A stretch of DNA of 64,000 nt from an uncultured Enterobacterales bacterium. GTDB lineage: Bacteria; Myxococcota_A; UBA796; CAJQPC01. Each line of letters opens with the position of its first letter. The first letter of the stretch is position 1. The notes beneath the pieces were generated by a model. The model did not search any database. It saw only the letters and a list, made by a program, of their open reading frames with translations, and had not been told where the DNA came from. The stretch is from contig CAZFLE010000005.1 in the NCBI GenBank assembly GCA_964519895.1, positions 16,417 through 80,416 of the forward strand, given 5' to 3'. The position numbers were made by a program, and so were the translations under genes. Shown one piece after another: positions 1-64,000 of this stretch.

Positions 1-3000
1 GCGGCCAGCTCCTTCTGGACTTCGGCGAGCTCGCGGGGGTTGCAGCCCTGGACCAGGGCAGCGATCTCGTCGCTGTCGCCGTTGCTGCTGATCTTGCTCG
101 TCAGGTCGCTGATGCGTTCGGGGTTCCTGGTGTGGCCGCCGACCTTGTCGTCCTTGTTCACCGCACCGGGCTTGTCGTAGTCCTTGGTGTCGCCCCAGCT
201 GAACCAGCTCTCGGCGTCTTCCCGGCGCTTCTTGTCGACCTCCTTGGCCACCGCGTCGGCGAAGCCCTTGGCGCCCGCGGACCGGTTGTCGTCCTTCTTG
301 AGCTCGCCGGTCTCCATGAAGTGCCAGAGCTGGTGGATCGAGGAGAAACCCCCGTCCTTGGACATGCCCTCGAGCCAGGAGCGGGCCACCAGCGGGTCCA
401 TGCCGGTCTTGGCCGTGGCCGCCTTGATGGCCTTGCCGTCTTCCTGGATCTTGTGGGCCTTGTCCGTGCCCTTCTGGGTCGTCTTGCCCATGGCGAGGGT
501 GTTGGCCTCGTTGAGCATGTCGACGTGTTCGGGCTCCGTGAGGAAGGTGTCCAGGTTCTGCGGGAGGTTGCCGTCGGTGGCGCCGGTGCCGTGGGCCTTC
601 ATGGCGTGGGTCTGGGCGGCCCGGTACTCGACGACGAACGCGGCACGCTCGGAGCGGGACATCGCCGCGAAGGCCTCGGCGATCTTGTCCTCGTCGGCGT
701 CGTCGCCCTTCTTCAGTTGGTCGAAGAGCTTCTTGGAGTTGCTCGCGTAGCGTTCGCTCGTGACGTCGGCCGCGAGCATGCTCTGGGTCAGGTCTTCCGA
801 CGTGTCGATGGCGTCGACCATCTTCAGGCCACTGGTCTCGTCCCCGCACTGCAGGGCCGACTCGAACTTGTCCCGGAGCGTCGGGATGTCCTTCAGCAGC
901 TGCTGCTTCTCGGCGGGGGTCAGGCTGCTGAAGTGGGCCAGGATGGCGTCGTCGTTGCCATCGTCCAGCTTGTCCAGCATTCCCTGCTTCTTCTTCTTGT
1001 AGGCGTCGCTGTTCTTGTCGCAGACCAGGCCCAGCCGGCCCATCTCGGCCTTCTCCTCGGCGGACCACTTGATCTGGTAGCCGTCGTGCCGACCGACCCC
1101 CATCTTCTTCTTCATCGCCAGGGCGAACTTGTCGTCCTTGAGCACACCGGCCGGCGATCGGGCCAGGTGCTCGGCGTAGGCTTCGGGGGACATGCCCTGG
1201 GCGTGGGCTTCGGCGGCGAGCTTCTTGTACTCCTCCTTGCCCACGACGTTCTCGAGCTCGGCCTTGACCCCGACCCGGCGCTCCTCCTCGACCAGCATGC
1301 GCATCTCGTCGGCGTCGATGCCCGCAGCACCGGCGTAGAACTTGACCTGCTTGTCGACGTCGGCCTTGGTGCCTGAACTGCCTGGCTTGTAGATCTGGGC
1401 GCTGGGGGGGAGCTGGGCCTTGATGGCCGCCATGCGGTTGTCGTAGGCGCCGTTGAGCTTGTCGGCGTACTTCTTCAGGGCCTCCTTGAGGGCGTCGCCC
1501 TTGAGTCCCTCGAGCTCCGAGGCGCCCAGCTGGAGCATGGCCAGGTCCTTCAGGGCCTCGAGCTGCTTGGCCTCGGGGAGCTGGCGGATCTTGTGGACCT
1601 GTTTGACGATGGCGTTCTCGGTCCGGACCTCGCTCCACGCCTTCTTCAGGTCCTCGGCAGACAGGCCGGTGCGGCCCTGGAGCTCCTGGAGGATCTTGAG
1701 GCGCTCTTCCGGGGGGAGCTTCTCCAGGTTCTTCAGGCGCTGCTTCATGGCAGCGGACACCACCGGGTTGCCCTCGTCGTCCTGCTTGGGCTGGTAGAGG
1801 TCGTTCAGGGCCTCGTTGGGGTCCTTGCCGGCGGCCTTGGCGTCGGTCAGGAACGCCAGGGCGTCGGCCGCCGAGGCCTTCTCGCCGTCGGCGGCCAGCT
1901 GCGCCTGGATGGCCTTCATGTGCTCGTTGGCTTCCAGGGCGCTGACGGGCTTCTCGGGGGTGGACAGAGCCTTGGCGGCTGCCCGCACGGCGCCCACCCG
2001 CTTGACCGCGTCGGCGGCCATGTTCCGGGTGTCCTTGTCCTGCATCCGGGCGACCCGGGCGGTGTCCTCCTTGGACTTCTGGCGGGCCTTGCCCAGGTCG
2101 CTGGCCACCGAGCCCCAGCCGTCCTCGATCTTGCCGTCGTCGGTGTGCTCGGCGATGTACTGGTCGAGCACGGCGGCGATGCTGCGGCCGTCGGCGAGGG
2201 TCACCGGGGGGTTGGCGGTGAGCAGGGCCCGGATCTGGGCCCGGGTCATGTCGTCGAAGGCGTCCTTGATGTCCTTCTCGCTGGGGTCCTTCTTGTTCAT
2301 GGCGCCGGTGAGGGCCTTGGACTTCTTCTGCCAGCGCTTGGCCCGCCGGTAGGCGATCGGATCGGTGTGCTCGAGCTCGGCGATGCGGTCGGGGTCGGTC
2401 TCGACGTAGTCGGACTCCTTGGTCCGCTCGTCCTTCATCATCGCCAGCAAGGGCTGGTCCATCATCGCCGACCGCGGGGCCGTCTCGATCCACTCCACCA
2501 GGCCCTTGGCGCTGGGGGGGATGCCGGCGAGCTTGCAGGTCTCGACGACGTAGTCGGACGCGGCCTCGGGGGAGTAGGGCTTGCCGGTCTCCTGTTCGAA
2601 GAGCCGCTTCTTCTCTTCCCGATCCTCGTCTTCCTGGTCCAGGGTCTCGAACGCACGGCTGGCGTCCATGCCCCAGCCGATTCCACCAAAGACGTCCTGT
2701 TGCTCGACCGAGACGATCTTCTTGCGGAGGTCTTCCTTTTCCTCGGGCGTCAGGGGAGGATCGTTCTTCAGCAGTCGATCGATGTCCTTGGCGAGGGCGG
2801 GGTGGTCCTCCTTGAGCTCGTTGAGGTGCTCTTCAGCCCGGGTCGCCGCCTTGCTCTTCTTGCCCAGCACGGCTTCCTGGCGGGCGTCCATCTCCTGCTT
2901 GAACGCGACCTTGCCGTTGACCCCTCGCAGGGTGTCGATGTCGATGCCGGTCTTGGAGTTGATGACCCGCAGCAGCGCTTCGACGTCGTCCGGGGAGAGC

Positions 3001-6000
3001 GGCTTGCCGTCCTTGCCCTTGTTGCTCTTGAGCTGCTCGATCTTCTTGGCGAGGGTGGGGTCCCCCTTCTTGGCGCTCTTCAGCGCGGTGTCCAGGCTCT
3101 GTTCGGTCTTGGCGATGTCGGCCTCGACCGCCTCCTTGAGCTTGCCGGGGTCCAGGTCGTGCTGCTCGGCGATGGCGTCGAGCTTCTTCTGGCGGTCCGC
3201 CTCGCTGATGGTGGTGTCGAGCAGGACCTTCTGTGCGGCGGGGAAGCTCGCGGCCTTCTTCTTGTAGTTGTCGGTGCCCCGCCACAAGGTGCCCATGGAC
3301 TGGCCCGTGGACCCGGCCAGGTCGAACATCGCCATGGCCCGTTCCTTGGGGTCCTCGATCTTGGCGATGCGTTCGGTCTCGTCCTTGAGGGCCTTGTTGC
3401 CGACCACCCCGCCCTGGAAGGTGCCAGTGGCGTCCAGGTCGGTGGCCAGGGCGTGGCCTGAGATGAGGTCCGGGTTGCCGATCTCCTTGGCGAGCTTCAT
3501 CGCCTCGTCGCCGCCCTTGTCGAGGATGGCCTTCTGGTCCGGGGTCAGCGCGGTCGGTGCGTTCGGCTTGATCGGCATCGACATGAGCTGGACCGCCTGC
3601 TCGGCGGTGTAGCCCTTGGCCTTGTAGGCCTCGATGCGGTTCTTGGCGGTCTCGTAGTCCCAGCCCTTGTCCTTGTTCGCCTCGGCGAGCTCCGTGGCGC
3701 CCTTGACCTTGGCTTCGGCGTCGATGATCTTCTTGGAGAAGGCTTTCTTCTCGTCGTCGGTGGGGGCCTTGTCGCCAAAGGTCCTGAAGACGCCGTGGTC
3801 GCCCTCTGAGTCATGGGCGGCCTTGGCGAGTTTCTTGACGTCGTCCGGGAGCTTGTCCAGATCTTCCTTGGACACGAAGTTCAGATTGCGCATGAACTCG
3901 GAGGGCTTCATGTCGCGCTGCTTGGCCAGCTCGAACATCTTCTCCCGGCACGCGTCGACGTCCATGTTGACCTTGCCGTCCTTGTCCTTGACCTGGAACG
4001 CCCTGACCGCAGCCTCCCGGTCCTCGTTCATCCGGTGCCAGCGCTCGTTGAGCTTCTCCATGGCCGGCGAGACGTTGGCCTTCTGCTGGCCGTCGGCGCC
4101 CTTGACCGTGGTCTTCTCGTCCCAGACCTTGAGCAGATCGGCCTTGCTGATCTTGGGCTTCTGCTTCTGACCATAGGCGGCGATGGCCTTCTCGCGTTCG
4201 GCCTTGTTCGGGATGGTCTCGTACATGCCCATGACCGCGGAGGCCTGTTCCTCTTCCTTCTCCTGCTTCTTCTGTTCGTCGGTCTTGGTCTCTTCGGCGG
4301 CGGTGTCCTCGGCCTTCTTGTCGTCGGAGACCTTCTTCTCACCCGTGGTCTCTGCGCCCTTTTCGGAGAGGTCCTTCAGGTCCGTCTCGTCCTTCTTCTG
4401 GTCGTCGGTCTTCTCCTCGTCGGCCGGATCCTTGATCACGATGTCGATGAACTCGCCGTCCGGTCCTTCCTTCTTGCCGGCCGGGATGTAGACCACCATC
4501 GACGCGTAGTTGATGTCGAGCAGGGTGCAGTAGGCCTGGAGCACGGGCGCCGGGCAGCCGCCGGCCATCTGCATGTCGCCCACGGCGGAGTCGAAGATGT
4601 CCTTCTTCTTCTTGGCCTCCTTGACCTTGTCCTCCATCGGCTTCAAGGCGGCCCGGTGGGCCTCGAGCTGCTTGGCGGTGAGGCCTGACGCCAGCTCGGC
4701 GGCGGCGATCTCGGTGGGGAGCTCGCCCTCGCGCTTCTGGAGCGTGGCCAGCGACGCGGACAGGCTGACGACCTCGCTGTCCGTGTCGAGGTTCGGCGGC
4801 GGGCCCGGGTCCGTGGCGCCCTCGTGCTTGTCGTCAAAGGCCTTCTTCTTGGCTAGGTAGTCCCGGTTCAGGGCCTGCTTGCGGGTGCCGATGGCCCGGT
4901 TCTTGGACCCGACGCCGATCTGGGTGGTGGTGAGCTCGGCCTTGAGGGTGGAGACCTTCTTCATCGACTCCTGGGACTCGACGGGCAGCTTCTTGAGCTG
5001 CTTGTCGACCAGCTTCGAGAGGTCGGCTTCCTTCTTGGTGACGTCCTTGGCGATCTTCTCGCCCTTCTTCGGCAGCGCCTCGGCGACCTTCTTCGACGTC
5101 TGGATCTCCGCCACCGGCAGCGTGGGCCCGCCACCGCCACCGCCCTTGGGCTGCTTGTCCTGGATCTGCGCCAGGATGGCGTCGAGTTCTTCCTGCTTCT
5201 CGGTCTGGGACTCCTGGAGGGGCTCCATGTCCTCCTGGAGCTCCGTGCGGATCTTCTTCTCCTTGCCCAGGTCCTTGGGGAAGCGCTTGGACTTGGCCTG
5301 GAGGCCCTTGAGGCGAGTGTCCTTGTCCGGGGGCTTCGGCTTGCGGTTCTTCTTCTTGGCGACCGCTGAGAGCTTCTCCAGCTGGGCCTTGCGCTTGTCG
5401 AGCTCGGTCTTGTTCCGGGAGATCTTCTTCTCGACGTCGTCGATCTTGACCTGGACCTCGTCCACGTCATAGCCGAGCTCGCCGAGCTGGTAGGCGATGT
5501 CGTCGAGCTCCCACTGGAGGTCGTCGCGCAGCCGCTCGAGTTCCTCCAGGGTCGGCGGCTCGTCCTTGGCGGCGGTCTCTTCTTCCTTTTCCTCGGAGGT
5601 GGTCGAAGGCGCATCGCCGGTCTTGGTGCCCCCTTCCTTGGCGAGCTTGTCGATGTCCTCGGTGGACTTCTTCTTGTCCTCTGCCTTGGAGGCGTCGTCC
5701 TCCTTGGCGTCCTCCTCGGTGACCTCGCCCTCGCCCTCGCCTTCCTCCTCTTCCTCTTCCTCATCCTTCGGCGCCTCTTCCTTGGGACCCTCGGCCTTGG
5801 CGGCTTCGGGAGCCACAGGCGGTGCTGGTGCGTTCAGGGCCTTGACCACCGCCTTGCCCACCACCTTGAAGCCGGCGGCGCCGCCGCGGGCGAGCAGTGC
5901 AGCGTCGGCCTGGTTGGAAGACTCGTCGCCCGTGGCGGTCGAGCGTTCGGTCTTGGGCGTGTCGGTGGAGACCGGGGAGCTGTCGGCCGCAGGAGCGTCC
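1..6000 (-). other. Lys/Glu/Asp-rich helical tail of the giant protein (more than 2,000 aa, incomplete) with coiled-coil stretches and degenerate annexin-like repeats
   Basis: Examples: 'LEELERLRDDLQWELDDIAYQLGELGYDVDEVQVKIDDVEKKISRNKTELDKRKAQLEKL' (about 5560-5380), poly-E 'KDEEEEEEEGEGEGEV' (about 5790-5700), and recurring 'x-D-[DE]-x-x-I-x-x-x-[LF]-x-x-[LM]-x-x-x-[EQ]' units ('DADEDKIAEAFAAMSRSERAAF', 'DSDEIAALVQGCNPRELAEVQKEL'). AAG, GAG and GAC codons dominate. Confidence 0.6.
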
Positions 6001-9000
6001 GTGGTCGTGGCCTGGACCGGGGCAGGTGTCTCCTCGACGGTCCGGGTGAGCTTGGGGGCCGGCTCGTTCGTCGTGGCTGTCGCCTCGTCCTGCTTCAGCG
6101 CGTCGGGCTGCTCCGGGGCCTTGACCTCCTGGGGGGTGTTCGCCCGCTCGAAGGCGCCGCCGTAGAGCTCTTCGGACTCGGCGTTCAGCGCGTCGATCCG
6201 GGCCTGTTCAGAGTCGGTGAGCTCCCTGCCCTCGCGGGTGGCCTGGGCCTGGAGGCTGCGGGTCTCCTCGTAAATCTCGTGGCCCCGGCCGCCCTTGACC
6301 TCGAGAATCTCCCGGAGGTGGAGCTGGAGCTCGACCACGTGCCCGTTGGGCATGCGCACGTTGAGCAGCATGTCCCGGTAGCCGCCCGGCGCCGGGTTCT
6401 CGAAGCGGTCCTTCATGCGCACGATCTCGAACTGACCGTGGATGCTCTCCAGGCCCTTGTAGAGGGCGTCCATGGAGTCGTACTGGATGCTGCTGCGGGA
6501 CAGGTCCGTGAGCTGGGAGGCGTCGCCCCCGTACTCGGTGTCCATCTTCTCCGTGGCCCGCTCCCGACCCTTCAGGCCCGGTGGGTACATGGCCTCGCCA
6601 CCGGTGGCCGCCGAGATGGCGTCGGTGGCGTCGTGGAGCATGACGTCGGCGACGGCGGCGTCGCCGTAGAGCGCGTCCAGATCGTCGGTGGACTGGGTCC
6701 GGTCCCGGCCAGCGATGTCGTCGGCGACACTCTTGCTGACGGCTGCGTTGCCGGTCAGGGACTCGGTCTCGGGCACGGCCTGCTTCTTGGCCGGGTAGGG
6801 GGTCGGGTCCACACCCAGGCGCCGGGCGGTGTCCTGCAGGCTCTCGCCGACCTGGTGGGCGTCCCGGACCCGCACTGCCTCGTCGTGCTTGCTCGCGGGC
6901 ACCGTGAACTTGCCGTCGGGGCCTTCCAGGGTCAGCGTGGTGATGTTGGGTTCGTCGCTGGGCCCGTTCCAGGCCCGATCCAGCTGCTGCGCCGGGGTGA
7001 GCGGGGTGTCTGCCGAAGTGTCCGTGGTCGGTTCTGAGGTCGGTCCTGGGGTGATCTCCGGCGCCGTCTCTGGGACGGTGTCGTCGGTGGGTGCGCTGGA
7101 CTCCCGCGGCACCTCCCGATCCCGCTGCTCGCCGTAGCCGTCCGGGTGCGGGTTCGGGTTCCGGGGCACGTCCTGGAGCTCGCTCGTCCCGGTCTTGCGG
7201 AAGCTCTCGGGGAACGCCGAGACCACCCGACCCGTGGCCGGCTCATAGACCACGCGAATGCGCACGCCGTCCCGCTCGCCCCAGAACACGTGTCGGTTGG
7301 GGTCCCCGTTCTTGTTGTACAGGTTCGGGGAGTTGTTGGGGGACGCCTCGGCCTTGGGGTCGGTGACGATGTCGCTGACCCGGTTGACGATGTCGACGTC
7401 GGTCCAGGTGTTCGGGAACTCGGTCTTGTCGTAGACCATGCGACCGTTCTCGTGGCCGCCGCCGGTGCGGTCGCCCTCGAGGATGTGCTCCCGAGCCTGC
7501 TGGTCGAGCACGTCGACATCGGACAGCGGCTCGGACAGGTCCTTGGCATCGGCCGAGTCGCCGATGGGGTGGCTCGGGTAGTGACTCGGATCCAGACCCA
7601 GCCGGGCCGCGGTCTCCTGGAGGCTCTCCCCGGGGCGGTGAGCGGCCTGGACCCGGGTCGCGTCGCCGTACTCCGACGCGGGCAGGGTGACCTTTTCTCC
7701 CTGGACGTAGACGGTCGCCATCGACGGCTGCTCGGACTGGTTCTTGCCGTCGAAGTGGTCCTGGAGGGACTGGAGCTGGTCCGGGGTGACCCCCTGGCCG
7801 TCTGTGTCGGGGCCGCTGTCCGGGGTCTGGTCGCTGGCGCCGTTCGTCACCAGGTCCGGGGTCTCGTCGCCCCCGGTGGTGTTGACCGTGACCTCGCCGC
7901 CTTCCCGCAGCGCGACGTCGCCATCGGCGGTCTTGATCAGCTCCTTGTCGCCCTTGACCACGGCCATGGAGCCGTCGCCACCGATGGCGACGGCGTCGTT
8001 CATGGAGCCGGTCTCGCCGACCTCGGTGCCGCCGCTCTTGCCGTGGCCGCTGCCGTCGCCAGCCACCAGGGCCGAGCCGCCGTCGGTGGTCACCAGGGAG
8101 CCGTCGCCGGTCTCGGTGACGGTGGCGGTGCCGCCCTGCTTGGCGGCCTCGTTCATGACGCCGTCGACGTCTGTGGCCGAGTTCGGTGCCGTGTCGACGC
8201 CCCCGGCCTGGAGCTCGGCCTTGACCTCGGCGGCGGACGGCGCTGCGGCCTCGACGTCGGCCTCGGTGACCTGGAGGTTCTGTTCGGCGTCGCTGCCAGC
8301 CGTGTTGGCGGCCGAGACTTCGGTCTCCTTGGTCTTGACCCGCTGCTGCCACCCCTCGGCGAGCTTCTCCAGGACGCTGGTGACGGTCGCGTTGATGGTG
8401 GCGGTGGCGACCTGCTGGAATGCGGTCTCGGGGTCGACGGGCTTGCCGGTCGCCACGTCGATGAGGACGTTGGTGGTGGACCCCGCCAGCTCGCCGCCCC
8501 CACCAGATGCACCCGATGCGACGGCCTGCTTCCACAGGGGACTCTTCTCGTCGGACCACGCTTCGCCCCAGGCGCTGGTGTTGATGGCCTCGCTGGTCAT
8601 CGCCGTGACCGAGCTGGTGGTGCCCTTGCGCAGGGCGCCACCGCCCACATTCAGCAGGCCCTCGCCCACACCCTTGTCCCAGGTCTTGTCCTTGAGGCCG
8701 GTCTCGACACCGCCCTCGAGTGCCCCGGTGCCGAACGCCACGATGCCTTCGCCCAGGATCTTCTTGCCCCGGCTGGCGCCCTTGCCGAACAGCCCTCCGG
8801 CGGCCTGGAAGCGGGCGCCGACCCCGGCGGTGACGACGCTGGCCGCCGTGTTGCCCAGGTCGGCCACGGCCTGCTCCCAGCCGTAGCGGCCGCCCTTGAC
8901 CGCGTAGTTGATGCCCATCGAGGTCAGGCCAGTGATGCCGGCGACCCACATGGCCGCGGCGGGCCCCAGGGTGCCGCCGCTCAGCACCGTGGCGACGATG

Positions 9001-12000
9001 GCGATGAGCGCGGCCGCCGCGGTGGTCAGGATGTTCGCCAGCCGGTCCTGGGCCGCCCGGTAGTTCTCGGCGCTGATGCCCACGTAGTCGCACAGGATCA
9101 GGAAGCGCTCTTCCTGTTCCTTGGTGCCGTTGAACTTGCCGTCGGCCTTGTAGACCGAGTCGGGCTTGGAGCCGGGGACCTTGCAGGCCCGGACCAGCCG
9201 CTCGAGCTCGGCCATGTGGGTGGCCAGGTTGGCCCGCTCGTTGCCGGTGATGCCGTAGAACTCGGCGGCGGTCATGAGCACGTCGCCGGCGCCGGTGGAC
9301 TCGTCGCCCACCACCCACTCGTTCTGGAGCCGGGCGAGCTCCAGGCGCTGGTCCAGGGTCATGTACTTGGGGTCGCCGAGGAGCAGCTCCTCGACCTCGC
9401 GCCGCTCGTCGCCGGAGAGCTCGGAGCCCCAGCCGGAGTGGTCCTTGCCGGTCTTGCGGTTGTTGACGCCCAGAGCCGCGTCCAGGGCGTCGGTGTCGCC
9501 GGCCTCGAGCCCATAGGCCTGGGCGTGCTTGGTGGCGAAGATGCCGCGTAGCGCTTCGACCTCTTCCGGCCGCATGCCGGTCAGGGCCCGCTTGATCGCG
9601 TCCTCGTCGGTGCCCCCACGGTCGGTGGCGAGTCGGATCTGGTCGGCCGCCACCCGGGCCGTGTTGGTCCCGTCGGTCATCATGTTGGTGACCAGGTCGC
9701 GGCCGACCCCGGACTTGTCGTCGCCGCCGGGGAACATGGTCTTGACCGCGTCGCCGGTGGAGCGCTCGTAGTCCTTCTCGTACTGGGCCTGGAAGGCGTC
9801 GTTGCGCTTGCGCTGCTCGTCCTGGGCGGCCTGGCGGACCTTCTCGTCGGGGCTGTGGAGCCGCTCCTGGAGCTGGGCGTTGCCGTAGAGCGCGGTCTCC
9901 ATGCGCTTCATGTCGGGGCCGCCCTTGCGGGTGCGCTCGACCTCGAAGGCGTGGACCTGGGCGGCGGTGGAGTCCCGGCCCTCGGTCGCCAGGGCGACGG
10001 CCAGGTCCTTGTTCGGCCCCTCCAGCTTGCGGGTGATGGTCTGGGGCTGGCCGCCGTGGTGGCCGCCGTGGGGGTTGTGGACCTCGCGATCCTTGGTGAT
10101 GAAGTCGACGAACTGGGCTTGGGCCGCGCCCTGGTCGATGGGCTGGGTGGTGGTGGCCCCTGCGGCGCCCTTGTTCTCGATGTGGGCGAATTCCCGCTGC
10201 AGCTCGGCCAGCTGCTCGGGCTCGACGCCTCGGAGCGCGTCGGTCAGGTCGTCGGGCTTGCCGCTGCGGCGGGCTTTCTCGATCTTGTCGCGCAGCCGGT
10301 AGGCGTCGGCGCGGCGGGTGTTGCCCACCAGGAGCGACTCGGTGACGTTCAGGTCCGTGCCGCCCAGGTTGTCCTTGAGCCGGGCCTCGGTCGCCGACCA
10401 GTCCCCGAGCTTCTTCATGGCGTTGCGGTCGTCTTCGTTCAGGTCCCGCAGGACCGCCTCGATCTGGGCCTCATCGTCGCCGTACCAACGCATGTTGGTC
10501 TCGAGCTCCAGCCGGGCGCCTTCGGCCCGGTTGCCGATCAGGTACTGCTTGGCGACCTTGAGCTCGTCGCCGGACAGGTCGTCGTCCAGCCAGGACCGCA
10601 GGCTGGAGTCCCGGGGGAACAGGTCCGTCCAGATCATCTCCAGGGCCTTGCCCTTGAGGAAGGTCATGGGCCGGAGCGCATTGAAGAGCTTGTTCTCGTC
10701 GGTCCCCATGCCCGACATGGCGTCGTAGCAGCTGTCCGCCCGCTTCACGAGGTCCTTGCGGAGACCGGACGCCGCCTGCTCCGCCTTGGGGGCCACCGTG
10801 GTGGGGAACTTGGTCATGATGGCGTCGAGCTGGCCGCCGTAGGCGGTCACCTGGGCATCGAGGGCCGTCTCGGTCTCGGTCTTGAGCACGCCCAGGTCGG
10901 TGACGCACTTCGCCTTGTAGGCGGTCATGTCCTCCTGGACCGGGGCGACGTAGTCCTTCATCGCCTGGTCCACGGCGCCGCCCACGAGCACCATGGACTC
11001 GCCAAAGGCCAGCGACGCGTCCTCGATGCCCTTGGCCTTTTCCGTCATCAGGGCGTCGGCTTCGGTCTCGTTGTCCGACGCGATCTTCTCGATCTTCTCC
11101 AGGTCGCCGGCGACACGGCCGTCGATCGTGACGTGGGCAGCGTCCAGGGAGCCCTGGAGGTCGGCCAGGTTCTGGCGGTGGAACGCCCCCAGGGCGTCCT
11201 GTTGCTGGGTCAGGTAGGCCTGGGCGTCGTCGGCGGTGAGGAAGGTCTGGTCCGGCAGGCTGTCCGAGATGCCCTGGACGAAGTCCCGGTAGGACTGGGT
11301 GAAGGTGCCGGCGGCGGTGGTGAGCTGGGCCTCGACGCTGTCGGCGATCTCGGCCATGTCCGTCTCGAGCTGGGTCGAGATGTCCTGGAGCTCGCCGACA
11401 GCGGTGGTCTCGTCCTCGTCGAGCTGGGTGATGGCGGTGGACCGGGTGTCCTCGATGCTGGTCTCGGCCGAGGTCCGATCGGTGGCGAGCTGGCCGGTGG
11501 CCTGGGAGTAGGACCCGTCCAGGGCCCCCAGGGTGTGGTCGCGCACCGCCATGACCTGGTCGGCCAGGGGCTTGAGCAGGCCGTCGACCTTCTTCTGGTA
11601 GATGGCCTTGCTGGCGGTGACCTCGGCGGCCTTGGCCGGACCGCCCTTGGTGCCCATGTCCTTGGCGGCTTCGTCCAGGGCCTTGGCTGCGGTCTCCCGG
11701 CGGACCTCTTGCTTGGCCCGCTCCAGGATGTCGCCGCCACTGTCGGGAAAGGCCTCCTTGGCGAGCTCTCTCTTGCGGGTCTTGAAGGTGGCGGCCTTTT
11801 CGGTGGCCTTGGCCTGGAATTTGGGGGCCTTGTCCTTCAGGACGGTCTCGAAGGGCTCTACCCAGGTCTCGCCGAGCCCCAGCACCTCGCCCATGCCCAG
11901 GTCAAAGGTCGTCTGGGACTTCGTCAGGCCGTCGGCGTGGCCCTGTTGGAGCTGGCCCTCGGCGGCGGTGGCGTCGATGTCGACCTGGGACGTGGCCATG

Positions 12001-13949
12001 TCGGCGGCGGTGCCCACCCCGTCCCGGGCCGTGCTGTAGGCGGTCTGAACGCGGCCGATCGCGGCGGTGGCCTTGCCCTGCAGGTCCATGGCCTTGCCGG
12101 ACATCACGCTGTGCACGGTGCCAGCGAGCTCCTGGGCCTTGGCGATGGCCTCGCCCTGGAGGGTCTCGGCCCGGGTCCGGAGCTGACCGATGCCGGCCTG
12201 GATCAGGGCCTGGTGCTGCTCGGGGGACTGGCCCGTCTGGCGGGTGACGGCGTCGACCTGGTCTTGGTCCAGGTCGGGCATGCACATGGCGACTTCAGGG
12301 ATGCCGCCGACGGCCGGGGTCTCGTCGGGCTGGAGCGGTGGCGCACCCCCCCCGCCACCGCCGCCACCGGTGGCCGCGGGCTCGCCGCCGCCGCCCTCGC
12401 CGTCGGCAGCCGCGGGTTCTTCGGCACCCTCCTCGGCCTCGCCGCCTTCGGCGTCGGCTTCGCCTTCGCCCTCCTCCTCGGCGGGGGCTTCCTCGGCGGG
12501 CGGGGCCTCTTCCTCTTCCTTGTCCCCGGCGGCGTCGCTCTTGTCCTTGTCCTCCTTGTTCTCGGCCTTCTCGCCGTCCTTGTCCTCGCCTTCCTCTTCC
12601 TTGTCCTCGCCCTCGGACCCGGCCTTGGGCCCTTCCTCGACCTCCTCCTCGTCGGGGCCGACCTCGAGCTCCTGGCGGTGGATGCTCGTGCCGCCGCGCT
12701 CGTGCTGGGTCTGGGCTTGGGTAAACTCCGCGGCGTCGACTTCGACGGCGGTGGCCTGGGCCGTGAGGCTCGGCGCCGCGACCAAGCCGTGGCTCTCGGC
12801 GGCCTCGGCCTCGCGTTCCAGAGGGTCGCCGGGCATGGACACGACGACCTGGCCCGCCGCGGGCAGGGGAATGCGGCCCTCGTCGTGCTGGACCACGTGG
12901 GTGAGCTCGTGGGCGATGAGCGCGTCGCCGTCGGTGGTGCCGGGGCTGTAGGCCCCGTCCCGGAAGTAGATGTCCCGGCCGACGGTCAGGGCCCTGGCCC
13001 CGGCGATCTGGCAGGCCAGGGCAGCCGCCGAGCCGATGTGGATCTGGACCCCTCGGAGCTGGCGGCCCGGAGCCAGCCGGTCGACGACGTCCTGGGGAAG
13101 GCTGAGCCCGGCGCTCTGCCCCAGCACGGTGCGAAGGTGCTGGGGCATCTCCCGGTCCCCGGCCTGGTCCCGGCGGGCCATGGCCGCCACGCTGGCCCCG
13201 GACACCTGCTCAGCCAGGGCAGCGGTCGCCCCGGAGAGGCCTTCGTAGGGGGCCATGGCGGACTGGTGGAAGGCGATGTCGTCGGCCGACGGGAACCCCA
13301 CCCGATCCACGAGCTCGTCGAGGCCCGTGTCGGTGTGGAGGTCCTGGTGGAGCGCGAGCAGGTCGGCCCGGGCGGCGTCGGCCAGGTCCGGCTCGCCAGT
13401 CCACTGCTCCAGGTTGGTGAGGTGCTCGGCCACCGTGCGCAGGCCCTTGCCGACCATGACGGCGTGCAGGCTGTCTTCGATCACGTCGGCCGATGGCGGC
13501 GGGGGATGGGCCGGCAGCTGGCCGAGCAGGCGGCTCAAGATGGCGAGGCCCGCCGAGTCGACAGGGAGCCGAGCGGTGAGTCCCCACGCGTCGGAGGTTG
13601 CCGGCTCGCGGGTGCCGTTGAGCTCGGCCAGCTGCTCCCGCTCCCGCCAGGCGACCTCGTAGAGCGGGGTGACCATCTGCAGCCAGGAGCGGTCGGCCTG
13701 CCAGGGCAGGTAGGGGCCGATGTCGAACCCGGTGGCCTCGGCCACGTCGAGGAGGTGGGCCAGGTAGAGGTCCTCGGAGTCCCCGGGCCCCTCGACCCTC
13801 AGGCGGGCCAGGTGGCGATTTCCGAACCGCTGCTGCAGCGCGGCCACGGCCTCGAGACCCCTGTCGGGCGCACGCGCAACGGTGCCTTCGGACCCCGTCT
13901 CGGGGCCCTGGCCTTTGCGGCCTTTGCGCGCGCGGGGGAGATGTGCCAT
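1..13949 (-). CDS. Giant multidomain polymorphic-toxin-like protein, at least 4,649 aa; the 3' end lies beyond the left edge of the window
   Basis: ATG at 13949 ('MAHLPRARKGRKGQG..') has an in-frame TGA 8 codons upstream. Every minus-strand ORF in the track between 1 and 13949 lies in the other two frames, so this frame has no stop. Hand translation at 13949, 13140, 12960, 10760, 7560, 6720, 4500, 1020 and position 5 stays in one frame with GC3-rich codons and protein-like sequence. Domain evidence is listed in the sub-features. Confidence 0.88.
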   Translation of the reverse strand, partial: MAHLPRARKGRKGQGPETGSEGTVARAPDRGLEAVAALQQRFGNRHLARLRVEGPGDSEDLYLAHLLDVAEATGFDIGPYLPWQADRSWLQMVTPLYEVAWREREQLAELNGTREPATSDAWGLTARLPVDSAGLAILSRLLGQLPAHPPPPSADVIEDSLHAVMVGKGLRTVAEHLTNLEQWTGEPDLADAARADLLALHQDLHTDTGLDELVDRVGFPSADDIAFHQSAMAPYEGLSGATAALAEQVSGASVAAMARRDQAGDREMPQHLRTVLGQSAGLSLPQDVVDRLAPGRQLRGVQIHIGSAAALACQIAGARALTVGRDIYFRDGAYSPGTTDGDALIAHELTHVVQHDEGRIPLPAAGQVVVSMPGDPLEREAEAAESHGLVAAPSLTAQATAVEVDAAEFTQAQTQHERGGTSIHRQELEVGPDEEEVEEGPKAGSEGEDKEEEGEDKDGEKAENKEDKDKSDAAGDKEEEEAPPAEEAPAEEEGEGEADAEGGEAEEGAEEPAAADGEGGGGEPAATGGGGGGGGAPPLQPDETPAVGGIPEVAMCMPDLDQDQVDAVTRQTGQSPEQHQALIQAGIGQLRTRAETLQGEAIAKAQELAGTVHSVMSGKAMDLQGKATAAIGRVQTAYSTARDGVGTAADMATSQVDIDATAAEGQLQQGHADGLTKSQTTFDLGMGEVLGLGETWVEPFETVLKDKAPKFQAKATEKAATFKTRKRELAKEAFPDSGGDILERAKQEVRRETAAKALDEAAKDMGTKGGPAKAAEVTASKAIYQKKVDGLLKPLADQVMAVRDHTLGALDGSYSQATGQLATDRTSAETSIEDTRSTAITQLDEDETTAVGELQDISTQLETDMAEIADSVEAQLTTAAGTFTQSYRDFVQGISDSLPDQTFLTADDAQAYLTQQQDALGAFHRQNLADLQGSLDAAHVTIDGRVAGDLEKIEKIASDNETEADALMTEKAKGIEDASLAFGESMVLVGGAVDQAMKDYVAPVQEDMTAYKAKCVTDLGVLKTETETALDAQVTAYGGQLDAIMTKFPTTVAPKAEQAASGLRKDLVKRADSCYDAMSGMGTDENKLFNALRPMTFLKGKALEMIWTDLFPRDSSLRSWLDDDLSGDELKVAKQYLIGNRAEGARLELETNMRWYGDDEAQIEAVLRDLNEDDRNAMKKLGDWSATEARLKDNLGGTDLNVTESLLVGNTRRADAYRLRDKIEKARRSGKPDDLTDALRGVEPEQLAELQREFAHIENKGAAGATTTQPIDQGAAQAQFVDFITKDREVHNPHGGHHGGQPQTITRKLEGPNKDLAVALATEGRDSTAAQVHAFEVERTRKGGPDMKRMETALYGNAQLQERLHSPDEKVRQAAQDEQRKRNDAFQAQYEKDYERSTGDAVKTMFPGGDDKSGVGRDLVTNMMTDGTNTARVAADQIRLATDRGGTDEDAIKRALTGMRPEEVEALRGIFATKHAQAYGLEAGDTDALDAALGVNNRKTGKDHSGWGSELSGDERREVEELLLGDPKYMTLDQRLELARLQNEWVVGDESTGAGDVLMTAAEFYGITGNERANLATHMAELERLVRACKVPGSKPDSVYKADGKFNGTKEQEERFLILCDYVGISAENYRAAQDRLANILTTAAAALIAIVATVLSGGTLGPAAAMWVAGITGLTSMGINYAVKGGRYGWEQAVADLGNTAASVVTAGVGARFQAAGGLFGKGASRGKKILGEGIVAFGTGALEGGVETGLKDKTWDKGVGEGLLNVGGGALRKGTTSSVTAMTSEAINTSAWGEAWSDEKSPLWKQAVASGASGGGGELAGSTTNVLIDVATGKPVDPETAFQQVATATINATVTSVLEKLAEGWQQRVKTKETEVSAANTAGSDAEQNLQVTEADVEAAAPSAAEVKAELQAGGVDTAPNSATDVDGVMNEAAKQGGTATVTETGDGSLVTTDGGSALVAGDGSGHGKSGGTEVGETGSMNDAVAIGGDGSMAVVKGDKELIKTADGDVALREGGEVTVNTTGGDETPDLVTNGASDQTPDSGPDTDGQGVTPDQLQSLQDHFDGKNQSEQPSMATVYVQGEKVTLPASEYGDATRVQAAHRPGESLQETAARLGLDPSHYPSHPIGDSADAKDLSEPLSDVDVLDQQAREHILEGDRTGGGHENGRMVYDKTEFPNTWTDVDIVNRVSDIVTDPKAEASPNNSPNLYNKNGDPNRHVFWGERDGVRIRVVYEPATGRVVSAFPESFRKTGTSELQDVPRNPNPHPDGYGEQRDREVPRESSAPTDDTVPETAPEITPGPTSEPTTDTSADTPLTPAQQLDRAWNGPSDEPNITTLTLEGPDGKFTVPASKHDEAVRVRDAHQVGESLQDTARRLGVDPTPYPAKKQAVPETESLTGNAAVSKSVADDIAGRDRTQSTDDLDALYGDAAVADVMLHDATDAISAATGGEAMYPPGLKGRERATEKMDTEYGGDASQLTDLSRSSIQYDSMDALYKGLESIHGQFEIVRMKDRFENPAPGGYRDMLLNVRMPNGHVVELQLHLREILEVKGGRGHEIYEETRSLQAQATREGRELTDSEQARIDALNAESEELYGGAFERANTPQEVKAPEQPDALKQDEATATTNEPAPKLTRTVEETPAPVQATTTDAPAADSSPVSTDTPKTERSTATGDESSNQADAALLARGGAAGFKVVGKAVVKALNAPAPPVAPEAAKAEGPKEEAPKDEEEEEEEGEGEGEVTEEDAKEDDASKAEDKKKSTEDIDKLAKEGGTKTGDAPSTTSEEKEEETAAKDEPPTLEELERLRDDLQWELDDIAYQLGELGYDVDEVQVKIDDVEKKISRNKTELDKRKAQLEKLSAVAKKKNRKPKPPDKDTRLKGLQAKSKRFPKDLGKEKKIRTELQEDMEPLQESQTEKQEELDAILAQIQDKQPKGGGGGGPTLPVAEIQTSKKVAEALPKKGEKIAKDVTKKEADLSKLVDKQLKKLPVESQESMKKVSTLKAELTTTQIGVGSKNRAIGTRKQALNRDYLAKKKAFDDKHEGATDPGPPPNLDTDSEVVSLSASLATLQKREGELPTEIAAAELASGLTAKQLEAHRAALKPMEDKVKEAKKKKDIFDSAVGDMQMAGGCPAPVLQAYCTLLDINYASMVVYIPAGKKEGPDGEFIDIVIKDPADEEKTDDQKKDETDLKDLSEKGAETTGEKKVSDDKKAEDTAAEETKTDEQKKQEKEEEQASAVMGMYETIPNKAEREKAIAAYGQKQKPKISKADLLKVWDEKTTVKGADGQQKANVSPAMEKLNERWHRMNEDREAAVRAFQVKDKDGKVNMDVDACREKMFELAKQRDMKPSEFMRNLNFVSKEDLDKLPDDVKKLAKAAHDSEGDHGVFRTFGDKAPTDDEKKAFSKKIIDAEAKVKGATELAEANKDKGWDYETAKNRIEAYKAKGYTAEQAVQLMSMPIKPNAPTALTPDQKAILDKGGDEAMKLAKEIGNPDLISGHALATDLDATGTFQGGVVGNKALKDETERIAKIEDPKERAMAMFDLAGSTGQSMGTLWRGTDNYKKKAASFPAAQKVLLDTTISEADRQKKLDAIAEQHDLDPGKLKEAVEADIAKTEQSLDTALKSAKKGDPTLAKKIEQLKSNKGKDGKPLSPDDVEALLRVINSKTGIDIDTLRGVNGKVAFKQEMDARQEAVLGKKSKAATRAEEHLNELKEDHPALAKDIDRLLKNDPPLTPEEKEDLRKKIVSVEQQDVFGGIGWGMDASRAFETLDQEDEDREEKKRLFEQETGKPYSPEAASDYVVETCKLAGIPPSAKGLVEWIETAPRSAMMDQPLLAMMKDERTKESDYVETDPDRIAELEHTDPIAYRRAKRWQKKSKALTGAMNKKDPSEKDIKDAFDDMTRAQIRALLTANPPVTLADGRSIAAVLDQYIAEHTDDGKIEDGWGSVASDLGKARQKSKEDTARVARMQDKDTRNMAADAVKRVGAVRAAAKALSTPEKPVSALEANEHMKAIQAQLAADGEKASAADALAFLTDAKAAGKDPNEALNDLYQPKQDDEGNPVVSAAMKQRLKNLEKLPPEERLKILQELQGRTGLSAEDLKKAWSEVRTENAIVKQVHKIRQLPEAKQLEALKDLAMLQLGASELEGLKGDALKEALKKYADKLNGAYDNRMAAIKAQLPPSAQIYKPGSSGTKADVDKQVKFYAGAAGIDADEMRMLVEEERRVGVKAELENVVGKEEYKKLAAEAHAQGMSPEAYAEHLARSPAGVLKDDKFALAMKKKMGVGRHDGYQIKWSAEEKAEMGRLGLVCDKNSDAYKKKKQGMLDKLDDGNDDAILAHFSSLTPAEKQQLLKDIPTLRDKFESALQCGDETSGLKMVDAIDTSEDLTQSMLAADVTSERYASNSKKLFDQLKKGDDADEDKIAEAFAAMSRSERAAFVVEYRAAQTHAMKAHGTGATDGNLPQNLDTFLTEPEHVDMLNEANTLAMGKTTQKGTDKAHKIQEDGKAIKAATAKTGMDPLVARSWLEGMSKDGGFSSIHQLWHFMETGELKKDDNRSAGAKGFADAVAKEVDKKRREDAESWFSWGDTKDYDKPGAVNKDDKVGGHTRNPERISDLTSKISSNGDSDEIAALVQGCNPRELAEVQKELA
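6280..6680 (-). other. RelA/SpoT-homologue (RSH, alarmone-synthetase-like nucleotidyltransferase) toxin-type domain
   Basis: Base-by-base translation gives 'PGLKGRERATEKMDTEYGGDASQLTDLSRSSIQYDSMDALYKGLESIHGQFEIVRMKDRFENPAPGGYRDMLLNVRMPNGHVVELQLHLREILEVKGGRGHEIYEETR'. It follows the RelA_SpoT order: basic 'K.R....K', 'D...R..i', 'kD....P...GYR.l...v', 'vElQl', 'H.iYe..R'. Confidence 0.7.
6792..6950 (-). repeat. Pre-toxin module copy 2 (LysM-like), immediately N-terminal to the RelA/SpoT-like domain
   Basis: 'TTLTLEGPDGKFTVPASKHDEAVRVRDAHQVGESLQDTARRLGVDPTPYP', a paralogous duplicate of 7566-7722. Confidence 0.6.
7195..7500 (-). other. EndoU-like (bacterial EndoU nuclease family) toxin domain
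   Basis: Base-by-base translation gives 'EHILEGDRTGGGHENGRMVYDKTEFPNTWTDVDIVNRVSDIVTDPKAEASPNNSPNLYNKNGDPNRHVFWGERDGVRIRVVYEPATGRVVSAFPESF'. It matches the EndoU_bacteria pattern: 'H.l.G.....GGH', 'FP..Ws...i...i..v..dP', 'G..i.VV.....G.ivtAfP'. Confidence 0.75.
7566..7722 (-). repeat. Pre-toxin module copy 1 (LysM-like, ~55 aa), immediately N-terminal to the EndoU domain
   Basis: 'ATVYVQGEKVTLPASEYGDATRVQAAHRPGESLQETAARLGLDPSHYP' aligns with copy 2 ('PAS', 'RV..AH..GESLQ.TA.RLG.DP..YP'). The 'GESLQETAARLGLDP' core resembles the LysM 'GDTL..IA..yGv' core. Confidence 0.6.
8690..9045 (-). other. Hydrophobic transmembrane / glycine-zipper segment of the giant protein
   Basis: 'LANILTTAAAALIAIVATVLSGGTLGPAAAMWVAGITGLTSMGINYAV', then 'LGNTAASVVTAGVGARFQAAGGLFG' and 'GEGIVAFGTGALEGGVETG'. 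These are the only strongly hydrophobic stretches in the protein. Confidence 0.65.
9540..10745 (-). other. Annexin-type helical repeats (several copies)
   Basis: 'ADSCYDAMSGMGTDENKLFNALRPM' (10745-10670) and 'RLATDRGGTDEDAIKRALTGMRPEEVEALRGIF' (about 9640-9540) carry the annexin endonexin signature G-x-G-T-[DE]-E-x-x-[LI]. Degenerate copies lie between them ('WYGDDEAQIEAVLRDLNEDDRNAM', 'LTDALRGVEPEQLAELQREF'). Confidence 0.55.
10760..12300 (-). other. Long Ala/Gln/Thr/Asp-rich predicted alpha-helical region (apolipoprotein-like or coiled-coil-like)
   Basis: The translation has almost no Pro or Gly breaks and amphipathic periodicity (e.g. 'AKAQELAGTVHSVMSGKAMDLQGKATAAIGRVQTAYSTARDG..'). No specific family recognised. 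Confidence 0.5.
12335..12680 (-). other. Acidic Glu/Asp/Gly/Lys low-complexity linker in the giant protein
   Basis: Translated 'EVGPDEEEVEEGPKAGSEGEDKEEEGEDKDGEKAENKEDKDKSDAAGDKEEEEAPPAEE..GGGGGGGAPP'. Confidence 0.8.
12870..13100 (-). other. DUF4157-type metallopeptidase-like domain (HExxH) in the giant protein, about aa 285-360
   Basis: Translated 'LRGVQIHIGSAAALACQIAGARALTVGRDIYFRDGAYSPGTTDGDALIAHELTHVVQHDEG'. This matches the DUF4157 pattern ('VRvH.G..A......A.AfT.G.dI.F..g.Y.P.t..G..LlAHELaHVvQ'). The HELTH codons are at 12911-12897. Confidence 0.8.
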
Positions 13950-13973
13950 GGGCAGGAGGCTCTGGCGGAATCA

Positions 13974-14029
13974 TAGGGTTCACCGGCACTCTGCGCACCT
14001 GGTTTCTCCCCCGTCATCGGGTAGGGTTC
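13974..14029. promoter_or_regulatory. Divergent promoter spacer with an 8-bp direct repeat TAGGGTTC (13974-13981 and 14022-14029)
   Basis: The 85-bp spacer lies between the giant gene start (13949, minus) and ATG 14035 (plus). 'TAGGGT' fits a TAnnnT -10 hexamer, and the second copy ends 6 nt before ATG 14035. On the minus strand, 'TATGAT' (complement of 13971-13976) lies about 20 nt upstream of ATG 13949. Confidence 0.3.
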
Positions 14030-14034
14030 GCCCG

Positions 14035-15522
14035 ATGCTGCACGCACGCTCCGAGCTCGAGGTCGCTGGATGGCTGCTGCTCCACGAGGCCGATGTGCAG
14101 CGCACCGTGCGACAGGAGGAAGGGGAACACACGCGGATCGTCCACCACTGCCAGGCGGGGCCCGACGACCCGCCCGTGACCCACGCGTTCCTCATCCCGA
14201 ACGGAACGCCCCCGGACCACTGGGGCGTGCTGACGTCGGCGGAGTGGCTGGCCCTGGCAGACAGGATGTTGACAGCCATCCCGCGGTCCCCGGCAGGCCT
14301 GATCCGGCCGGTGCTGGACGCATGCTGCGAAGAACTCGACGTCGCGCTGAGGTGCTGCCACGAGGCGGCGCGGATCCGACCCCCGCTCTCGGCCCGAGCG
14401 AACGGGATCCGGGCGGCGTCGGCGGTGTTCCGCTCCGTGCGCCCCTTTGCGCCCCGACCCAGACCTCTGGCGGAGCTACCCGAGGTCCTGGTCGCCGCGC
14501 GGCTTGCGCCAGACGCAGCCGAGCGCGCACGCACCGCGGCCCCCATCTCGATGGAGGCGCTGCACGGGGGGGCTCTGGGGCCCTGGGGCTTCGTCGGGCG
14601 GATCCAGGACCCGGTGCCAGCGGCGCTCTACCGCCACGCCTCCGGCGCCGTCCTCCAGGCCGAGGTGGTGGGCGACACCGCCGTCGCCATCCAGCTGTGG
14701 GAAGGCCGCGAGGCCCTGGACGCGCAGCTGGCGCACGCCTTTCGCCTGCCCGCGAGCGTGGTGCGGGACCTGGACCGGGGGCTCAGGCCCGGCGCGACGC
14801 GACCGGAAATGGTGGCCCGGCTCCTGGGGCCCCACGACGTGCTCACGCCGCTCTTCGGGGTCGTCACGGGGGATCAGGAGCTGCGCTTCTTGCGGCTCGA
14901 GACCCGGGGGGTGGTGCACCGCACCGTCGTGCTGTGCCTGATCCTGACCGGCGGGGTCGTCACGGGCTTCCGGGTGCTCCAGGGGCGTGTGGCCCTGGAG
15001 CAGCTGGTCCTGATCTCGGAGACGGCGCACCTGTTCGGCGGGCCGGGGGATGGCCCTACCGTCGGGCCCGCTGACGCCCAGACCAGCATCGACACCATCG
15101 CCCAGGCCCTGGCCCCGCTGCTGTCCGGCATTCGGCGGGGCGAGGTGGACATCCGGACCCTCCAGCCCCGGCCGGGAGACGCCGGCCGGGTGTTCCGAGG
15201 GGTGGACCTGGAGCGGATCCAGCGGACCTATGACGGGCTGTGGCAGGCCGATCCCCCCCGGCTCTCGGCCGCGGCCGACCAGACCGAGCTGGTGGTCCAC
15301 GTCTCCACGGGCGGTGCCCTGGGGTCGGGCCACGAGCTCTCCCATGGCTTCTCGGAGCACTACCAGTCCATCGCCCCCCACCTGGTGCCCGAGCGCACCT
15401 GGGTCGCGTGGAGCTTCCGGCGGCCAGGAGAAGAACGCGGGCGACGCTTCGAAGGGCTGGTGTGGGTCGGGGACCACTGGGCGTGGTTCCCCAAGGCGTG
15501 GCGGGTGGTGTCGGGGGGGTAG
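14035..15522 (+). CDS. Hypothetical protein (495 aa), divergent neighbour of the giant toxin gene
   Basis: GC3-rich ORF. I chose ATG 14035 ('MLHARSELEVAGWLLLHE..') because the track start 13882 would overlap the toxin gene start and encodes Arg/Pro-rich sequence. Nearly Lys-free; no family recognised. Confidence 0.6.
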   Translation: MLHARSELEVAGWLLLHEADVQRTVRQEEGEHTRIVHHCQAGPDDPPVTHAFLIPNGTPPDHWGVLTSAEWLALADRMLTAIPRSPAGLIRPVLDACCEELDVALRCCHEAARIRPPLSARANGIRAASAVFRSVRPFAPRPRPLAELPEVLVAARLAPDAAERARTAAPISMEALHGGALGPWGFVGRIQDPVPAALYRHASGAVLQAEVVGDTAVAIQLWEGREALDAQLAHAFRLPASVVRDLDRGLRPGATRPEMVARLLGPHDVLTPLFGVVTGDQELRFLRLETRGVVHRTVVLCLILTGGVVTGFRVLQGRVALEQLVLISETAHLFGGPGDGPTVGPADAQTSIDTIAQALAPLLSGIRRGEVDIRTLQPRPGDAGRVFRGVDLERIQRTYDGLWQADPPRLSAAADQTELVVHVSTGGALGSGHELSHGFSEHYQSIAPHLVPERTWVAWSFRRPGEERGRRFEGLVWVGDHWAWFPKAWRVVSGG

Positions 15523-15525
15523 CCG

Positions 15526-15726
15526 GACAGACAGAGGACTCCAACGCCGCACCTGCTGCAGACAGAGGGGTCGAGTGCCGGTACAGGGAGGCCACAGAGC
15601 CCTCTGAAGGCGTCAATGGGCCCTGGTGACGCGGTCTCCTGCGCTTGGAGCGCCTGCCGGGCGGTGAGCCCCCGACACCCGACCCCTCTGTCTGCAGTGA
15701 CTGCGGCGTTCGACCCGGCTGTCTGC
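15526..15726. repeat. Nested palindromic intergenic element, copy 1, between convergent genes
   Basis: The inner 18-bp inverted repeat is perfect: CTGCAGACAGAGGGGTCG (15556-15573) with CGACCCCTCTGTCTGCAG (15680-15697). The outer arms are imperfect (15526-15551 with 15702-15726, sharing AACGCCGCA/TGCGGCGTT). It shares the 11-mers AGAGGGGTCGA and GCGTTCGACCC with the element at 39107-39286. Confidence 0.7.
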
Positions 15727-15728
15727 GC

Positions 15729-16325
15729 TCACCCGACCCTTGCCCACACCAGACAGTGGTTGTTCGCCGGCATCGCCACGACCTCTTGCAGCGCCAGCCC
15801 GTGCAGCGCCGCCAGGGCGATCACGTCCACGAGGTCCCGGACCCCCCAGCGGGGGTCACGCTGCTGGAGCGAGCGATCGAAGCGGACGTTGCTGTCCGAC
15901 GTCCACACACCCGCGAAGCGAAACGGCCCATAGAGTACGAACACACCGCCTGGCGCCAGCACGCGCGCCAGCCCCGCGAACAGCCCCTGGGCGCTCTCCC
16001 AGGGCGAGATGTGGATCATGTTGCAGCACACCGCGCCGTCCACGACCCCGACCCCCCAGTCGGTGTCGCAGGTGTCCAGTCGCACCGGCGCCAGCAGGTT
16101 CGGCGCAGCCACGGTGTCCCGCCAGGCGGCGATGCTGGCCAGGGCGTCGGGGTCCCGGTCGGTGGGCTGCCACGCCAGCCCGGGCAGCCGCGGGGCCCAC
16201 CAGGCGCTGTGCATGCCCGTGCCCGCCGAGAACTCCAACACCCGCCCCCTCGCCGGCAACACCCGCCGCAGCACGGCCAGGATCGGGTCGCGGTTCCGCT
16301 CACAGGCGGGCGAGTAGCGCTTCAC
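15729..16325 (-). CDS. DUF938-family class I SAM-dependent methyltransferase (198 aa)
   Basis: 'KRYSPACERNRDPILAVLRRVLPARGRVLEFSAGTGMHS..' matches DUF938. GTG 16325 lies 4 nt after the upstream stop (16330-16332). ATG 16400 is a possible alternative but would overlap the upstream gene by 71 nt. Confidence 0.75.
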   Translation of the reverse strand: MKRYSPACERNRDPILAVLRRVLPARGRVLEFSAGTGMHSAWWAPRLPGLAWQPTDRDPDALASIAAWRDTVAAPNLLAPVRLDTCDTDWGVGVVDGAVCCNMIHISPWESAQGLFAGLARVLAPGGVFVLYGPFRFAGVWTSDSNVRFDRSLQQRDPRWGVRDLVDVIALAALHGLALQEVVAMPANNHCLVWARVG

Positions 16326-16329
16326 CGGC

Positions 16330-19300
16330 TCAGTCCGGGCAGCCCTCGACCACCCAGGTCTCAATGATCGCCAGGGTGGCCTTGTCCAGGAAGGGGCCAC
16401 CGCGAGGCATCTGCTGCCCGGCGCCGCCCACGTCGCCCTGGGTGTTGTTGAGCTTGTGCCAGATGTAGCTCTGGGAGGTGTCCCCGGGCTCGAAGAGGTC
16501 CATGGCCGGCACGTCGATGGAGGCCACGTTCACGTGGTCCACCGTGCCGTTGTCCATGTTGAAGCCACCGCTCGCCGCACCGCTCAGGTGGCAGCCGTCG
16601 CAGTTGGCGTCGAAGATCGGCTCGATGTCCGTGGCGTAGGTGTAGGTGTAGCTGTCCACGCCGTCGCAGTCCTGGTCGATGCCGTCGCCGTTGATCTCGG
16701 TGGCGCCCGGGTTGATGCCGGCGTCGCTGTCGTCGCAGTCGGTGTTGTCCGCCGACGTGTTCGACGGCTGGAGACAGGCCAGGGTGCCGGGGTCGGTGTC
16801 GTCGCCGTAGCTGTCGCCGTCGGCGTCGGCGTACCAGGTGGACCGACCGGTCACGCCGGCGTCTGCGTCGTCGATGTCGCCGTTGCAGTCGTTGTCCACG
16901 CCGTCGCAGATCTCGGTGGCGCCCGGGTTGATGGCGATGTCCCCGTCGTCGCAGTCGACGTCGGACGTGAAGCCGTCGCCGTCGGCGTCGGGCGGGCCGG
17001 CGTCGCAGTCGTCGTTGGCGCTGCCGGGGGTGCCGGAGTCGCCGCTGCCAAAGGTGCTCGTGGCCGCGCACCAGTTGGCGCCGTCGTCGTTCTCGGTGAC
17101 GTCGAGGTGGTCCCCGTCGAGGGAGATCGACGCACCCGCCGTGTTCGGGAATGTGGCTCCCCCGTCGTAGGCGACCTGATCGATGGTCAGGCTGCCGTTG
17201 TACAAGAAGACCTCGTCGGCGAAGTTGGCCAGCCGGTGGGTGCTGCCGTACTCGTGGTCGACCGTCACGCCGCCGTTGGCCGCGGCGTCGCCGTCGATTC
17301 CCAGCACCACGTACTCACCCGCCAACACGGGCACGGACCCAGAGACCTGGACCCACTCGCCCATCACGGCGACCGAGGTGTCGAAGATCTCCAGCCCGTC
17401 CAGCTCGATGGTCACCAGCGTGTTGTTGTAGATCTCGATCCACTCGCCGCGCAGGTCACCGACCGCCACCGGGTTGTGGTGGAGCTCGGTGATGATCAGG
17501 TCCCCTTCGATCAGATCCCCGACCGCCAGGTCCGAGCCGCCCCCGGTGCAGGCGTCGTTGGCGCTGCCCGGGGTGCCCAGGTCCCCGTCGCCGAAGGTGG
17601 AGGTCGCCGCGCACCAGTTGGCGCCGTCGTCGTTGCTCAGATCGTCGAGGGTGTCCGGGTTCAGGCTGAAGCTGGCGCCCGTCGGGTCCGGGAAGGTCAG
17701 GCCATTGTCCCAGGACACGCTGTCGATGATGGTGCTCCCCACCCCCAGGAACAGCTCGTCGGACGCATTGCCCAGGGTGTGCGCACCCCCATAGGTCTCG
17801 GCCAGGCTGACGCCCCCGTTGACGCCCAGGTCGCCGTAGCGCCCGAGCAGCACGTAGGCGCCGGGCTCGACCAGGACCCCGCCAGAGAGGGTGACCAGGT
17901 TGCCCTTGGTCGTGCTGTCGGTGTCGTAGAGCTCGAGTCCGTCCAGGTCCACGGTGCTGCCCGTGGCGTTGTAGAGCTCCATCCACTCGCCGGCGTTGTC
18001 CGGCACGGCGTCGGGGTCGACCATCAATTCCGTGATGACCAGATCGCCCGCCGTCAGGTCGTCGACGGACAGCGCACAGCTGTCGTTGGCCGCGCCCGGG
18101 GTGCCCAGGTCCCCGTCGCCGTAGCTCGACGTCGCCACGCACCAGTTGTTGCCGTCGTCGTTGTCGGTGGCGTTCAGGTGATCGGGATCCAGGATCATCG
18201 CCGCACCGCTCGGGTCCGGGAACGTGAAGCCGTTGTCCCAGGACACGGAGTCGATGACGTCGGTGCCGTTGTACAGGAAGGTCTCGTCGGCCGCATTACC
18301 CAGGGTGTGACCGGTGCCGTAGGCGTAGTCCAGGGTCACGCCACCGTTGGTGGCGACGTCGGCCCTGCGGCCCAGGACCGCATAGGCCCCCGCCGCGACG
18401 AGCACCTGTCCAGAGACCGTGATCTTGTCGGTCTGGGCGGCGACCGAGGTGTCGAAGACCTGGAGTCCGTCCAGGTCGACCACGCCAGCGGTGTTGTTGT
18501 AGATCTCGAACCACTCGCCGCGGTTGTCGGGCACCGCCGACGGCTCCTTCATGATCTCGGTGATGATCAGGTCACCGGCCACCAGATCCGCGACCGCCGT
18601 CCCGCCCCCGCCGCCACCGCAGCTGTCGTTGACCGCGCCCGGTGTGCCCAGGTCACCGGCGCCAAAGGACGAGGTCGCGTCACACCAGCTCGACCCGTCA
18701 TCGTTGCTGGTGGCGTCCTGGCTGGCCGAGGACAGGGAGATCGAAGTGCCGGCCGTGTCGGGCCAGGTGCTGCCGTTGTCGTAGGCGATGCTGTCCAGCA
18801 CGGTGGACCCGTCGGACAGGAAGATCTCGTCGGCGCCATTGCCCAGGGTGTGGGCGAAGCCGTAGGCGTAGTCCAAGGCGACGCCGCCATTGGCGCCGGT
18901 GTCCGAGTTGCGGCCCAGCACCGCCAGCCCGCCGTCGGCGACCACCACGCTGCTGCCCACCGTGACCAGGTTGCCCTGGGTGACCTCGTCGGTGTCGAAG
19001 ATCTGGAGACCCTGAAGGTCCACGTCGACCCCGGCGGCGTTGTAGATCTCGAACCACTCCCCCGCGCCAGCGCCCGAGGCCACGGGCTCTTTGAAGATCT
19101 CGTTGATCACCAGGTCCCCGACCGCCAGCTCGGTGACGGCAAAGGTCGAGCAGCTGTCGTTGGCCGCTCCCGGCGTGCCCAGGTCGCCGTCGCCGTACGC
19201 CGACCGCGAAACGCACCAGCTGGCGCCGTCGTCGTTGCTGGTGGCGTCCTGGCTGGCGCTGTCCAGGCTGATGCTGGCCCCCGTGGGATCGGGGAAGCTC

Positions 19301-19797
19301 AGGCCGTTGTCCCACGCGATGCTGTCGATCACGTCGGTCCCATTGGACAGGAAGAGCTCGTCGGAGGCGTTGCCGAGCACGTGGGCGACGCCGTAGGCGT
19401 AGTCGACGGGCGCCCCGCCGTTGGTGGACTGGTCGGTCTTGCGCCCGAGCACCACGTGGCTGCCGGCATCCACGATCAGGGTGCCTGAGACGGTGAAGCT
19501 GTTGCCCGGCGACGCCACGCTGGTGTCGAAGACCCGGAGTCCGTCCAGGTCTACGTTGAGGCCGCTCGCGTTGTAGATCTCGAACCACTCGCCGGCTCCG
19601 TTTGCAACGGCGCTGGTGTCGATCATGACCTCGTTGATCACCAGGTCGCCCACAGCGAGATCGGCCACGAAGAGCTCGGCCGGCCCGGTGTCCTTGGCCG
19701 AGGCCCAGAAGCCCCCCAGATCCGCGGAGTCCAGGGACAGGTCTTCAGAGCACCCGGCCAGCAGAGCGAGGAAGACGACGGGACGAATGCCCTTCAT
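16330..19797 (-). CDS. Lipoprotein (1,155 aa) with five lamin-tail-domain (LTD) repeats, two MopE-type metal-binding motifs and a C-terminal PSCyt1-like CxxCH domain
   Basis: ATG 19797 'MKGIRPVVFLALLAGC' (lipobox) has GGAG 7 nt upstream. The 610-aa N-terminal part of the track ORF is antisense to the 19939 gene. There are five repeats of 'GDL[VI]I[NT]E...GEWFEIYN...VDLDGL'. Also 'DADGDGFTSDVDCDDGDIAINPGATEICDGVDNDC' and a C-terminal 'IEPIFDANCDGCH...QMPRGGP...IETWV'. Confidence 0.8.
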   Translation of the reverse strand: MKGIRPVVFLALLAGCSEDLSLDSADLGGFWASAKDTGPAELFVADLAVGDLVINEVMIDTSAVANGAGEWFEIYNASGLNVDLDGLRVFDTSVASPGNSFTVSGTLIVDAGSHVVLGRKTDQSTNGGAPVDYAYGVAHVLGNASDELFLSNGTDVIDSIAWDNGLSFPDPTGASISLDSASQDATSNDDGASWCVSRSAYGDGDLGTPGAANDSCSTFAVTELAVGDLVINEIFKEPVASGAGAGEWFEIYNAAGVDVDLQGLQIFDTDEVTQGNLVTVGSSVVVADGGLAVLGRNSDTGANGGVALDYAYGFAHTLGNGADEIFLSDGSTVLDSIAYDNGSTWPDTAGTSISLSSASQDATSNDDGSSWCDATSSFGAGDLGTPGAVNDSCGGGGGGTAVADLVAGDLIITEIMKEPSAVPDNRGEWFEIYNNTAGVVDLDGLQVFDTSVAAQTDKITVSGQVLVAAGAYAVLGRRADVATNGGVTLDYAYGTGHTLGNAADETFLYNGTDVIDSVSWDNGFTFPDPSGAAMILDPDHLNATDNDDGNNWCVATSSYGDGDLGTPGAANDSCALSVDDLTAGDLVITELMVDPDAVPDNAGEWMELYNATGSTVDLDGLELYDTDSTTKGNLVTLSGGVLVEPGAYVLLGRYGDLGVNGGVSLAETYGGAHTLGNASDELFLGVGSTIIDSVSWDNGLTFPDPTGASFSLNPDTLDDLSNDDGANWCAATSTFGDGDLGTPGSANDACTGGGSDLAVGDLIEGDLIITELHHNPVAVGDLRGEWIEIYNNTLVTIELDGLEIFDTSVAVMGEWVQVSGSVPVLAGEYVVLGIDGDAAANGGVTVDHEYGSTHRLANFADEVFLYNGSLTIDQVAYDGGATFPNTAGASISLDGDHLDVTENDDGANWCAATSTFGSGDSGTPGSANDDCDAGPPDADGDGFTSDVDCDDGDIAINPGATEICDGVDNDCNGDIDDADAGVTGRSTWYADADGDSYGDDTDPGTLACLQPSNTSADNTDCDDSDAGINPGATEINGDGIDQDCDGVDSYTYTYATDIEPIFDANCDGCHLSGAASGGFNMDNGTVDHVNVASIDVPAMDLFEPGDTSQSYIWHKLNNTQGDVGGAGQQMPRGGPFLDKATLAIIETWVVEGCPD
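17010..19671 (-). repeat. Five tandem ~531-bp coding repeats (LTD units of ~177 aa)
   Basis: Each unit starts near '..L.VGDL[VI]I.E' and ends 'GDLGTPG[AS][AV]ND[SAD]C'. The repeats are diverged at the DNA level but collinear. Confidence 0.75.
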
Positions 19798-19938
19798 GGC
19801 GGGCTCCGTGGAAGAGGAAGGCGGAAGGTCAGGCGAGTGTCGCACCGGACCTCGATCCTTCACAACCGAGGTGCCGCCCCCGGGTGGCTTGACAGGGAAG
19901 AGGTCGGGTCCTACCCACCCCTCCAAGCTGGAGATGCG

Positions 19939-21843
19939 ATGACAGCGGCTGTCCTGGGTCTGGCTGCGATCTTTGTCACCGGGTGTGGATCCCCAGCGGC
20001 AGCGGGCGGCGGACCGGACGCGTCGACCCTGGTGATCGCCCGCGACACGGTGCCGCTCACCAATGCCTCCTTGCTGGCCGACGACGGCACCCAGAAGGGC
20101 CCTGGCGATCGCATCGCCGGCAACGGCGTGCCCGACGGCTGGCTCGTGCGCATGAACGCCGGCGCGGTTCGGTTCGCTCCCGCCGCGACGCCTGACGGCC
20201 AGGGCGTGCGGCTCTCCTACGACAAGGGCGCCAAGGGCAGCCTGGTCGGCTCGGCGGTTCCGGTGAAGCCCGGCGAGACCTACGAGCTGCGGGTCAAGCT
20301 CGACGCGGGCGGGGTGGAGCACCCCGGCTCGATCGGGCTGGCCTTCAAGGGCGCTGGCGGCCTGCTCGACACCGAGACCCACCGCCTGCGCACCGAGACC
20401 CCGGGGTGGTCCGAGATCGCAGTGCGCGGCACGGCCCCCGAAGGCGCACAGCAGCTGATCGTGCGGGCCGTGTTCACCGGCGCCAAGGCCGCGGGCAGCG
20501 TGGTCATGGGTCCGGTGGTCCTGGAGCGCTCCACAGCGACCAGCCGCAGCAAGACCTTTCCGCTCCAGCGCATCCTGCTCGTCACGATCGAGACCTTTCG
20601 CTGGGACCACGCCAGCCTGTACGGGTATGGCCGGGACACCACACCGACCCTGGAGCGGCTGGCTCGTGAAGGCGCCGCCTTCGACCAGCACTATGTCCAG
20701 GCCCCCTACACGCGCCCGAGCCTGAGCTCGATGGTCACGTCGCGGTACCCGGTGTCGCTGGGCATCACCGACAACGTGCCGCCGCTGCCGGACAGCGCCT
20801 ACACCGCCGCCGAGATCTTCGCCGACCGCGGCTACGTGACATCGGGCTTCCTGGCCCAATTCATCCTGGGCCAGCACTACGGCTTCACCCAGGGCTTCCA
20901 CTACTTCTTCAACCACAAGAACGACACCGTCACCGAGACCGTGACCCGGGACCTCTACCCCTGGCTGGAGCGGCACCGGGCGGACAACACCTTCACCTGG
21001 ATGCACCTGTTCGATCCCCACGGTCCCTACCGTCCGACCTCGGACTACGCCGGCCGCTACCGGGACGACGCGCTGTACCGGAGCGACACCGAGACGCTGA
21101 CGACGGGCACGGGCAAGGCCACCGGGCCCTTCATCCCCGGCTACGTGGCCGACCCCGGTGCCCTCGAGCGGCGGCACTACGTGTCCAACTACGACGCCGA
21201 GATCCGCTATGTCGACGACCAGCTCGCCAAGCTGGTCGCCTGGCTCGAACAGACCGACCAGGCCAAGCACACCCTGCTGGTCGTCACGGCCGACCACGGG
21301 GAGTCCATGACGGACCACGGGCGCTACTTTGCCCACGGCTCGCTCTACGAGCACGACCTGCACGTGCCGATGCTCATCTGGGCCCCGGGTCGGATCGCCC
21401 CGGGAACCCGAGTCGCGGCCCGGTCCAGCCACCTGGACATCGTGCCGACCCTGTTGGACTACGCCGGAGCCGACCAGCCCCCGGGCCTCAAGGGCCACAG
21501 CCTGCGGGGCCTGATCGACGGGGCGACCCAAGCCCCGGAGCCCTTCACCATCGCTGTGACGGGCGCCGGCGCCCGGGAACAGGTCGCCGTGATGAGCGAC
21601 TCCGATCTGAAGCTCATCGTCGACCACCAGGGCCAGCCGGTCGAGGTCTATGCGCGCGCCAAGGACCCGGACGAGACCCGCAACCTGGTGAGCAGCCGGG
21701 GAGACGAAGCCCGCAAGCTGGCCACGGCGTACCGAGGATGGCTGGCGGATCAGCTCGCAGACGACGCGCGCACCACCACCGAGGACCGGGATCTCAGCGA
21801 CGACGAGATCGAGGCGCTGCGGGCGCTGGGCTACATCGAGTGA
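19939..21843 (+). CDS. Sulfatase-fold (alkaline-phosphatase superfamily) lipoprotein, paralog 1 (634 aa), with a CBM4_9-like N-domain and Thr in place of the FGly Cys
   Basis: ATG 19939 'MTAAVLGLAAIFVTGC' has GGAG 5 nt upstream. 'VPDGW...' marks a CBM-like domain. 'LLVTIETFRWDH', 'APYTRPSLSSMVTSRYP' (T-x-P-S instead of C-x-P-x-R) and 'VVTADHGES'. C-terminal 'EIEALRALGYIE'. Confidence 0.75.
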   Translation: MTAAVLGLAAIFVTGCGSPAAAGGGPDASTLVIARDTVPLTNASLLADDGTQKGPGDRIAGNGVPDGWLVRMNAGAVRFAPAATPDGQGVRLSYDKGAKGSLVGSAVPVKPGETYELRVKLDAGGVEHPGSIGLAFKGAGGLLDTETHRLRTETPGWSEIAVRGTAPEGAQQLIVRAVFTGAKAAGSVVMGPVVLERSTATSRSKTFPLQRILLVTIETFRWDHASLYGYGRDTTPTLERLAREGAAFDQHYVQAPYTRPSLSSMVTSRYPVSLGITDNVPPLPDSAYTAAEIFADRGYVTSGFLAQFILGQHYGFTQGFHYFFNHKNDTVTETVTRDLYPWLERHRADNTFTWMHLFDPHGPYRPTSDYAGRYRDDALYRSDTETLTTGTGKATGPFIPGYVADPGALERRHYVSNYDAEIRYVDDQLAKLVAWLEQTDQAKHTLLVVTADHGESMTDHGRYFAHGSLYEHDLHVPMLIWAPGRIAPGTRVAARSSHLDIVPTLLDYAGADQPPGLKGHSLRGLIDGATQAPEPFTIAVTGAGAREQVAVMSDSDLKLIVDHQGQPVEVYARAKDPDETRNLVSSRGDEARKLATAYRGWLADQLADDARTTTEDRDLSDDEIEALRALGYIE

Positions 21844-23660
21844 GACTTCGGGTTCGGCGCCTGGCGGCCCTCGCCGGCGTGGTCCTGGCCCTGACCCAGC
21901 TGGCGGCCGACACCCCCGGTGCGAGCGTGCGCAGCTGGCAGCTGGAGCTCTTCAACGAGACGCTGCTGCTCGACAACGGCACGTCCTTTGGCTTCGGCAA
22001 CGAGCGGGCGCGGGACCGGATCCCCGACGGCTGGTGGACCGTGCCGACCCAAGGGGGCGTCCTGGCCCGCTCGGCCGAAGCCGAAGACGGCGGCGTCGCG
22101 GTGCGCCTGGTCGCCCCGGCCGGGGTGGACTCCAAGCTCTACAGCGCCCGGATCCCGGTCCGGGCGGGCCGGGCCGTGACGCTGTCGACCCGGGTGCGGG
22201 CCCGCCCGGGGCTGCAACATGGCGGCACGCTGTCCCTGCGCTTCATCGGAGACAAGGGGCACCTGGGCACGCTCAAGCGCCGGGTCCCCCTGACCGAAGG
22301 CGGCTGGCAAGACCTGAGCTTGACGGCCAACGCCCCCCACGGGGCGGGTGCCGTCGTGCTGGAGTGGTCGTTCTTCCATGACGGGGGCGGCCCGGGGGGC
22401 TGGATCGAGCTGGAGCCCCTGCGGCTGACCGCGTCGCGGGTCGAGACCGACCCCACGGCACCCGCCCTGCGGCGAATCCTGCTGGTGACCCTGGGGTCGA
22501 CCCGGGCCGACCACGCGGACGGCTACGGCCGAGACACGACAGCGGTGCTGGACCGGCTCGCCGCCGAGGGCACCCTGTTCACGAACCACCGCAGCGTGCA
22601 CGCCCGGACCGTGCCGAGCCTGGCTGCCTTGTGGACCGGGTGGCTGCCCGCCCAGACCGACCTGGACCTGTGGGGGGCCCAGGCGCCCGCGACGGCTGCC
22701 ACACGCCTGGCCGGGGCCGGGTACGCCACCGGTGCCTTCCTGGCCCACAACCGGCTGGGCGCCACCCGCGGCTTCACCCGCGGGGTGCACCACCCCTGGC
22801 AGCTCGACAGCCGGGCCACCGCTTCCCAGGTCAACGCGGTCGGCTTGCCCTGGTTGGCGTCCCACGCCGACCAGGCCGTGTTCCTGTGGGCCCACTACAA
22901 CGATGGGGAGCGGCCCTTCACGCCCCCCGCACCCTATGACACTCGGTTCACCGACGACGCCCTGTGGCGCAAGGACACGCTGCAGCTCCGCCGCGGGTCC
23001 GAGGTCCACGAAGGCCGGCCCCTGATCCCCGAGCCGGTCTACGAACCCGGCCGCCTGGCTCGCCGCCACTACGTGGCCCGCTACGACGGCGAGCTGGCGT
23101 CCGCCGACCACGCCCTGGGGTCGCTGGTGACGCTGCTCGAAGAACTGGCCCTGGCCCAGGACACCCTGGTGGTGGTCACCGCCGACCACGGGATCTCGCT
23201 GACGGAGCACGGCAGGTACTTCTCGACCGGCTCGGTCTACGACCACGACCTGCGGGTGCCCCTGGTCCTCTGGAGCCCCGGGCGGGTACCCGCCGGCCAG
23301 CGGATCGATGTGGCCACCGATCACCAGGACGTCCTGCCCACGCTGTTGGACTTCGCGGGGCTGCCAGGAGGGGACCTGCCTGGCCGGAGCCTGCGGCCGC
23401 TGCTCGATGGACCCGAAGGCGCCGCGGCCTGGTCCCCCCGCGTCCACGTCGCCACCACCGGCACAGGCGAACACACCCGCCATGCCGTCTGGGGCACGGG
23501 GTCCTGGAAGGTCGTCACCGACGCCGGGTGGAAGCCACTGGCGCTCTACGACCTGGACACCGACCCCGGGGAGCTCAGAGACGTGCTCTGGCGGCGACCG
23601 GGTGTCGCTCGGACGCTGGCGGACCAGGGCGCCCCCGCGCTGGAGAGCCGCCTGCGCTGA
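21840..23660 (+). CDS. Sulfatase-fold secreted protein, paralog 2 (606 aa), with a CBM-like N-domain and a degenerate metal site
   Basis: GTG 21840 overlaps the upstream TGA (GTGA). The N-terminus 'VRLRVRRLAALAGVVLALTQLAA' is signal-like. 'IPDGWW', 'LLVTLGSTRADH' (acidic ligand replaced by Gly-Ser), 'HARTVPSLAALWTG' and 'VVTADHGIS'. Confidence 0.7.
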   Translation: MRLRVRRLAALAGVVLALTQLAADTPGASVRSWQLELFNETLLLDNGTSFGFGNERARDRIPDGWWTVPTQGGVLARSAEAEDGGVAVRLVAPAGVDSKLYSARIPVRAGRAVTLSTRVRARPGLQHGGTLSLRFIGDKGHLGTLKRRVPLTEGGWQDLSLTANAPHGAGAVVLEWSFFHDGGGPGGWIELEPLRLTASRVETDPTAPALRRILLVTLGSTRADHADGYGRDTTAVLDRLAAEGTLFTNHRSVHARTVPSLAALWTGWLPAQTDLDLWGAQAPATAATRLAGAGYATGAFLAHNRLGATRGFTRGVHHPWQLDSRATASQVNAVGLPWLASHADQAVFLWAHYNDGERPFTPPAPYDTRFTDDALWRKDTLQLRRGSEVHEGRPLIPEPVYEPGRLARRHYVARYDGELASADHALGSLVTLLEELALAQDTLVVVTADHGISLTEHGRYFSTGSVYDHDLRVPLVLWSPGRVPAGQRIDVATDHQDVLPTLLDFAGLPGGDLPGRSLRPLLDGPEGAAAWSPRVHVATTGTGEHTRHAVWGTGSWKVVTDAGWKPLALYDLDTDPGELRDVLWRRPGVARTLADQGAPALESRLR

Positions 23661-23666
23661 ACCGGC

Positions 23667-25790
23667 TCAGCGGGCGTCGACCAGCCGAACCTGGTCGAGC
23701 CAGGCCTGGGACCCCTGGCCCCCCAGGCCGATGCACAGGCGGGCGGCCGCCGCCCCCGGCGGGGCCTTGACCCGCTGATCCAGGGCCAGCCAGTCGTGCT
23801 CGCCCCAACGGGTCATCACGTTCTGCAGCCCTCGCTCGGCCGCCGTGTTGCCGCGCACCAGCGCACCGTCGACGTCGAAGAAGCGCACCTGGACCCGGAA
23901 ACCATCGGCGTCCTTGGGCACCGCGCTCCAGCGAACCCTGCCTCCCAGGGTGACCCGGCTGCTGGCCGACGTGGAGGCCCGCTGGCAGACCAGCAGGTTC
24001 TCGTGGGGATCGCTCGCGTCCAGCCGCAGCACGCCGCCGCCCTCGTCGGCCAGGGACCTCTTGAGCCGGGGCTGGGCGACCACCCAGTCCCGGCGGGTGA
24101 CGATCGGGACCTGGGGCTTGGCGCGGTCGGCCGAGGTCCCGGGGTCATCGGCCTGGGCCCCGGGCAGCTCGGCCAGCCCGGGGGGCAGCGTGTACAGACC
24201 GATCCCGGGGTTCTGCGCGAACAGGTCGAGCTTCCAGCCCCCACCCCCGAATTTCACCAGGGGCTTCTGGGAAGCGAACCACGCCCTGGCGGTCGCGATC
24301 GAGGCGGGGTCCGGCCGGGACTTGCCGGCGGGCAGGCCGAAGCTGATCTGGGGGCCCCCGACCACGTGGGTCGCCCCGGCCCGAACCCAGTCCCCCGGCT
24401 CGGCGTCCAACAAGGACACGTCGACCGTGTCGAGGCCAGCCAGGTCCGGCGCATACAGCCGCAGCTCGCGCGGCACCGCCAGGACCATGCCAGCGGGCCC
24501 CTCGGTCTGGAGGTGATCGGTGAGCAGCACCCGGCTGTCCCGGTCGGCTGCGCGGGCCTGGCCTGCCGACAGCGTCGCTCGACCCGGCAGGGCCACCAGC
24601 ACCAGCCCGATGGGCCACGCCGACCGCAACCGCGGCTGCCAACGGGTGAGCGCCCCCCAGCTCAAGGCGGCCCCGGCACCGGCGAGGACCGCGAGCCCAG
24701 GCAGCACCACCGTCAGGTTGCGCACGTAGTGGACCTTCATGCCGCTCAGGGCGAACAGCACCGCGGCCGGCCCGGCCACGGCCAGGGCCGTGGCGCGCCA
24801 GTCCTTGCGGAGTCCGAGCCCCACGCCCACCAGCACCAGCACCCACCACCAGGGCAGCGAGGTCTCGACCAGGTAGGTCAGGTCGGTCTGGAGATGGTCC
24901 CAGCCGGCGAGCCTCTCGAAGCTGGCGCGCTTCTCGCCGCGCACCGCGTAGTGGTGGGCCTCGTAGAGCACGTCCTGGACCACGGTGCCCAGGTCCAGGA
25001 TGGCGTAGGGCATGGTCAGGGCCAACACCCCGAAGCCCAGCGGCGGCACGGCCAGGGCCCACCACAGGCGCGTGTTCCGGTGGTGCTCCGCCAGGACCCA
25101 CGCCACGAGCGGCACCGCCAGCACGAAGACGGCGTTGTACTTGAACGAGATGGTCAGCCCGAACGCCAGCCCGGCGAAGACGTAGTGCCTGCGTGCGCCC
25201 TCCTTGAGCAGGAAGGCCGACGCGAGCAGCAGCAGGGCCACCGCGCCGCTCGCCGGCACGTCGACGGTGATGTACTGCGAGTGCACGACGTGGTCGGGCG
25301 CCAGCGCGACGATGAGCCCGGCGAGCACACCGGCCGGCTCGCCGAAGAGCCGCCGGCCGGCCAGGTAGGACACCCCGGCCGTCAAGCCCCCGAACACCGC
25401 CGTCAGGCGGCGGGCGGAGTGCCAGATCTCAGACGAGCCGATCGTGTGGTGCAGCCCGGTGTCGAAGCCCGTGACGACGCCCTCCAGGGCCTTGGCCCCC
25501 TGGGGCTCGAGCAGGTCGAGCACCCCCAGGAAGCTGGTGGCGGTGTGCAGATAGATGACGAGCGACGGGTAGTGGAACCACCCGGGGTTCAAGTCCCCCG
25601 TCTGCAGGATCCGGATGGCCCGGGACATGATGGCGGGTTCGTCGGGGTGCCAGGGGTAGGGCAGGCCGAAGTCCAGCCCCACCAGGCGGAGCAGCGTGGC
25701 GCCGACCACCAGGCCGAGGAACGTCCAGAACACCCGCGGCGGGAGCCAGCTCTCGGCACCCGCGGGCTGGGTGTGCCCTCCCTCGTCCAT
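23667..25790 (-). CDS. GT-C fold glycosyltransferase (GT39 / PMT_2 / ArnT-like, 707 aa) with a C-terminal CBM-like domain
   Basis: ATG 25790 'MDEGGHTQ..' follows GGAGGCGGAG. There are about 10 hydrophobic helices and a first-loop 'PYPWHPDEPAIMSRAIRILQTGDLNPGWFHYPSL' (the DE motif of PMT_2/ArnT-type enzymes). The soluble C-terminal ~200 aa include 'FRVQVRFFD..AWLDQVRLVD'. Confidence 0.7.
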   Translation of the reverse strand: MDEGGHTQPAGAESWLPPRVFWTFLGLVVGATLLRLVGLDFGLPYPWHPDEPAIMSRAIRILQTGDLNPGWFHYPSLVIYLHTATSFLGVLDLLEPQGAKALEGVVTGFDTGLHHTIGSSEIWHSARRLTAVFGGLTAGVSYLAGRRLFGEPAGVLAGLIVALAPDHVVHSQYITVDVPASGAVALLLLASAFLLKEGARRHYVFAGLAFGLTISFKYNAVFVLAVPLVAWVLAEHHRNTRLWWALAVPPLGFGVLALTMPYAILDLGTVVQDVLYEAHHYAVRGEKRASFERLAGWDHLQTDLTYLVETSLPWWWVLVLVGVGLGLRKDWRATALAVAGPAAVLFALSGMKVHYVRNLTVVLPGLAVLAGAGAALSWGALTRWQPRLRSAWPIGLVLVALPGRATLSAGQARAADRDSRVLLTDHLQTEGPAGMVLAVPRELRLYAPDLAGLDTVDVSLLDAEPGDWVRAGATHVVGGPQISFGLPAGKSRPDPASIATARAWFASQKPLVKFGGGGWKLDLFAQNPGIGLYTLPPGLAELPGAQADDPGTSADRAKPQVPIVTRRDWVVAQPRLKRSLADEGGGVLRLDASDPHENLLVCQRASTSASSRVTLGGRVRWSAVPKDADGFRVQVRFFDVDGALVRGNTAAERGLQNVMTRWGEHDWLALDQRVKAPPGAAAARLCIGLGGQGSQAWLDQVRLVDAR

Positions 25791-25830
25791 CTCCGCCTCC
25801 CTGCGGGCCAGCCCCCCTCGCATACACGGT

Positions 25831-25847
25831 TTGGCACACCCTGCCAA
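25831..25847. promoter_or_regulatory. Palindrome TTGGCA-N5-TGCCAA in the divergent promoter region
   Basis: Perfect 6-bp arms, centred in the 125-bp spacer between the GT-C gene start (25790, minus) and the paralog-3 start (25916, plus). Confidence 0.3.
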
Positions 25848-25885
25848 GCTTCGGCGGGCCGATCCGCCGGCTCTCCAGAATCGAA

Positions 25886-25893
25886 TAGAGTCC
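25886..25893 (+). promoter_or_regulatory. TAGAGTCC motif (candidate -10-like element) upstream of the 25916 gene
   Basis: The same octamer recurs at 44330-44337 (plus) and 56316-56309 (minus), each 22-31 nt upstream of a lipoprotein start codon. It is flanked here by direct GAATCG repeats. Confidence 0.3.
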
Positions 25894-25915
25894 TCCGAAT
25901 CGTGCCCACCTGGTC

Positions 25916-28342
25916 TTGAACATGGTCTCTCTCTGGCTGCTGACCCTGAGCTGCTCCGGCGGCGACTCCGACCCCACGGTCGGGGCACCGCCTGCGGCCG
26001 GGCCGACCGGGACCCTGGACGCCGCGGAGCTGGTGTCCCTGGACCTGCCCACGAACAGCCGCCTGAGCGAGAAGCCGGTCCCCACAGAGCACCACCCCGT
26101 GCGCGAGTTCCGCGTCCGCCGCACGGTGGGCAGCGTGGTCGAGTGGGTCGCTCCCCACCCCTACGCGGCGCTGAGCGGCGTGCGCGAAGCCCCGGTCGGG
26201 CTCGGTGTCAGGCTGGGCGACGGCGAGCCGCTGGCGTTCGAGCGGGCAGCCACCGACAAGCCCCGCCTGGGCACCTGGGGCCTGACCCCCCGAGAGGTGA
26301 TCGTTCGACTGCCCAAGGGCCAGCCGGCCCCCGAGCTCAGCGACGTGACGCTGACCTGGCCCAGCGCAGCGGACAAGGAAGCCAGCCTGAACCTGGTGCT
26401 GAGTGGCCTGGAGCCCGCTGAATTCGCCTTCCGCCAGGCGCGAGTGGGCGGCCTGACCCACGAGGGTCTGCTCCTGCCGGCGCCGGCCAAGGCCGTGTTC
26501 GAGGTCCAGGTCCCCCAGGGCGGCGTCCTGGACACCGAAGCGACCATCCTGTTTCCCGAGGTCTTCGAGCGCCGCCGCTCAGACGGCGCGACCCTGATCG
26601 TGACCGTCGACGACGGCAGCGGTCCGATCGAAGCCAGCCGCACGGCAGTGGCCCCCCGAGAGCCGGTCGCTGTGCGGGTGGACCTGGGGCCCTGGGCGGG
26701 CAAGACCGTCGCGCTGGGCCTGGTCACCGAGCCCGGCGAGAAGCCGCAGATGGACTACGTCTTCCTGACGGCGCCGGCGGTGGTCAGCCCGGCCCAGCAG
26801 CCCAAGCGGGTGGTCCTGGTCTTCATCGACACCCTGCGGCCCGACCACCTGGGCCTCTATGGCCACCACCGCGAGACCTCGCCGCGCTTGGACGCATGGG
26901 CCCAGGACGCGGCGGTCTTCGACCAGGCCCGGTCTGTCTCGTCGTGGACCCTGCCCTCGTCTCGTGCAGCCCTCTCGGGCCGCCACCCCGAGGCCTGGTC
27001 CAATGCGGTGACCCTGCCCGAAGCCTTCGCCGCACAGGGCTGGCTGACCGGCGCCTTCGTCGCCAACCACCTGCTGACCCCCGGCTTCGACATGACCCGG
27101 GGCTGGGCCCACCACGACTACTGGGGCTCCCACCCCGCCGACAAGCGCGTCGAAGCCGCCCAGGCCTGGCTGGCCGCCCACCAGGACCGGGACGCGCTGG
27201 TGCTGCTCCACCTGATGGACCCGCACCTGCCCTACAACGAGCCCGAGCCCTTCGCGTCGATGTGGGCCGGCCAGACACCGCCCAAGATCGCCCGTGGCAT
27301 CACCCGCAGCGGCATGGCGGTGCTGGACCGCAGGGGCATGGACCCGGACGTCCAGGAAGCCGTGCGCACCTACACCCGGGACCGGTACGACCAGAACATC
27401 CGCTTCACCGACGACGCCCTGGGCACCTTCCTGGAGGCCCTGGACCCGTCAACCACCGTGATCGTGTTCTCCGACCACGGCGAAGAATTCTGGGAGCACG
27501 GCGGCTTCGAGCATGGGCACTCGCTCTACGACGAGCTCGTCCGGGTCCCGCTGATCATCAAGGGTCCGGGCGTGCCTGCTGGGCGGCACGACACACCGGT
27601 GAGCCTGCTGGATGTCGCGCCTACCGCCCTGGACCTGGCCGGCCTGGACCCCGCGGACAGCGACGGGGTGTCCCTGGTCGGACTGCTCGGCGGCACGCCG
27701 CTGGCCCCCCGGGTCCTGGGGCTGGGCCGCTCCTACTACACGCCGGACCTCTGGGGCGCGGTCGCGGGCGGCAAGAAGTGGATCACCGGCGACGGCGGCC
27801 AGGAGCTCTACGACCTGGGGAGCGATCCCGGGGAGACCCAGGATCTGGCCGAGCAGAGCGACCTCTCCCCCTGGCCCGCCCAGGCCGCCGGGGCCATCGG
27901 GCTGCCCATCGAGTCGGTGATCCGCCTGCGGGCCAGGGGACGCGGCAGCGAGCTGCCGGTGTCCTTGACCGTGAGCCACCCCGCGGGCATCACGCGCTGG
28001 TGGCCGGCCTACGACTACCGGGGCGACTTCTCGCCCTATCGGAGCGAGGTGAGCCTGGTCGACGGCGTGCTGACCCTGAGACAGGAGCCCGGCCAGCAAC
28101 CGCGGCCGGAGCTCTACATCCAGGTCGAAGGCGACACCCAGGACGTCTCGCTGCTCGAGCTCACCCTCCAGGTGGGCGACCAGACCTTTCAGGACCGGGG
28201 CAAGCACACCAAGGCGATCGGAAAGGGCCAGACGCGCTGGAACGTCGACGCCGCCTGGACCGCCGTGCTCCACGACGCCGAGGCCTCGGAGTTCTCACCG
28301 GACAGCCTCCAGGAGCTCCGGGCCCTTGGGTACATCGAGTAG
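25916..28342 (+). CDS. Sulfatase-fold lipoprotein, paralog 3 (808 aa), Thr-type
   Basis: TTG 25916 or ATG 25922 gives 'M(NM)VSLWLLTLSC'. 'VVLVFIDTLRPDHLGLYG', 'SVSSWTLPSSRAALSGRHP' (Thr two residues before Pro) and 'VFSDHGEEFWEHG'. C-terminal 'LQELRALGYIE' is shared with paralog 1. Confidence 0.75.
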   Translation: MNMVSLWLLTLSCSGGDSDPTVGAPPAAGPTGTLDAAELVSLDLPTNSRLSEKPVPTEHHPVREFRVRRTVGSVVEWVAPHPYAALSGVREAPVGLGVRLGDGEPLAFERAATDKPRLGTWGLTPREVIVRLPKGQPAPELSDVTLTWPSAADKEASLNLVLSGLEPAEFAFRQARVGGLTHEGLLLPAPAKAVFEVQVPQGGVLDTEATILFPEVFERRRSDGATLIVTVDDGSGPIEASRTAVAPREPVAVRVDLGPWAGKTVALGLVTEPGEKPQMDYVFLTAPAVVSPAQQPKRVVLVFIDTLRPDHLGLYGHHRETSPRLDAWAQDAAVFDQARSVSSWTLPSSRAALSGRHPEAWSNAVTLPEAFAAQGWLTGAFVANHLLTPGFDMTRGWAHHDYWGSHPADKRVEAAQAWLAAHQDRDALVLLHLMDPHLPYNEPEPFASMWAGQTPPKIARGITRSGMAVLDRRGMDPDVQEAVRTYTRDRYDQNIRFTDDALGTFLEALDPSTTVIVFSDHGEEFWEHGGFEHGHSLYDELVRVPLIIKGPGVPAGRHDTPVSLLDVAPTALDLAGLDPADSDGVSLVGLLGGTPLAPRVLGLGRSYYTPDLWGAVAGGKKWITGDGGQELYDLGSDPGETQDLAEQSDLSPWPAQAAGAIGLPIESVIRLRARGRGSELPVSLTVSHPAGITRWWPAYDYRGDFSPYRSEVSLVDGVLTLRQEPGQQPRPELYIQVEGDTQDVSLLELTLQVGDQTFQDRGKHTKAIGKGQTRWNVDAAWTAVLHDAEASEFSPDSLQELRALGYIE

Positions 28343-28373
28343 CCGTGCTGGCTGACACCGCGTCGGTGACCCC

Positions 28374-30884
28374 TTGAGCCCGTGGTGGTTCGTCGGCCTG
28401 GCGGCCGCCGCGGGCCCCGAGTGGCCCTGTCCGGTGGCCACCTGTGAGTGGGACCCCCAGGCCACGCAGACGCTGGCCGCCGTGCCGCTCCAGGTGTCGC
28501 CGGAGGCACCGCTGACGTGGCCGGTGTCCGACGACCACCAGTGGCTGGAACTGGTCCTGATGCCAACGGCCGGGCCGGTGCGCGGCAGGGTGCTGGAGGT
28601 CGCCTGGGAGCGGGCGGCCCACCCGGTCAGCGACACGCTGCTGGGCGGTCGGCAGGTCTGGGCCGCGGACGCGACCGGGAGCGCCCCCCAGGCCCTCCCG
28701 GTGCCGCTGGGCACCGGGACCGATGACCAGGGCGGGACCACGGCCCTCACCGGCTCCCGCGTCGTGCTGAAGGTCCCGGCGGGCACGACCGGCGCGACCG
28801 TGCGCGTGCTGGACCGACGCACCCACGTGGCCGTGCTCGCCCATCAGCTCACGTCGGAGCCGACCGCCTGGCCCCTGGGACCCCAGGAGCGGCCCGCCGG
28901 CGCCGACTGGGGTCCCTTTGCGATCGCACCCGCTGGCCCCCTCGCGCTGCCCCGACCCGCCGCGCTGCCCGCTCCGGTGCCGGTCACGACCCCGCTGATC
29001 AGCCGCGACGGGGCACTGTGGGAGGCCGACGGGCGCCGGGCTCACCTGTCGGGCATGAACCTGGTGGTCCAGTGGGACCTGCCCACCGCCGACGAGAGCG
29101 AGCGGTTGGCCGCCACCTTGGCGACCCTCGGCGTGAACCTGGTCCGCCTGAGGGTCTTCGGGGTGTCCCGTGCCGCCTTGTACGAAGGGGAGCCGGTCCG
29201 CGTCCCGACGGACGAGGAGTGGGTACTCTTCGACCAGCTGGTCGACGCCCTGGCCCGCCACGGCATCCGGCTGGCGCTGCCGCTGATCGCCGTGGACTAC
29301 CGGCCCGGTCGGGGCCCGGAGGGCACCCTGGATCGCGCGCTCGTGGCCCGCGGGCTCCCGATCTGGCGCCCAGAGGCCATGGCCCACCAACAGGCCGCCA
29401 TCACCGGGCTCCTGGGCCGGGCGAGCACGGTCCGCGGTGTTGCCCTGGCCCGCGATCCGGCCCTCGCCATCGTCGAGATCGCCAACGAAAGTGGCCTGAC
29501 ACGCAGCTGGGCTGCCGGTGCGCACGACCAGCTCCCCATGGCCTGGCGGTCCGAGCTGGAGACCTTGTGGCGGTCCTGGCTCGAGGCTCGCTACGCCACC
29601 GACGACGCGCTGGCCCTGGCCTGGGCGGGCTCGCTGAATCCGGGGCTGCAGCCTGGAGAGTCCCTTGCGACCCGGGTGCCTCTCCAGCCCTCCAACCCCC
29701 GGCGCTGGGGCAGCTGGCCGGCCCAGCGGCGGGCCGATCTGGCCGCCTTCCACCTGGGCCTGGACGCGGCGTATTACGACGGGATGCGCACGTTCCTGGA
29801 GGGTGCGCTGGCCACGACCGCCCTGGTCGTGGGCACCCAGTACCTGAACGTGCGCGAGGCCAACACGCTGTTCGCGGACTGGCCCCTGGGCGACTCCCAC
29901 CACCAGCTGGACCAGCCCTCGGGGCCGACCCAGGAACAGACGCGGGCCTCGCTGCTCGCAGCCCCCTTCGATCGGGGTCTGCGCCGAACAGTCGGTCAGG
30001 CGGTTCTGGGCCAGCCCTTCTACCTGGGCGAGGTCAACCAGGGCTGGCCGAGCCCCTTCGACTACGAGGCGCCGCTGGTGCTCTCCGGCCTGGCCGCACG
30101 ACAGGGGTGGTCCGGCTACAGCTGGCACATCTGGTCGCCCCGCCCGTGGTCCGCGGACACGCCGAACGCCATCCTGGGCCCCATGGACCTGGCCGCCAAC
30201 CCGACCAAGCTGGGCCAGCTGCCCGTCGCAGCGGCCGTCCTGCGGGGGGGCCTGATCCAACCGGCCGAGGGCCTGCTGGTCCAGGACGGCAGCGTGCCCG
30301 GCCCGGTGGGCACCGGCTTCCCTGTCGGCACCGACACGCCGGGCTCGGGGGACCTGCAGCTCTGGCTGGACCACCGGGTCCGCACGGCCTTCGAACCCGC
30401 CGCGCTGGCTCCGCAGCCAGGCGCACCGGGCCCAGTGACCTGGGATCCCGACGAGACCCTGGTGATCGACGCGCCCGGCGTGGCGGCGGTGATCAGCACG
30501 GGGCAGACCCGGCGGACCACGGTGCTCGAGGCCGGTGGCGGACCCGGCGCGGTCAGCGTGGTCGGGCTGGACGCCGTGCCGCTGGACCAGGCCCAGCGGT
30601 GGCTGCTGACGGTCGGGACCCGCTCGGCCAATGTTGGCCTGCTCGAAGCCAGCGGACACACCATCGTGGCCCGGGGCGACGGACCCGTGCTGCTGGCGCC
30701 CTACGCCGGCGACATCTGGCTGTTCGGCAGCCACCGCCGGGCGCCCCAGGTCACCCGCTTGGGTCCCGACGGCGCCCCCGACGGGACCGTGCCCGTGTCC
30801 TGGGCGCGCGACCGCGGAGCGTGGCGGATCGACGTCGCGGCGCTGCCGCCGTCCCCCTGGTACACGGTCACCTGGCCGGACTGA
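28374..30884 (+). CDS. Putative clan GH-A (GH5-like) glycoside hydrolase (836 aa)
   Basis: TTG 28374 is the only in-frame start after the upstream TAG (28340-28342). 'HLSGMNLV..', 'LGVNLVRLRV', 'LAIVEIANESG' (acid/base N-E motif) and 'PFYLGEVNQGWP' (candidate nucleophile Glu). Long flanking beta-rich regions. Confidence 0.5.
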   Translation: MSPWWFVGLAAAAGPEWPCPVATCEWDPQATQTLAAVPLQVSPEAPLTWPVSDDHQWLELVLMPTAGPVRGRVLEVAWERAAHPVSDTLLGGRQVWAADATGSAPQALPVPLGTGTDDQGGTTALTGSRVVLKVPAGTTGATVRVLDRRTHVAVLAHQLTSEPTAWPLGPQERPAGADWGPFAIAPAGPLALPRPAALPAPVPVTTPLISRDGALWEADGRRAHLSGMNLVVQWDLPTADESERLAATLATLGVNLVRLRVFGVSRAALYEGEPVRVPTDEEWVLFDQLVDALARHGIRLALPLIAVDYRPGRGPEGTLDRALVARGLPIWRPEAMAHQQAAITGLLGRASTVRGVALARDPALAIVEIANESGLTRSWAAGAHDQLPMAWRSELETLWRSWLEARYATDDALALAWAGSLNPGLQPGESLATRVPLQPSNPRRWGSWPAQRRADLAAFHLGLDAAYYDGMRTFLEGALATTALVVGTQYLNVREANTLFADWPLGDSHHQLDQPSGPTQEQTRASLLAAPFDRGLRRTVGQAVLGQPFYLGEVNQGWPSPFDYEAPLVLSGLAARQGWSGYSWHIWSPRPWSADTPNAILGPMDLAANPTKLGQLPVAAAVLRGGLIQPAEGLLVQDGSVPGPVGTGFPVGTDTPGSGDLQLWLDHRVRTAFEPAALAPQPGAPGPVTWDPDETLVIDAPGVAAVISTGQTRRTTVLEAGGGPGAVSVVGLDAVPLDQAQRWLLTVGTRSANVGLLEASGHTIVARGDGPVLLAPYAGDIWLFGSHRRAPQVTRLGPDGAPDGTVPVSWARDRGAWRIDVAALPPSPWYTVTWPD

Positions 30885-30903
30885 TCGGTGGTCTATCGCC
30901 AGG

Positions 30904-31992
30904 TCACTCGCAGGGCCCGGGCGCATCAGCGCCGGCCGAGAGCGCGTAGAGCAGCTCGGAGTGCTCGCTGTAGAAGCGCACGTCCTCCAACCGACGGCTG
31001 GCCGTGCAGACCGAGACCCAGGCAAAGCCCCCGACCTGGTCGGTCTGGTAGGTGACCGGCAGCTCGCCCTCCAGAGCCCGCAGCCCGGCCGTCGCGCCGC
31101 TGATGAGCTGGGGCGACGCGCACAGCTCCGACGTCATGAACAGGGCCAGATTGTGATCGTGGCCGCTGATCACCAGGTCCGCGTGGCCACAGACGAAGTC
31201 GTCATAGAAGACCTTGAGGCAAGCCCCGGCATCCCGCCCAGCCGCTGTGCTCGGGCGGTGGGTGTCCTTGCAGCTCAGGTCGTCGCCCGCAGGCCGGTTG
31301 GCGTAGTCCCCGACCACGCCGTGCTGGCCGTTGGACAGGTAGGCGTGGTGTCCGAGGGCGACTCGGAAGCGGTCGGTCTGGTCCCGAAAGGCGGGCCCCA
31401 GGGTCGTCCATGCGCTCGACTCCCCGCCGCCGCCCTGGTCGTCGATGCCCCACATGATCCGGTGGGTGTCCAGCGCCAACAGGGACAGCCCCGGCGCGGG
31501 CTCGCCGAGCCACTGCCAGGCCGGCATCTCGAAGTGGGTGTCCCGGGTCGCGCTGTAGCTCAACTGGTACCCCGCCCGCACGTCATCGAAAGCCTCGCCG
31601 CCCTCGCACTCCCCGTCCAGGGACTCCCGGTAGTCGTGGTTGCCCAGCACAGCGTGCCAGGGCATGCCCAGGCTGCCGAAGGGCACCTCGAAGTCCTCGT
31701 CAAAGGAGGGATCGTCGACGCTGTCGACGCCACAGGTGTAGAAGAGATCCCCGGCCATCAGCCCGAAGTCACAGCCCTTCTGGGCGCACACCCGGGCCAA
31801 GGCGTCGACCACACCGTCCCGAATGTCGGTCCTGACACCGCTGTCCCCGACCACGACGAACCTGGCCCGGACCGGGGGCTCGTCGCCCGGGTCGGTGGTC
31901 TCGATTGTGCCCGTCTGTCCCGTCGGAGGGGCCCGCGAGGAGTCCCCCGTGGCCGGACCGCCCGAGTCGCACGCCAGCAGCAGGAGCCACAT
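30904..31992 (-). CDS. Calcineurin-like metallophosphoesterase lipoprotein (362 aa)
   Basis: 'MWLLLLACDSGG', then 'FVVVGDSG', 'MAGDLFY', 'VLGNHDY', 'ALGHHAY' and 'VISGHDHN'. An alternative GTG 32025 overlaps the upstream TGA (GTGA). The remainder of track ORF 30904..33462 is out-of-frame shadow sequence overlapping the sulfatase gene on the same strand. Confidence 0.8.
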   Translation of the reverse strand: MWLLLLACDSGGPATGDSSRAPPTGQTGTIETTDPGDEPPVRARFVVVGDSGVRTDIRDGVVDALARVCAQKGCDFGLMAGDLFYTCGVDSVDDPSFDEDFEVPFGSLGMPWHAVLGNHDYRESLDGECEGGEAFDDVRAGYQLSYSATRDTHFEMPAWQWLGEPAPGLSLLALDTHRIMWGIDDQGGGGESSAWTTLGPAFRDQTDRFRVALGHHAYLSNGQHGVVGDYANRPAGDDLSCKDTHRPSTAAGRDAGACLKVFYDDFVCGHADLVISGHDHNLALFMTSELCASPQLISGATAGLRALEGELPVTYQTDQVGGFAWVSVCTASRRLEDVRFYSEHSELLYALSAGADAPGPCE

Positions 31993-32021
31993 GCCGCCAG
32001 TGTAGTCAACCGCAGGCCCGA

Positions 32022-33509
32022 TCACCCCGCGGGGGACGGGACCGGCTCCTCGGGGCCCGGACCCAGCGCAGTCAGCTTCTGGTCCAGCTGCTGCCGCAGT
32101 TCGGCGATGCGGTCCTCGTGCCCCCCGGAGACGGCCAGGTTGTGCAGCTCGTAGGGGTCGTCGTCCAGGTCGTAGAGCTCCAGTCCGTCGTCGTAGGCCG
32201 GGGAGACCACGAGCTTGTAGCGGTCCGTGCGCAGGCCGTGCATGGTCGGCCGAGCCGGCCACTTGACGTCGGCAAAGTGCTGGAGCAACAGGTGTTTCCG
32301 CCAGTCCCGGACCCGTCCCCGCCCCTTGCGGGCCAGGAGCGGCACCAGGCTGCGGCCGTGCACCGGCGGGGGCTCGGCGATCCCGCCCAGCTCGAACAGC
32401 GTCGGCGCCAGGTCGACCCCGCTGACCAGGCGAGCATCCCGACGCCCGACGGGCACACCGGGGCCCCGCAAGATCAGCGGGACACGCACGCTCTCTTCGT
32501 AGAGGAGCTGCTTGCCGCCCGGCAAGAAGGCGTGCTCGCCGAGCAGCACGCCGTTGTCGCTGGTGAAGATCACCACCGTGTCCTGGGCCAGGCCGAGCTG
32601 GTCCAGGGTGTCGCACACCCGCCCGACGCTCTCGTCCACGCTCAGCAGACACCGGGCGGTGTCCATGTGGATCGGGTGGCGAGGCTGCCACGGCCGGGGA
32701 GGGATGCTGGCGGGGATCGGCACCCCCGCGTCGCGCCGCTTGGCCCAGGCATGCCGTGTGCGCCCCCAGGCCACCCCCGCCCGCTGGTACTCGGGCTTGT
32801 CGGCCAGGTCGTCGGTCCAGCTGACCGGCTCGGGGAACTGCTCGGTGGGAAAGGCGGCGGCGTGTCGGGCCGCGGGGACCGGGCGCCCGTGCACGCCCTT
32901 GTGGGACAGCAGCAGGGCAAAGGGTTTGTCGGAGGTCCGGCCTTGCAGCCAGGCCACCGTGCGGTCCGTGAGCAGGTCGGTGATGTAGCCGGGCTCGGTG
33001 AAGAACTTCTCGCCGTCGTAGAGCTCGGGGTCGTTGTAGAGCCCCTGGCCCCGGAAGCTCAGCCAGTGGTCCCAGCCGGGCTTGGGCCGGTTGTAAGGAC
33101 GCATGTGCCACTTGCCGAAGCAGGCCGTCTCGTAGCCTCCGCCCTGGAGGACCTGGGCCCAGGAGGGTACGTCGGTCGCGATGTGCTGGGACGAATTCTT
33201 GAAGACCCGGGTGCGCTGGGGCTGACAGCCGGTCAGCATCGTGGCCCGCGAAGGCGAGCACAGGGACACGGCGACAAAGGCGTTGTCGAAGATGGTCCCG
33301 CCCGCGGCCAGGCGATCGATGTGGGGCGTGGGAATCCAGGGGTGGCCCATGCAGCCGAGCCAATTCCAGCGCAGGTCGTCGACGAGCACGAACACGACGT
33401 TGGGTGGCCGGGCGGACGCCAACGCGGGCCCGCCAACCAGCCCCACGGCAGCGCCGCCACACAAGCCGGCCAGGGTCTCGCGGCGGGTGGGTCGTGAGGG
33501 AGTGGACAT
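32022..33509 (-). CDS. Formylglycine-type (Cys) sulfatase with a Tat signal (495 aa)
   Basis: 'MSTPSRPTRRETLAGLCGGAAVGLVGGPALASA' (twin-Arg), 'VVFVLVDDLRWNWLG', 'SLCSPSRATMLTG' (canonical C-x-P-S-R) and 'IFTSDNGVLLGEH'. Confidence 0.88.
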   Translation of the reverse strand: MSTPSRPTRRETLAGLCGGAAVGLVGGPALASARPPNVVFVLVDDLRWNWLGCMGHPWIPTPHIDRLAAGGTIFDNAFVAVSLCSPSRATMLTGCQPQRTRVFKNSSQHIATDVPSWAQVLQGGGYETACFGKWHMRPYNRPKPGWDHWLSFRGQGLYNDPELYDGEKFFTEPGYITDLLTDRTVAWLQGRTSDKPFALLLSHKGVHGRPVPAARHAAAFPTEQFPEPVSWTDDLADKPEYQRAGVAWGRTRHAWAKRRDAGVPIPASIPPRPWQPRHPIHMDTARCLLSVDESVGRVCDTLDQLGLAQDTVVIFTSDNGVLLGEHAFLPGGKQLLYEESVRVPLILRGPGVPVGRRDARLVSGVDLAPTLFELGGIAEPPPVHGRSLVPLLARKGRGRVRDWRKHLLLQHFADVKWPARPTMHGLRTDRYKLVVSPAYDDGLELYDLDDDPYELHNLAVSGGHEDRIAELRQQLDQKLTALGPGPEEPVPSPAG

Positions 33510-33569
33510 GTCGCTCCGTGGCGTGGCTGTCGCCCTAACGCTTCACACCGCCCCCAGGGTCCCCCCGGA

Positions 33570-36035
33570 TCACCCTTCCGTGAAGTCGCCCAGCCGGACC
33601 GTCTGCCAGGCGTCGGCCGCCGGCGGCGGCGCTTCGAGGTCGAGCTGGCGAAGCACCCGGGTGGGGGCGCCGACCGGGTTCTCGACCGTCACCGTCAGCG
33701 TGCGCCACCGCACGTCGGGCGACACCACCAGGGGCAGGCTCTGGCGAGCCGGATCGGGCGCCACCTCGATCGAAGAGACCTGGCCGGCCAGGGGCTCCAG
33801 GGTGAGCTGCACCGAGGGCCCGGCATCGCCCGGAGGCCCGCGGAGCTTCACGCCGAGCTGACTGAGGGACTGCATCAGCGACCCGTTGCCGCGCACCCTC
33901 ACAGCCATGGTGAAGCGATCACCGGGGTAGAGCCACACGTCTCGACGGCACTCCTTGATGACCCTCGCAGGGTCCAGGCCCAGGGTCCAGGTGCGCTGGG
34001 CGACCGGGGGGCCTTGGGCCAGGGGCGAGAAGCGCACGCTGTCCGCCAGGTGCACGAAGCGTCCGGGGCCCGCTGCGACCGGGCGAGGGCCCACACGGCG
34101 CTCCAGGGCCGTCGAGCCCTCGGTGAGGGTGAGCGGGGAGCACCTCCGGTAGGTCAGGTGGTCGGTCAGCGCGAGCGGCGGCACCGCCGGGTCGTCTGGC
34201 AGGGCCAGGGCGTAGACCCCCTGCCCCGCCGGAGACGGGTCTCCGGAAGCCGGCAGCGCCGGCGGCGGCTGGGCGAAGCGCACGGCGCTGGCGTCCAGCA
34301 AGGGGACCGTGCCGCCGAGCACGTCGAAGGCTGGCGGCAGGAGGTCCTGGGTGATGCCCTGGCCCGCGACCCGCAGGCTGGCGACCGCCGCGTGCGCCCC
34401 GTCGGCGGGCGAGGACAGGACCAGGGCGCTGCCCCCGGTCGTGGCCGGGCCCTCGAACCTCACCGCATGGCGACCTGCGGTCTCCAGCGCCACCTCGTGC
34501 TTGCCGAGGGCCAGGGAGACCTGCCCTGCCCCGAAGACCTCCACCACCAGCTCCAGGGACACCGTGCCGTCGCCGGCCAGCGCACCGGCCGGGACGTCGA
34601 GCACCGTGCGGGTGCCGGCCAGGTGCCACACCAGCGCCCGATCCCCGGCGTCGACGACGGGGTCGTCCGGCACGGACACGCCGATGGTCAGCCCTTCGGT
34701 GGACGCCGTCGTCAAGATCAGCACCCGTTCTCCGACCATCGCCGCCGGCTCACAGGCGTTGTCCTTGCGACGAAGGCGCCGGGCTGGCAGGGCGCTGCCC
34801 CCGATCCGAGTGACCTGCACGGGAGATGCCTCGACCGGCCAGCCGCGCGCGAGCATGGCGCCTTGCCCGATGGTCGCGAACGGTGGCTTGCGCAGGACCC
34901 GGGTGCAGTCCGAGCTCGCGGGAACCTGGAGCGTTGCGCCGACCGCGGCGCCCTCTCGGCGAACCCGCAGGCTGGCGGCCGGCCGCGCGAGTGGTCCCCC
35001 GGAGAGCGCACCCACGTCGGAGAGGCCCTGAGCGATCAGGGGGGCGATCTTGCGGCGACCGCTGTGGCCCAGGTGCACCCGATCGTTGAAGTCGCCGGCG
35101 GAGAGATCCGCCGCGCTCAGGTCCACATAGGCGGCGCCGCGGGACCGCAGGTGGTCCTTGAGGGCGTCCTCTTCGTCTCGGAGACCGGGACCGCGCTGGG
35201 CTCCTCCGGGAGACTCCGGCAGCCGCAGGAAGATCACCTGGGCGCCGGCATCGCGCACCACGTCCACCAGCTCCGGGACCAGGGTGTGCTCGACCGGCAA
35301 CGGTCCCTGGGTGTACCGGCGCTGGGTCACGGTGCGCCGCTCGGGTGCGACGATCGGGGTGCCGGCGCGGTGCCGATCCATGTCGATGGCGTCTTCGTCG
35401 GCGAAGACCTCTGCGTTGGCCAGCGCCAGGGCCTCGGCGCCTCGATCGTGGGGCCCACCGTCTCCAGGCGTCGCGAGTCCCACGGCGCCGTGGATGAACC
35501 AGTCGAGCAGCCCCTGGCGCAGGGCTGTGCGACGCGTCCTGGCCCGCGCGCTCGGACCATCGACCGCCGCGGCGCCCTGGAGCTTGGCGGTCAGGGCGGC
35601 CTCGTCCCCCACCAACAGAGCATCGAGCGCTTCCGCGTCGCCTTCGCCGTCCACCCCGGATCCGACCAGCACGTCCAGGGTGCCCGCGACCACCACCACC
35701 TCGGGCTCGACCCGGGGCAGCACGTGGTTGCGCAACAGGGCGTACCAGGCCGGCGTGCCCGACGAAGGCACCCAGGTCAGGGCCAGTTGGTCGGGCTCCA
35801 GGCCCAGCGCGGCACCGACCCGCGTGAGCTCAAAGGCGCGATCTGCCGACGAGTTCCCCACCACCAGGATGCGCGGCGAGCGCCCGTCCAGGGCTCGGAG
35901 GACCCGGTCGGGGGTCACCGGGTCGCTGGCTGGCAGCGGACGCGTGAAGCCCCAGACCGCACCGGCCGCGAGCACGACCAGCACCGCGGCGGCCAGGGCC
36001 GCCCAGCCCCTAGAACTGGAAGTAGATGAAGTCAT
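33570..36035 (-). CDS. Membrane-anchored SGNH-like acyl-transfer partner of the MBOAT (821 aa) with a large C-terminal beta-rich domain
   Basis: ATG 36035 'MTSSTSSSRGWAALAAAVLVVLAAGAVWGF' overlaps the MBOAT 3' end by 26 nt. 'RILVVGNSSADRAF' (block I-like) and 'FNDRVHLGHSGRRKIAPLIA' (DxxH block V-like). About 460 aa of unrecognised C-terminal sequence. Confidence 0.55.
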   Translation of the reverse strand: MTSSTSSSRGWAALAAAVLVVLAAGAVWGFTRPLPASDPVTPDRVLRALDGRSPRILVVGNSSADRAFELTRVGAALGLEPDQLALTWVPSSGTPAWYALLRNHVLPRVEPEVVVVAGTLDVLVGSGVDGEGDAEALDALLVGDEAALTAKLQGAAAVDGPSARARTRRTALRQGLLDWFIHGAVGLATPGDGGPHDRGAEALALANAEVFADEDAIDMDRHRAGTPIVAPERRTVTQRRYTQGPLPVEHTLVPELVDVVRDAGAQVIFLRLPESPGGAQRGPGLRDEEDALKDHLRSRGAAYVDLSAADLSAGDFNDRVHLGHSGRRKIAPLIAQGLSDVGALSGGPLARPAASLRVRREGAAVGATLQVPASSDCTRVLRKPPFATIGQGAMLARGWPVEASPVQVTRIGGSALPARRLRRKDNACEPAAMVGERVLILTTASTEGLTIGVSVPDDPVVDAGDRALVWHLAGTRTVLDVPAGALAGDGTVSLELVVEVFGAGQVSLALGKHEVALETAGRHAVRFEGPATTGGSALVLSSPADGAHAAVASLRVAGQGITQDLLPPAFDVLGGTVPLLDASAVRFAQPPPALPASGDPSPAGQGVYALALPDDPAVPPLALTDHLTYRRCSPLTLTEGSTALERRVGPRPVAAGPGRFVHLADSVRFSPLAQGPPVAQRTWTLGLDPARVIKECRRDVWLYPGDRFTMAVRVRGNGSLMQSLSQLGVKLRGPPGDAGPSVQLTLEPLAGQVSSIEVAPDPARQSLPLVVSPDVRWRTLTVTVENPVGAPTRVLRQLDLEAPPPAADAWQTVRLGDFTEG

Positions 36036-37419
36036 TGGCCAGATCACGGAAGAACACCACCACACCCACCGCCAGCGCGACCCAGGCACCGGTCTGGAGC
36101 GGCAGGGCGGCGGGACGGTCCTCGAGGCGGGGCAGGATCAGCTCCTGGATGGCCATCGCGATGACCAGCACCAGGCTGCAGAACGCGCACACCCCCAGCA
36201 GCGCCCAGGTGGCGGTCCACTGCTCGGGGGCCGCCTGGAAGGGACTCAGGGTGAAGAAGTGGAGCAGTCGCGAGATGTCCGTCTCGCGGAAGATCAGCCA
36301 GCCGACGTTGGTGAAGCCGAACATGAGCACGATGGCGGCCAGGCCGCTGCCGGGCAGGTCCTTGACCGCCTGGGGGATGCGGGGCACGACCAGCCGGTAG
36401 CCGGTGAGCAGCGCGGCATGGAACGCCCCCCAGAGCACGAAGGTCCAAGCCGCGCCGTGCCACAGGCCACTCAGGAGCATGGCGATGAAGGCCGAGCGGG
36501 TCGCGACCCAGAACCCACCCCGAGAACCGCCCACCGCGAAGTAGACGTAGTCCCGGATCCACGACGAGAAGGAGATGTGCCAGCGCCGCCAGAAGTCCGA
36601 AGGGTTCTTGGCGATGTAGGGGTGGTCGAAGTTGACCATCAGCTCGAAGCCGAGAATCCGGGCCAGGCCCCGGGCGATGTCCGAGTAGGCCGAGAAGTCA
36701 GCCAGGATCTGGATGGCGAACCCGAGGGTGGCTGCCCAGATCAGCGGGCCCGAGGGGTCCTCCAGGATGAAGACCTTGTCCACATAGGGGGCGATGGTGT
36801 CGGCCACGACCACCTTCTTGAATGCCCCCCACAGGGCCAGGCTGAGGCCGCTGCGAACCGCCACCCAGGAGAAGACCCGGTCGAGCTCCATCTGGGGCAG
36901 GAGGTTCCGCGCCCGCTCCACAGGCCCGGCCACGAGCTGCGGGAAGAAGCTGACGAACACCACGTAGTCCAGGAAGTTCGTCCTGGGCTCCAGCTGCCCC
37001 CGGTAGATGTCCAGGGTGTAGCTCATGGTCTGGAAGGTGAAGAAGCTGATGCCCACGGGCAGGAAGATGCCCAGGGTGTGGAGGCTGGTCTCCACCCCCA
37101 GCAAGCCAAAGACCCCGATCACGTTCTCGATGAAGAAGTCGCAGTACTTGAACGTGCCCAGCATGCCCAGGTTGCCGCACAGGCTCAGGACCAGGAACAG
37201 GCGCTTGCGGGACGGCAGCCGGACCATGCCCAGCCCGCAGAAGTAGTCCAGGGTGGCGGAGCCGTAGAGCAGCAGCAGGAACCAGGGGTGGACCCAGCCG
37301 TAGAAGATGGCGCTGGAGACCGCGAGCAACCCGTTCTGGAGGCGTCGGCTCGGCATCGACCAGTACAGGCCGAACACCAGCACGATGAACACCAGGAATT
37401 CAACCTGCACAAAGGTCAT
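36010..37419 (-). CDS. MBOAT family O-acyltransferase (AlgI/DltB/PatA-like, 469 aa)
   Basis: Polytopic. 'FFTFQTMSYTLDIYRG', 'FFPQLVAGPVERA' and 'NPSDFWRRWHISFSSWIRDYVY' (conserved His). Confidence 0.9.
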   Translation of the reverse strand: MTFVQVEFLVFIVLVFGLYWSMPSRRLQNGLLAVSSAIFYGWVHPWFLLLLYGSATLDYFCGLGMVRLPSRKRLFLVLSLCGNLGMLGTFKYCDFFIENVIGVFGLLGVETSLHTLGIFLPVGISFFTFQTMSYTLDIYRGQLEPRTNFLDYVVFVSFFPQLVAGPVERARNLLPQMELDRVFSWVAVRSGLSLALWGAFKKVVVADTIAPYVDKVFILEDPSGPLIWAATLGFAIQILADFSAYSDIARGLARILGFELMVNFDHPYIAKNPSDFWRRWHISFSSWIRDYVYFAVGGSRGGFWVATRSAFIAMLLSGLWHGAAWTFVLWGAFHAALLTGYRLVVPRIPQAVKDLPGSGLAAIVLMFGFTNVGWLIFRETDISRLLHFFTLSPFQAAPEQWTATWALLGVCAFCSLVLVIAMAIQELILPRLEDRPAALPLQTGAWVALAVGVVVFFRDLANDFIYFQF

Positions 37420-37476
37420 GGCACGGGGCTAACGCCCTGGTGAGACCTGGGGTGACCGGGCTAAAAGCGGCGCTCC

Positions 37477-39096
37477 ATGCCCGACTCCACCCACGACTTC
37501 GTCATCGTCGGAGGCGGCTCGGCCGGCTGCTGCCTGGCGGCCCGGCTCAGCGAAGACCCGGGCTGTCGCGTCCTGGTGCTCGAGGCCGGTCGACCCGATG
37601 CCTGGTGGGACCTGTTCATCCACATGCCGGCGGCCTTGACGATCCCGCTGGGCAACCCGCGCTACGACTGGTGCCACGTGTCCGAGCCCGAGCCGTTCAT
37701 GGGCGGCCGCCGGGTGCGGCACGCCCGGGGCAAGGTCCTGGGCGGCTCCAGCAGCATCAACGGGATGATCTTCATCCGCGGGAACCCGGCGGACTTCGAC
37801 CGCTGGGCTGCGGAACCCGGGATGGAGACGTGGGACCACGCCCACTGCCTGCCCTACTTCCAGCGCATGGAGAGCCGGCTGGGGGGCGGTCCCCTGCGCG
37901 GGTCCGACGGACCCCTGGGGCTCGAGGTCGGCCCCTGCACGAACCCGCTCTTCGCGGCCTTTCTCCAGGCGGTGCAACAGGCGGGCCACCCCCTGACCGA
38001 CGACGTGAACGGTGCGCAGCAGGAGGGCTTTGGCGCCTTCGACCGCAACATCCGCCGGGGCCGCCGCCTGAGCGCCGCCCGGGCCTACCTGCACCCGGTG
38101 CTCGACCGCCCGAACCTGGACGTCCAGTGCCGCGCCCGTGCCACCGGCATCCGCTTCCAGGGCACCCGAGCCATCGGCGTCGACTACCGGATCGGCCGCC
38201 GGGACCGCTTCGCGGCAGCCGGCACCGTGATCAGCTGCGGGGGCGCCTTTGCGTCGCCCCAGCTGCTGCAGCTCTCCGGCATTGGCGACGCCCAACGCCT
38301 CCGGGAGCTCGGGATCGAGCCGGTGCACGACCTGCCGGGCGTGGGCCAGAACCTCCAGGACCACCTCGAGGTCTACGTGCAGCACGCCTGTGCACAGCCG
38401 GTGTCCGAGCAGCCGAACCTGGCCTGGTGGCGCAAGCCCTGGCTGGGCTACCGCTGGCTGGTCCACCGGGACGGCGCCGCCGCGACGAACCACTTCGAGG
38501 CCGGGGGCTTCGCCCGCTCCAACGACACGGTCAGCCAGCCCAACCTGCAGTTCCACTTCCTGCCGCTGGCGGTGCGCTACGACGGCTCATCCCCGGTGGG
38601 GGGCCACGGCTACCAGGTGCACGTAGGGCCGATGCTCAGCGAGAGCCGTGGGTCCGTGCTGCTGAAGAGCGCTGATCCCTTCGAGGCACCCGCCATCCGC
38701 TTCAACTACCTGTCGAAGGAGCGGGACCGGCGGGAGTGGGTCGAAGCGATCCGCTGCACCCGGGACATCCTGGGTCAGCCGGCCTTCGCCGGGCTGGACG
38801 CAGGCGAGCTGTCCCCCGGTCCCGACCTGCAGACCGACGACGAGCTCCTGGACTGGGTCGCCCGGGACGCCGAGACGGCCCTGCACCCCAGCTGCACCTG
38901 TGCCCTCGGCGTGGGACCCGATGCGGTGGTCGACCCGGCCACCATGCGGGTCCACGGGGTCGAGGGCCTGGCGGTGGTCGACGCGTCGGTCATGCCGTCG
39001 ATCACCAACGGGAATCTCTACGGCCCCACCATGATGATCGCCGAGAAGGCCGCGGACCTGTTGCGGGGGGACACACCTCTGGCGCCAGAGCGCTGA
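37477..39096 (+). CDS. GMC family FAD oxidoreductase, choline-dehydrogenase-like (539 aa)
   Basis: '[22 protein letters not shown]', '[18 protein letters not shown]', '[16 protein letters not shown]', 'HPSCTCALG' and '[29 protein letters not shown]'. Confidence 0.88.
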
Positions 39097-39106
39097 CCCG
39101 ACACGC

Positions 39107-39286
39107 GGAGAGGGGTCGAACGCGACACCTCCCACATGGAGAGGGGCTGAACGCGACAAGATCGGCCCAGAAGGCCCTTGCACGGCCCTCCAAAGGCCCT
39201 CAGATCGGTCGAATCGGCCCTGGGGCAAGCAATCTGTCGCGTTCAGCCCCTCTGCGCGTGGCGACTGTCGCGTTCGACCCCTCTCC
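39107..39286. repeat. Nested double-palindrome intergenic element, copy 2, between convergent genes
   Basis: A = GGAGAGGGGTCGAACGCGACA (39107-39127) pairs perfectly over 21 bp with A' (39266-39286). B = AGAGGGGCTGAACGCGACA (39140-39158) pairs perfectly over 19 bp with B' (39235-39253). A and B are direct repeats differing at 2 positions. The 76-nt core is rich in GGCCC and has two AGATCGG copies. Confidence 0.85.
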
Positions 39287-39292
39287 ACCTGC

Positions 39293-42200
39293 TCAGGGCT
39301 CGTAGAGTCCCGCGGCCGTGAGCTGCTCGATCAGCACCGAGGTGCGGTGCGGAAAGAACTCGGTCCGCAGCCGCTCCCGCTCGGTGAGCCACTCCACGTC
39401 GCGGGTGTAGGGCGCGGACCGGACCGCGTCGCCCCAGCGAGCGGACTCGCCGACCACCGCGTTCCAGATCTCGTCGGCCCGGGCGTCCCAGCGGGCCAGG
39501 CAGGCGTCGGCGGTCAGGGCACCGTCTCCGGTCAGGTGCTCTCGGGCCCGGGCGGCGTAGCGGGCGCGGAAGTCCGGATTGTCCCGCAGCCGGGCGTAGA
39601 CGTGGGAGATGCTGCCGGCCACGTCCACGTCGATGTTGTAGTCATCGGTCGCCGCCCAGATGCTGTACTCCATGTCCCACAACAGCCAGTGGAACTGGGC
39701 GCCGTCGACCCGCTCCCGCACACCGCGCATGTTGTTGGACGAGAAGATCTCCGGGCCGTCCATGTTGACCGTGTACTGGTGGATCAGCATGTAGTCGATG
39801 AGGTCGTCCAGGTTCAGCATGGCCTCGACCGCCACATAGTTCGCGGGCACTGCCAGGTCTTCGTCGGCCAGGGCGAGCAGGGTGTTGTAGGCCTCCAGGT
39901 CGCCGTTGATCGCCTCGTTGGTGGTCGTGCGGCGGTTGATGGCGTCGTAGTCCTCGTCGCGCCCGCCCAGGTACTCCTCAGCGAAGCCCGCGTCGGGGCG
40001 CTCGACGGGGTTGTAGAGGCCCCAGTAGAGCCCGTTCAGGTACAGGTGCACGACCGTGGCGTGCCCGTCGAGCTTGCCCATGTCCCGGGCGGTGTCCCGG
40101 GCCCAGCTGTCCCGGATGTACTGGGCCTGCTCCGGGTCCCGAAAGTCCTGCCAACCCCGGCTGCCCTGGCAGCGCAGCACGATGCTGTCGAAGCGCTCGG
40201 CCGGAGAGTCCACGAACAGCGGATAGTCCAGCTTGGAGGGGCCGTACTCCGGTCGGAATTCCAGCCTAAGCGCGTGCTTGCGGGTCGAGGAGTGATAGCG
40301 CCAGCCATAGCCGTGCACCCGCACCCCGGCGTCGACCTGGAACCCGGTGGACCCGTCGGGCAGGATCAGCTCGACCGACGTGGCCCGCTCCCAGGCCCGA
40401 CCCCGCTGAAGCGAGTGCACGTAGAGCCCGTCGTCGGCCCCGAACAGGTCCTGGGGGTCCAGCACCAGGGACATCGTGGGGATCTCCCGAAGCCCGTCGA
40501 GCAGGTCCCGGGCATAGGCGGCGGCGTCGACGATCTCGGGATCCATCTCGTAGTCGGCGGCCACCGCGGCCTGATCCAGGCCGTCCCAGGTGGTGGGGAA
40601 GCCCTCCGGCGCTGCCGGCTGACGGACCACATCGTCCAGGTAGAGGTAGGTGTGGGTCGCGACCGGGGACGGCTCCAGCCCGTCCTGGAAGGCGACGGCT
40701 CGCAGGATGGCGGTGGTCTGCACGTCGACCACGACGGATGCGGCGGCCACCTGGACCCCGTGGTCCGGACCGGGCACCGAGCCGTCCAGGGTGTAGGCCA
40801 GGGAAGCCCCGGCGGTGTCGGTGGCCAGGGTGACCTGGAGGGGGGCGTCGTAGAAGCCCCTGGGCGGGTCCAGGGTCACCGGGGACACAAAACCCCCGAA
40901 GCCCGTGCCGTTGGGGGCCCCGGGGGTCGGGGTCGAGAACCAGGCCAGCTCGCCGGTGTCCAGGGCCGTCGCCGTCAGGGTCGGCGCCAGGAACAGGTCG
41001 TCGTCGTCGACGGAGGTGGCGTGGAAGGCCACGCTGGTGACCAGGGCGGGCGCTTGCTGCCCGGCTGTCGTGGCCACCCCGTCGATCCAGACCGACGCCG
41101 CGTCGTCCACCTCGAGGGCCAGGTCCAGCCGCTCGGGCACCGCGTCTCCGCTCACCGACGCCCGCACCCAGACCTGGGGCCCGTCCAGCAGCCCTGCCAG
41201 GTCGGTGCCCAGCCGCTCGGCATAGGGCGAGGCCTCGCCCACCCGGACTTCGACCTCGGCCAGGCTCAGCCACTCGCTGCTGCGCACCCCACCCACGGCC
41301 TCCTTGGAGACCCGCACGAACCGGCCCGACACGCCGCCGGGGGCCACGCCCAGCTCGGCTCCGGGGTTGGTCGGGGTGCCGTCAGCCGCCACCGGGTTGA
41401 GCACCTCGGAGACCCAGACCGGGGCGCCCCCATCGTCGTAGACCGTGACCGTCAGGTTGTAGAACCGCTCGGGACAACAGTCGATCCGGTTGAAAAGTGC
41501 GACTTCGACCATCGGCTGCTCGCTGCCCAGGTCCACCTGCCACCACGGCGCCAGGTCCCCGTCGCCGGTGTGGGTAAAGGTGCTCAGCTCCCCGTCGGTG
41601 CCCTGGACGCCGGTGTAGCCGTACCCATCGGACGACTGGGTGGTGGCCTGGAACAGCGCGGCGTTCTCGACCGGAGCGTCGGGGTCGACGTCGGTGCCGT
41701 CGAAGCCCACCGGCAGCGTGCCTGGGGCCCAGGCAGCGTCGTCGAACCCCGGGTCGGTCCAGTCGGCGCTGGGCTCGGTCCCCGTCCACAGCACTGCGCT
41801 GCCGTCCCCCAACCACACCGTGTCCGTGGCGGTCTGTTCCCACCCGTAGGACACGTCTTCGACCTGGTCGGCAAAGCTCAGCCCGTCGGCCACGACCCCG
41901 TCCGGTCGCAGCAGCCGGACCGTCTCGCCCGCCCCGCCCAGCTTGAAGTCCGTGTGCCAGGCGCCGTCGGCATCCACCCTGTCCTTGCCCGACGCGAAGA
42001 CCACCCGGAAGCCCCCGCCCACCAGCTCCGCCGCCGGCAGGACCCAGCCGTCCTGCGCGGCGTCGTCGTCGGTCAGCATCCAGCCCGCCAGCGACACGCT
42101 CTCGGGGCCCGGGTTGAACAGCTCGATCCAGTCGCTGCTGTCCCCGTCGGCGTCCTCCAGGCTGCCGCCGTTGCGGGCCAGGACCTCGTTGATGCGCAGG

Positions 42201-42319
42201 GTCCCCCCGGTCCAGGGCGCGGTGTCGCGAGCGGTGTCCGAGTCCGCCGGCAGCGGGCTCGAGTCGGTCACGATGACGCTGCCGTCCTGGCAGGCGAGCA
42301 GGAAGAAGAGCAGCCCCAC
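39293..42319 (-). CDS. CotH kinase-family secreted lipoprotein with LTD, discoidin (F5/8 type C)-like and Fn3-associated domains (1,008 aa)
   Basis: GTG 42319 '(M)GLLFFLLAC' is the only in-frame start after the upstream TAG (42337-42339). 'LRINEVLARN..SDWIELFNPG' (LTD), 'LAPWWQVDLG..VALFNRIDCCPERF' (discoidin-like), and a CotH core 'VELILPDG..GVRVHGYGWRYHSSTRKHALRLEF..VHLYLNGLYWGLYN'. Confidence 0.8.
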   Translation of the reverse strand: MGLLFFLLACQDGSVIVTDSSPLPADSDTARDTAPWTGGTLRINEVLARNGGSLEDADGDSSDWIELFNPGPESVSLAGWMLTDDDAAQDGWVLPAAELVGGGFRVVFASGKDRVDADGAWHTDFKLGGAGETVRLLRPDGVVADGLSFADQVEDVSYGWEQTATDTVWLGDGSAVLWTGTEPSADWTDPGFDDAAWAPGTLPVGFDGTDVDPDAPVENAALFQATTQSSDGYGYTGVQGTDGELSTFTHTGDGDLAPWWQVDLGSEQPMVEVALFNRIDCCPERFYNLTVTVYDDGGAPVWVSEVLNPVAADGTPTNPGAELGVAPGGVSGRFVRVSKEAVGGVRSSEWLSLAEVEVRVGEASPYAERLGTDLAGLLDGPQVWVRASVSGDAVPERLDLALEVDDAASVWIDGVATTAGQQAPALVTSVAFHATSVDDDDLFLAPTLTATALDTGELAWFSTPTPGAPNGTGFGGFVSPVTLDPPRGFYDAPLQVTLATDTAGASLAYTLDGSVPGPDHGVQVAAASVVVDVQTTAILRAVAFQDGLEPSPVATHTYLYLDDVVRQPAAPEGFPTTWDGLDQAAVAADYEMDPEIVDAAAYARDLLDGLREIPTMSLVLDPQDLFGADDGLYVHSLQRGRAWERATSVELILPDGSTGFQVDAGVRVHGYGWRYHSSTRKHALRLEFRPEYGPSKLDYPLFVDSPAERFDSIVLRCQGSRGWQDFRDPEQAQYIRDSWARDTARDMGKLDGHATVVHLYLNGLYWGLYNPVERPDAGFAEEYLGGRDEDYDAINRRTTTNEAINGDLEAYNTLLALADEDLAVPANYVAVEAMLNLDDLIDYMLIHQYTVNMDGPEIFSSNNMRGVRERVDGAQFHWLLWDMEYSIWAATDDYNIDVDVAGSISHVYARLRDNPDFRARYAARAREHLTGDGALTADACLARWDARADEIWNAVVGESARWGDAVRSAPYTRDVEWLTERERLRTEFFPHRTSVLIEQLTAAGLYEP

Positions 42320-42336
42320 GGGGCCACGGTACTCCC

Positions 42337-44232
42337 CTACAGGGTCATCAGGAAGGCCTCCAGGTCTGCCAGCTCGCCCTCGCTGAGCCCCGAAGTGTCC
42401 CCCATCGACCCGTCCTGGCTGCGCAGGAGCAGTGCCTGGAGGGTGGGCTCGGAGCCGTCGTGGAGGTAGGGCGCGGTGGCCGCCACACCGACCAGGCTGG
42501 GGGTCATGACGTCGTCCAGGCCATAGAGCGCATGGCCCCGGTTGTCGGTGTACAGCGGCGGCACGTGGCACTCTCCACAGGCCACGTCGTCCCGGAAGAA
42601 CACCTCGGCGCCGCGGGCCACGGCGTCCGGGTCCTGGGGCACGCCGGACTCGTTGGGGGTGGCGTCGACAAATACCGCGATCGCGTCGAACAGGGCCGGG
42701 TTCACGGCGCCCCTGGCCCCACCCATGCGCAGGCGGGCCGTCAGCTGTGCCTCCAGGGCGACGCTCTGGACCCCTTCGGTCCATGTGACAGGCGCCGTCT
42801 CCGAGACCACCCCACCCAGCGAAGGGGTCTGGCGATCGCCGTCATCGAACTCCCAGGTCAGGCCATCGGTCCGGCCCTCGAAGTGGCAGGTGCTGCACGA
42901 AACCCCGACCGACGTGTCGACCAGGCTGTCGTCCACGGCCGACGTGAACAGCCGGCGGCCGAGCTCGAACTCCCAGCCCAGGTCGCCTTCGAAGGGCCAC
43001 CAGCTCTCCTCCCGGGTGAGCACATTGCCGGACGTCTGGTCCGTGGTCAGCACGGTCACCGCCCGGTCCAGGTTCTCGTGGATCAGCGCCAGGAAGTGGC
43101 CTGTCCAGACCACCATGGCGGGTCCCGCACCGGTCTCCAGGGTCGTTGCGTCTGCCGCCAGCAGCGGCTCCCCGGGAGACCAGGACGGCAGAGCCGCGGG
43201 CACGCTCACCCACAGCACGGTGTCCGAGGCCTCCATCGGACCGGCGATGGCGCTCTGGTCCGGACTCCAGCTGACCGACGACAGGTAGCTCCGAGCCACC
43301 ACGGCGTCGTTGTCGACCCGGGTCTCCTCGATCGTGCTCAGGGGCAGCCCCGACCCGGGGTCCGGCTCTCCGTCCTCGTCCAGCTCGAACAGTGTGACCG
43401 CCGGCTGGAAGCGTCCCTGACCCGGCGTCGTGTCCAGGACGCCCTCGGTGTAGTAGCCCTCGACACTGGTGCCCTGGGACAGGCCGACCTCGGTGCTCTC
43501 GGAGGCGAAGTGATCCACGTACAGGATCGGCACGGCCAGCCGCCTGCCGTCCGGAGAGACCGACAGGTCCCCGGTCACCCGCGGGGTGTAGGGCTGGGCC
43601 GCGCTGCGCATCTCGCTCAGCACCTCTGGCGGATCGACCAAGAGCTGGTCGCCGTCAGACAGCGACACAGCGGTCAGGTGGGGCCCGACGGCGTGGCCCA
43701 CGTAGAGCCACTGCCCGGTGGGATGGATGGCGAGCCACCGCGGCTCGGGCCCCACGGCGTGGACGCGCAAGACCTCCAACGTGTCCAGGTCGCGCTCCTC
43801 GATCACCCCCTCCCGAGAGCTGGCGATGTACAGCCGACGCCGCTCGCTGTCCGCGGCCAGGCCGTACGGCTCGACCGCGGTGGGGTGACGGGAGAGCTCG
43901 GCCGGGGCCGCCGCCAAGGAGTCGGTGAGCGCCAGGACCACGAGCTCGTCGCTGCCACGCAGGGTCACGAAGAGCCGCTGGTCCTGGACCAGCAGGCGCG
44001 TGGGCTCACCGCCTAGGGTCACGTGCAGGCTGTCCCCCGTCTGCAGGTCCAGCTGGCTGACCTGGCCCAGGCTGGTGTCCAGTGCGAACACCGAGGTGGT
44101 GCCGTCCCAGGCGGCCACGGTCGCGCCCCGGGCCCCGTCCTCGGCATGGTTGACCATGGGCGCATCCCGGAACGTGTCGTCGGTGACAGCGCAGCTGATG
44201 AGTGCCGAAACAAAGGTTGCGAGTGCGAACAT
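42337..44232 (-). CDS. Lipoprotein with a beta-propeller and a di-haem cytochrome c peroxidase (CCP/MauG)-like domain (631 aa)
   Basis: ATG 44232 'MFALATFVSALISC' has GGAG 6 nt upstream. 'CSTCHFEGRTDGLTWEF' and 'CGECHVPPLYTDN..TPSLVGVAATAPYLHDGSEPTL' give two CxxCH motifs plus the CCP C-terminal signature. Confidence 0.75.
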   Translation of the reverse strand: MFALATFVSALISCAVTDDTFRDAPMVNHAEDGARGATVAAWDGTTSVFALDTSLGQVSQLDLQTGDSLHVTLGGEPTRLLVQDQRLFVTLRGSDELVVLALTDSLAAAPAELSRHPTAVEPYGLAADSERRRLYIASSREGVIEERDLDTLEVLRVHAVGPEPRWLAIHPTGQWLYVGHAVGPHLTAVSLSDGDQLLVDPPEVLSEMRSAAQPYTPRVTGDLSVSPDGRRLAVPILYVDHFASESTEVGLSQGTSVEGYYTEGVLDTTPGQGRFQPAVTLFELDEDGEPDPGSGLPLSTIEETRVDNDAVVARSYLSSVSWSPDQSAIAGPMEASDTVLWVSVPAALPSWSPGEPLLAADATTLETGAGPAMVVWTGHFLALIHENLDRAVTVLTTDQTSGNVLTREESWWPFEGDLGWEFELGRRLFTSAVDDSLVDTSVGVSCSTCHFEGRTDGLTWEFDDGDRQTPSLGGVVSETAPVTWTEGVQSVALEAQLTARLRMGGARGAVNPALFDAIAVFVDATPNESGVPQDPDAVARGAEVFFRDDVACGECHVPPLYTDNRGHALYGLDDVMTPSLVGVAATAPYLHDGSEPTLQALLLRSQDGSMGDTSGLSEGELADLEAFLMTL

Positions 44233-44329
44233 GGGGGCTCCGAGGCTGAGCAAGAGACGGGTTCCTTCTCTCCACAGTGCCCAGGAGCGGGAAGAAGGAT
44301 CACAAGATCCGAAGCTTTCTGAGCCAGGG

Positions 44330-44337
44330 TAGAGTCC
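44330..44337 (+). promoter_or_regulatory. TAGAGTCC motif upstream of the 44357 gene
   Basis: 'GGGTAGAGTCCCCTCCCCTGGGGATCCGCCATG'. The hexamer TAGAGT ends 21 nt before the ATG. The in-frame TAG within it rules out any upstream start. Confidence 0.3.
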
Positions 44338-44356
44338 CCTCCCCTGGGGATCCGCC

Positions 44357-46219
44357 ATGCTGCTCACCGCCCTGCTCCTGACCGCGTGCACCGACAAGCC
44401 CGACGACACCGGTCACACCGGGCTGCCCGCCATCTGTCACAGCGGCTCCCGCTGGTCCAACGGCCAGACCGCGTTCCGGGACGCCTCCAGCGACTGGGGC
44501 CTGCCAGACCTGGATGCAATCGGGGTCGTGATCAACGCCGTGGACTTCGACGGCGACGGCTGGACCGACCTGGCGATCCGCCACCACAGGGGCGCCGACG
44601 ACTTCTCCGACGGCGGCACCCGCAACACCTGGCTGCTGCGGAACAACGGCGGCAGCTTCCTGGACGTGACCCAGGACAGCGGCGTGCTCGCCCGGCGGGA
44701 CGACGACAGCGACAAGGGCCGCCCGGGCCAGGTCTGGGCTTTTGGCGACGTGGACAACGACGGGGACCTGGACCTGTACACCGGCTGCCCGGGCGCGGTC
44801 GTGAGCTGCGACGGCCAGTCCAACGAGCTGATGCTCAACGACGGCGACGGCACCTTCAGCCTGGGCCCCGAGAGCCGGGACCTGGCCTATGAGAGCAGCC
44901 CCGGCGGCGCGGCCTTTGTCGACGTGGACCGCGACGGCGCCCTGGACCTGTGGGTCGCCGAGTACAACGCCGCCCAGGACCGCCTGTACCAGGGCGACGG
45001 CGGCGGCGGCTACACCGACGTCACCCACGACGCCGGGCTGACCACCGACGCCTGGTCGTCGGTGACCACCCTGAACAACGCCGAGGCCCACACCAATGCC
45101 TGGTCCGCCCTGGCCTGCGACCTCAACAACGACGGGGATCCGGAGCTGTTGGCCAGCTCCTATGGCCGGGCGCCGAACCACCTGTGGCAGGCCACCGACG
45201 GGCTGGCCTTCGACAACCGCAGCATCGCCAGCGGCTACGCCTTCGACGACCGGGTGGACTGGACCGACAACGAGTCCGCCCGCTGCTGGTGCAAGCTCCA
45301 CCCCACGGACGACGACTGCGAAGGGGTGCCCGAGCCCGAGCTCATCGTCTGCAACACCGACAGCGACGCATTCCGCTGGGACCACAACTACGACCGCGAG
45401 GCCTTCCGGCTGGGCGGCAACAGCGGCAAGAGCGCCTGCGCCGACGTCGACAACGACGGCTGGATGGACCTGGTCACCACCGAGATCGTGCACTGGGACG
45501 TGGGCCAGAGCTCCGATCCGAGCGAGCTGCTGGTCAACACCGGCGCCACCGACGTGGCCTTCACCCGCCCGGGCCGGGAGGCGACGGGCCTGACCCGCGA
45601 CCACGAGCTGGTCGACTGGAACGAAGGCGACATCACCAACTCGGTGTTCGACTTCGACCTGGACGGCTGGCCGGACATCTACCTGGGCGCGTCGGAGTAC
45701 GCGGGCAACCGGGGCTTGCTGTACCACCAGAACTCGGCGGGCCTGTTCGAAGCCGTGCCCATCGACCAGGGCATCGACCACTTCCGCAGCCACGGCAGCG
45801 TGGTCGCGGACTTCGACCGGGACGGCGACCTGGACCTGGTGGTGGGCCACTCCAGCTCCCGGTGCGACGACGACTGCTACGACACGTTCTCGGTGCGGCT
45901 GTTCGAGAACCAGCTGGCCGACGACGCGAACTGGATCCAGCTGCGCCTGGCGGGCGGGGACGGCACCAACGCCGCGGCCATCGGCGCCCGGGTCAGCGTC
46001 ACCGCAAACGGCGTGACCCAGACCCAGGACGTGGACGGCGGCCACGGTCACTACGGCAACCAGGACGACCTGGTGCTCACCTTTGGCCTGGGCGGGGCTT
46101 GCGAGGCCGACGTGACCGTGCGCTGGCCGGACAGCGGGCTCTCGGAGCAGAGCTTCACCGTCGGGGGCGGCTACCGCTACCGGGTCGATCAGGGCCAGCC
46201 GCCCCAGGTCGTTCCCTGA
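44357..46219 (+). CDS. FG-GAP/VCBS repeat plus ASPIC/UnbV (CRTAC1-like) lipoprotein (620 aa)
   Basis: 'MLLTALLLTAC'. Repeated 'D[FV]D[GN]DG..DL' FG-GAP calcium loops. C-terminal 'NWIQLRLAGG..NAAAIGARVSV..QDVDGGHGHYGNQDDLVLTFGLG....VTVRWPDG'. Confidence 0.85.
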   Translation: MLLTALLLTACTDKPDDTGHTGLPAICHSGSRWSNGQTAFRDASSDWGLPDLDAIGVVINAVDFDGDGWTDLAIRHHRGADDFSDGGTRNTWLLRNNGGSFLDVTQDSGVLARRDDDSDKGRPGQVWAFGDVDNDGDLDLYTGCPGAVVSCDGQSNELMLNDGDGTFSLGPESRDLAYESSPGGAAFVDVDRDGALDLWVAEYNAAQDRLYQGDGGGGYTDVTHDAGLTTDAWSSVTTLNNAEAHTNAWSALACDLNNDGDPELLASSYGRAPNHLWQATDGLAFDNRSIASGYAFDDRVDWTDNESARCWCKLHPTDDDCEGVPEPELIVCNTDSDAFRWDHNYDREAFRLGGNSGKSACADVDNDGWMDLVTTEIVHWDVGQSSDPSELLVNTGATDVAFTRPGREATGLTRDHELVDWNEGDITNSVFDFDLDGWPDIYLGASEYAGNRGLLYHQNSAGLFEAVPIDQGIDHFRSHGSVVADFDRDGDLDLVVGHSSSRCDDDCYDTFSVRLFENQLADDANWIQLRLAGGDGTNAAAIGARVSVTANGVTQTQDVDGGHGHYGNQDDLVLTFGLGGACEADVTVRWPDSGLSEQSFTVGGGYRYRVDQGQPPQVVP

Positions 46220-47031
46220 GCCTGGGGCTGCTGGCCCTGGCTTGCACGGCGGGAGACCCCGTCGACAGCGGGCCCACGGACACGGACACGGACTGGACCC
46301 CGAGCCCCGGCGAGCCGAGCTGGGACATCGAGGAGGCCCTGGCGCGAGCGACCGAGGCGCTGGCGTCCGGGGTGCCCGAGCCCCACGCCCTGCGCGACGC
46401 CTGGCTCGCCACGATGGCCGAAGGGGACGAGGTCTGCCCGGGACACCCGACCAACCTGGGCCCGCCGTCGGTGGACGAGCAGGGCTGCACCGCGTCGACC
46501 GGCTGGCACTACGCCGGCATCGCCACGTACTCCGAGGGGGGCTGGTCCGACGGCGACGAGGGCCAGACCTGGTTCGGGCTCTTCCAGGGGGACTTCGCGA
46601 TCACCGCACCCGACGGCTCCGCATTCGTGGGTGGCGGCACCTTTGCTTACGACGGCCTGCGGCAGGACGGCGAGAGCGGCTTCCAGGGATCGGTCGAAGG
46701 CACCTTTGCCTGGCCCGGCGGCGCCGGTTGGCTGGCGTCCGAGGCGAGCGTCGCCCTGGCACTGTCCGGCGACGACACCACCCTGGTGCTCGACGGCGGG
46801 ATCGACGTGGGCACGACCCTGGCCTTCGACGAGCTGACCTGGGGCAGCTGCCCGGAGCAGCCCACCGGCACCCTCTCGATCCGGGATCCGTCGGGCTGGT
46901 GGTACGCCCTGGCGCTCGAGGCGTGCGGCGGCTGCGGCAGCCTGAGCTTTGGCGGGGTCGACGCCGGAGAGGGCTGCGTGGATCTGGCCGCCCCCGGTGC
47001 CGACACCCTCACCCGGCTGGTGGTCCCGTGA
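46216..47031 (+). CDS. Small Cys-rich lipoprotein (about 271 aa); the start codon is uncertain
   Basis: Clear GC3-rich coding frame with the lipobox 'SLGLLALAC' at the very beginning. No ATG, GTG or TTG lies in frame upstream of the lipobox. CTG 46216 overlaps the upstream TGA (CTGA). The next canonical in-frame start (GTG, about 46372) would delete the signal peptide. Confidence 0.55.
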   Translation: MSLGLLALACTAGDPVDSGPTDTDTDWTPSPGEPSWDIEEALARATEALASGVPEPHALRDAWLATMAEGDEVCPGHPTNLGPPSVDEQGCTASTGWHYAGIATYSEGGWSDGDEGQTWFGLFQGDFAITAPDGSAFVGGGTFAYDGLRQDGESGFQGSVEGTFAWPGGAGWLASEASVALALSGDDTTLVLDGGIDVGTTLAFDELTWGSCPEQPTGTLSIRDPSGWWYALALEACGGCGSLSFGGVDAGEGCVDLAAPGADTLTRLVVP

Positions 47032-48599
47032 TCGCGCTCTGGTGGCTCGCCTGCACCGGTCCTGTCCAGGACTCCGCGGCGCCCCTGGAGCCCGTCCAGG
47101 TCCCCCTCGAGCCAGCGCGACTGGCCCGCCGGCTCTCCCTGGACCTCCGGGGGGTGCTGCCGAGCGAGACCGAGCTGGACCGGGCCGAAGCCGGTGAGCT
47201 GGACGCGCTGCGCAACGCGTGGCTGGCGGATCCTCGCCTCGAGGACCGCCTGGTGGCCGTGCTTGGGGAGAGCTGGCACACCCTGGTCGACGCCTTCGAG
47301 GCCGAGGCCTTCGAGTTCGGTCTCGACCCCGACCAGGAGCACGCCTTCGAGCGGGCGGTGGGCGAGGAGCCCCTGCGGCTGATGGCGCGGGCGATCACCG
47401 AAGGCGCAGCGCCGGCGACCCTGGTGACGGCGGAGTGGACCGTCGTCGATCCGCTGCTGCTGCCCCTGTGGCCACTGGAGGCACTGGAGCAGGGGGATGG
47501 CCCGGTGCGGGCCCGCTACACCGACGGTCGCCCGCCCGTGGGGGTGCTGGCGACCAATGGGCTGTGGTGGCGCCACACCACGACCACCGAGAACGCCAAC
47601 CGGGGCCGGGCCGCCGCCATCGCCCGGCTGCTGACCTGTGAGGAGCTCACGGGCCCAGTCAGCTTTCGGGTCGGCTCGTCCCTGCTGGAGGAGGACGGAA
47701 CCTCCACGGCGATCCGCGAGGATCCCGCCTGTCAGAGCTGTCACGACACCCTGGAGCCCCTGGCCGCCACGCTCTTCGGGTTCTGGTGGTTCGAGGCCAA
47801 CAGCGTCGCCGAGCTGAGTCGCTACCACCCGGAGCGGGAGCTCCTGGGGCCCCAGGAGCTGGGGGTCACGCCGGGCTGGATGGGCACCGAGCTGGCGGGC
47901 CTGGTGGAGCTGGGCCAGGTCGTCGCCCGGGACCCGTCGTTCGAGCCCTGCCTGGTCCAGACCCTGGCCCAGGGGTTCTGGCGCCGGCCCGTCGACGCCG
48001 GAGACGACGGGACCCTGGCGGCGCTGGGCACCGAGCTGGACCAGCACCAGGACCTGCTGGCGCTGCTGGCGGGCGTGATCCAGGCCCCGGCCTACACCGC
48101 CGGTGGCCTGACGACGGCCGCCACCGACGCCGACCGGGATCGGGCCCGCACCGACCGGCTGCTGACGCCCGAGCAGCTGGCCACTGCGGTCGAGGAGCTG
48201 ACCGGCTTCCGCTGGTCCATCGTGGGCTTCGACATGTTGCGCACCGACGACCCCGGCGTCCGGGTGCTGGCCGGGGGCGTCGACGGCCGCAGCGTGACCC
48301 GGCCCCAGGAGGACCCGGGCTTGACCTGGGCGCTGGTGGTCCAACGCCTGGCCCAGGCGGGGGCGTGGCAGGCGGTGGCCGACGGCCGGCTGGACGCGGG
48401 CCTGGCACCAGACGACCCCGGCTTCACCGAGCAGCTCCAGCACTGGCACCGTCGGACCCTGGGCACGGCGGCCGACGACGAGACCGTCGCCGGCCTGACC
48501 GCAATGTGGCAGACCGTCGACGACGCCGACGGGCCCGACGCGGCGTGGCGGGCCGTGCTCGAGGCCCTGCTGCGCGACCCCGCTTACGTGAGCCTGTGA
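47028..48599 (+). CDS. DUF1549/DUF1588-like lipoprotein with a single CxxCH motif (523 aa), partner of DUF1501
   Basis: GTG 47028 overlaps the upstream TGA (GTGA). '(M)IALWWLAC', 'ARRLSLDLRGVLPSETELD', 'ANRGRAAAIARLLTCEEL' and 'DPACQSCHDTLEPLAATLFGFW'. Confidence 0.55.
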   Translation: MIALWWLACTGPVQDSAAPLEPVQVPLEPARLARRLSLDLRGVLPSETELDRAEAGELDALRNAWLADPRLEDRLVAVLGESWHTLVDAFEAEAFEFGLDPDQEHAFERAVGEEPLRLMARAITEGAAPATLVTAEWTVVDPLLLPLWPLEALEQGDGPVRARYTDGRPPVGVLATNGLWWRHTTTTENANRGRAAAIARLLTCEELTGPVSFRVGSSLLEEDGTSTAIREDPACQSCHDTLEPLAATLFGFWWFEANSVAELSRYHPERELLGPQELGVTPGWMGTELAGLVELGQVVARDPSFEPCLVQTLAQGFWRRPVDAGDDGTLAALGTELDQHQDLLALLAGVIQAPAYTAGGLTTAATDADRDRARTDRLLTPEQLATAVEELTGFRWSIVGFDMLRTDDPGVRVLAGGVDGRSVTRPQEDPGLTWALVVQRLAQAGAWQAVADGRLDAGLAPDDPGFTEQLQHWHRRTLGTAADDETVAGLTAMWQTVDDADGPDAAWRAVLEALLRDPAYVSL

Positions 48600-48600
48600 C

Positions 48601-49833
48601 GTGAGCTGGACCCGCCGCGACTGGCTCCGCACGACGGCCCTGGCCGCCGGGGGGCTGACCCTGCCCACCGCCCTTCGGGCCCAGGACCCCTCGGACCGCC
48701 TGGTCCTGGTGGTGCTGTGCACTGGCGGCTGGGACCCCAGCGTGGCTCTGGATCCCCTCTTCGAGCACCCCCAGGTGGACACGGACCCGGGGAGCGCGGC
48801 TGCCCAGGCCGGAGACCTGGCGTTCGTGGATCACCCGGACCGGCCGTCGGTCCGCGGGTTCTTCGAGGCCGCGTGGGACCAGAGCGTGCTGATCCACGGG
48901 CTCGAAGTACCGTCGATCACCCACGACAAGTGCCGCCAGCTCCTGCTCACCGGCGTGTCCGGCGACGGGGGCCAGGACTGGGCCACCCGGCTGGCGGTGG
49001 CCGGCCACAGCGAGCTCCTGCTGCCCCACCTGGTCGTCTCGGGCCCGGCGTTCACCGGCGACCAGGGGGCCGAGGTCGTGCGGGTCGGCAGCGCGGGCCA
49101 GCTCCCCGAGCTGCTGGACGGCACGGCCCTGGCACGCCTCGCGTCGCCGATCCCCCTGCCCTCGGACACCGCCTCGGCCGCCGTCGACGCCTGGCTGGCC
49201 GAGCGGGCCAACGCGGCCGTCGCCGGCGCAGCGCCCGGTCGCGCCGCCCGCTTCGCCGACGGCTACCAGACCGCGCTGGCCGACGTGGCGCGGGCCCAGG
49301 CCTGGCGCGGCGCACTCCGGGTGACGACCGGCGACGACCTGGGCCAGCAGCTCGCCCTTGCCCTGGACTGCTTCGAGCTGGGGCTGAGCCGGTGCGCGAC
49401 CGTGGAGTTCGAAGGCCTGTGGGGCCTGAGCTGGGACACCCACGCCGTGAACAGCGTGCAGGGGCTGAATTTCGAGGAGCTCTTCCGCAACCTGTCGGGC
49501 CTGCTCGTCGAGCTGGACGCCCGGGGCTTGAGCGAGCGGGTGAGCGTCGCGGTGATCTCCGAGATGGGCCGCCACCCCCACCTGAACGAGCAAGGGGGCA
49601 AGCACCACTGGCCCGTCACGTCGGCGCTGCTGTTCGGCGCCGGGATGGCCGGTGGACAGGTCGTCGGGGCCCTGGACGACCAGGCTTTGGGCCAGCCCGT
49701 GGACCTGGCGACCGGGGAGCTCGACCCCGACGGCACCCGCCTGGGGCCCGTCCAGCTCGGGGCGACCCTGCTGGCTCTGGGCGACGTGGATCCGGGCGAG
49801 GTCGGCGAGCCGCTCACCGCCGTGCTGGCTTGA
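48601..49833 (+). CDS. DUF1501 domain protein (sulfatase-fold, Tat signal; 410 aa)
   Basis: GTG 48601 '(M)SWTRRDWLRTTALAAGGLTLPTALRA', 'LVLVVLCTGGWDPS' and C-terminal 'GGKHHWPVTSALLFGAGMAGGQVVGALD'. Confidence 0.8.
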   Translation: MSWTRRDWLRTTALAAGGLTLPTALRAQDPSDRLVLVVLCTGGWDPSVALDPLFEHPQVDTDPGSAAAQAGDLAFVDHPDRPSVRGFFEAAWDQSVLIHGLEVPSITHDKCRQLLLTGVSGDGGQDWATRLAVAGHSELLLPHLVVSGPAFTGDQGAEVVRVGSAGQLPELLDGTALARLASPIPLPSDTASAAVDAWLAERANAAVAGAAPGRAARFADGYQTALADVARAQAWRGALRVTTGDDLGQQLALALDCFELGLSRCATVEFEGLWGLSWDTHAVNSVQGLNFEELFRNLSGLLVELDARGLSERVSVAVISEMGRHPHLNEQGGKHHWPVTSALLFGAGMAGGQVVGALDDQALGQPVDLATGELDPDGTRLGPVQLGATLLALGDVDPGEVGEPLTAVLA

Positions 49834-50946
49834 TCACTCCGCGCTGTCGACCACTTCCCAGGTCAGCTCGTCGGGGAGCTCGGGCAGCTGGTCCAGGGCG
49901 CCTTCGAGCCCCTGCAGGTGGCCCAGGAAGGCGAGCACCGCCGTGCCCACCGCGTCGGTGAAGACGTCCAGATCCACGTTGTCACTGCCGCAGCCGTCGC
50001 CGTTGCCGAAGTCGCAGTAGATCGGCGTGTAGCTGAAGTGGCCGGCGGTCTCGAAGCTGCCCAGGGCCCGCGGCGTCGCCGTGATCGCGCCATGGAGGTC
50101 CAGGTACTGGGTGCCGACGGTCTCATCGAGCTCGCCGCCCAGGGTCAGCACCGGGACCTGGAGCGCCTGGGTGCCGTCGGTCAGCGTGTTGTAGGCATTC
50201 CACGGGGCCAGGGTCACCACACCGTGCACGGCGGGATCGGCCAGGTCCACCGGTTCGTCGGCGTTGATCAGCGCTCCGCCTGTGACGTACGCCGTGTAGC
50301 CGCCGAAGGAGTAGCCACTCACCACGTAGCCCGCGTCCGGGTCCACGCAGCCGTGCAGGGGGCTGTCGGCGTCGGCGCTCTCGCCCACCAGCCAGGTCCA
50401 GGTGTCGGCCACGTCGGTCGGGCGTTGGGTCGTGAGGTCCCGGAAGGCACCGCTCTCGTCGTAGAAGGTGTTGCCCGGGTGATCCGACGCCACCACCAGC
50501 CAGCCGTGGGACGCCAGGCGCTCCTGGAGCCAGAACATCTCCCAGCTGATGGAGCCATAGCCGTGGCTGTGCACCATCACCGGCCGGGGCTCGTCGCAGG
50601 CCGGTGTCGCGTCGACCCAGCTCTCGCCGGTCTTGTTCCACGAGTCCCAGCCGTAGAGGGTGGCCTCGCTGCCCGGGGCCTGGGCCGGCCACCAGGCCAC
50701 GCCGTACAGCGCCTGCCCGTCGCGGTTGGCGGTCTCGAAGACCGACGCGCCGGCGGCCCAAGCACCCGGGGCCGTGTAGTCCGGGGCTGTCTCCTTGGTG
50801 TCAGTCGTGCCCGCGGTGCCGGTGTCGGTCGGCGGGATCGTGGCCGGTGTGCCGGTGTCGGTGCCGACACTCACCGTGCCGCCGGTGCACGCCACGAGCA
50901 GGGCCGCAAAGCCACACGCTGGAAGTGCGGGGGAGTCCATGCGCAT
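49834..50946 (-). CDS. Alpha/beta-hydrolase lipoprotein (370 aa)
   Basis: ATG 50946 'MRMDSPALPACGFAALLVAC', 'PVMVHSHGYG' and the nucleophile elbow 'VSGYSFGGY'. Its stop abuts the DUF1501 stop (TGATCA). Confidence 0.7.
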   Translation of the reverse strand: MRMDSPALPACGFAALLVACTGGTVSVGTDTGTPATIPPTDTGTAGTTDTKETAPDYTAPGAWAAGASVFETANRDGQALYGVAWWPAQAPGSEATLYGWDSWNKTGESWVDATPACDEPRPVMVHSHGYGSISWEMFWLQERLASHGWLVVASDHPGNTFYDESGAFRDLTTQRPTDVADTWTWLVGESADADSPLHGCVDPDAGYVVSGYSFGGYTAYVTGGALINADEPVDLADPAVHGVVTLAPWNAYNTLTDGTQALQVPVLTLGGELDETVGTQYLDLHGAITATPRALGSFETAGHFSYTPIYCDFGNGDGCGSDNVDLDVFTDAVGTAVLAFLGHLQGLEGALDQLPELPDELTWEVVDSAE

Positions 50947-51002
50947 CGGGTCCTCGCGTCGGGCGAGCAAGTGTGCCCTGTTGCGCCCCGACTTGCCAAC
51001 GC

Positions 51003-52250
51003 TCAGCTGGCTTCCAGCGCCTCCCCGAAGAGCAACTCGTCTTGGTCCTCGTCTCCGGCCGACGTCTGACCGGCGAGCAGGGCCCGGGCCTCGGCCAGGA
51101 ACGCCGCGTGCTCGCGTGGGGGCCCAGGGAGACCGGCCGCACGCTCCAGGTGCTCTACCGCCAGGGCCGCGCGCGCCCGCGGCGAGCGGGCCGGACTGAG
51201 GAAGACCGCCCGGGCAAACCAGGTGTGGTGAGCAGCGGAGCGGGGGTTGTCCTCCAGGGCCTCGGTCAGGATGGCGAGGGCCGCCGTGGCGCCGCCCCGG
51301 GCCAACAGGCTGCGGCCCTTGTCCAGCCGAGGGTCGGACTCGCTCGCGCCTTCGAGCCAGCGCTTCCGGGCTCTGCCCTGCTCGCCGAGCTGGCGTGCCG
51401 CACGGGTGATCGCTGCCCGGAGCTCCCCGAGCAGGGCCACGACCTCGTCGCTGTCGCCGGACCGGGCCGTGTAGCGCTCGCGCAGGCGGTCGGCCGCGGC
51501 CTGGACCTGGGCGTCGCTCGCGGTCTTGCGAAGTCCAAAGGACCGCCACGGATCCACCTTGCCGAAGATGCGCAGCTGACGCTGGAGGTCCGCCACGTCG
51601 TGCCGCTTGCGCCGCCCTTGTCGGGCGCCGCGCCCGGAGCCGTTGCGACGACGGCGGGAGGCCGAGCGGCTCACAGTCAGGGACGCCGCGTCCTCGCGGG
51701 CGGCCTGCTCACGGGCCTTGGCGGCCTCGGCACCGAGCACTGGACGAAGTCTGATCATGTCCAGGGCGAGCAGCCCCCGGAGCTCGGCGGCGATCCGCCC
51801 GAGCTGGAGCCCGGCGTCTCGCAAGAGGTGATCGAGGCGCTTGCCGCGGCCGCGTCGGGCCAGGAGCTCGCGCAGGGACGGGTTCAGTGCCAGCCCGTGC
51901 ACCCGGTCCCAGGTCGGGCCTTCCACGATGCCCAGGTCGAGTCGCTCCAGCCCAGGGAGCACCGGGATCTGGAGGACGGCCTCCCAGATCCGGCGCCCAG
52001 CGCCCGGCACCCGGCGGGTTCCTGTGATGGTGGGCACCCGGTTGACCACCACGTACTCGCCGATCAGGGCCCCGTTCAGCATGCGCATGCTCAGCGCATC
52101 GATCGCTTCCCCCTTGGCCAGCGCCCCCTTGCCGTACTGCCGCGAAGACAGCTCGGCGTGACCCCGCTGGGCCCAGATGCGACCCAGGTTGAGCACCACG
52201 TGCGGCGGTGCGCGACGCGCGCTCGGTGCAACTCCGACAGCCTGACCCAT
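51003..52250 (-). CDS. Hypothetical protein (415 aa) with a possible J-domain-like segment and a C-terminal helical region
   Basis: GC3-rich ORF. 'VDPWRSFGLRKTASDAQVQAAADRLRERY' loosely resembles the J-domain N-terminal helices. Function uncertain, and the start could be an internal Met. Confidence 0.45.
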   Translation of the reverse strand: MGQAVGVAPSARRAPPHVVLNLGRIWAQRGHAELSSRQYGKGALAKGEAIDALSMRMLNGALIGEYVVVNRVPTITGTRRVPGAGRRIWEAVLQIPVLPGLERLDLGIVEGPTWDRVHGLALNPSLRELLARRGRGKRLDHLLRDAGLQLGRIAAELRGLLALDMIRLRPVLGAEAAKAREQAAREDAASLTVSRSASRRRRNGSGRGARQGRRKRHDVADLQRQLRIFGKVDPWRSFGLRKTASDAQVQAAADRLRERYTARSGDSDEVVALLGELRAAITRAARQLGEQGRARKRWLEGASESDPRLDKGRSLLARGGATAALAILTEALEDNPRSAAHHTWFARAVFLSPARSPRARAALAVEHLERAAGLPGPPREHAAFLAEARALLAGQTSAGDEDQDELLFGEALEAS

Positions 52251-52310
52251 GGTGCCTCTCCCCGTCGACGTGCCCTCAGCAAACCACGCCCACAGGACCA
52301 GCTCAAGACC

Positions 52311-52345
52311 AGATCCTAAAAATCATAAAACTTATGACTCTCCTG
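52311..52345. promoter_or_regulatory. AT-rich island with tandem 9-mers ATCCTAAAA / ATCATAAAA in the divergent intergenic region
   Basis: 'AGATCCTAAAAATCATAAAACTTATGACTCTCCTG' is the most AT-rich stretch in the window. It lies between the minus-strand start at 52250 and the MFS start at 52441 and contains the TAAAAT and CATAAA -10-like hexamers. Confidence 0.35.
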
Positions 52346-52440
52346 GGCCGCCTCGGGGCACGCCAGGGCCCGAGGGACCCCCGCCTGCTACCCTGCCCCG
52401 CGCCCAGGACGGCCCCATCTCCGCCACGAACGATCCCCAG

Positions 52441-53682
52441 GTGCTGCGCCAGTGGCGCCGCAACATCCTGGTCAGCACGTGGCTGGCCTACGCAGGCCTC
52501 TACTTCTGTCGCAAGGCCTTCTACGCGGCCAAGGGCACCCTGGGTCGAGACCTGGACCTGACCGCCGCGGACCTGGGCGAGATCGGCGTCGCCTACCTGA
52601 TCGCCTACACCCTGGGGCAGTTCATCTCGGCCGGTAACGGGATGCGCTTCGGCGCCCGCAAGCTCCTGCTCGTCGGCATGGGGCTGTCCATCGCTTGCAA
52701 TGTCGTGTTCGCGTTCGCCAACAACTACTGGACATTGCTGGCGTTCATGACCCTGAACGGACTGGCCCAGTCCACGGGCTGGCCGGCCACGGTCGGCACC
52801 CTGGGCCGCTGGACCACCCGCGGCGAGCGGGGCACGGTGATGGGCTTCTGGGGCACCTGCTACCAGATCGGCGGGGTCGCGGCGACGGCGTGGGCAGCGT
52901 TCTGGCTGGCCCAGATGGGCCTGCGCGGCGCGTTCCTGATGGCGTCCTGTGTGACCCTGGTGTGCTGGGGCGTGGTCTACGCCTGGCAGCGGAACCGGCC
53001 AGAAGACGTGGGGCTCGAACCACTGGAGCCAGAGCTCGCGGAACACGACGAGACCGTCGAGGGAGCGCCCTCGGCCTGGACCCGCCAGCTCATCGTGAAC
53101 CTGGGCCTGCTGGGCGTGTTCTACGCCGGGGTCAAGTTCGTGCGCTACGCCCTGTGGTCGTGGACCCCCTACCTGCTGGAGAGCAACTTCGGGCTCCAGG
53201 CCGACCAGGCCGGCTACCTGTCGACGGTCTTCGACCTGGCGGGGTTCGTGGGCGTGATCTTCGCCGGCGTGGTCTCGGACCGCGTCTTCGGCGGCAAGCG
53301 CACACCGCCGGCGTTCCTGATGCTCGTGGGCATGATGGCGGCGACCGCGCTGCTGCACTTCGTCGGGGGCACCAGCCTGGTGTTCTTCGCGGTCTGTCTT
53401 GGGCTGATCGGCTTCATGCTGTTCGGGCCCGACTCGCTGCTCACGGGCGCCGGAGCCATCGAGGTCGGCAACCCGAGACTCGCGGTCGCCTGCGCCGGCA
53501 TCATCAACGGCATGGGCTCCATGGGCTCGGTGGTCCAGGAGCTGGTCATCGGGCGCGTGCTGGACGCCTCTCCCGACGCGACGGGCGCGGTCTTCCAGCT
53601 GCTCTGGGGCGCGTCGTTGCTGTCGGTGGCCGCTCTGGCGGTGATGCTGGTGCGGGTCCGCCAGGGCAAGGCGGATCTCTGA
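52441..53682 (+). CDS. MFS transporter, organophosphate:Pi antiporter (GlpT/UhpC-like) family (413 aa)
   Basis: GTG 52441 '(M)LRQWRRNILVSTWLAYAGLYFCRKAF', 'IGVAYLIAYTLGQFISAG', 12 predicted helices. The track start 52249 runs through the AT-rich promoter island and Pro-rich sequence. Confidence 0.75.
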   Translation: MLRQWRRNILVSTWLAYAGLYFCRKAFYAAKGTLGRDLDLTAADLGEIGVAYLIAYTLGQFISAGNGMRFGARKLLLVGMGLSIACNVVFAFANNYWTLLAFMTLNGLAQSTGWPATVGTLGRWTTRGERGTVMGFWGTCYQIGGVAATAWAAFWLAQMGLRGAFLMASCVTLVCWGVVYAWQRNRPEDVGLEPLEPELAEHDETVEGAPSAWTRQLIVNLGLLGVFYAGVKFVRYALWSWTPYLLESNFGLQADQAGYLSTVFDLAGFVGVIFAGVVSDRVFGGKRTPPAFLMLVGMMAATALLHFVGGTSLVFFAVCLGLIGFMLFGPDSLLTGAGAIEVGNPRLAVACAGIINGMGSMGSVVQELVIGRVLDASPDATGAVFQLLWGASLLSVAALAVMLVRVRQGKADL

Positions 53683-53697
53683 GTTAGGTCCCGGCCC

Positions 53698-55035
53698 ATG
53701 CCGATCCGTGGAACGCCTCCGACCCCCAAGACCCGCGCCGCACGCCTGGCCCGGGCCCGCCAGCACATGCCCATGGGCGTGGCCGAGAACTACCGCTACT
53801 GGGGGCCCGACGAGACGGTCTTCATCCAGTCCATGCAGGGCTGCACCCTGACGGACTTCGACGGCCACAGCTGGGTGGACTTCCGGCTGGGCTATGGCCC
53901 GATCATCCTGGGCTACCGGGACCCCCGGGTCGACGCCGCGGTGGTCGAGACGATCGAGCAGCAGGGCACCGTCTGCGGCTTCTCGGGCGAGCTCGAGTGC
54001 GACGTGGTCGAGACCCTCAAGACCCTGTGTCCCCAGATCGAGAAGCTGCGCTTCGCCAACTCGGGCACCGAGGCCGTGATGGGCGCGGTCCGTGTGGCCA
54101 GAGGCTTCACCGGACGGGACCGGATCATCCAGGTCGAAGGCGGCTTCCACGGGCTCTACGACGAGATGATGTGGAAGTCCGACCTGGACGGCTGGGACGA
54201 GAGCGGTGGCGGCGAGCCACCGGTGGTGCCCTTTGGCGTAGGCATCCCCGCCGCATCCCGCGCCCTGTCCGAGTTCGTGCCGTTGAACGACGCCGCGGCG
54301 CTGGACGCGGCCTTCGTGCGGGGCCAGGGCAACATCGCCGCCGTGGTGCTGGAGCCGATCCAGGGCAACGCCGGCAGCATCGCCAGCACCGACGACTACA
54401 TCGCGCACCTTCGGGCCACCTGCGACCGCCACGGGGCCCTGTTGATCATGGACGAGGTCAAGACGGGCTTCCGTGTCGCCAAGGGCGGCGTCCAGGAGCT
54501 CTACGGGGTGCACGCCGACCTGACGACCTACGCCAAGGCGATGGGCAATGGCTACCCCATCGCCGCGTTTGGGGGCCGGGCCGACGTGATGGACGTGATC
54601 TCTGCCACCGGCGGGGTCGTGCACGGCGGCACCTACACCGCGAACCTGATCGGTCTGAGCGCTGCCCGGGCGACCCTGGACGTGCTGGCCACCACCGACG
54701 CGCTGGAGACCATCGATCGCGTGGGCGACGCGATCATGGACGTGCTGGGCCACGTCTTCGCCTTCTACGACCTGGAGCACCGCTTCGCTGGGCCCCCGTC
54801 GATGTTCGGGGTGCACCTGGGGGACCACGTGCCCCAGAACTACCGGGACTGGAAGAAGACCTGGTCCAAGCTCTACGAGCGCTTCGCCTGGGGGCTCATC
54901 CACCGGGGCGTGATGCTCGAGCCGGACTCACGGGAGCCGTGGTTCATCTGCGAGGCCCACCAAGACCTGGACCTGGGCTGGCTGGACCGGGTCGCCCGGC
55001 AGTCCCTCGAGGACGCACTCGCCGCCGAAGAGTGA
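53698..55035 (+). CDS. Class-III PLP aminotransferase, glutamate-1-semialdehyde aminomutase-like (445 aa)
   Basis: 'FANSGTEAVMGAVRVARGFTGR', 'VLEPIQGNAG', 'LIMDEVKTGFRV' and 'TYAKAMGNGYPIAAFGGR' (PLP Lys). Confidence 0.85.
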   Translation: MPIRGTPPTPKTRAARLARARQHMPMGVAENYRYWGPDETVFIQSMQGCTLTDFDGHSWVDFRLGYGPIILGYRDPRVDAAVVETIEQQGTVCGFSGELECDVVETLKTLCPQIEKLRFANSGTEAVMGAVRVARGFTGRDRIIQVEGGFHGLYDEMMWKSDLDGWDESGGGEPPVVPFGVGIPAASRALSEFVPLNDAAALDAAFVRGQGNIAAVVLEPIQGNAGSIASTDDYIAHLRATCDRHGALLIMDEVKTGFRVAKGGVQELYGVHADLTTYAKAMGNGYPIAAFGGRADVMDVISATGGVVHGGTYTANLIGLSAARATLDVLATTDALETIDRVGDAIMDVLGHVFAFYDLEHRFAGPPSMFGVHLGDHVPQNYRDWKKTWSKLYERFAWGLIHRGVMLEPDSREPWFICEAHQDLDLGWLDRVARQSLEDALAAEE

Positions 55036-55038
55036 GCG

Positions 55039-56280
55039 TCACTCCACCGCGGTGATGTCCAGGACGTACTCCCCAGCCCAGGGAAAGGTCACCGCCTTGA
55101 CCACCACCAGTACGCTCTCGCCTTCGGCCACGCCCTGCTGGACCGCCGCCTCGTCGACGTTCTTGTAGTCGCAGCCCAGCTCGGTGCCGCCACAGGCATC
55201 GAACACGCCCACCGCCAGGGTGCCCCCGTCGGGCGAGGTGGCCTGGAACTGCCAGGTGCCGGTGGACGGCGCGGTCCACGACCAGCCCACGTCGCCGGCC
55301 GCGTCCTCGAGGGCGCAGCTCAACAGGTGGTCCCCCTGGGCGTCGACGGTCGTGCCGGTGGCCACCCCGGCGCCTGTGGCGCTGCCCAGGTCGCCGTCGG
55401 TGCAGATGACACAGGCCGCGTCGTCGACGCAGTCCGGGTCCTCGCAGTCGGTGAGGCCGTCCTTGTCCTCGTCGCCGCCGTCGTCGCAAGTGCGCTCCAG
55501 GCCGCTGGTCTCCTGCTGGCCGGCGACCCGGATCTTGTAGTTGCCAGGCAGGTCGTAGTTGATCAGCTCTTCCCAGGCATAGGGCGCGGCGGTGGCGTTG
55601 GACCAGTAGTTGGACGCGTCGGCGGTGGTGCTGGCACAGGTCATCACGCAGCCCACACCCTGGGGGGTTCCGGCCAGCTCCACGGCCACGAAGAGCACCT
55701 CGCCCTGAGCCACGGTCACCGGTGCGTCCAGGGTGTGGCTGAAGTCTCGACTGGCGCCGGGGCCAAAGGCCGCGCTGGCAGGCACGTCGAGGGTGTCCAA
55801 CAGTGCCGGCGACGCGTCGGGGGTTCCGTCGGCCTGGGCCCACAGCTCGACCCGGTGGGCGAGCGAGTCGTCGCAGGCCGCGTCGGCCTCGGCGGTCGCC
55901 AATACGTAGGACACGGACTCGACCTTGAAGTCCCCGTCGGCCGGCACGAGCTTGGCCGCGCCCAGGTGTCCCCACTCCGAGCGGCCCGGGTAGACCGGGT
56001 TGTCGATGAAGCAGTCCTCGAGGTCGTTGCGCAGGCTCCAGGGCTCCCAGCGCTCGGCGACGGCCGTGCCGCCGGAGTCGGTGGTCGTGCCGGAGTCCGA
56101 CGTGCCGCCGGAGTCGGTCGTGTTCGTCGTGGCGCCGGAGTCGGTTGCGCTGGTCGTGGCGCCGGTGTCGGTGCCGCCGGTGGTCTGAGTCGTGCCGGTG
56201 GTCGGCTCGGTGGCACTGTCGCTCGTGCCGGTGTCGTCGCCACAGCCGCTCAGCACCAGGGGGATCCAGAGGGCGAGCAT
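55039..56280 (-). CDS. Hypothetical lipoprotein (413 aa) with a Thr/Ser/Gly/Asp linker
   Basis: 'MLALWIPLVLSGC' with an in-frame TAG 12 codons upstream and no alternative start. 'GDDTGTSDSATEPTTGTTQTTGGTDTG..' linker and a Cys-rich C-terminal part. Confidence 0.7.
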   Translation of the reverse strand: MLALWIPLVLSGCGDDTGTSDSATEPTTGTTQTTGGTDTGATTSATDSGATTNTTDSGGTSDSGTTTDSGGTAVAERWEPWSLRNDLEDCFIDNPVYPGRSEWGHLGAAKLVPADGDFKVESVSYVLATAEADAACDDSLAHRVELWAQADGTPDASPALLDTLDVPASAAFGPGASRDFSHTLDAPVTVAQGEVLFVAVELAGTPQGVGCVMTCASTTADASNYWSNATAAPYAWEELINYDLPGNYKIRVAGQQETSGLERTCDDGGDEDKDGLTDCEDPDCVDDAACVICTDGDLGSATGAGVATGTTVDAQGDHLLSCALEDAAGDVGWSWTAPSTGTWQFQATSPDGGTLAVGVFDACGGTELGCDYKNVDEAAVQQGVAEGESVLVVVKAVTFPWAGEYVLDITAVE

Positions 56281-56308
56281 CGGGCGACTCCAGGCGGGTG
56301 AGGCCTGG

Positions 56309-56316
56309 GGACTCTA
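56309..56316 (-). promoter_or_regulatory. TAGAGTCC motif upstream of the 56280 gene
   Basis: The minus strand reads 'TGTAGAGTCCCCAGGCC..' and its TAG is the PLD stop codon. The hexamer ends 30 nt before ATG 56280. Confidence 0.25.
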
Positions 56317-57837
56317 CATGCTGCCTTCGAGCTGGCGCAGGAGCAGGACCTCCATCGCCTTCTTGTCATAGCGGGGGTCGTTCCAGGGCAGCACCCGCTC
56401 CTGGGGCTTGGGCAAGCTGAGGGGATCGGCCCAGGCGTCGGCCTGTTCGGGGGTGATGCGGGCGGTCATGCGCAGGTCCTTGGTGCGCACGTATGTGGCC
56501 AGCTCCAGGGCCAGCGGGGGGTGCTCGATGAGCACCACGTCCTCGGAGTTCAGGGCCAGGCTGCGGGCGTCCAGGTTGTAGGAGCCCACGATGGCCGCCG
56601 TGTCGTCGAACACCGCCACCTTGCTGTGCACGGTGCCCTCGCCGAAGCGCTCGCCGTGCCACTCGTAGAGCTCGACGCCGCCGCCGATAAGCTCGCGGTA
56701 GTGCAGCCGGGCGACGGTGGTGATCATCGGGATGTCGTTGGTCTCGGGGCTGTTGGTGATCACCTGGACCCGGACACCCCGCGCCGCCGCGTCGACCAGT
56801 GCCCGGCGCAGGTCCGGGGTGGGCACGAAGTAGGCGTTCTCGATCAGCACGCTGTCCTGGGCCTGGGCGATCAGGGCCAGGTAGAGGTCCTGGATGTGGC
56901 GCTCGTCTTCGCGGGGGCGGCTGCGCACCAGCTGGACCGGGACGTCCTGGTGGCTCTCGCTGGGGACCGGCGTGCCGTCGCAGACCGCGTCCTCGCTGCC
57001 TTCGCCCCCGCGCAGCCAGCGGCGGACCTGGCGCCCGAGCCGCATGGACTTGCGGACCAGCTTCACGGCCGGGTTGGCCTTGTGCCAGAGATCCCAGTAG
57101 GCATCGGGGTTCACGAAGCCGGGCTTGGCCTCCTTGACCGCCTTGAACCAGCGGTGGTTGTCCAAGAAGACCTGCTCCACGTCGTTGACCACCGGGCCCT
57201 CGAGCAGCACGTCCTGGTCCCGCCAGATCAGCAGCGGATCGTCGGTGCAGCGGGCGTACTCGTCGGCGATGTTCATGCCGCCCACGATGGCCGCCCGGCC
57301 GTCCACCACCATGTACTTCTCGTGGTGGCGCTTGTTGGCAGCAAGCCAGTCCTTGAGGTTCACCTCGTTGAGCACCTGGAGGTAGAAGGCCTCAAAACCC
57401 TCGACGTCGATGCCGGCGTTCTGCAGGTCGAAGTACATCAGCTGCGCTTCGGTGTCCTGGACGTTGGCATAGGCGTCAACGATCACCCGGATGTCCAGGT
57501 CCGGATCGTCGTGCTTGCGCCGCATCAGCGCGTGGGCCAGGGCCCGGCCCGTGCTGTCGGCCTTCCAGATCAGCGCCTGGATGTAGATCGACTCCTGGGC
57601 CCCCAGCACCAGGTCCAGCCGCTCCTGGAACGCGGCTTCGCCATTGGTCAGCAGCCGCGCCTGGTTGCCCAGACGGACTGGCGGCGTGCTGAGCCGCTGA
57701 CTGGCGAGGGAGGCTTCGGGCGGCGCCAGGCCCAGGCCGTCGACGGTGCCGCTGAGGGACGGCAGCTCACAGGAGCAACCGAGCACCAGGAGCAGGCTGA
57801 GCAGACCGACCATCAGCCCGATGTAGCTCTTTTCCAT
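56314..57837 (-). CDS. Phospholipase D / cardiolipin-synthase-family lipoprotein with two HKD motifs (507 aa)
   Basis: ATG 57837 'MEKSYIGLMVGLLSLLLVLGC', 'HHEKYMVVDGRAAIVGGMNIADEY' and 'HSKVAVFDDTAAIVGSYNLDARS'. Confidence 0.88.
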   Translation of the reverse strand: MEKSYIGLMVGLLSLLLVLGCSCELPSLSGTVDGLGLAPPEASLASQRLSTPPVRLGNQARLLTNGEAAFQERLDLVLGAQESIYIQALIWKADSTGRALAHALMRRKHDDPDLDIRVIVDAYANVQDTEAQLMYFDLQNAGIDVEGFEAFYLQVLNEVNLKDWLAANKRHHEKYMVVDGRAAIVGGMNIADEYARCTDDPLLIWRDQDVLLEGPVVNDVEQVFLDNHRWFKAVKEAKPGFVNPDAYWDLWHKANPAVKLVRKSMRLGRQVRRWLRGGEGSEDAVCDGTPVPSESHQDVPVQLVRSRPREDERHIQDLYLALIAQAQDSVLIENAYFVPTPDLRRALVDAAARGVRVQVITNSPETNDIPMITTVARLHYRELIGGGVELYEWHGERFGEGTVHSKVAVFDDTAAIVGSYNLDARSLALNSEDVVLIEHPPLALELATYVRTKDLRMTARITPEQADAWADPLSLPKPQERVLPWNDPRYDKKAMEVLLLRQLEGSM

Positions 57838-57949
57838 CGCCGGCGCCGCGCAAGCCAAGCCGGGATCATGACCACGAGACAGAACGGCCCGAACCCGTTG
57901 CCCAAGCTCGCGACGCTAATGCTTAACAAAAGGTTCCTGACCCCTGTTC

Positions 57950-59110
57950 CTACGGACCCCAGCCCACGGTGTCGGTGACGCTGCCGCCCCAGCACTTCAG
58001 CTCGTGCTCGGACGTGATGCCACAGGTCGACTCCCAGCCCGCTTCGACGATGAGCCAGGTCTGAGCTTCGTCCAGGGTGGGCGCGTCTTGCTGGCCCGAG
58101 CCGTTGTAGCCCCAGCAGTCCACGCCGCCGTCTCGACGGATGGCGCAGCCGTGGTTCACGCCCACCGAGACCCGGGAGTAGTCCGGGCCGGTCGGCGGCT
58201 GTGCGGTGGGAGCGAACTCGAAGTCGTCGCCCCAGCAGGTCAGGGTGCCGTCGGTCTTGACCCCGCAGGTCTTGCCGTCGCCGGTGGCGATCTGGCTCAG
58301 GTTCTTGAGCGTCTCGGGCGGGCTCACACCCCAGCAGTAGGGGGCACCGCTGTCCAACAGGCAGGTGTCGCGACTGCCCGCCGTCATGTCCCCGACGGGC
58401 CCGCCGAGGGGGGTGGCCACGTAGTCCGGACCACCGCTGCCGCCCCAGCACTGGATGTCGCTCACGCTGTCCAGGGCACAGGCGTGGTCCAGGCCCGCCT
58501 CGACCCGGGCAAAGCTGCCCGTCGGGGTGTTCGCCGGCACCAGGGACCCGAAGCAGGTGAGCGCCCCGCTGGTGTTCAGGTGACAGGCGAAGCCATCGCC
58601 CACGCCCACGTCGGCGTAGGCGCCGCTGAAGCCGGAGCTGTTGAGGTCCCGCCCCCAGCATTCCAAGACCTGGTCGCGGTCGATCCAGCAGGCGTCGGCG
58701 TAGCCCAGGGACAAGACGGGAACCTCGCCCAGGCCGGGGTCTCCGGTGTCCCCTGGCGGGTCGGCGTCCTGGGTGTCCTGGGTGTCGGTGGTGGTGCCGG
58801 TGACCTGGGTGTCTCCGGCGTCCGTGTCCGTGCCGCTTTCTCCGGTGTCGATGTCCGGGGTGCCGGTGTCCGGGTCTGGCTCACTAGCGCAGACCCCGCC
58901 TTCATCGGCCTGGAGATCGCAGTCGTTGTCGACGCCGTCGCAGGTCTCGACGTTGCCCGGCCAGCGCGCCGGATCCGAGTCGTCGCAGTCGGCTTCGGCG
59001 TGCACGCCGTCGTCATCCCAGTCGTCCCAGTAGTCGGACACGCAGGCGGCGAGCGCGAGCAGGAGCACGGTGGGCACAGCGGGAGCCTCCTGCCGCCTCC
59101 ATCGGATCAA
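57950..59110 (-). CDS. Lipoprotein with a MopE-type metal-binding motif and RCC1-like propeller repeats (386 aa)
   Basis: 'MIRWRRQEAPAVPTVLLLALAAC', 'ADCDDSDPARWPGNVETCDGVDNDCD', and repeated '..C.L...G...CWG' units. Confidence 0.75.
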   Translation of the reverse strand: MIRWRRQEAPAVPTVLLLALAACVSDYWDDWDDDGVHAEADCDDSDPARWPGNVETCDGVDNDCDLQADEGGVCASEPDPDTGTPDIDTGESGTDTDAGDTQVTGTTTDTQDTQDADPPGDTGDPGLGEVPVLSLGYADACWIDRDQVLECWGRDLNSSGFSGAYADVGVGDGFACHLNTSGALTCFGSLVPANTPTGSFARVEAGLDHACALDSVSDIQCWGGSGGPDYVATPLGGPVGDMTAGSRDTCLLDSGAPYCWGVSPPETLKNLSQIATGDGKTCGVKTDGTLTCWGDDFEFAPTAQPPTGPDYSRVSVGVNHGCAIRRDGGVDCWGYNGSGQQDAPTLDEAQTWLIVEAGWESTCGITSEHELKCWGGSVTDTVGWGP

Positions 59111-59166
59111 GCCCGGCCCGGCTCAATCACCCAGGGGGTCGTGGCTGGCGCATTGGCTCAGAGCAC

Positions 59167-59197
59167 GGAGAGCCCCTGAACGCGGCGTCGACCCGGG
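59167..59197. repeat. Possible degenerate solo fragment of the palindromic element family
   Basis: 'GGAGAGCCCCTGAACGCGGCGTCGACCCGGG' resembles GGAGAGGGGCTGAACGCG (39138-39155) and GCGGCGTTCGACCCGG (15704-15719, one deletion). No clear partner arm. Confidence 0.3.
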
Positions 59198-59215
59198 CCC
59201 GTGCCGCCGGTCAGC

Positions 59216-60736
59216 TCAGTAGCAAGCCGTCGCGTCGCAGGTGAAGCTGGCGCCGTCCCCGTGGTCCGCCGTGCTCGACGACTGGTACAGGTACAGGTCT
59301 TCGGGGCGGTTGGCGCTCGCCCCGTCCCAGTCGGAGTCCACGCTCTCCAGGGTCGCGCCCGACGACAGCCAACCGCCGCCGCCGCTGGACGCCGCGTTGC
59401 CCGTGACCGACCCATCGTCGACCGAGACCGCGCCGGCGTAGACAAAGAATCCGCCGCCCTGGGACGCGGCGGTGTTGTCGTCGACCGCGCACTCGCCCAG
59501 CGTCGCGTCCGCGGCCCAGAGCATCAGACCGCCGCCCGAGTCGCCGGCGTTGTTGTCCGCAATGCTGCCGCCCTGAACCGACAGGTCCCCCGCGTAGAGG
59601 TAGACCCCGCCGCCATGGGACCCGGCGCTGTTGTGCTCGACGACCAGCCCGGTGCCCGTGGCCGCCACGCTGCTCGAGAGCATCAGGCCGCCGCCGCTGC
59701 CCCCGGCGTCGTTGCCGTGCACGGTCAGGTCGCTGAAGTCCAGATCACCCGCGTAGAGGTAGAGCCCGCCCCCGTCGGCCGACGCCGAGTTCCCGTGGAG
59801 CACCACATCGCTGAGCGTCGCCAGGTGGGTCGCGTAGAACAGCATCCCGCCGCCGGCGGCCGCACTGTTCCGGGCCAGCCGCGCATCGCTCACGCTCACG
59901 CTCGTGGTGGCGTAGGCGTAGAGCCCGCCCCCATAGACCGTCGCCGCGTTGTCCAGGAACCGTGCCCCGTCCACCGAGACGACACCCGACGCCCAGAAGA
60001 AGGCCCCACCGCCCGACGCCGCGCTGTTGTCCTGGAACAACAGATCGCTGGCCGTCACCACCGACATGCCGGCGTAGAGGCCCCCGCCATAGGTCGAAGC
60101 GGCGTTGTCCCGGAACCGGACCCGGCGGGCGTCGAGCGTGCCCGAGCTGAGGAACAGCCCCGCACCCGACGCCGCCGCGTTGTCCTGGAGCGTCACACCC
60201 ACCAGGGTCAGCTCACCGCCCAGCGGGGCCGAGATGCCACCGCCATAGGTGCTGTCCCCCCCGGAGATCACCAGACGTCGCAGGCTCAGCTCGGTCGCCG
60301 CGGCCAGGGTCACCACCGCATCGGCGCCGCCACCGTCGAGCACGACCGGCTCGCCGGCAGCCCCCACGATGCGCAGCGCCGCCGTGTCCACGGTCAGGTT
60401 CGTGTACCAGGTGCCTTCGCAGAAGCGCAGAGCCCCGTCGGCGTCGGCGGTGTGCGCCACCGGCGCCGACTCGGTGCCCCCAGAGAACGTCGACGTGACG
60501 TCGGTCCACTTGCCCCCATCAGGACGGAAGCCCACGGTGCCCGGGTCGTCCCGGACCCCGTCGCAGTCGTTGTCGAAGCCGTTGCAGATCTCGGTGGCAC
60601 CGGGGTGCACCGACGCCCGGCTGTCGTCGCAGTCGTCGCCGCCGGCAGCCAGCGCGTCGTGGCCGTCGCCGTCGGCATCGAGGCCCGCCAGGGCCAAGGG
60701 CAGCAGGACCAGCCAGGTCATGGTCGCACCGGGCAA
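59216..60736 (-). CDS. Secreted right-handed beta-helix repeat protein (Pmp-like 'GGG[LM]' repeats) with a MopE-type motif (506 aa)
   Basis: 'MTWLVLLPLALAG', 'DADGDGHDALAAGGDDCDDSRASVHPGATEICNGFDNDCDG', and about 12 repeats of '..N.A...GGGLY[LA]..'. Confidence 0.75.
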   Translation of the reverse strand: MPGATMTWLVLLPLALAGLDADGDGHDALAAGGDDCDDSRASVHPGATEICNGFDNDCDGVRDDPGTVGFRPDGGKWTDVTSTFSGGTESAPVAHTADADGALRFCEGTWYTNLTVDTAALRIVGAAGEPVVLDGGGADAVVTLAAATELSLRRLVISGGDSTYGGGISAPLGGELTLVGVTLQDNAAASGAGLFLSSGTLDARRVRFRDNAASTYGGGLYAGMSVVTASDLLFQDNSAASGGGAFFWASGVVSVDGARFLDNAATVYGGGLYAYATTSVSVSDARLARNSAAAGGGMLFYATHLATLSDVVLHGNSASADGGGLYLYAGDLDFSDLTVHGNDAGGSGGGLMLSSSVAATGTGLVVEHNSAGSHGGGVYLYAGDLSVQGGSIADNNAGDSGGGLMLWAADATLGECAVDDNTAASQGGGFFVYAGAVSVDDGSVTGNAASSGGGGWLSSGATLESVDSDWDGASANRPEDLYLYQSSSTADHGDGASFTCDATACY

Positions 60737-60782
60737 GGAAGGCCCAGCCTACCACCCGATGGTGCCCCTCCCAGGCCTCGCC

Positions 60783-62402
60783 TCAGCCCCCCCGAATCAA
60801 CTCCGCCGCCCGCTCCCCGATCATGATGCTGGGCGCGTTTGTGTTGCCCCCGGTGACCGTGGGCATGATGCTCGCGTCGGCCACCCGCAGGCCCTCGAGC
60901 CCCCGCACGCGCAGGTCCGGTCCGACCACCGCCCGCTCGTCGCTGCCCATCCGGCACGTGCCCACCGGGTGGTACACGGTCGCCACCCGGTTGGGCAGCT
61001 CCCGGGCCATGGCCTGGCGGTCCTGGAACTTGGGGCCGGGCTCGAACTCACCGTCGAGCGTGGGCGCGATGCCCTTGGAGCCCATGATCTCCCGGCACAG
61101 GTCGATGCCGTCGAGCAGATGGGCCACGTCGTCCGGCTCCTCCAGGAAGTGGGGATCGATGTGGGGCTTGTCGCTCGGGTCGGCCGACCGCAGCAGGACC
61201 TCGCCCCGGCTCTTGGGGTAGATCAGCGTGGGCTCGACGGTCAGGGCCCCCCGTAGATCGACCTTGGGGATCTCCTCGTCGTTGTCCCGGTTCGGGGCCG
61301 GATACGACCAGGGCAGGGTGTGGATCTGCAGGTTCGGGATGCGCTCGGACGGCGACGTCTTGAGCCACGCCATGGTCTCGAAGACCGTGCGGCTGAACCA
61401 CGTCGAGCCCGGCTTCCACTTCTCCCGCAGGATCGCCTTGAGGAAGTGCCAACCGGTGCCCGTGTGGCCCGAGTTCGGCGCCAGGAAGACCAGGGGCACG
61501 AAGAGGTGGTCGTGCAGGTTCTGGCCGACCGGCAGGTCCTGGACCACGTCGATGCCGTGCTCCCCCAGGTGGGCGGCGGGCCCCACCCCGGAGAGCATCA
61601 GGATCTGGGGAGACCCGATGGCCCCGCCGGACAGCACGACCTCGCGGTCCGCCCGCAGGGTGCGGAGCTCGCTGCCCACGGCCACCTCGACGCCCACCGC
61701 CCGGGTGCCTTCGAACAGCACCCGCCGGCACTGCGCGCCCGAGAGCACGTCCAGGTTCGCTCGGTCCAGGTGGGGGTGCAGGTAGCCCTCGCTGGTCGAG
61801 TAGCGGAGGCCGTCCTTGGCGTTGACCTGGACCCGACCCACGCCCTCCTGCTCGAACCCGTTGTAGTCGTCGGTCCAAGGCACCCCGGTGACCTGCTGAC
61901 AGGCCTCGCCAAAAGCCACCGACGCCGGGCTGATCTCCACGTCGGTCCGCACCACGTGGATGGGCCCCGAGCCGCCCCGGTGCTCGCTCTCGCCGTCTTC
62001 GAAGGACTCCATGCGCTTGAAGGACGGCAGCACGTCGGCGTAGGACCAGCCGGGACATCCATCCGCGGCCCAGTCGTCGAAGTTCTGCCGGTGGCCCCGC
62101 ACGAACACCATGCCGTTGACCGCGCTCGAGCCACCCAGCACCTTGCCGCGCACGTACGGGATCTTCCGCTCGAGGGTGTGGGCGTTCGGCGTGGTCTTGA
62201 AGCCCCAGTCGAGCTTCTTCTTGAGCTGGGGCACCACGTGCAGGATGGACATCATGCCCGGGGTCCGGCACAGCATGGTCCGGTCCGAGCCCCCGGCTTC
62301 GACCAGCAGGACCGAGACGTCGGGGTCCTCGCTCAGCCGGCTGGCGATGACGCAGCCGGCCGAGCCGGCACCGACGATGACGTAGTCGTGAGAAGTGCGC
62401 AC
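60783..62402 (-). CDS. GMC family FAD oxidoreductase, second paralog (539 aa)
   Basis: GTG 62402 '(M)RTSHDYVIVGAGSAGCVIASRLSED', '[18 protein letters not shown]', 'HPVGTCRMG' and 'VADASIMPTVTGGNTNAPSIMIGERAAELI'. The track start 62495 overlaps the upstream gene. Confidence 0.85.
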   Translation of the reverse strand: MRTSHDYVIVGAGSAGCVIASRLSEDPDVSVLLVEAGGSDRTMLCRTPGMMSILHVVPQLKKKLDWGFKTTPNAHTLERKIPYVRGKVLGGSSAVNGMVFVRGHRQNFDDWAADGCPGWSYADVLPSFKRMESFEDGESEHRGGSGPIHVVRTDVEISPASVAFGEACQQVTGVPWTDDYNGFEQEGVGRVQVNAKDGLRYSTSEGYLHPHLDRANLDVLSGAQCRRVLFEGTRAVGVEVAVGSELRTLRADREVVLSGGAIGSPQILMLSGVGPAAHLGEHGIDVVQDLPVGQNLHDHLFVPLVFLAPNSGHTGTGWHFLKAILREKWKPGSTWFSRTVFETMAWLKTSPSERIPNLQIHTLPWSYPAPNRDNDEEIPKVDLRGALTVEPTLIYPKSRGEVLLRSADPSDKPHIDPHFLEEPDDVAHLLDGIDLCREIMGSKGIAPTLDGEFEPGPKFQDRQAMARELPNRVATVYHPVGTCRMGSDERAVVGPDLRVRGLEGLRVADASIMPTVTGGNTNAPSIMIGERAAELIRGG

Positions 62403-62410
62403 GACAGAAG

Positions 62411-62424
62411 TAGAACACGTTCTA
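62411..62424. promoter_or_regulatory. Palindrome TAGAAC-AC-GTTCTA immediately upstream of the GMC start
   Basis: 6-bp perfect arms in the 37-bp AT-richer spacer (62403-62439), 9-22 nt from GTG 62402. Confidence 0.25.
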
Positions 62425-62439
62425 GTTCTCAGCGCACCC

Positions 62440-64000
62440 CTACTCCCCCCGCAGCGCCGCCCCCCGAGCCTCGGCCTTTTCCCACATGCGCACATAGCCC
62501 TCGGCCGAGCGAAACAGCGGTTCCAGGTCGTCGTCGCTCAGGGCATCGGTCCGGGCGTCCTCGATCAGTTCGGCGAGCAGCCCCACGTGGATCATGCCCT
62601 CGGTGTTGTAGTCCACGATCCGCTCGCCGAGGGTGGGCTGGGAGAACGTCACGGCGCCGTCGTAGCTGGTGAAGGGGTAGTCCACGGGGTCGGCCTGGTC
62701 GTCTCCACAGCCCTCGTCGCCGAAGCGGGGACCGTGGGCGCCGGCGAAGCCGTTGAAGTCGAAGCCGAAGCCCTCGGCGGGGTAGCCCCCCATCTCTTCG
62801 ATCAGGGCGATCCGGTCCAGGTAGTCCCGCAGGCTCTGCCCTGGCTGGTCCGGGTCGTGGCAACGACGGAACTTGGTCTTGGACACCCCGCCCAGCGCAT
62901 AGAGCCGCCCGTCCCAGTGGCGCCCGTGGGACCCGGCTCCCGGGTAGTCGTGCTGCTCCATCAGCGCATAGGCCTGCTCAAAGGCCCGCGCCGGCAGGTG
63001 GTCGAGCTCCAGGATCAGGCCCCGGGTCATGAGCTCCCAGACCAGGAACTCGCCCAGCGCCGTGAACCCGTGGTTCTGGCACCAGTCGCCGTCCAGCGAG
63101 CCCTGCTCGATGTAGTAGTAGTAGGGCGCGATAGTCAGGAGCGGCTCATAGGGCAGCCCGCTCACGTCGTTCGGGGGAGGCGCCAGGTAGTCGTCCCGGG
63201 CCTGGAGCAGCCCTCCGAAGTCCAGGTCACCGCCATCCCCGGCCGGGGTGTCGGGACAGTCCTCGGTCATGTTCGTCCAGTGGCCGCTGTTCAGGAAGTT
63301 CCCGAGCTCGATGAAGCCGCCCGCGCCGTCGCCCGGCGCAAAGGCGTTGTCGTACTTGTGCACCGGAAAGATCGCCCGCACCCCCCGGGCCTGGTAGGCG
63401 TCGAGCTCGGCGAGCACGGTCTCCTGGGTGCAGCCGGTCTTGCCGACTCGGGGCAGCAGGCGGCAGTCGAAGAGGTCGGACACCTCGATGCCCAGCACCA
63501 CCGCGAGCTTGCCGTCGGCGATGACCGCGCGGGCCTCGGCCGGGGTCTGCACGACCCGGAACCAGCCGAGCCCTGGGCCGCCGGATCGGGCGTCGATGTA
63601 GTCCTGCAGCGCCCAGGTCTCGTCGACGATGCGGTCGATGGCGGTCATGTCCTCGCAGTCGTAGCGGGCGGGCTGGTACCCCTCGCCCACCGTGACGTGG
63701 CAGATGACCGAGTTGCTGGTGGCGTGCTGGACCACCAGCCGCAGTCCGGCCAGCCAGGCCCGCTCGAGCCAGCGGAAGTACTGGGCCTGGTGGGTCGAGC
63801 GCTTGCGGGCGTCGGGCCAGTCGGTGAAGGTCGGGTAGCCGTCGGTCGCGTGGTTGTCTTCGCTGAGCTCGCCGGCGATCAGGTCCGGGAGCATGTCGCC
63901 GATGTCCGAGCTGTCGTTGCCAGAGGCGTCAAAGGCGAAGCCGAAGAAGTCCTGGCGCCCGTTGACCCCGTGGTAGGTCTCGCAGTCGCCCAGCGCGTGC
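62440..64000 (-). CDS. Membrane-dipeptidase (M19)-like amidohydrolase-fold protein, 5' end outside the window
   Basis: The frame stays open from 63999 ('HALGDCETYHGVNG..') through M at 63894. 'GKLAVVLGIEVSDLF..LDAYQARGVRAIFPVHKYDNAFA', 'GLILELDHLPARAF', 'GFGFDFNGFAG' and C-terminal 'LFRSAEGYVRMWEKAE' follow the order of M19 motifs. Confidence 0.6.
   Translation of the reverse strand, partial: HALGDCETYHGVNGRQDFFGFAFDASGNDSSDIGDMLPDLIAGELSEDNHATDGYPTFTDWPDARKRSTHQAQYFRWLERAWLAGLRLVVQHATSNSVICHVTVGEGYQPARYDCEDMTAIDRIVDETWALQDYIDARSGGPGLGWFRVVQTPAEARAVIADGKLAVVLGIEVSDLFDCRLLPRVGKTGCTQETVLAELDAYQARGVRAIFPVHKYDNAFAPGDGAGGFIELGNFLNSGHWTNMTEDCPDTPAGDGGDLDFGGLLQARDDYLAPPPNDVSGLPYEPLLTIAPYYYYIEQGSLDGDWCQNHGFTALGEFLVWELMTRGLILELDHLPARAFEQAYALMEQHDYPGAGSHGRHWDGRLYALGGVSKTKFRRCHDPDQPGQSLRDYLDRIALIEEMGGYPAEGFGFDFNGFAGAHGPRFGDEGCGDDQADPVDYPFTSYDGAVTFSQPTLGERIVDYNTEGMIHVGLLAELIEDARTDALSDDDLEPLFRSAEGYVRMWEKAEARGAALRGE

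Follow-up and report, generated by a model that had tools for sequence, protein, structure and literature searches.

Among the closest described systems are the toxins associated with extracellular contractile injection systems (eCIS-associated toxins, EATs) that begin with a DUF4157 / PVC-metallopeptidase domain, including EAT11, EAT14 and the AlgoCIS cargos Cgo1 and Cgo2. DUF4157 is an eCIS marker; it sits N-terminally and is joined to C-terminal toxins by linkers of more than 1,000 aa (PMC8213781, PMC11297309), and its odds ratio for eCIS loci is 2,614 (PMC8213781). [quoted passage not shown] Loading of AlgoCIS did not need DUF4157 (10.64898/2026.05.27.728243). Fusions of DUF4157 with RSH synthetases have already been catalogued, and (p)ppGpp is made by some exported RSH enzymes (PMC12691689). 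DUF4157–annexin–(TM)–Ntox_3 / Peptidase_M90 proteins were described from Haliangium ochraceum (Kodavali et al. 2014, PMC3894181), and delivery by annexin and metalloprotease was proposed for them (PMC3894181).

The locus compared here lies in a window of 64,000 nucleotides, the whole stretch of DNA that was analysed. The source is probably an uncultured bacterium of the Myxococcota from marine or hydrothermal sediments; very large genes are abundant in Myxococcota (10.1101/2023.11.21.568195). At the left end of the window one minus-strand frame is free of stops from 13970 to 3 (4,656 codons), and its first start is an ATG at 13949. Across the same 13,970 bases each of the remaining five frames contains between 8 and 142 stops, and the base composition gives a probability of ~1e-39 for 4,656 codons without a stop. 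The GC content at codon positions 1, 2 and 3 is 0.68, 0.44 and 0.94, respectively. Because GC3 stays at 0.91–0.96 in each 500-codon tile, the frame was taken to be coding over its entire length. The initial annotation had proposed an unlisted ORF of at least 4,649 codons at this position, which is borne out, the full gene being larger still. Its explanation for the omission from the ORF list, a missing stop inside the window, also agrees with our result, as the frame runs past the window edge. Within 1–13,700 no plus-strand open stretch satisfies the GC3 criterion, so the long ORFs listed there (e.g. 9855..13976) are antisense shadows, as had been supposed. The plus-strand stretch 13768–15522 does satisfy it; this stretch is the adjoining 495-aa gene and overlaps just the first ~180 bases of the giant gene.

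Public metagenome contigs were recovered using the neighbouring 495-aa gene as an anchor. Seven contigs were 99.91–99.99% identical to the window, and six of the seven carry the giant gene with the same called start; at least five samples and three pipelines contributed to these six assemblies, which differ from the window at 2–17 positions in ~20 kb. The gene is complete inside ENA contig k141_1360873, where it encodes 9,030 aa, and is cut by contig ends in the others at 8,829 (a Logan contig), 6,879, 6,879, 2,604 and 911 aa. The window covers the N-terminal 51% of the protein. The remaining 4,381 residues lie beyond its left edge, with the stop codon ~13.1 kb past it. The gene spans ~27 kb, and the mass is 499.7 kDa for the visible half and ~0.97 MDa for the full 9,030 aa. 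The giant ORF is genuine and did not arise by chimeric assembly, and the window shows only about half of its length: leftward extension, a check suggested at the outset, gave the complete gene of 9,030 residues, and the same uninterrupted frame is present in six assemblies at 99.9–99.99% identity. The features of the locus are listed in Table 1.

Table 1. Features of the giant gene and its neighbour, with positions in the window.
Feature	Residues	Position	Strand	Basis
Giant gene, visible part	4,649 N-terminal codons of ~9,030	3..13949	-	Open frame, GC3 periodicity
Hydrophilic basic Gly/Pro-rich leader	1–60	13770..13949	-	Translation; motif LQQRFGNRHLARL at aa 38–50
DUF4157 / eCIS_core (PF13699)	295–358	12876..13067	-	75.1 bits, E 5e-21, cutoff 22
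Acidic Gly-rich low-complexity linker	~430–560	12270..12662	-	Translation, composition
Helical region	~560–1070	10740..12272	-	Homologous to P0025 and P0026
Annexin-type repeat region	~1070–1630	9060..10742	-	Motifs, PDB sequence/fold matches, relatives
Hydrophobic Gly-rich 'Gly-zipper' segment	~1635–1860	8370..9047	-	Hydropathy scan, collinear alignment
Gly/Asp/Thr-rich spacer	~1900–2040	7830..8252	-	Translation, composition
Pre-toxin module, copy 1	2043–2127	7569..7823	-	Self-BLAST vs copy 2
Putative EndoU-type RNase toxin domain	~2150–2250	7200..7502	-	PF14436 EndoU_bacteria
Pre-toxin module, copy 2	2303–2388	6786..7043	-	Self-BLAST vs copy 1, alignment
Predicted RelA/SpoT-fold (RSH) pyrophosphokinase toxin domain, Tas1-like	~2400–2610	6120..6752	-	Sequence and fold
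Pro/Ala/Thr/Glu-rich junction between units 1 and 2	~2611–2800	5550..6119	-	Translation
K/E-rich helical region, apparent start of second unit	~2801–4649	3..5549	-	Homology to giants
495-aa gene, divergent, the only immediate visible neighbour	 	14035..15522	+	Function unassigned

A hydropathy scan of the translation found no Sec-type hydrophobic signal in the first 60 aa. A '[FLY]GN' motif occurs at a similar position in five of six family N-termini, and ~230 residues separate the 60-aa leader from DUF4157. By analogy with the PROCIS data on AlgoCIS cargo (10.64898/2026.05.27.728243), the leader may act as a loading signal. The DUF4157 domain expected from the initial annotation was recovered at 75 bits with its HExxH intact (HELTH at aa 347), and the acidic linker described after it is evident in translation and composition. 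In tblastn searches, aa 545–1317 matched L010 (43% identity, E 5e-140) and aa 547–1542 matched L009 (28.5% identity, E 4e-60); in Pfam the helical region gave a weak apolipoprotein-like match.

The repeats that follow carry three GxGTD-type motifs (GMGTDE at aa 1080, GGTD at aa 1196 and GGTDED at aa 1445). The Pfam Annexin match on the giant protein is below threshold (12.7 bits, E 0.14). With the repeat region as query, almost all PDB matches in phmmer were annexins (best annexin VI, E 3.4e-4), and the top 50 of 50 Foldseek matches were annexins or annexin fusions (best E 3.2e-4) at low TM-scores. PF00191 is present in the relatives P0023, P0024, P0027 and P0028. These lines of evidence, individually weak (E 1e-4 to 1e-2) but concordant, moderately support the annexin identity that had been assigned to the repeats. 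The hydrophobic Gly-rich segment, also noted previously, was found again in the hydropathy scan and aligns collinearly with P0014, P0015 and P0017. It holds a TM-like stretch (aa 1635–1669) and a conserved KGGRYGWE motif and may serve in membrane translocation.

Each of the two toxin domains is preceded by a copy of the same module of ~85 aa, a duplication already recognized in the initial annotation; the copies share 43% identity across 88 aa (self-BLAST, E 4.5e-15), and the pLDDT of copy 1 is 70–88 (model ma1999723e6ea). The label 'LysM-like' given to them found no support: LysM (PF01476) matched neither 93-aa module at E<=10, the only Pfam match being HTH_38 (E 0.027), and a profile of both copies found nothing relevant among PDB sequences. 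For the first toxin domain, the EndoU_bacteria profile (PF14436) scored 44.7 bits against a cutoff of 25.3, with the best stretch at profile positions 68–128 of 129. The conserved His ... His and Lys positions of the family are present. P0012, a protein with a PF14436 annotation, has a C-terminus that is 50% identical to this domain and carries identical HILEGDRTGGGH and KTEFP motifs; from family membership, both motifs may be catalytic. The domain had zero sequence matches in the PDB and the structure model is poor in this stretch; it is the Pfam profile that points to an EndoU-type nuclease.

Divergent toxin RSH domains often score under the Pfam RelA_SpoT cutoff. Here RelA_SpoT (PF04607) scored 21.3 bits (E 3.5e-4), below the gathering cutoff of 27, and the best PDB match in phmmer was Tas1 (6ox6, E 3.1e-6). 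In the predicted structure the pLDDT is above 90 over this domain, and Foldseek ranked Tas1 first (E 1.6e-9, TMt 0.68); the next matches, small alarmone synthetases among them, were 8vx3, RelP, RelQ, Rel and CapRel. The earlier assignments of an EndoU-like nuclease and a RelA/SpoT-like domain both hold. Twelve unrelated smaller proteins, several with TM-rich N-terminal parts, have the RSH domain as their C-terminal toxin, and P0001 is annotated PF04607; the domain and these 12 toxin relatives agree at conserved positions (basic, Asp, GYRD and ExQxH). Pyrophosphokinase activity is predicted; (p)ppApp and (p)ppGpp are both candidate products, as the sequence does not reveal product specificity. 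Toxin-domain shuffling of this kind, with RSH ending 12 small proteins and EndoU ending P0012, is typical of polymorphic toxins. No immunity gene is visible in the window.

No homology of the junction between the units was detected with Pfam or BLASTP. The K/E-rich helices behind it had been taken for a tail of more than 2,000 aa; they appear instead to be the start of a second unit, and ~4,400 more residues follow. This region is homologous to the stretch directly after DUF4157 in P0014 and in the L016 giant gene, and BLASTP aligned aa 3484–4648 with residues 1207–2225 of P0014, 843–1868 of P0015 and 591–1643 of P0017. Because of this homology to the post-DUF4157 region of other giants, the protein looks like two delivery units in tandem. 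Internal repeats in the K/E region are weak, and an exhaustive HMMER search found just nine relatives of it among 1.84 billion representatives. The giant relatives P0014, P0015 and P0017 (NCBI GCA_041389545.1) comprise 7,141, 5,245 and 3,628 aa, respectively; the L016 gene (GCA_043814015.1) is broken and has the same module order as P0014, namely DUF4157, K/E region, annexin, Gly-zipper and then transglutaminase-like, two RSH-like and HExxH domains. By analogy with P0014, the 4,381 residues beyond the window probably repeat the scheme (helices, annexin, Gly-zipper, more toxins).

The neighbouring 495-aa gene has no Pfam or PDB match. No phage-tail or eCIS genes were found in the 50 kb upstream (5' side) of the giant gene, and no T1SS genes in the visible 50 kb. 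Of eight relatives with usable context, one adjoins tail-like genes and seven lie away from them. P0026, which matches aa 547–1542 of the giant protein (E 4e-60), is encoded directly 3' of a Tail_P2_I ... WHD+AAA ATPase gene string; the tail-like cluster of L009 was recognized just by Tail_P2_I and a Cdc48-like AAA ATPase, its five intervening ORFs having no matches. The Pfam eCIS_core domain was itself counted toward the eCIS link.

We favour, with a probability of roughly 60%, the reading that the gene encodes a ~9,030-aa polymorphic toxin of the DUF4157/PVC-metallopeptidase and annexin class that is handed to, or co-released with, an eCIS. The visible order is leader, DUF4157 with HExxH, acidic linker, helices, annexin repeats, Gly-rich segment and two cassettes of 85-aa module plus toxin (the putative EndoU RNase in the first, the Tas1-like RSH pyrophosphokinase in the second), and then the second body. 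In the proposed mechanism the protein, which lacks a Sec signal, would be synthesized in the cytoplasm and handed to, or released alongside, a phage-tail-like extracellular contractile injection system, for which the N-terminal leader would be the recognition signal. The annexin repeats would bind the target-cell membrane, and the Gly-rich hydrophobic helices would insert and bring the downstream toxin cassettes across. Inside the target, EndoU would cleave RNA, and the RSH domain would pyrophosphorylate adenine nucleotides to (p)ppApp and so deplete ATP. At 1.21 Å3 per Da, 9,030 aa fill ~1,170 nm3 compared with ~918 nm3 for the AlgoCIS lumen, a calculation that speaks against a contractile particle taking up the entire protein. 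Since the volume exceeds that of the known eCIS tube lumen, proteolytic processing (possibly by the protein's own HExxH), partial loading or a much longer particle would be required. Tentatively, and at well below even odds, we also propose that the ~1 MDa protein consists of two tandem units, each with membrane binder, translocation segment and toxin array, under an eCIS marker and oversize for known eCIS tubes. If so, either contractile injection systems cope with cargo some ten times larger than any on record, by handling it, processing it or carrying it externally, or the DUF4157–annexin proteins form a multi-effector toxin class of their own, which translocates itself autonomously and was wrongly taken for eCIS cargo.

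The whole protein exceeding the known eCIS lumen would also suit a self-delivering mega-toxin that works independently of contractile injection, leaving the cell by lysis or other export, binding through its annexin repeats, crossing by its own Gly-rich translocon and having its effectors freed by proteolysis. We judge this unlikely, though deserving of real weight. Tail genes are absent within 50 kb, seven of eight relatives are encoded apart from tail genes, DUF4157 is dispensable for loading (10.64898/2026.05.27.728243), and the order membrane binder, hydrophobic segment, toxins is kept in all family members, including the small DUF4157-less P0023 and P0024. However, DUF4157 is highly eCIS-specific (odds ratio 2,614; PMC8213781), 'orphan' eCIS toxins distant from the operon are common and P0026 sits in the classic effector position; moreover, the visible half has no Sec signal, T1SS-type repeat or autoprocessing cysteine protease, and the export route of a self-delivering protein cannot be named. 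The logic of self-delivery would be MARTX-like or large-clostridial-toxin-like; the ancestry would not. That the protein is an effector of another contact-dependent system, e.g. a type VI secretion system (T6SS), is very improbable. The visible protein and the adjoining 50 kb hold no PAAR, VgrG, Rhs, Hcp or chaperone domains, ~1 MDa is far above known T6SS cargo, and the single informative context is eCIS-like (Afp15-type AAA ATPase, Tail_P2_I). These points outweigh the facts that the solved structure nearest to the RSH domain belongs to a T6SS effector, Tas1, that DUF4157 is 'sometimes present in T6SS effectors' (PMC11297309, PMC8894135), that hydrophobic segments ahead of the toxin are typical of TM-carrying T6SS effectors and that several RSH-toxin relatives are TM-rich N-terminally.

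There is only a slight chance that the single frame is artefactual or that two adjacent toxin genes were recently fused by read-through into something non-functional, an idea suggested by the module order (two complete 'units' joined by the low-complexity junction at aa 2611–2800), by the existence of one-unit relatives (P0014, P0025 and P0026) and by the frameshifts that break the MAG versions of relatives (L005, L016). In such a fusion unit 1 would end after RSH, and the P0014-like unit 2 would have neither its own start nor a DUF4157. Yet all six assemblies, which represent three pipelines and no fewer than five samples, show this uninterrupted frame, GC3 is 0.91–0.96 across the junction and onward, so that both halves are coding-constrained in frame, and even a fusion that really arose in evolution would count as a single gene. 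Helical, K/E-rich or low-complexity stretches with no assignable function make up over half of the visible sequence, and very large genes abound in Myxococcota (10.1101/2023.11.21.568195), which would fit a giant structural or cell-surface protein, e.g. a cytoskeletal or envelope coiled coil, with domesticated enzymatic domains. We find such a non-toxin scarcely credible, as both enzymatic domains are from families that act as interbacterial toxins and recur, by shuffling, as the C-terminal toxin modules of many unrelated proteins, DUF4157 marks effectors and P0014 has at least four further toxin-like domains.

Taking the eCIS-linked polymorphic toxin as the preferred reading, the giant protein resembles the EATs (EAT11, EAT14, Cgo1 and Cgo2) in its hydrophilic leader, the DUF4157 with HExxH that follows, the long linker, the downstream toxin domains and the absence of a Sec signal; its relative P0026 is encoded right after an eCIS AAA ATPase. 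It differs in being 7 to 18 times the size of characterized EAT cargos (Cgo2, 1,228 aa; Cgo1, 498 aa), in having at least two toxin domains, both internal, whereas EAT toxins are C-terminal, and in adding annexin repeats, a Gly-zipper module and a tandem two-unit layout. It also exceeds the AlgoCIS lumen volume, and its gene has no eCIS genes in the visible 50 kb. With the (p)ppApp synthetase toxins of the Tas1/Apk type and with the exported alarmone synthetases it shares the RSH synthetase fold, Tas1 being the best match by sequence and structure, but Tas1 is a PAAR-linked T6SS effector with an immunity protein, Tis1, whereas here RSH is internal to a giant DUF4157 protein. In T6SS effectors of the Tse6/Tas1 class a TM segment before the toxin is thought to carry the toxin across the target inner membrane. 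The giant protein likewise has a hydrophobic helical segment upstream of a predicted cytoplasm-acting toxin; in contrast to that class it has neither prePAAR/PAAR nor an Eag chaperone gene, and its hydrophobic block is much longer, Gly-rich and placed after annexin repeats.

The comparison with MARTX toxins made in the initial annotation stands as an analogy in principle, several effectors lying in one huge polypeptide with putative membrane-interaction regions; no MARTX-defining feature was found. Pfam searches in tiles (E<=5) detected neither RtxA-type glycine-rich repeats nor the cysteine protease (CPD) in the 4,649 visible residues, and the protein departs from MARTX in its effector families, in having DUF4157 as its N-terminal marker and in its taxon. 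Membership of MARTX was rejected on the absence of RtxA repeats and CPD from the visible half and of T1SS context from the 50 kb.

The Haliangium proteins, set beside the giant by their published description, share DUF4157, GxGTD annexin domains, a predicted TM and a toxin. They are also from Myxococcota, and the same logic was proposed for them, with toxin processing assigned to the protease and toxin delivery to the annexin. DUF4157, a TM-like stretch (aa 1635–1669) and EndoU and RSH co-occur in the giant protein, which matches the combination of metalloprotease-like domain, TM segment and toxin in the bacterial annexin-toxin proteins (Kodavali et al. 2014). Unlike the giant, each Haliangium protein has a single toxin and an ordinary size, and that paper describes no K/E body, cassette duplication, EndoU, RSH or second unit (PMC3894181). 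The initial view that the combination does not belong to a described family needs revision in the light of the Haliangium proteins (PMC3894181), the EAT signature (PMC8213781) and the DUF4157 and RSH fusions (PMC12691689).

The giant homologs P0014, P0015, P0017 and the L016 gene, an undescribed and very rare family, are also close to the protein. Identities to them are 26–31% over 600–1,000 aa of the K/E region and 22–24% over the annexin/Gly-zipper block; they share the N-terminal '[FLY]GN' and toxin arrays after the Gly-zipper, with DUF4157 in P0014 and L016. They are one-unit proteins, whereas the protein in the window places a complete short unit before the K/E region, and its toxin set is EndoU with a Tas1-like RSH, against transglutaminase-like, RSH-like and HExxH domains in the other giants. 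The parts of the giant protein are known from much smaller toxins, and its size and doubled layout are exceptional. It is a novel, extreme form of DUF4157-toxin, built on a core of DUF4157, annexin, TM and toxin that has been known since 2014.

On the minus strand, one frame runs from window position 13970 to position 3 as 4,656 codons uninterrupted by a stop. Its earliest start codon, an ATG at 13949, leaves 4,649 codons before the left window edge is reached. Over these 13,970 bases the other five frames have 8–142 stops. From base composition a stop is expected every ~52 codons, and the probability of meeting none over the frame is ~1e-39. The GC content at codon positions 1, 2 and 3 is 0.68, 0.44 and 0.94, respectively, with GC3 values of 0.91–0.96 per 500-codon tile; because high GC3 in a genome of 70.6% GC is a coding signature, the frame was taken to be translated. 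None of the plus-strand open stretches wholly inside the gene has this signature, and the long ORFs listed there (e.g. 9855..13976) are therefore antisense shadows. The only plus-strand stretch that passes (13768–15522) is that of the neighbouring 495-residue gene and overlaps only the first ~180 bases of the giant gene. The unlisted minus-strand ORF of at least 4,649 codons and the shadows opposite it, both proposed in the initial annotation, were thus confirmed by the absence of stops, by GC3 and by the concordant assemblies described below. The gene is missing from the ORF list of the window solely because ORFs that leave the window are omitted.

Public contigs were recovered by exact match to the divergent neighbour gene (window 14035–15519, 495 residues), which gave seven contigs from JGI, ENA (MEGAHIT) and Logan assemblies, with SRR6056609_2499428 among those of Logan. 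Compared with the window over 19–21 kb, the four long loci L001–L004 are 99.91–99.99% identical to it. The giant gene is present on six of the seven contigs, with its start called identically. On ENA contig k141_1360873 (59,981 bp) it lies internal to the contig, at ~7,758–34,850 by arithmetic, and encodes 9,030 residues; elsewhere it is cut by the contig end at 8,829, 6,879, 6,879, 2,604 and 911 residues. As one contig carries the gene uncut, its length is ~27 kb and the window holds the N-terminal 51%. Mis-assembly is very unlikely, and the chimera against which the initial annotation had cautioned is ruled out by the agreement of six assemblies. A Santorini study used one of the source metagenomes, IMG 3300009703, as hydrothermal reference data (PMC13534618). 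Further source samples are IMG 3300009481, ERZ27249630, ERZ27251151 and ERZ27251152.

Exact-match scans of genome contigs and metagenome contigs for a leftward extension gave no match, and a protein-pattern scan of genome contigs gave no relative. The contig-cut fragment of 2,604 residues had no entry in an exact-sequence cluster look-up, and the C-terminal tile of the visible protein had no match in a word-indexed protein database. Neither the 9,030-residue protein nor its contig-cut fragments found themselves in the word-indexed search of 5.8 billion clusters or in the library of 1.84 billion representatives. The gene is nonetheless on record in the contig index, and such protein databases may systematically lack very long proteins like this one.

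Features of the giant protein, of related loci and of the neighbouring genes (aa, residues; other positions in nucleotides)
Feature	Sequence	Position	Details
DUF4157 (Pfam name now eCIS_core)	Giant protein	aa 295–358	75 bits; intact HELTH
Linker	Giant protein	aa ~430–560	Acidic, Gly-rich
Helical region	Giant protein	aa ~560–1070	
Annexin-type repeats	Giant protein	aa ~1070–1630	Three GxGTD-type motifs
Hydrophobic Gly-rich segment	Giant protein	aa ~1635–1860	TM-like stretch at aa 1635–1669
Pre-toxin module (~85 aa), opening each cassette	Giant protein	aa 2043–2127 and 2303–2388	43% identity, E = 4.5e-15
EndoU_bacteria domain	Giant protein	Cassette 1, after module copy 1	44.7 bits (cutoff 25.3)
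RSH-fold domain	Giant protein	Cassette 2, after module copy 2	Pfam 21.3 (cutoff 27; below threshold)
K/E region, visible part	Giant protein	aa ~2801–4649	
Broken giant gene	L016 (GCA_043814015.1, JBDRKM010000337.1)	2,200–18,174	Several called genes and uncalled gaps
DUF4157	L016	2522–2842	
K/E region	L016	5532–9489	
Annexin/Gly-zipper	L016	13193–13723	
3,608-aa gene	L016	Runs off locus end	
P0023 gene	L011; L012	4856–9039; 1227–5410	1,116 aa
495-aa gene	Window	14035–15522 (+)	Divergent; 85 bp between starts
DUF938/methyltransferase-like gene, then LTD/MopE gene	Window	15729–19797 (−)	198 aa; 1,155 aa with five lamin-tail domains and MopE-type Cu-binding motifs
Sulfatase cluster	Window	19939–33542	At least three sulfatase genes: 19939–21843 (+), ~26.8–28.3 kb (+), 32022–33542 (−)
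PMT_2/STT3-like glycosyltransferase	Window	23667–~25800 (−)	Within sulfatase cluster
Two large ORFs near the sulfatases	Window	28356–30884 (+); 33570–36137 (−)	No Pfam match
Large secreted-type protein	Window	39293–42841 (−)	CotH kinase, LTD, F5/8 type C and chitobiase C-terminal domains
MopE-motif protein	Window	57950–59122	With RCC1 repeats
MopE-motif protein	Window	59216–60748	NosD/PMP-like

The translated N-terminus is hydrophilic and basic, without a Sec-type signal, and carries the leader motif LQQRFGNRHLARL at residues 38–50; an '[FLY]GN' motif occupies a comparable N-terminal position in five of six family members. At the locus of one homologue (P0017; JAWKRQ010000021.1, ~9,500–10,000), the family N-terminal motif 'MARHDQGP...VGAVFGNRAVQRAM' lies upstream in another frame, and from this sequence the called start is probably wrong or MAG GCA_041389545.1 contains a frameshift. 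Downstream of the leader, the DUF4157 HExxH domain, acidic linker, Gly-zipper hydrophobic segment and Gly/Asp-rich region of the initial annotation were all recovered by profile search or in the translation, and the hydrophobic segment, with its TM-like stretch, is collinear with the equivalent block in three other giants. The annexin-type repeats are moderately supported, by their motifs, by relatives carrying PF00191 and by structural databases, although the Pfam annexin match of the protein itself is weak (E = 0.14). PDB sequence matches to the region are almost all annexins (best, annexin VI, E = 3.4e-4). In Foldseek the best 50 matches of the modelled region are all annexins or annexin fusions, with modest E values (≥3.2e-4) and low TM-scores.

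Two toxin cassettes follow the Gly/Asp-rich spacer, each opened by a copy of the same pre-toxin module. The label 'LysM-like' given initially to these modules was dropped, and a LysM identity was rejected, as profile and PDB searches gave it no support. The predicted EndoU-like nuclease was substantiated by the Pfam profile and shares 50% identity with the C-terminus of the database protein P0012. Neither singly nor as a two-sequence profile did the EndoU region match a solved structure by sequence, and the AlphaFold model is of low confidence there. For the RelA/SpoT-homologue (RSH) domain the Pfam score falls short, but the fold is modelled with pLDDT above 90. Sequence (E = 3.1e-6) and fold (E = 1.6e-9, TMt = 0.68) searches alike rank Tas1, a (p)ppApp synthetase toxin of the T6SS, first, and small alarmone synthetases come next among the fold matches. 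The same domain forms the C-terminus of 12 otherwise unrelated proteins of 333–866 residues, a shuffling that, as read from sequence, matches the behaviour of polymorphic-toxin domains. With the giant gene, Tas1-like (p)ppApp-type toxins gain a new setting. A small JGI metagenome protein (P0001, 594 residues) carries two tandem Tas1-like RSH toxin domains; this apparent duplication is unusual and echoes that of the cassettes.

When the last 1,200 visible residues were searched exhaustively with HMMER against 1.84 billion representatives, only nine relatives emerged, and the best of these are also giants: P0014 (7,141 residues), P0015 (5,245) and P0017 (3,628). P0014 begins with the N-terminal motif and DUF4157 (98.5 bits), continues with the K/E region and further helices, and then has annexin-like repeats and the Gly-zipper; the ~3,300 residues beyond them include a transglutaminase-like domain, two that are RSH-like and an HExxH domain. 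The frameshift-broken gene of an NCBI MAG (L016) has the same order. The giant protein places a complete short unit first (DUF4157, helices, annexin, Gly-zipper and two toxins) and the K/E region after it. The motif GCNPRELAE at the window end has its counterpart at residue ~2212 of 7,141 in P0014; 4,381 residues lie beyond the window and 4,916 follow the motif in P0014, a similar size. Extrapolating residues 4,650–9,030 from P0014, we infer that the protein joins two units in tandem, possibly because two neighbouring effector genes fused. The K/E-rich helices, listed last in the initial annotation, are by homology to the P0014 family the start of the second unit. A recurrent motif 'A-x3-G-[LIVM]-[DSP]' in the K/E region was rejected, its regular-expression counts being no higher than in shuffles, and self-BLAST of tiles found only weak repeats (best E = 0.001). 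In P0023, canonical annexin repeats, a Gly-zipper and an unassigned C-terminal domain occur without DUF4157; a 273-residue gene with no Pfam match starts 12 bp after its gene, and the two are a candidate toxin–immunity pair.

Extracellular contractile injection systems (eCIS) have DUF4157 as a core marker, and the typical layout is an N-terminal DUF4157, linkers possibly longer than 1,000 residues and C-terminal toxins (PMC8213781, PMC11297309). The tube lumen of AlgoCIS is filled by the DUF4157 proteins Cgo1 and Cgo2 (PMC8894135), the loading of which needs a disordered N-terminal region and not DUF4157 (10.64898/2026.05.27.728243). From the domains listed, a route can be drawn in which the giant protein would be made in the cytoplasm and its leader recognized by eCIS-type machinery. 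The annexin repeats would bind the target membrane and the Gly-rich helices insert, so that the downstream cassettes could cross it; the EndoU domain would cleave RNA and the RSH domain would consume ATP in synthesizing (p)ppApp-type nucleotides. The main rival, self-delivery independent of an eCIS, we consider less likely. Residues 547–1542 are homologous to P0026 (28.5% identity, 1,060 columns, E = 4e-60), the gene for which (L009) lies directly 3′ of a gene string made up of a baseplate gene (Tail_P2_I), five ORFs without annotation and an ATPase of the WHD+AAA (Cdc48-like) type, the usual place of an eCIS effector. A PHROGs scan of this tail-like cluster found nothing beyond the ATPase. 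Against an eCIS link, no tail-like genes occur in the visible 50 kb next to the giant gene, and seven other relatives have no tail genes within 10 kb.

Size also constrains delivery through an eCIS. The visible half amounts to 499.7 kDa and the whole protein to ~0.97 MDa, or ~1,170 nm3 at 1.21 Å3/Da, by arithmetic. From the dimensions of the AlgoCIS lumen (90.2 × 3.6 nm; PMC8894135) we computed ~918 nm3, so a particle of this size cannot take up the intact protein as lumen cargo. The limit could be escaped if the protein is processed, for which the HExxH domain is a candidate, if it is loaded only in part, if the particle is longer, or if delivery is independent of an eCIS.

The 50 kb beside the giant gene encodes sulfatases, LTD/MopE proteins, glycosyltransferases, oxidoreductases, CotH, FG-GAP/ASPIC, PLD and RCC1 proteins and an MFS transporter. 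This repertoire fits Myxococcota, as weak evidence, and a 43–56% identical relative is labelled Myxococcota. The 495-residue neighbour, with no Pfam or PDB sequence match, adjoins the giant gene on six of the seven recovered contigs; the seventh (L008) stops 22 bp short of it on the upstream side. A di-haem peroxidase/RoxA-like gene and an FG-GAP/ASPIC protein adjoin the gene for the large secreted-type protein.

The loading of DUF4157-marked effectors and the role of DUF4157 itself are open questions in the contractile-injection field, and eCIS engineering assumes cargo within the tube lumen. The giant protein, an effector of recognized parts, is real, well supported and of unusual size, and it challenges the lumen-cargo model: at ~9,030 residues, with relatives of 3,600–7,100, it breaks the size assumption and is a concrete test case for whether such effectors are cleaved, partly loaded or otherwise delivered. 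Its annexin/Gly-zipper block may be a portable module for membrane translocation.

The initial claim that the domain combination is undescribed was too strong. DUF4157, annexin, TM and toxin were reported together in Haliangium ochraceum in 2014, with the idea of processing and delivery (PMC3894181), and the giant protein shares this combination. DUF4157–RSH fusions have been counted (PMC12691689), and the annotation of some reported eCIS toxins combines DUF4157 and LysM with a domain of toxin or enzyme type (PMC11297309). We found no description of the scale (9,030 residues, with relatives of 3,600–7,100), of arrays of several internal toxin cassettes, of the duplicated pre-toxin module or of the layout as two units in tandem. 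DUF4157 and this family also go unmentioned in a preprint about giant genes of bacteria (10.1101/2023.11.21.568195). The scheme of DUF4157, annexin, hydrophobic segment and toxin is thus scalable to multi-effector arrays, even to tandem duplication. The arrangement had also been likened to MARTX toxins. Membership was rejected, as the visible residues contain no MARTX-defining domains; the likeness holds as an analogy, with a parallel multi-effector plan assembled from different building blocks.

Follow-up and report, generated by a model that had tools for sequence, protein, structure and literature searches.

Five tandem annexin-type repeats, R1 to R5, are identified by sequence searches and a structural model on the minus strand of the window (the whole 64,000-nucleotide stretch of DNA analyzed here), where positions 9372 to 10745 encode ≈475 residues within a giant ORF. 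The encoded protein reads as a polymorphic toxin, in which a predicted eCIS_core domain is followed by a helical linker, the annexin module, a hydrophobic hairpin, an EndoU domain, a Tas1-like domain, and an orphan tail. Its toxin domains appear to lie in two cassettes, each consisting of a pre-toxin element and then a toxin domain, the first a predicted EndoU RNase and the second a predicted Tas1-like (p)ppApp/(p)ppGpp synthetase. The explanation that best accounts for the whole, and that we consider reasonably probable, is that the five-repeat module docks this multi-toxin to a target membrane with insertion of the neighboring hairpin.

The features of the giant protein are collected in Table 1, in which residue i corresponds to window positions 13971-3i to 13973-3i on the minus strand. 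The stop-free frame spans positions 3 to 13970, and the C terminus lies beyond the window. An aminotransferase encoded nearby also occurs on metagenome contigs, which end short of the toxin gene, and a search with a GMC oxidoreductase gave no match. GC3 is 0.91 to 0.96 over the entire ORF. An assembly chimera, considered as a source of the odd tail, is unlikely, since neither GC3 nor codon choice shifts from one part of the frame to another. The eCIS_core domain presents its HExxH motif as HELTH at residues 354 to 358, and no signal peptide is evident on inspection of the N-terminal sequence. The helical region upstream of the module, which is common to 21 of the 150 relatives listed, is matched weakly by Pfam Apolipoprotein (E = 0.018 here and 1.6e-6 in relatives). 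Downstream of the module, two predicted membrane-spanning helices (residues 1645 to 1691, window 8898-9038) are followed by GRYGWE and Gly-rich segments; the hydrophobicity of this region was judged by reading the sequence, and its conserved columns were seen in the alignment. The two copies of the pre-toxin element share 49% identity (BLASTP, E = 4e-18). Residues 2440 to 2620 match Tas1 (PDB 6ox6) with an E-value of 2.8e-6, and Pfam RelA_SpoT reaches E = 1.1e-4 and 22.9 bits on the same residues, under its cutoff of 27. This RelA/SpoT-homolog (RSH) domain is also found in relative P0033, whose source names it a RelA/SpoT nucleotidyltransferase. The eCIS_core/DUF4157 domain (E = 1e-20), EndoU (E = 2.8e-11), and the Tas1-like RelA/SpoT domain together bear out the proposal, made in a preliminary description of this DNA, that the annexin repeats sit inside a bacterial toxin.

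Table 1. Features of the giant ORF (window positions; all on the minus strand)
Feature	Residues	Window positions	Strand	Basis and remarks
Giant ORF, putative polymorphic multi-domain toxin		3..13949	(-)	>4,649 codons from ATG at 13949; open at left window end
eCIS_core (DUF4157, "PVC-metallopeptidase"), N-terminal		12876..13067	(-)	Pfam PF13699, E 1.4e-20 / 6.7e-21, ~74 bits (cutoff 22)
T/Q/A/D-rich helical region	560-1060	10791..12293	(-)	Upstream of annexin module; local phmmer
R1	1076-1147	10530..10745	(-)	Annexin VI repeat alignment; P0001-seeded HMM 6e-11; model helices H2-26 to H75-85
R2	1148-1217	10320..10529	(-)	Family repeat HMM 44.8 bits; five helices H89-155
R3	1218-1331	9978..10319	(-)	Model helices H159-271 plus strands
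R4	1332-1434	9669..9977	(-)	Model helices H276-374; PDB 6tu2 match, profile positions 276-431
R5	1435-1533	9372..9668	(-)	Profile positions 378-455 vs annexin VI, 8.6e-11; P0001-seeded HMM 1e-6
Hydrophobic Gly-rich region after annexin module		8271..9053	(-)	Conserved; in 93/150 relatives listed
Pre-toxin element, copy 1 (~55 residues)	2081-2140	7551..7730	(-)	Just upstream of EndoU; BLASTP
EndoU-type RNase toxin domain (predicted)	2182-2255	7206..7427	(-)	Pfam PF14436, E 2.8e-11, 44.3 bits (cutoff 25.3)
Pre-toxin element, copy 2	2339-2400	6771..6956	(-)	Upstream of RelA/SpoT-like domain; BLASTP
RelA/SpoT-homolog (Tas1-like alarmone synthetase) toxin domain (predicted)	2468-2553	6312..6569	(-)	PDB 6ox6 match
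Orphan Lys-rich helical tail	2700-4656 and beyond	3..5873	(-)	Annexin character not demonstrable

On the giant protein alone, Pfam Annexin reaches no more than 12.8 bits (E = 0.13), short of its cutoff of 25, so a plain hmmscan would miss the module. This sub-cutoff score is what one would expect if the motif matches had arisen by chance from an acidic, helical, low-complexity composition with no annexin domain behind them; the noise-level look-alikes in the tail point the same way, and the tetrapeptide GTDE, as estimated from composition, is expected ≈0.2 times in 4,656 residues. We nevertheless regard chance as scarcely credible, because searches of the PDB return annexins exclusively. A phmmer search with a 517-residue region against all PDB sequences gave 50 hits at E ≤ 10, all of them annexins and the best annexin VI at 7.4e-7, and with a 29-sequence family profile the E-value for annexin VI fell to 1.7e-31, the best 60 of 79 hits (E ≤ 1) again all being annexins. 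A repeat HMM seeded solely with P0001, one unrelated Pfam-annotated bacterial annexin, recovers both R1 (6e-11) and R5 (1e-6). The two strong motifs singled out in the preliminary description, YDAMSGMGTDENKLFNALRPM (residues 1082 to 1102, window 10665-10727) and ATDRGGTDEDAIKRALTGMRPEEVEALRGIF (residues 1448 to 1478, window 9537-9629), are present on the minus strand inside these same two repeats and lie far beyond chance. The suggested search with PF00191 falls short for the single protein but succeeds for most relatives: of 25 full-length ones, 17 are hit by Pfam Annexin (best 7e-75), and P0002, the closest to the giant protein, exceeds the gathering cutoff of 25 with 26.3 bits.

Structure prediction, which had also been proposed as a check, agrees with the sequence searches. 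The AlphaFold2 model of the module (pLDDT 92.2, pTM 0.87) consists of 25 repeat helices in five groups of five, together with two inserted hairpins, and the top 50 listed Foldseek matches to it are all annexins (probability 1.00, E about 4e-6). For residues 1076 to 1533, chance and low complexity are refuted by the PDB, profile, and fold matches taken together. The model is not a four-repeat curved disc with all Ca2+ loops on its convex face, and superposition of the whole module on eukaryotic annexin cores in Foldseek is poor (TM 0.17 to 0.25, rmsd 14 to 22 Å), so the classical convex membrane-binding face cannot be assumed for this protein.

The five repeats differ markedly in how much of the annexin signature they retain. 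A type II Ca2+ site, defined as GxGT plus an acidic residue ≈38 to 40 positions downstream, is complete in R1, near-canonical in R5, and absent from R2, R3, and R4, so that one or at most two of the five repeats have it. The R1 loop is the canonical M-S-G-M-G-T-D-E, with D1131 as the acidic cap preceding L-S-G. In R5 the loop reads D-R-G-G-T-D-E and the cap is E1517, again followed by L-S-G, with an insertion in the D-E loop. The residues that make up the Ca2+ loops of R1 and R5 show conservation among 56 relatives; in R5, G1453 and T1454 are invariant (56 of 56), the Glu/Asp cap and the S-G after it are maintained, and the first loop Gly, replaced by Arg here, is retained in 43. The weaker copies that had been described between the two strong motifs correspond to the remaining repeats, which align column by column with canonical GxGTDE repeats in three relatives, P0046, P0094, and P0126. 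R2 has a degenerate loop, R-W-Y-G-D-D-E, with Asn at the cap position, and HWYGDDE is kept in the family. The GxGT motif is gone from R3 (ARRSGKPDD), which carries a β-hairpin between helices D and E and aligns with canonical DAMDGMGTDED repeats in those three proteins. R4, with a degenerate TRKGGPDM loop and a long helix C, aligns with GAGTDEKK repeats of relatives. The observation holds for the core region; the range originally proposed, 9540-10745, stops within R5, which extends to 9372. Two of these features count against docking: three of the five repeats lack a Ca2+ motif, and R5 has exchanged its first Gly for Arg.

Annexin copies had also been placed in the K/E-rich tail. The quoted peptides exist in the minus-strand translation, 'DADEDKIAEAF...VVEY' at residues 4424 to 4449 (window 624-701) and DSDEIAALVQGCNPRELAEVQKEL at residues 4632 to 4655 (window 6-77), but the tail yields only two half-repeat matches of 7 to 10 bits. 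With the family-derived repeat HMM these half-length matches score 9.9 bits (residues 4426 to 4459, window 594-695) and 7.0 bits (residues 3883 to 3918, window 2217-2324), compared with 4.1 bits for the reversed tail; scores of this size were reached by 0 of 400 and 1 of 400 block shuffles, respectively. DSDEIAALVQGCNPRELAEVQKEL itself scores -2.7 bits, which is chance level. Pfam Annexin matched none of ten tail tiles, even at E ≤ 10, a BLASTP self-comparison found no internal repeats in the tail, and homolog searches with these ≈1,950 residues returned no relatives, making the tail an orphan. Its single-sequence AlphaFold2 model (pLDDT 54) gave no annexin in Foldseek (best E = 0.54) and is too poor to argue either way. 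We rejected the tail as an annexin, the case being unproven, with the two marginal half-repeats left standing after the shuffle and reversed controls; for most of the tail look-alikes, chance is the most likely reading. As a weaker addition to the translocation-device reading given further below, the last ≈800 tail residues may include some annexin half-repeats, few and extremely degenerate, which could form a second membrane-binding surface.

To place the module in a wider context, we turn to its relatives. An exhaustive search of cluster representatives (E < 1e-3) found the module in at least 316 protein clusters, and the notion that annexin repeats are rare in bacteria is weaker than had been assumed. 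All 150 relatives listed carry the annexin module and 93 carry the adjoining hydrophobic region, whereas the EndoU region occurs in none of the 150 and the RSH domain in one; the C-terminal domains in relatives are instead A_deaminase, ART, ADPrib_exo_Tox, Ntox30, or RelA_SpoT. Because the module and hydrophobic region are shared and the C-terminal domains are not, the family shows the pattern of polymorphic toxins. The eCIS_core domain is found in just 12 of the 150 module-bearing relatives listed, so the annexin module is not tied to eCIS delivery. No eCIS structural gene (sheath, tube, baseplate, or AAA ATPase) is present among the 19 ORFs at window 13768-57915, within 50 kb upstream, in a scan that covered the upstream side, the downstream side being outside the window. 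Nor are there eCIS genes within 10 kb of the close relatives P0153 and P0007. These absences, like the small share of relatives with eCIS_core, weigh against the explanation we prefer. Among the relatives' genome loci, for which a seven-sequence alignment served as the query, an AAA ATPase lies upstream only in locus L013 of Sorangium sp. So ce1128, a cultivable relative.

We infer that the annexin module engages membranes in a Ca2+-dependent manner. The module would bind the acidic phospholipid head groups of the target membrane through bridging Ca2+ ions, coordinated by the AB loop of R1 and probably also by that of R5, and docking would place the adjoining hydrophobic hairpin at the bilayer, where it could insert. 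Module and hairpin would then constitute the docking and membrane-breaching part of a toxin that bears variable enzymatic domains, and the presence of DUF4157 would make it likely that the protein is loaded into an extracellular contractile injection system whose genes lie in another part of the genome. To our knowledge, bacterial annexins are experimentally uncharacterized, and lipid or Ca2+ binding has not been measured for those of this toxin family. Both the architecture and the docking hypothesis have precedents in the work of Zhang et al. 2012 (PMC3482391), Kodavali et al. 2014 (PMC3894181), and Geller et al. 2021 (PMC8213781).

A further point against docking is that the hydrophobic hairpin might just as well tether the protein to the membrane of the cell that makes it. 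On a reading built around this point, the module and hairpin would act in the producer cell, with the hairpin anchored and the repeats lying against the cell's own membrane, in the service of storage, surface display, or contact-dependent presentation. We consider such a role doubtful. It is consistent with the lack of an evident signal peptide, with the absence of eCIS genes nearby, and with the lack of eCIS_core in most relatives. However, free Ca2+ is low in the bacterial cytoplasm, a condition hard to square with conservation of a type II Ca2+ site, and the giant toxin itself bears an eCIS_core domain. A membrane-anchored, cytosolic topology has been predicted for the annexin-colicin D protein of the Burkholderiales strain JOSHI_001 (Kodavali et al., PMC3894181), as a producer-cell role would have it, but the domain order of the giant protein is that of exported polymorphic toxins, in which a trafficking domain is followed by an accessory module and variable C-terminal toxins (PMC3482391).

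The conservation of the R1 and R5 loop residues in 56 relatives would also suit repeats that serve as a Ca2+ switch and not to anchor the protein to lipid. By analogy with the Ca2+-driven folding of RTX toxins, the repeats would be loosely packed at low Ca2+, as in the producer cell or in the injection tube, and the toxin would be unfolded or lack activity; high external Ca2+ would induce folding and then expose the hairpin or set off autoprocessing through the HExxH domain. The putative metallopeptidase at the N terminus agrees with this scheme. Yet three of the five repeats lack a Ca2+ site, the AlphaFold2 model is compact and confident without any Ca2+ information, although this says little about stability, and we know of no precedent for annexins as folding switches; the scheme strikes us as improbable, even with the suggestion that DUF4157 may serve maturation or temporal inactivation (Geller et al., PMC8213781).

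Membrane docking, the reading we prefer, might be extended further. Module and hairpin could form a self-contained translocation device, comparable to the diphtheria-toxin T domain but triggered by Ca2+/lipid, in many Myxococcota, Chloroflexota, and Verrucomicrobiota. Such a device would move very large multi-cassette toxins across target membranes without an injection machine, and it would fit the 138 of 150 relatives without eCIS_core and the lack of eCIS genes nearby; we hold it to be a long shot. Overall, the giant toxin is a clear new example of a known architecture and introduces no new principle, both the architecture and the hypothesis having been in the literature since 2012-2014. Because the module is large, conserved, and confidently modeled, with a fixed hairpin neighbor, it is a good construct for testing membrane docking and lipid choice. 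If docking is true, the module could account for the way in which DUF4157 toxins of great length arrive at their targets and could be reused as the targeting part of engineered injection systems.

Compared with eukaryotic annexins (A5 and A6/VI, PDB 1avc), the module shares a ≈70-residue five-helix repeat with significant sequence and fold similarity, and R1 retains the type II loop (M/L)-x-G-x-G-T-D-E with an acidic cap before L-S-G ≈40 residues later. Its five repeats, three of which lack a Ca2+ motif, contrast with the four or eight of eukaryotic annexins; further differences are the long β-hairpin insertions in R3 and R5 and a global arrangement that cannot be overlaid on the core disc (TM about 0.2). 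Unlike the free cytosolic eukaryotic annexins, it is embedded in a giant toxin.

A giant cargo protein is also known from the Serratia antifeeding prophage, namely Afp18. The likeness to eCIS-associated toxins (EATs; PMC8213781) lies in the N-terminal DUF4157 domain, the far-downstream toxin domains, and a "linker" of >1,000 residues; unlike in EATs, eCIS structural genes are missing from the 50 kb upstream and, for two close relatives, from the 10 kb around the gene. Geller et al. list annexin (PF00191) among the eukaryote-like domains in eCIS loci (PMC8213781). The neighboring alarmone synthetase domain, rather than the annexin module, resembles Tas1, the (p)ppApp synthetase toxin of the Pseudomonas aeruginosa T6SS, with which it shares the 6ox6 match but neither the delivery system nor a Pfam score above gathering; exported alarmone synthetases form its comparison group (PMC12691689).

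That toxins with DUF4157 ("PVC-metallopeptidase") can carry annexin domains, and that these may dock to membranes, has already been published (PMC3482391, PMC3894181), and the closest counterparts are the annexin-Ntox3 and annexin-Peptidase_M90 proteins of Haliangium ochraceum. Compared by published description, those proteins have one or two recognized annexin domains, whereas five contiguous repeats are found here; they carry Ntox3 or an M90 peptidase in lieu of EndoU and a Tas1-like RSH domain; and the giant toxin is ≈2 times longer, with a relative-less tail of ≈1,950 residues. Like the Haliangium proteins, it combines an N-terminal DUF4157/eCIS_core domain with HExxH, internal GxGTDE annexin repeats, predicted transmembrane segments, and one or more enzymatic toxin domains closer to the C terminus, in a myxobacterial (delta-proteobacterial) host, and the accessory role proposed for the annexin repeats in both, breaching the target membrane, is the same.

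The annexin-type repeats lie in one minus-strand ORF without a stop from window position 13970 to base 3, which leaves the window at its left end within a Lys-rich tail; the earliest ATG is at 13949, and >4,649 codons are visible (residue i occupies window positions 13971-3i to 13973-3i). Because GC3 stays at 0.91-0.96 over the full length, the frame is truly coding throughout. The giant protein, which has two toxin cassettes and an orphan tail, is of exceptional length. The peptides quoted in the preliminary description for its core are found in place (YDAMSGMGTDE... from residue 1082, ATDRGGTDED... from 1448). The Pfam Annexin model is weak on the giant protein alone (12.8 bits, E 0.13, cutoff 25). 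Searching the sequences of the whole PDB by phmmer with the 517-residue region gave 50 matches at E<=10, all annexins, led by annexin VI (7.4e-7); the alignments include both the GxGTDE loop and the DLSGD that lies downstream of it. With a profile of the 29-sequence family alignment A1, the PDB match to annexin VI had an E of 1.7e-31, and the 60 matches listed, of 79 at E<=1, were all annexins. Pfam Annexin was found in 17 of 25 full-length relatives (best 7e-75), and P0002, the nearest relative (63% identity in the module), lies above its gathering score. The AlphaFold2 model built with A1 (mean pLDDT 92.2, pTM 0.87) matched annexins in all of the best 50 Foldseek hits listed from the PDB (probability 1.00, E ~4e-6). 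PDB searches, family profile and modeled fold thus agree that the core is annexin, and we regard the presence of annexin repeats within a polymorphic toxin as practically certain.

The model contains 25 repeat helices in five sets of five (R1-R5). By their own sequence, R3 and R4 of the giant protein look unlike annexin; in A1 they share columns with the canonical DAMDGMGTDED and GAGTDEKK repeats of relatives P0046, P0094, and P0126, and a repeat HMM seeded from P0001 alone, an unrelated Pfam-annotated bacterial annexin, detects these R3/R4-equivalent repeats in the relatives. This column-for-column alignment bears out the weaker copies that had been proposed between the two clear signatures, and so defines a five-repeat module at window positions 9372-10745. 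The originally proposed range of 9540-10745 was correct as to the annexin core, but its lower bound cuts R5 in half.

Features of the giant protein and its surroundings
Feature	Window position	Residues	Strand	Remarks
eCIS_core/DUF4157		HELTH at 354-358	minus	N-terminal; E 1e-20
Acidic low-complexity stretch	12290-12770	~400-560	minus	E/D/G/K-rich, G run
R1		1076-1147	minus	model helices
R2		1148-1217	minus	model helices
R3		1218-1331	minus	model helices; beta-hairpin inserted
R4		1332-1434	minus	model helices
R5		1435-1533	minus	model helices; beta-hairpin inserted
Hydrophobic region	8271-9053	1640-1900	minus	two-helix hairpin, GRYGWE, Gly-rich segments
~55-residue element, copy 1	7551-7730	2081-2140	minus	just upstream of EndoU
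EndoU toxin domain			minus	downstream of hydrophobic region; E 2.8e-11
~55-residue element, copy 2	6771-6956	2339-2400	minus	just upstream of Tas1-like RSH
RelA/SpoT homologue (RSH)			minus	after EndoU; nearest T6SS toxin Tas1, PDB 6ox6, E 2.8e-6; Pfam 1.1e-4, below threshold
Lys-rich helical tail	3-5873	2700-4656 and beyond	minus	~1,950 residues, after toxin domains
Lamin-tail protein 1	16333-21951		minus	1,873 residues; five LTD stretches, MopE Cu-binding motifs
Lamin-tail protein 2	39296-42841		minus	LTD, F5/8 type C, CotH kinase-like domain
Locus of P0153 (closest relative)	outside the window; L019:13604-17364			519-residue ORF overlapping toxin stop codon, then 734-residue second-eCIS_core protein

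Two Ca2+-type loops are kept in the module. R1 carries a complete type II signature (M-S-G-M-G-T-D-E), with D1131 directly preceding L-S-G, and R5 carries D-R-G-G-T-D-E together with E1517-L-S-G. In R5, G1453, T1454, and S1519 are invariant among 56 relatives; the first-Gly position is Arg in the giant protein and P0002 and Gly in 43 of the 56. The motif is lost in R2 (R-W-Y-G-D-D-E here, HWYGDDE in its family-conserved form), as well as in R3 and R4. Eukaryotic annexin cores have four repeats, with which the five of the module do not superpose globally (TM ~0.2). This poor superposition and the three repeats lacking a Ca2+ site oppose a simple transfer of the eukaryotic annexin model.

When 1.84 billion cluster representatives were searched exhaustively with HMMER, 316 relatives emerged at E<1e-3 (162 below 1e-10), mostly of 2,000-4,300 residues and publicly annotated as "hypothetical protein." They occur in "Deltaproteobacteria"/Myxococcota MAGs, Sorangium sp. 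So ce1128, Caldilineaceae, Verrucomicrobia, and Chloroflexota. Among the 150 listed, 55 have a near-full-length module, 93 share the hydrophobic region, 12 have a detected eCIS_core, and none matches the acidic stretch, an extremely acidic segment between eCIS_core and the helical region. The 25 full-length relatives scanned yielded no PAAR, RHS, LXG, TPS, or other known trafficking domain; helix-hairpin-helix domains occur in four. The C-terminal parts of the giant protein are not common to the relatives, which have deaminase, ART, Ntox30, and other domains there instead, a polymorphic-toxin pattern. The two ~55-residue elements (49% identity, BLASTP E 4e-18; consensus V.LPAS...DA.RV..AH..GESLQ.TA.RLG.DP..YP), of which P0002 also has two copies, could mark the junction between cassettes, be sites of processing, or form a small pre-toxin domain. 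P0001 (569 residues) is another annexin-plus-effector architecture: four clean repeats (GWGTDE, GLGTDE, GMGTDE, GIGTNE) precede a metalloprotease-like motif, HEFGHxxGLxDEY, and its N-terminal ALQRGAGN is similar to ALQQRFGN near the N terminus of the giant protein.

C-terminal of the module, two membrane-length helices span residues 1645-1691. No Pfam model scored above threshold in the hydrophobic region (only RP-C_C, E 0.0027, 18.4 bits, cutoff 32.6), which looks like an uncharacterized membrane-insertion domain traveling with the annexin module. A tentative docking mechanism, to which we give slightly less than an even chance, builds on the homology to annexins and the annexin fold, the two Ca2+-type loops, the fixed hydrophobic neighbor, the variable toxin cargo, and the DUF4157 N terminus. 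Ca2+ bound at R1 and R5 would attach the module to acidic phospholipids, and the module would position the hairpin for insertion; together, the two could be the part of the toxin that docks to the membrane or breaches it. Alternatively, module and hairpin may anchor the giant protein in the producer's own membrane, or the repeats may serve as a Ca2+ folding switch. DUF4157 would suggest that the toxin is delivered by a contractile injection system whose genes lie elsewhere. No eCIS structural genes were found in the 50 kb upstream of the toxin gene or within 10 kb of the loci of two close relatives; at one of these loci, the second gene downstream encodes another eCIS_core protein.

The upstream 50 kb encodes LTD/MopE, CotH, sulfatase, FG-GAP, and DUF1501 proteins, a content typical of Myxococcota-like genomes. 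Its two large secreted-type lamin-tail proteins are apparently unrelated to the toxin and typical of this genome type; MopE/FG-GAP protein genes likewise flank the P0153 locus. The Sorangium locus has an AAA ATPase upstream of the toxin gene, and a gene near the toxin gene is also present on metagenome contigs.

Polymorphic toxins usually finish with a toxin domain, which makes the long tail unusual. It is rich in Lys (12-15%, with Arg at 2-4%) in a genome of ~70% GC, has native codon usage (GC3 0.93-0.95), and gave no Pfam domain, no internal repeats by BLASTP, and no homologs in large searches. Further annexin copies had been proposed here from two peptides, both located as described (DADEDKIAEAF... 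from residue 4424, DSDEIAALVQ... from 4632). Ten overlapping tiles of residues 3250-4656 contained no Pfam Annexin, even at E<=10. A family-derived repeat HMM gave half-length matches, covering helices A-C only, at residues 4426-4459 (9.9 bits) and 3883-3918 (7.0 bits), and three more from -0.4 to -3 bits. Block-shuffled tails reached 7 bits in 1 of 400 cases and 9.9 bits in none of 400, but gave 0.9 matches per shuffle at >= -3 bits; in the reversed tail, where helical periodicity is preserved, six matches lay at that level, the best at 4.1 bits. A poor single-sequence AF2 model of residues 3860-4656 (pLDDT 54) had no Foldseek match. Since the first peptide is marginal against these controls and the second at noise level, we do not consider the tail established as annexin.

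For the core, the finding is real and its interpretation is essentially already published. Zhang et al. 2012 (PMC3482391) listed "Repeats: Annexin" in Haliangium Ntox3 toxins with a PVC-metallopeptidase and proposed that the annexin domain aids the breaching of target membranes. Kodavali et al. 2014 (PMC3894181) described bacterial annexins from 17 species, among them proteins of Haliangium that combine DUF4157 with annexin and toxin domains and others for which transmembrane regions are predicted, and considered that additional, divergent annexin domains probably lie between recognized ones. Geller et al. 2021 (PMC8213781) made DUF4157 a core marker of eCIS, reported linkers longer than 1,000 residues, and placed Annexin among eCIS-associated domains. 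Our addition is incremental: the "linker" holds one conserved annexin module of five repeats, which is modeled with high confidence, is coupled to a hydrophobic hairpin that is likewise conserved, and is widespread in metagenomes (at least 316 clusters).

Follow-up and report, generated by a model that had tools for sequence, protein, structure and literature searches.

A recurrent and modular set of exported enzymes around an MBOAT–SGNH-like pair that may tailor a cell-envelope glycan in uncultured bacteria

Osmoregulated periplasmic glucans are served by a phosphoglycerol transferase (OpgB), a pEtN transferase (OpgE), a succinyltransferase (OpgC) and the glucanases OpgG/OpgD, and the lipoteichoic acid toolkit of Firmicutes comprises LtaS, with its five transmembrane helices, DltB/DltD and the GT-C protein YfhO. 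MBOAT-based acetylation of exported polysaccharides is represented by AlgI/AlgJ/AlgF/AlgX for alginate and by WssH/WssI/WssG for cellulose. In Gram-negative bacteria peptidoglycan is O-acetylated by PatA/PatB (with Ape1), which follow the general MBOAT–SGNH acyl-shuttle mechanism; the shuttle motif FxYxxF, common to AlgI-, WssH- and PatA-type MBOATs, bears the acetyl-Tyr intermediate in PatA (PMC12148441). The Thr-type PF00884 "sulfatase-like hydrolase/transferase" proteins have been left out of SulfAtlas family S1 (PMC5066984).

The locus occupies 16330-37419 of a window of 64,000 nucleotides, the whole stretch of DNA that was analysed. As the window has ~71% G+C, true genes were told from shadow ORFs by third-position GC frame plots, which resolve the interval into ten genes, G1-G10 (Table 1); the identical set is called, independently, in public annotations of four further assemblies from this organism. 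The eleven genes of an earlier note on this DNA are thus ten, and its ten secreted or membrane products stand, out of ten genes, as every product carries a lipobox or signal peptide, a Tat signal or transmembrane segments. By Pfam, four genes are Sulfatase and the others with a match are LTD/MopE, PMT_2, Metallophos and MBOAT; G6 and G9 match nothing in Pfam or NCBIfam and their AlphaFold models are poor (pLDDT 31 and 38, respectively). The tight junctions reported earlier are present in the sequence: G2 and G3 share a GTGA stop/start overlap (ATCGAGTGAGAC at 21840), the convergent stops of G3 (ending at 23660) and G4 (beginning at 23667) lie 6 bp apart, and G9 overlaps G10 at 36010-36035. The GTGA overlap of G8 and G7 (GGGGTGATC at 32022-32025) is still a possible one; an alternative G7 start, ATG 31992, gives the lipoprotein N-terminus MWLLLLAC and is preferred in four of the five public gene calls. 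G5 ends 31 nt upstream of G6. Orientations alternate across the locus, which comprises at least four transcription units. Neither the locus nor the whole 64-kb window holds a polymerase, synthase, flippase or exporter gene or a sugar-nucleotide or polyprenyl-phosphate-sugar synthase gene. Secreted proteins are common among the products of the surrounding genes.

Table 1. Genes and residues of the locus, with positions in the window
Feature	Position	Strand	Basis or remark
DUF938 methyltransferase-like gene, 3' of G1, start uncertain, beyond the reported interval	15729..16400	-	Pfam DUF938 243 bits
G1, lipoprotein, 1155 aa, divergent from G2	16330..19797	-	Pfam LTD 185, Cu-binding_MopE 66 bits
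G2, lipoprotein, 634 aa, N-terminal β-sandwich and sulfatase fold	19939..21843	+	Pfam Sulfatase 184 bits
G2 Thr258	20710-20712	+	aligns with nucleophile position of 9ihk
G3, 606 aa, GTGA-coupled start	21840..23660	+	G2 paralogue, 38% identity over full length
G4, GT-C glycosyltransferase (PMT_2/GT39-83-like), ~707-718 aa	23667..25823	-	Pfam PMT_2 49.8 bits
G4 D61-E62 motif, first loop	25638-25643	-	
G5, lipoprotein, 806 aa, sulfatase fold with extra N- and C-terminal domains	25922..28342	+	Pfam Sulfatase 129 bits
G5 Thr343 at formylglycine position	26948-26950	+	
G6, secreted GH-A-clan-like glycoside hydrolase, 836 aa	28374..30884	+	invariant residues, weak profiles
G6 putative acid/base N371-E372	29484-29489	+	
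G6 putative nucleophile E553	30030-30032	+	
G7, metallophosphoesterase lipoprotein, 362 aa	30904..31992	-	Pfam Metallophos 31.6 bits
G8, Tat-exported canonical S1 sulfatase, 495 aa	32022..33509	-	Pfam Sulfatase 192 bits
G8 CSPSR motif	33246-33260	-	
G9, 821 aa, N-terminal TM anchor and SGNH-like domain	33570..36035	-	invariant residues, neighbourhood
G9 SGNH-like motif D318-R-V-H321	35073-35084	-	
G9 SGNH-like motif G60-N-S62	35850-35858	-	
G10, MBOAT acyltransferase, 469 aa	36010..37419	-	Pfam MBOAT 79 bits
G10 stop region / G9 start overlap, 26 nt	36010..36035	-	sequence
G10 C-terminal acyl-shuttle hexapeptide FIYFQF (Tyr466)	36013-36030	-	fits FxYxxF
G10 invariant His281	36577-36579	-	

G10, the MBOAT of this locus, aligns with the DltB structures 6bug/8jem (E 3e-21; RWHISFS aligned to RWHMSLS) and DltB is its best NCBIfam and PDB match, yet its 139 bits lie far under the DltB cutoff of 375, and unlike DltB it bears its own shuttle motif, with no DltX and with DltA and DltC absent. 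Like PatA it combines an invariant His with a C-terminal FxYxxF (FIYFQF in G10, FIYANF in NgPatA), and like PatA it has an adjacent partner, G9, anchored by a single TM helix and equipped with the SGNH Ser and D-x-x-H. As a DltC/DltX-type carrier is absent, also as in PatA/PatB, an acyl-CoA donor is expected. The two genes are coupled: the G9 ATG (36035) lies 26 nt within G10, whose stop is at 36010-36012, and the codons for NDFIYFQF and stop, read out of frame, give the G9 N-terminus MTSSTSSS. This type of N-terminus is found in G9 homologues of related loci L008, L101, L106, L110, L136, L144 and L170, and the overlapping start is conserved. The L008 pair has a GDSL esterase as its neighbour, which recalls Ape1.

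G9 itself belongs to none of the PatB, ALGX or DltD profile families, and its best PDB profile matches, all of them SGNH enzymes, are not significant (E 0.09-1). Across 25 diverse homologues G60, S62, D305 and H321 never vary and D318 hardly does, supporting the view that G9 is the founder of an SGNH-like family so far without annotation, in which G-x-S is invariant and the D of D-x-x-H nearly so; we propose that it is the acyl acceptor/transferase partner of G10. Unlike PatB, the long form (~820 aa; a short form of ~350-420 aa also occurs beside MBOAT genes) has two large additional β-domains in tandem C-terminal to the SGNH-like domain, with CSPL..EDG and W(L/V)YPG motifs, for whose ~480 aa no PDB relatives were found. 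AlgX likewise joins its SGNH-like domain to a further, carbohydrate-binding domain, but in G9 the motif order is classical, Ser first. No ALGX-domain (PF16822) or AlgF protein is encoded in the window, and synthase genes for alginate or cellulose are absent. Two loci carrying G2 orthologues, L014 and L015, have a true AlgI/J/F plus AlgX-like cassette in place of G10/G9, and G10 is 35-39% identical to their AlgI-type MBOATs versus 57-71% to those paired with G9. A G9-like gene adjoins a G10-type MBOAT in ~50 of 80 metagenomic loci, where the neighbours of the pair (106 inspected) are mostly unrelated housekeeping genes, with no Wza, Wzx, Wzy or GT2 gene among them. As the pair often stands alone, its acceptor could be a ubiquitous polymer.

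In G2, G3 and G5 the residue exactly at the formylglycine position is Thr, which replaces C/S of C/S-x-P-x-R as in other Thr-type PF00884 proteins, and the sulfate-binding Lys/His residues are gone. The remaining active-site columns are E218, H361 and D452-H453 in G2 and D303 and D518-H519 in G5, and both proteins end in LRALGYIE. G3 retains Thr257 and D-H but has Gly-Ser (22494-22499) in place of the first metal ligand and lacks the DPH histidine, so that it is possibly a catalytically degenerate, non-catalytic paralogue. The LtaS/EptA/OpgB-type nucleophile predicted earlier holds as far as the Thr is concerned; a TM scan finds no membrane domain of that kind (five helices in LtaS), these lipoproteins thereby differing also from OpgB/OpgE, and in sequence the three resemble S1 sulfatases more closely than they do LtaS, EptA or OpgB. 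For these reasons "transferase" is not better supported than "phosphodiesterase". Thr, with the DPH and DH motifs, is found in 109 of 119 sulfatase-fold matches across 80 related loci, and arrays that combine Thr-type genes with those for NPP-type phosphodiesterases occur in Acidobacteriota, Verrucomicrobiota and other groups. Thr-type genes directly flank a G10-type MBOAT in L104, L118, L120, L123, L131 and L135, and alkaline-phosphatase-superfamily genes adjoin the MBOAT–G9 pair at a modestly raised rate (11/169 vs 4/188, Fisher p=0.06), a link that is no more than suggestive. G5 has an orthologue in L060 (38% identity over 734 aa). G2 orthologues occur in L014-L020 (41-67% identity), with a partial one in L145/L148. 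Unlike other Thr-type PF00884 proteins, the G2/G3 subgroup, limited to a few Myxococcota-like lineages (L014-L020, L145), has an N-terminal β-sandwich in common with GT-C proteins.

This module ties the subgroup to G4, whose multiple TM segments (TM scan) are followed by a C-terminal β-sandwich. This domain has homologues in the G2/G3 N-domain (hhalign probability 89%, E 2e-6) and at the C-terminal end of c39, the GT-C-like protein of L145 (E 5e-4). In L174 a G4 orthologue (30% identity over 707 aa) and a G6 orthologue belong to one operon. G6 belongs to a family of 4619 representatives that has no Pfam model, in which N371, E372, E553, D507 and H509 are invariant; of 30 members, 14 show a weak match to GH5 and 4 match GH42, and the PDB profile matches are likewise to GH5 (4tuf, E 1.5e-4) and GH42. 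Such family-wide invariant residues, together with weak profile matches, support the assignment of G6 to GH-A, as they do that of G9 to SGNH. One distant G6 homologue is located within a Wzz/Wzy/GT2 exopolysaccharide locus. The chemistries predicted in the earlier note were essentially right, namely the Thr-type trio, the G8 sulfatase with its CSPSR, the PMT_2 GT-C and the MBOAT with its SGNH-like partner.

Synteny in relatives, set beforehand as the test that could refute a common function, holds in part: the MBOAT–G9 pair is widespread, and G1, G3, G7 and G8 are lineage-specific. G1-G6 remain colinear in a close relative (76% identity to G4). Farther away, G6-like genes recur beside MBOAT/G9, G2-like and G4-like genes. 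The order in L145/L148 is G2 orthologue, GT-C-like gene with the G4-type C-terminal domain, G6-like, esterase-like, G9-like and MBOAT; in L116 it is G9, MBOAT, G6 and in L146 G6, MBOAT, G9. L014 has a G2 orthologue, NPP, G6-like gene and sulfatase adjoining an AlgX/AlgJ/AlgF/AlgI acetylation cassette, and L174 has the G6 orthologue with three GT-C-type proteins, one of them the G4 orthologue, in a single operon. G6-like, G2-like and GT-C genes thereby regroup in independent lineages and in different orders; four distant G4 homologues have no sulfatase-fold neighbour. G6, the G2 N-domain type and G9 co-occur, in shuffled order, in lineages whose MBOAT shows an identity of only 45-54%. Taking the G6 family's share of protein clusters as a chance estimate (~2.5e-6; 4619 of 1.84e9), its three non-redundant co-occurrences beside this type of MBOAT in ~70 loci are far above chance.

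The earlier reading of the interval, decoration or turnover of an envelope or secreted glycopolymer, is supported in part: a core, to which only some of the ten genes belong, recurs in relatives. Outside this core are G1 and G3, seen in the close relative alone, G7, for which the divergent loci offer no homologue, and G8, since the L014 operon is the one place where a sulfatase like it (30% identity) is met again. G1, with five lamin-tail domains and two MopE-type Cys-rich motifs, is not present in L014, L015 or L145 and is probably no core member. G7, with complete GD, GDxxY, GNHD and GHDH motifs, resembles purple acid phosphatases in the PDB (E ~1e-8), and the structures nearest to G8 are Bacteroides GlcNAc-6-O-sulfatases (7p24, E 2e-73; 5g2v, E 4e-71); both are lineage-specific accessory members. 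The DUF938 gene recurs near G2 orthologues in the close relative and in L015 (67% identity, ~3 kb away).

No described pathway uniting these parts was found in the literature, as the earlier note had held, although their MBOAT–SGNH portion does match a described system, the PatA/PatB-type acyl shuttle (PMC12148441). The recurrent GH-A, GT-C and Thr-type sulfatase-fold neighbours set the locus apart from a Pat cluster. With osmoregulated periplasmic glucans it would share Thr-nucleophile PF00884 enzymes for phospho-substituents, a membrane acyltransferase for O-acyl groups and a periplasmic glycosidase, by analogy only, as all parts are non-orthologous (MBOAT–SGNH vs the AT3 protein OpgC, GH-A vs OpgG/D, GT-C vs the GT2 protein OpgH). 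With the lipoteichoic acid toolkit it shares, again by analogy, three enzyme classes, a Thr-nucleophile sulfatase-fold enzyme, an MBOAT with an SGNH-like partner and a GT-C glycosyltransferase, but its host appears to be Gram-negative, of the Myxococcota type.

One could view G2, G3 and G5-G8 as the exported hydrolases (phosphodiesterases or phosphatases, a glycosidase and a sulfatase) of a catabolic or scavenging island, with which a predatory or saprophytic host would attack sulfated or phosphorylated glycans of foreign origin or polymers resembling teichoic acids; the GT-C and the MBOAT–G9 pair would then be unrelated envelope genes, neighbours by chance. The nearness of G8 to Bacteroides mucin and GAG GlcNAc-6-sulfatases, the purple-acid-phosphatase likeness of G7, the soluble or lipoprotein, hydrolase-like Thr-type proteins and their arrays with NPP-type phosphodiesterases, the secreted-protein-rich surroundings and the lack of biosynthetic polymerase/export genes would all agree with it. 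We consider it rather unlikely, as the locus lacks genes for transport, regulation and cytoplasmic sugar catabolism as well as a TonB/SusCD-like receptor, several lineages again have G6-like and G2-like genes together with GT-Cs and the biosynthetic-type MBOAT–G9 pair, the G2/G3 module is common to GT-C, and one G6 homologue lies within an EPS synthesis locus.

That G10–G9 is instead a peptidoglycan O-acetyltransferase, a PatA/PatB analogue amid unrelated genes, seems improbable to us: no profile places G9 with PatB, ALGX or DltD, the long-form β-domains have no PDB relatives, G6 is not from a peptidoglycan-type hydrolase family, and the architectures of L145, L116 and L146 would be left unexplained, even though the PatA-like architecture and C-terminal FxYxxF, the membrane-anchored SGNH-like partner, the frequent isolation of the pair among housekeeping genes and the esterase of L008 speak for it. 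Still less do we credit a chance juxtaposition in a genome rich in secreted enzymes, kept in close relatives through recent ancestry. Full G1-G6 colinearity is indeed confined to the close relative, distant GT-C homologues lack these neighbours, the alkaline-phosphatase-superfamily enrichment alone is not significant and orientations alternate; but rare families regroup in shuffled order around divergent MBOATs, G2/G3 and GT-Cs have the β-sandwich module in common, and the translational couplings are conserved.

We therefore lean, with somewhat more confidence than doubt, towards reading the interval as a modular yet conserved group of enzymes on the periplasmic face, which would tailor one extracytoplasmic glycan around the MBOAT–SGNH O-acyltransferase pair. 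Against this reading stand the missing polymerase, synthase and export genes, the housekeeping context of most MBOAT–G9 pairs, the modest alkaline-phosphatase-superfamily enrichment, the distant G4 homologues with no sulfatase-fold neighbour, the absence of an LtaS/EptA/OpgB-type membrane domain from G2, G3 and G5, the alternating transcription units, the poor models of G6 and G9 and the likeness of G8 to catabolic sulfatases. With its invariant His, G10 would load Tyr466 of the shuttle with an acyl group, the likeliest being acetyl donated by acetyl-CoA in the cytoplasm, and the shuttle would hand it to Ser62 in the SGNH-like domain of membrane-anchored G9; G9 would then place it on a sugar hydroxyl of a polymer held by its two C-terminal β-domains. 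On the same predicted substrate G6 would cut or trim the glycan, G4 would add a sugar from a polyprenyl-phosphate donor, and G2 and G5 would add or remove phosphoester substituents, G3 being probably non-catalytic and the G8 sulfatase and G7 phosphoesterase presumably serving as lineage-specific accessories. As the gene set is recurrent in distantly related uncultured bacteria, it probably modifies a single cell-envelope sugar polymer.

The G+C content of the window is about 71%, as a result of which long shadow ORFs are abundant, and genes were told from shadow ORFs by third-position GC frame plots. These plots place ten genes (G1-G10) within 16330-37419 rather than the eleven counted in the earlier note, and the ten gene calls are identical in four further public assemblies (ENA, Logan contigs) of this uncultured organism. 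Each of the ten proteins has a feature of export or membrane location, be it a lipobox or signal peptide, a Tat signal or TM segments. The GTGA overlap between G2 and G3, the convergent stops of G3 and G4 that lie 6 bp apart and the 26-nt overlap of G10 with G9 are as previously described; a further GTGA overlap suggested at the start of the phosphoesterase gene G7 is possible, but an ATG (MWLLLLAC) is the likelier start. An Rfam scan of the window revealed no regulatory RNA, and a promoter and terminator scan gave nothing exceeding shuffled expectation. G1 is composed of five lamin-tail domains and MopE motifs (Pfam, NCBIfam); the MopE-rich secretome, together with the high G+C content and the names of the nearest MAGs, makes a Myxococcota-like host probable.

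Transcription units, junctions and neighbouring features of the window
Feature	Position	Strand	Remark
Open frame of >4656 aa	3-13970	minus	runs off the window start
DUF938 gene	15729-16400	minus	adjoins G1
Unit G1 (+ DUF938 gene)		minus	
Unit G2-G3		plus	
G2 C-terminus	21820-21843		...LRALGYIE*
G2/G3 overlap	21840		GTGA
G3/G4 stops	23660/23667		convergent
Unit G4		minus	
Unit G5-G6		plus	
G5 C-terminus	28319-28342		...LRALGYIE*
Unit G10-G9-G8-G7		minus	
G7 start, likelier	31992		ATG
G7 start, possible overlap	32022-32025		GTGA
G9 start	36035		ATG, 26 nt within G10
Second LTD protein near the locus	39293-42784	minus	1163 aa; lamin-tail, F5/8 type C, chitobiase C-terminal-like and CotH kinase-like domains
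RoxA-like gene	42337-44409		di-haem cytochrome c peroxidase-like
PSD/PSCyt-domain protein	46242-48599	plus	DUF1592/1585/1588, weak matches
DUF1501 protein	48601-49833	plus	

The last two genes of the table form a Planctomycete-type pair, upstream of which lie the RoxA-like gene and an FG-GAP/ASPIC protein. The long frame at the window start has a strongly A-rich coding strand (AT skew down to -0.47) and, near its N-terminus, an eCIS_core/DUF4157 domain with a HELTH zinc-protease-like motif; its product looks like a giant polymorphic-toxin-like protein.

G10 is an MBOAT protein (PF03062, 79 bits with the cutoff at 27) in which RWH281ISFS aligns with RWHMSLS of DltB (6bug) through the catalytic His. 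Hydrophobic segments at 358-465 come after the DltB-aligned core, and the C-terminus, FIYFQF*, is an FxYxxF acyl-shuttle hexapeptide. Bacterial MBOATs with SGNH partners, such as PatA, AlgI and WssH, carry this C-terminal 'acyl shuttle' according to a 2025 study, in whose model the Tyr undergoes auto-acetylation with acetyl-CoA as donor and passes the acetyl group on to the partner Ser (PMC12148441). Judged by these motifs, G10 fits the acyl-shuttle type of MBOAT exactly. Among named families G10 matches DltB best, with 139 bits where the cutoff is 375; a true Dlt system was rejected on account of this score and because DltA, DltC and DltX are absent.

The adjoining G9 consists of one N-terminal TM helix, a domain of ~300 aa and ~480 aa of β-rich sequence in two tandem repeats, with which a PDB profile search returned nothing significant. 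A metagenome scan with G9-derived peptide patterns gave no matches. Using the MBOAT as bait we collected 80 metagenomic loci, in ~50 of which a G9-like gene directly adjoins the MBOAT (tblastn, clustering, HMM search), the others being mostly contigs that end at the MBOAT. G9 proteins occur in a long form of ~820 aa and a short form of ~350-420 aa, and as the short form holds the N-domain alone, the N-domain is the conserved partner part. Comparison of 25 diverse N-domains leaves just four invariant residues, G60, S62 (G-N/D-S), D305 and H321, with D318 (D-x-x-H) nearly invariant, a pattern that we read as the block I and block V signature of SGNH enzymes. SGNH proteins alone make up the top PDB matches of the G9 profile and align with it at these blocks, at non-significant values (E 0.09-1), and one homologue shows a weak Lipase_GDSL_2 match (E 0.0019). 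An AlphaFold2 model of G9, built from a two-sequence alignment, has a mean pLDDT of 38. G9 and its short-form homologues match no Pfam or NCBIfam family and no PatB, ALGX (PF16822) or DltD profile. Of the MBOAT/SGNH pair proposed in the earlier note, the MBOAT side is borne out by the His and the shuttle motif, and the adjoining gene encodes a putative SGNH partner; compared with pairs of the PatAB/AlgIJ/WssHI type, G10 has the defining features of the MBOAT side (catalytic His and FxYxxF), whereas G9 lies outside every described partner family. The 26-nt overlap itself is conserved: the G9 N-terminus MTSSTSSS, an out-of-frame reading of NDFIYFQF* of G10, recurs in at least 7 other loci. In one of the related loci, L008 (GCA_964457335.1, 7067-8455 (-) and 12469-14961 (+)), a second full-length G9 paralogue follows the MBOAT-G9 pair and a divergent 462-aa Lipase_GDSL_2 protein precedes it, possibly a de-acylating counterpart (cf. 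Ape1).

G6 matches no Pfam or NCBIfam family. Word-indexed homologue searches gave 1-2 relatives for G6 and G9, in the case of G6 one distant relative within a Wzz/BY-kinase/GT2/Wzy exopolysaccharide locus; an exhaustive search retrieved 4619 cluster representatives (983 of them <1e-30), so that G6 belongs to a large family of ~800-aa proteins without a Pfam model. As N371-E372, D507, H509 and E553 are invariant in 30 family members, 14 of 30 relatives weakly match GH5 (PF00150) and 4 of 30 match GH42, and PDB profile searches return clan GH-A enzymes only (4tuf of GH5, E 1.5e-4; further GH5 mannanases; GH42), whose NE is placed over that of G6, motifs and profiles support the GH-A hydrolase predicted in the earlier note. 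Clan GH-A enzymes are (β/α)8 barrels in which an Asn-Glu acid/base closes strand 4 and a Glu nucleophile closes strand 7, roles that N371-E372 and E553 may have in the putative barrel of G6. Its AlphaFold2 model, likewise from a two-sequence alignment, has a mean pLDDT of 31.

A sulfatase fold was recognized in G2, G3, G5 and G8 (Pfam, NCBIfam), and the four proteins were aligned with G8 as the internal canonical reference, G2 being aligned to a solved sulfatase as well. In G2, G3 and G5 the formylglycine position is exactly Thr, with T-R-P-S-L, T-V-P-S-L and T-L-P-S-S in place of C/S-x-P-x-R; the motif Arg is gone, neither the K-x-H motif nor the second Lys is kept, so that both sulfate-binding Lys/His positions are lost, and D-H stands where sulfatases have D-N. 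The defining motif and sulfate-binding residues of S1 formylglycine-dependent sulfatases are absent from these three proteins and complete in G8, which carries every S1 hallmark (DD, CSPSR, KWH, DN, GGK), in accord with the true sulfatase announced in the earlier note, and whose nearest structures are Bacteroides GlcNAc-6-O-sulfatases (E 2e-73).

The Thr nucleophile, Glu/Asp and Asp-His metal ligands of the LtaS/EptA/OpgB type are present in G2 (E218, T258, H361, D452-H453) and G5 (D303, T343, D518-H519), and by these residues both have an LtaS/EptA-like catalytic set. G3 retains the Thr and D-H; as its first metal ligand is replaced by Gly-Ser and the DPH histidine is absent, G3 may be non-catalytic. 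A TM scan of G2, G3 and G5 revealed no N-terminal multi-pass membrane domain such as that through which LtaS, EptA and OpgB reach their lipid donor, only a lipobox or signal peptide with no further TM segments, and the best full-length profile matches of the Thr-type proteins are choline and aryl sulfatases, not EptA or LtaS. Assignment to the LtaS/EptA/OpgB type, as suggested earlier, is therefore right for the nucleophile and metal ligands of G2 and G5, but not for the membrane domain, and in sequence these proteins are nearer to sulfatases. Thr-type PF00884 proteins form a large class, known but uncharacterised, which SulfAtlas expressly does not count among the sulfatases (PMC5066984), and across 80 related genomic loci Thr was found in 109 of 119 sulfatase-fold matches. 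G2 and G5 terminate in the same residues, an ending that G3 does not have, and an extreme C-terminal L[RK][AS]LGY[ILV] closes most Thr-type homologues in Acidobacteriota, Planctomycetota, Verrucomicrobiota and Myxococcota (loci L014-L092); it may act as a sorting signal, in oligomerisation or otherwise. In many phyla a Thr-type gene is followed by one to four genes of the NPP phosphodiesterase type (PF01663-like), forming arrays of alkaline-phosphatase-superfamily paralogues (L025, L032, L035, L043-L047, L050, L063, L077 and L080, just downstream of 10001-11400).

G4 is a GT-C protein of the PMT_2 family (GT39/GT83-like; PF13231, 49.8 bits with the cutoff at 26.1) with many TM helices (TM scan) and an acidic motif, HPD61E62P, after TM1 in the first extracytoplasmic loop, in agreement with the GT39/ArnT-like transferase proposed earlier. 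Its C-terminal domain and the domain at the N-terminus of G2/G3-family proteins are homologous (hhalign over 116 columns, E 2e-6; probability 8.7% with few sequences and 89% with more), and the C-terminal domain of a GT-C-like protein of locus L145 is homologous to both. A PDB profile search with this shared β-sandwich gave nothing significant. G7 was correctly named a phosphoesterase: it passes the metallophosphoesterase cutoff (PF00149, 31.6 bits against 21.5), has the full motif set (VVGDSG, AGDLFY, LGNHDY, LGHH, SGHDH) and is matched by purple acid phosphatases in the PDB at E ~1e-8.

In a close relative (76% identity to G4) the order DUF938-G1-G2-G3-G4-G5-G6 is colinear up to the end of the contig. 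The DUF938 gene, which is methyltransferase-like, lies near G2 orthologues in three genomes, those of the window, the close relative and L015 (6378-6971, 67% identity). Full-length G2 orthologues occur only in L014-L020, loci anchored on Thr-type proteins. In L014 a G2-like gene, an NPP phosphodiesterase, a G6-like gene (33% identity) and a sulfatase (30% identity to G8) are tightly coupled in this order, and an AlgX-like gene adjoins this operon, divergent from an AlgJ-AlgF-AlgI cassette; in L015 a stretch of 10 kb contains DUF938, a G2 orthologue and an Alg-type cassette of the same kind. A true Alg system was rejected for the locus itself, as ALGX (PF16822) and AlgF (PF11182) are absent from the window, whereas both are present in L014 and L015. 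In L145 and L148 the order is G2 orthologue (N-domain HMM E 6e-43), GT-C-like membrane protein with a C-terminal domain matching that of G4, G6-like, esterase-like, G9-like, MBOAT. The order is G9-MBOAT-G6 in L116 and G6-MBOAT-G9 in L146, an NPP gene is added in the MBOAT-anchored loci L117 and L121, and the MBOAT is directly flanked by Thr-type sulfatase-fold genes in L104, L118, L120, L123, L131 and L135 and by Cys-type sulfatases in L153. L174 contains an operon headed by a G6 orthologue (46% identity), followed by two GT-C-like membrane proteins with the motif 'CDDA(Y/F)I', both of them succeeded by a lipoprotein, and then by a G4 orthologue of full length (30% identity over 707 aa). The two pairs (L174 2875-7815), each a ~535-aa multi-TM protein with a ~287-aa lipoprotein, have no Pfam annotation, their motif is reminiscent of the DD motif in Emb-type GT-C enzymes, and the related L145 protein of 868 aa has an N-terminal redoxin domain.

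As the G6 family makes up ~2.5e-6 of protein clusters, its repeated presence beside relatives of G9/G10, G2 and G4 is far beyond chance. None of four distant GT-C homologues (P0006, P0007, P0009, P0014) has a sulfatase-fold, MBOAT or G6 gene nearby, their neighbours being unrelated; the notion that GT-C and Thr-type genes generally pair up was accordingly dropped, and the pairing is limited to G4 orthologues and the L145 type. In a Pfam census of 106 neighbours of MBOAT-G9 pairs most contexts are housekeeping genes, with the alkaline-phosphatase superfamily on top (Phosphodiest 6, Sulfatase 5); this superfamily accounts for 11/169 genes up to two positions from the pair versus 4/188 genes farther away (Fisher p=0.06). 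The synteny check suggested in the earlier note hence returns G10/G9, G6, the G2 type and GT-C as recurrent, but G1 and G3 only in the close relative, no G7 homologue in the divergent loci examined, where non-homologous phosphoesterases take its place (NPP in L014, L117 and L121; a HAD-like acid phosphatase in L015), and a G8-like sulfatase only in L014. From these recurrent neighbourhoods and the limits of the census, the robustly linked core is G10 and G9, often with G6, and in several lineages with G2/G5-type and GT-C genes.

Based on our data the best-supported reading of the locus is a modular periplasmic glycan-tailoring set built around an MBOAT-SGNH O-acyltransferase with an acyl-shuttle mechanism. 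Apart from the putative SGNH and GH-A folds of G9 and G6, family identities, motifs, couplings and neighbourhoods are established directly; we infer the acyl donor and acceptor, which way the phosphoester chemistry runs and the action on one polymer. The G10-G9 pair would transfer O-acyl groups by the acyl shuttle, G6 would be an associated glycosidase and G4 a putative lipid-linked-sugar transferase, whereas the Thr-type lipoproteins would transfer or cleave phosphoesters, and the β-sandwich that they share with the GT-C may let them recognise the same ligand. The main rival holds that the locus is a catabolic island beside an unrelated acyltransferase pair. The resemblance of G8 to catabolic GlcNAc-6-sulfatases, the solubility of the Thr-type proteins and the absence of biosynthetic genes agree with such an island, yet uptake and catabolic genes are absent as well and the linkage to MBOAT/GT-C genes is recurrent. 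A narrower alternative, that G10-G9 acetylates peptidoglycan in a PatAB-like manner, suits the stand-alone contexts of the pair but accounts neither for the GH-A neighbour nor for the extra β-domains of G9. A classical EPS locus was rejected, as no synthase, Wzx/Wzy or Wza was found in the window or among the 106 pair neighbours, which include no polysaccharide polymerase or export genes.

The earlier note could match the locus to no described pathway, and in the literature we likewise found no description of one combining these parts, but the pair itself probably works like PatA/PatB or AlgI/AlgJ-X. The glycan-tailoring ensemble appears to resemble, in logic and not in orthology, the decoration of OPG (OpgB/E, OpgC, OpgG/D) and the LTA toolkit of Firmicutes (LtaS, DltBD, YfhO). 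It is conceivable, though in our estimate rather unlikely, that several Gram-negative lineages, Myxococcota-like and others, possess an undescribed periplasmic or surface glycan that GT-C enzymes of the G4 and 'DDAYI' types build or extend, the 800-aa GH-A protein trims, G10-G9 O-acylates and the soluble Thr-nucleophile lipoproteins supply with phosphoesters. Such a glycan would be a decorated polymer functionally like OPG or teichoic acid, assembled from non-orthologous parts.

The acyl-shuttle model is reportedly of recent date and was worked out for PatAB and Dlt; should it hold for this locus too, G10-G9 would constitute a new MBOAT-SGNH system present in many environmental bacteria. Our findings change no principle, and their value is practical: the locus supplies testable functional contexts for two large unannotated families, the G9 family, whose SGNH-like members accompany a widespread MBOAT subfamily, and the GH-A-like G6 family with its >4600 cluster representatives, neither of which has a Pfam or NCBIfam model, as well as for a subclass of Thr-type 'sulfatases'. 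For the latter, a very large class of proteins misannotated in databases as sulfatases, the proximity to the MBOAT pair and the module common to GT-C offer a route to function.
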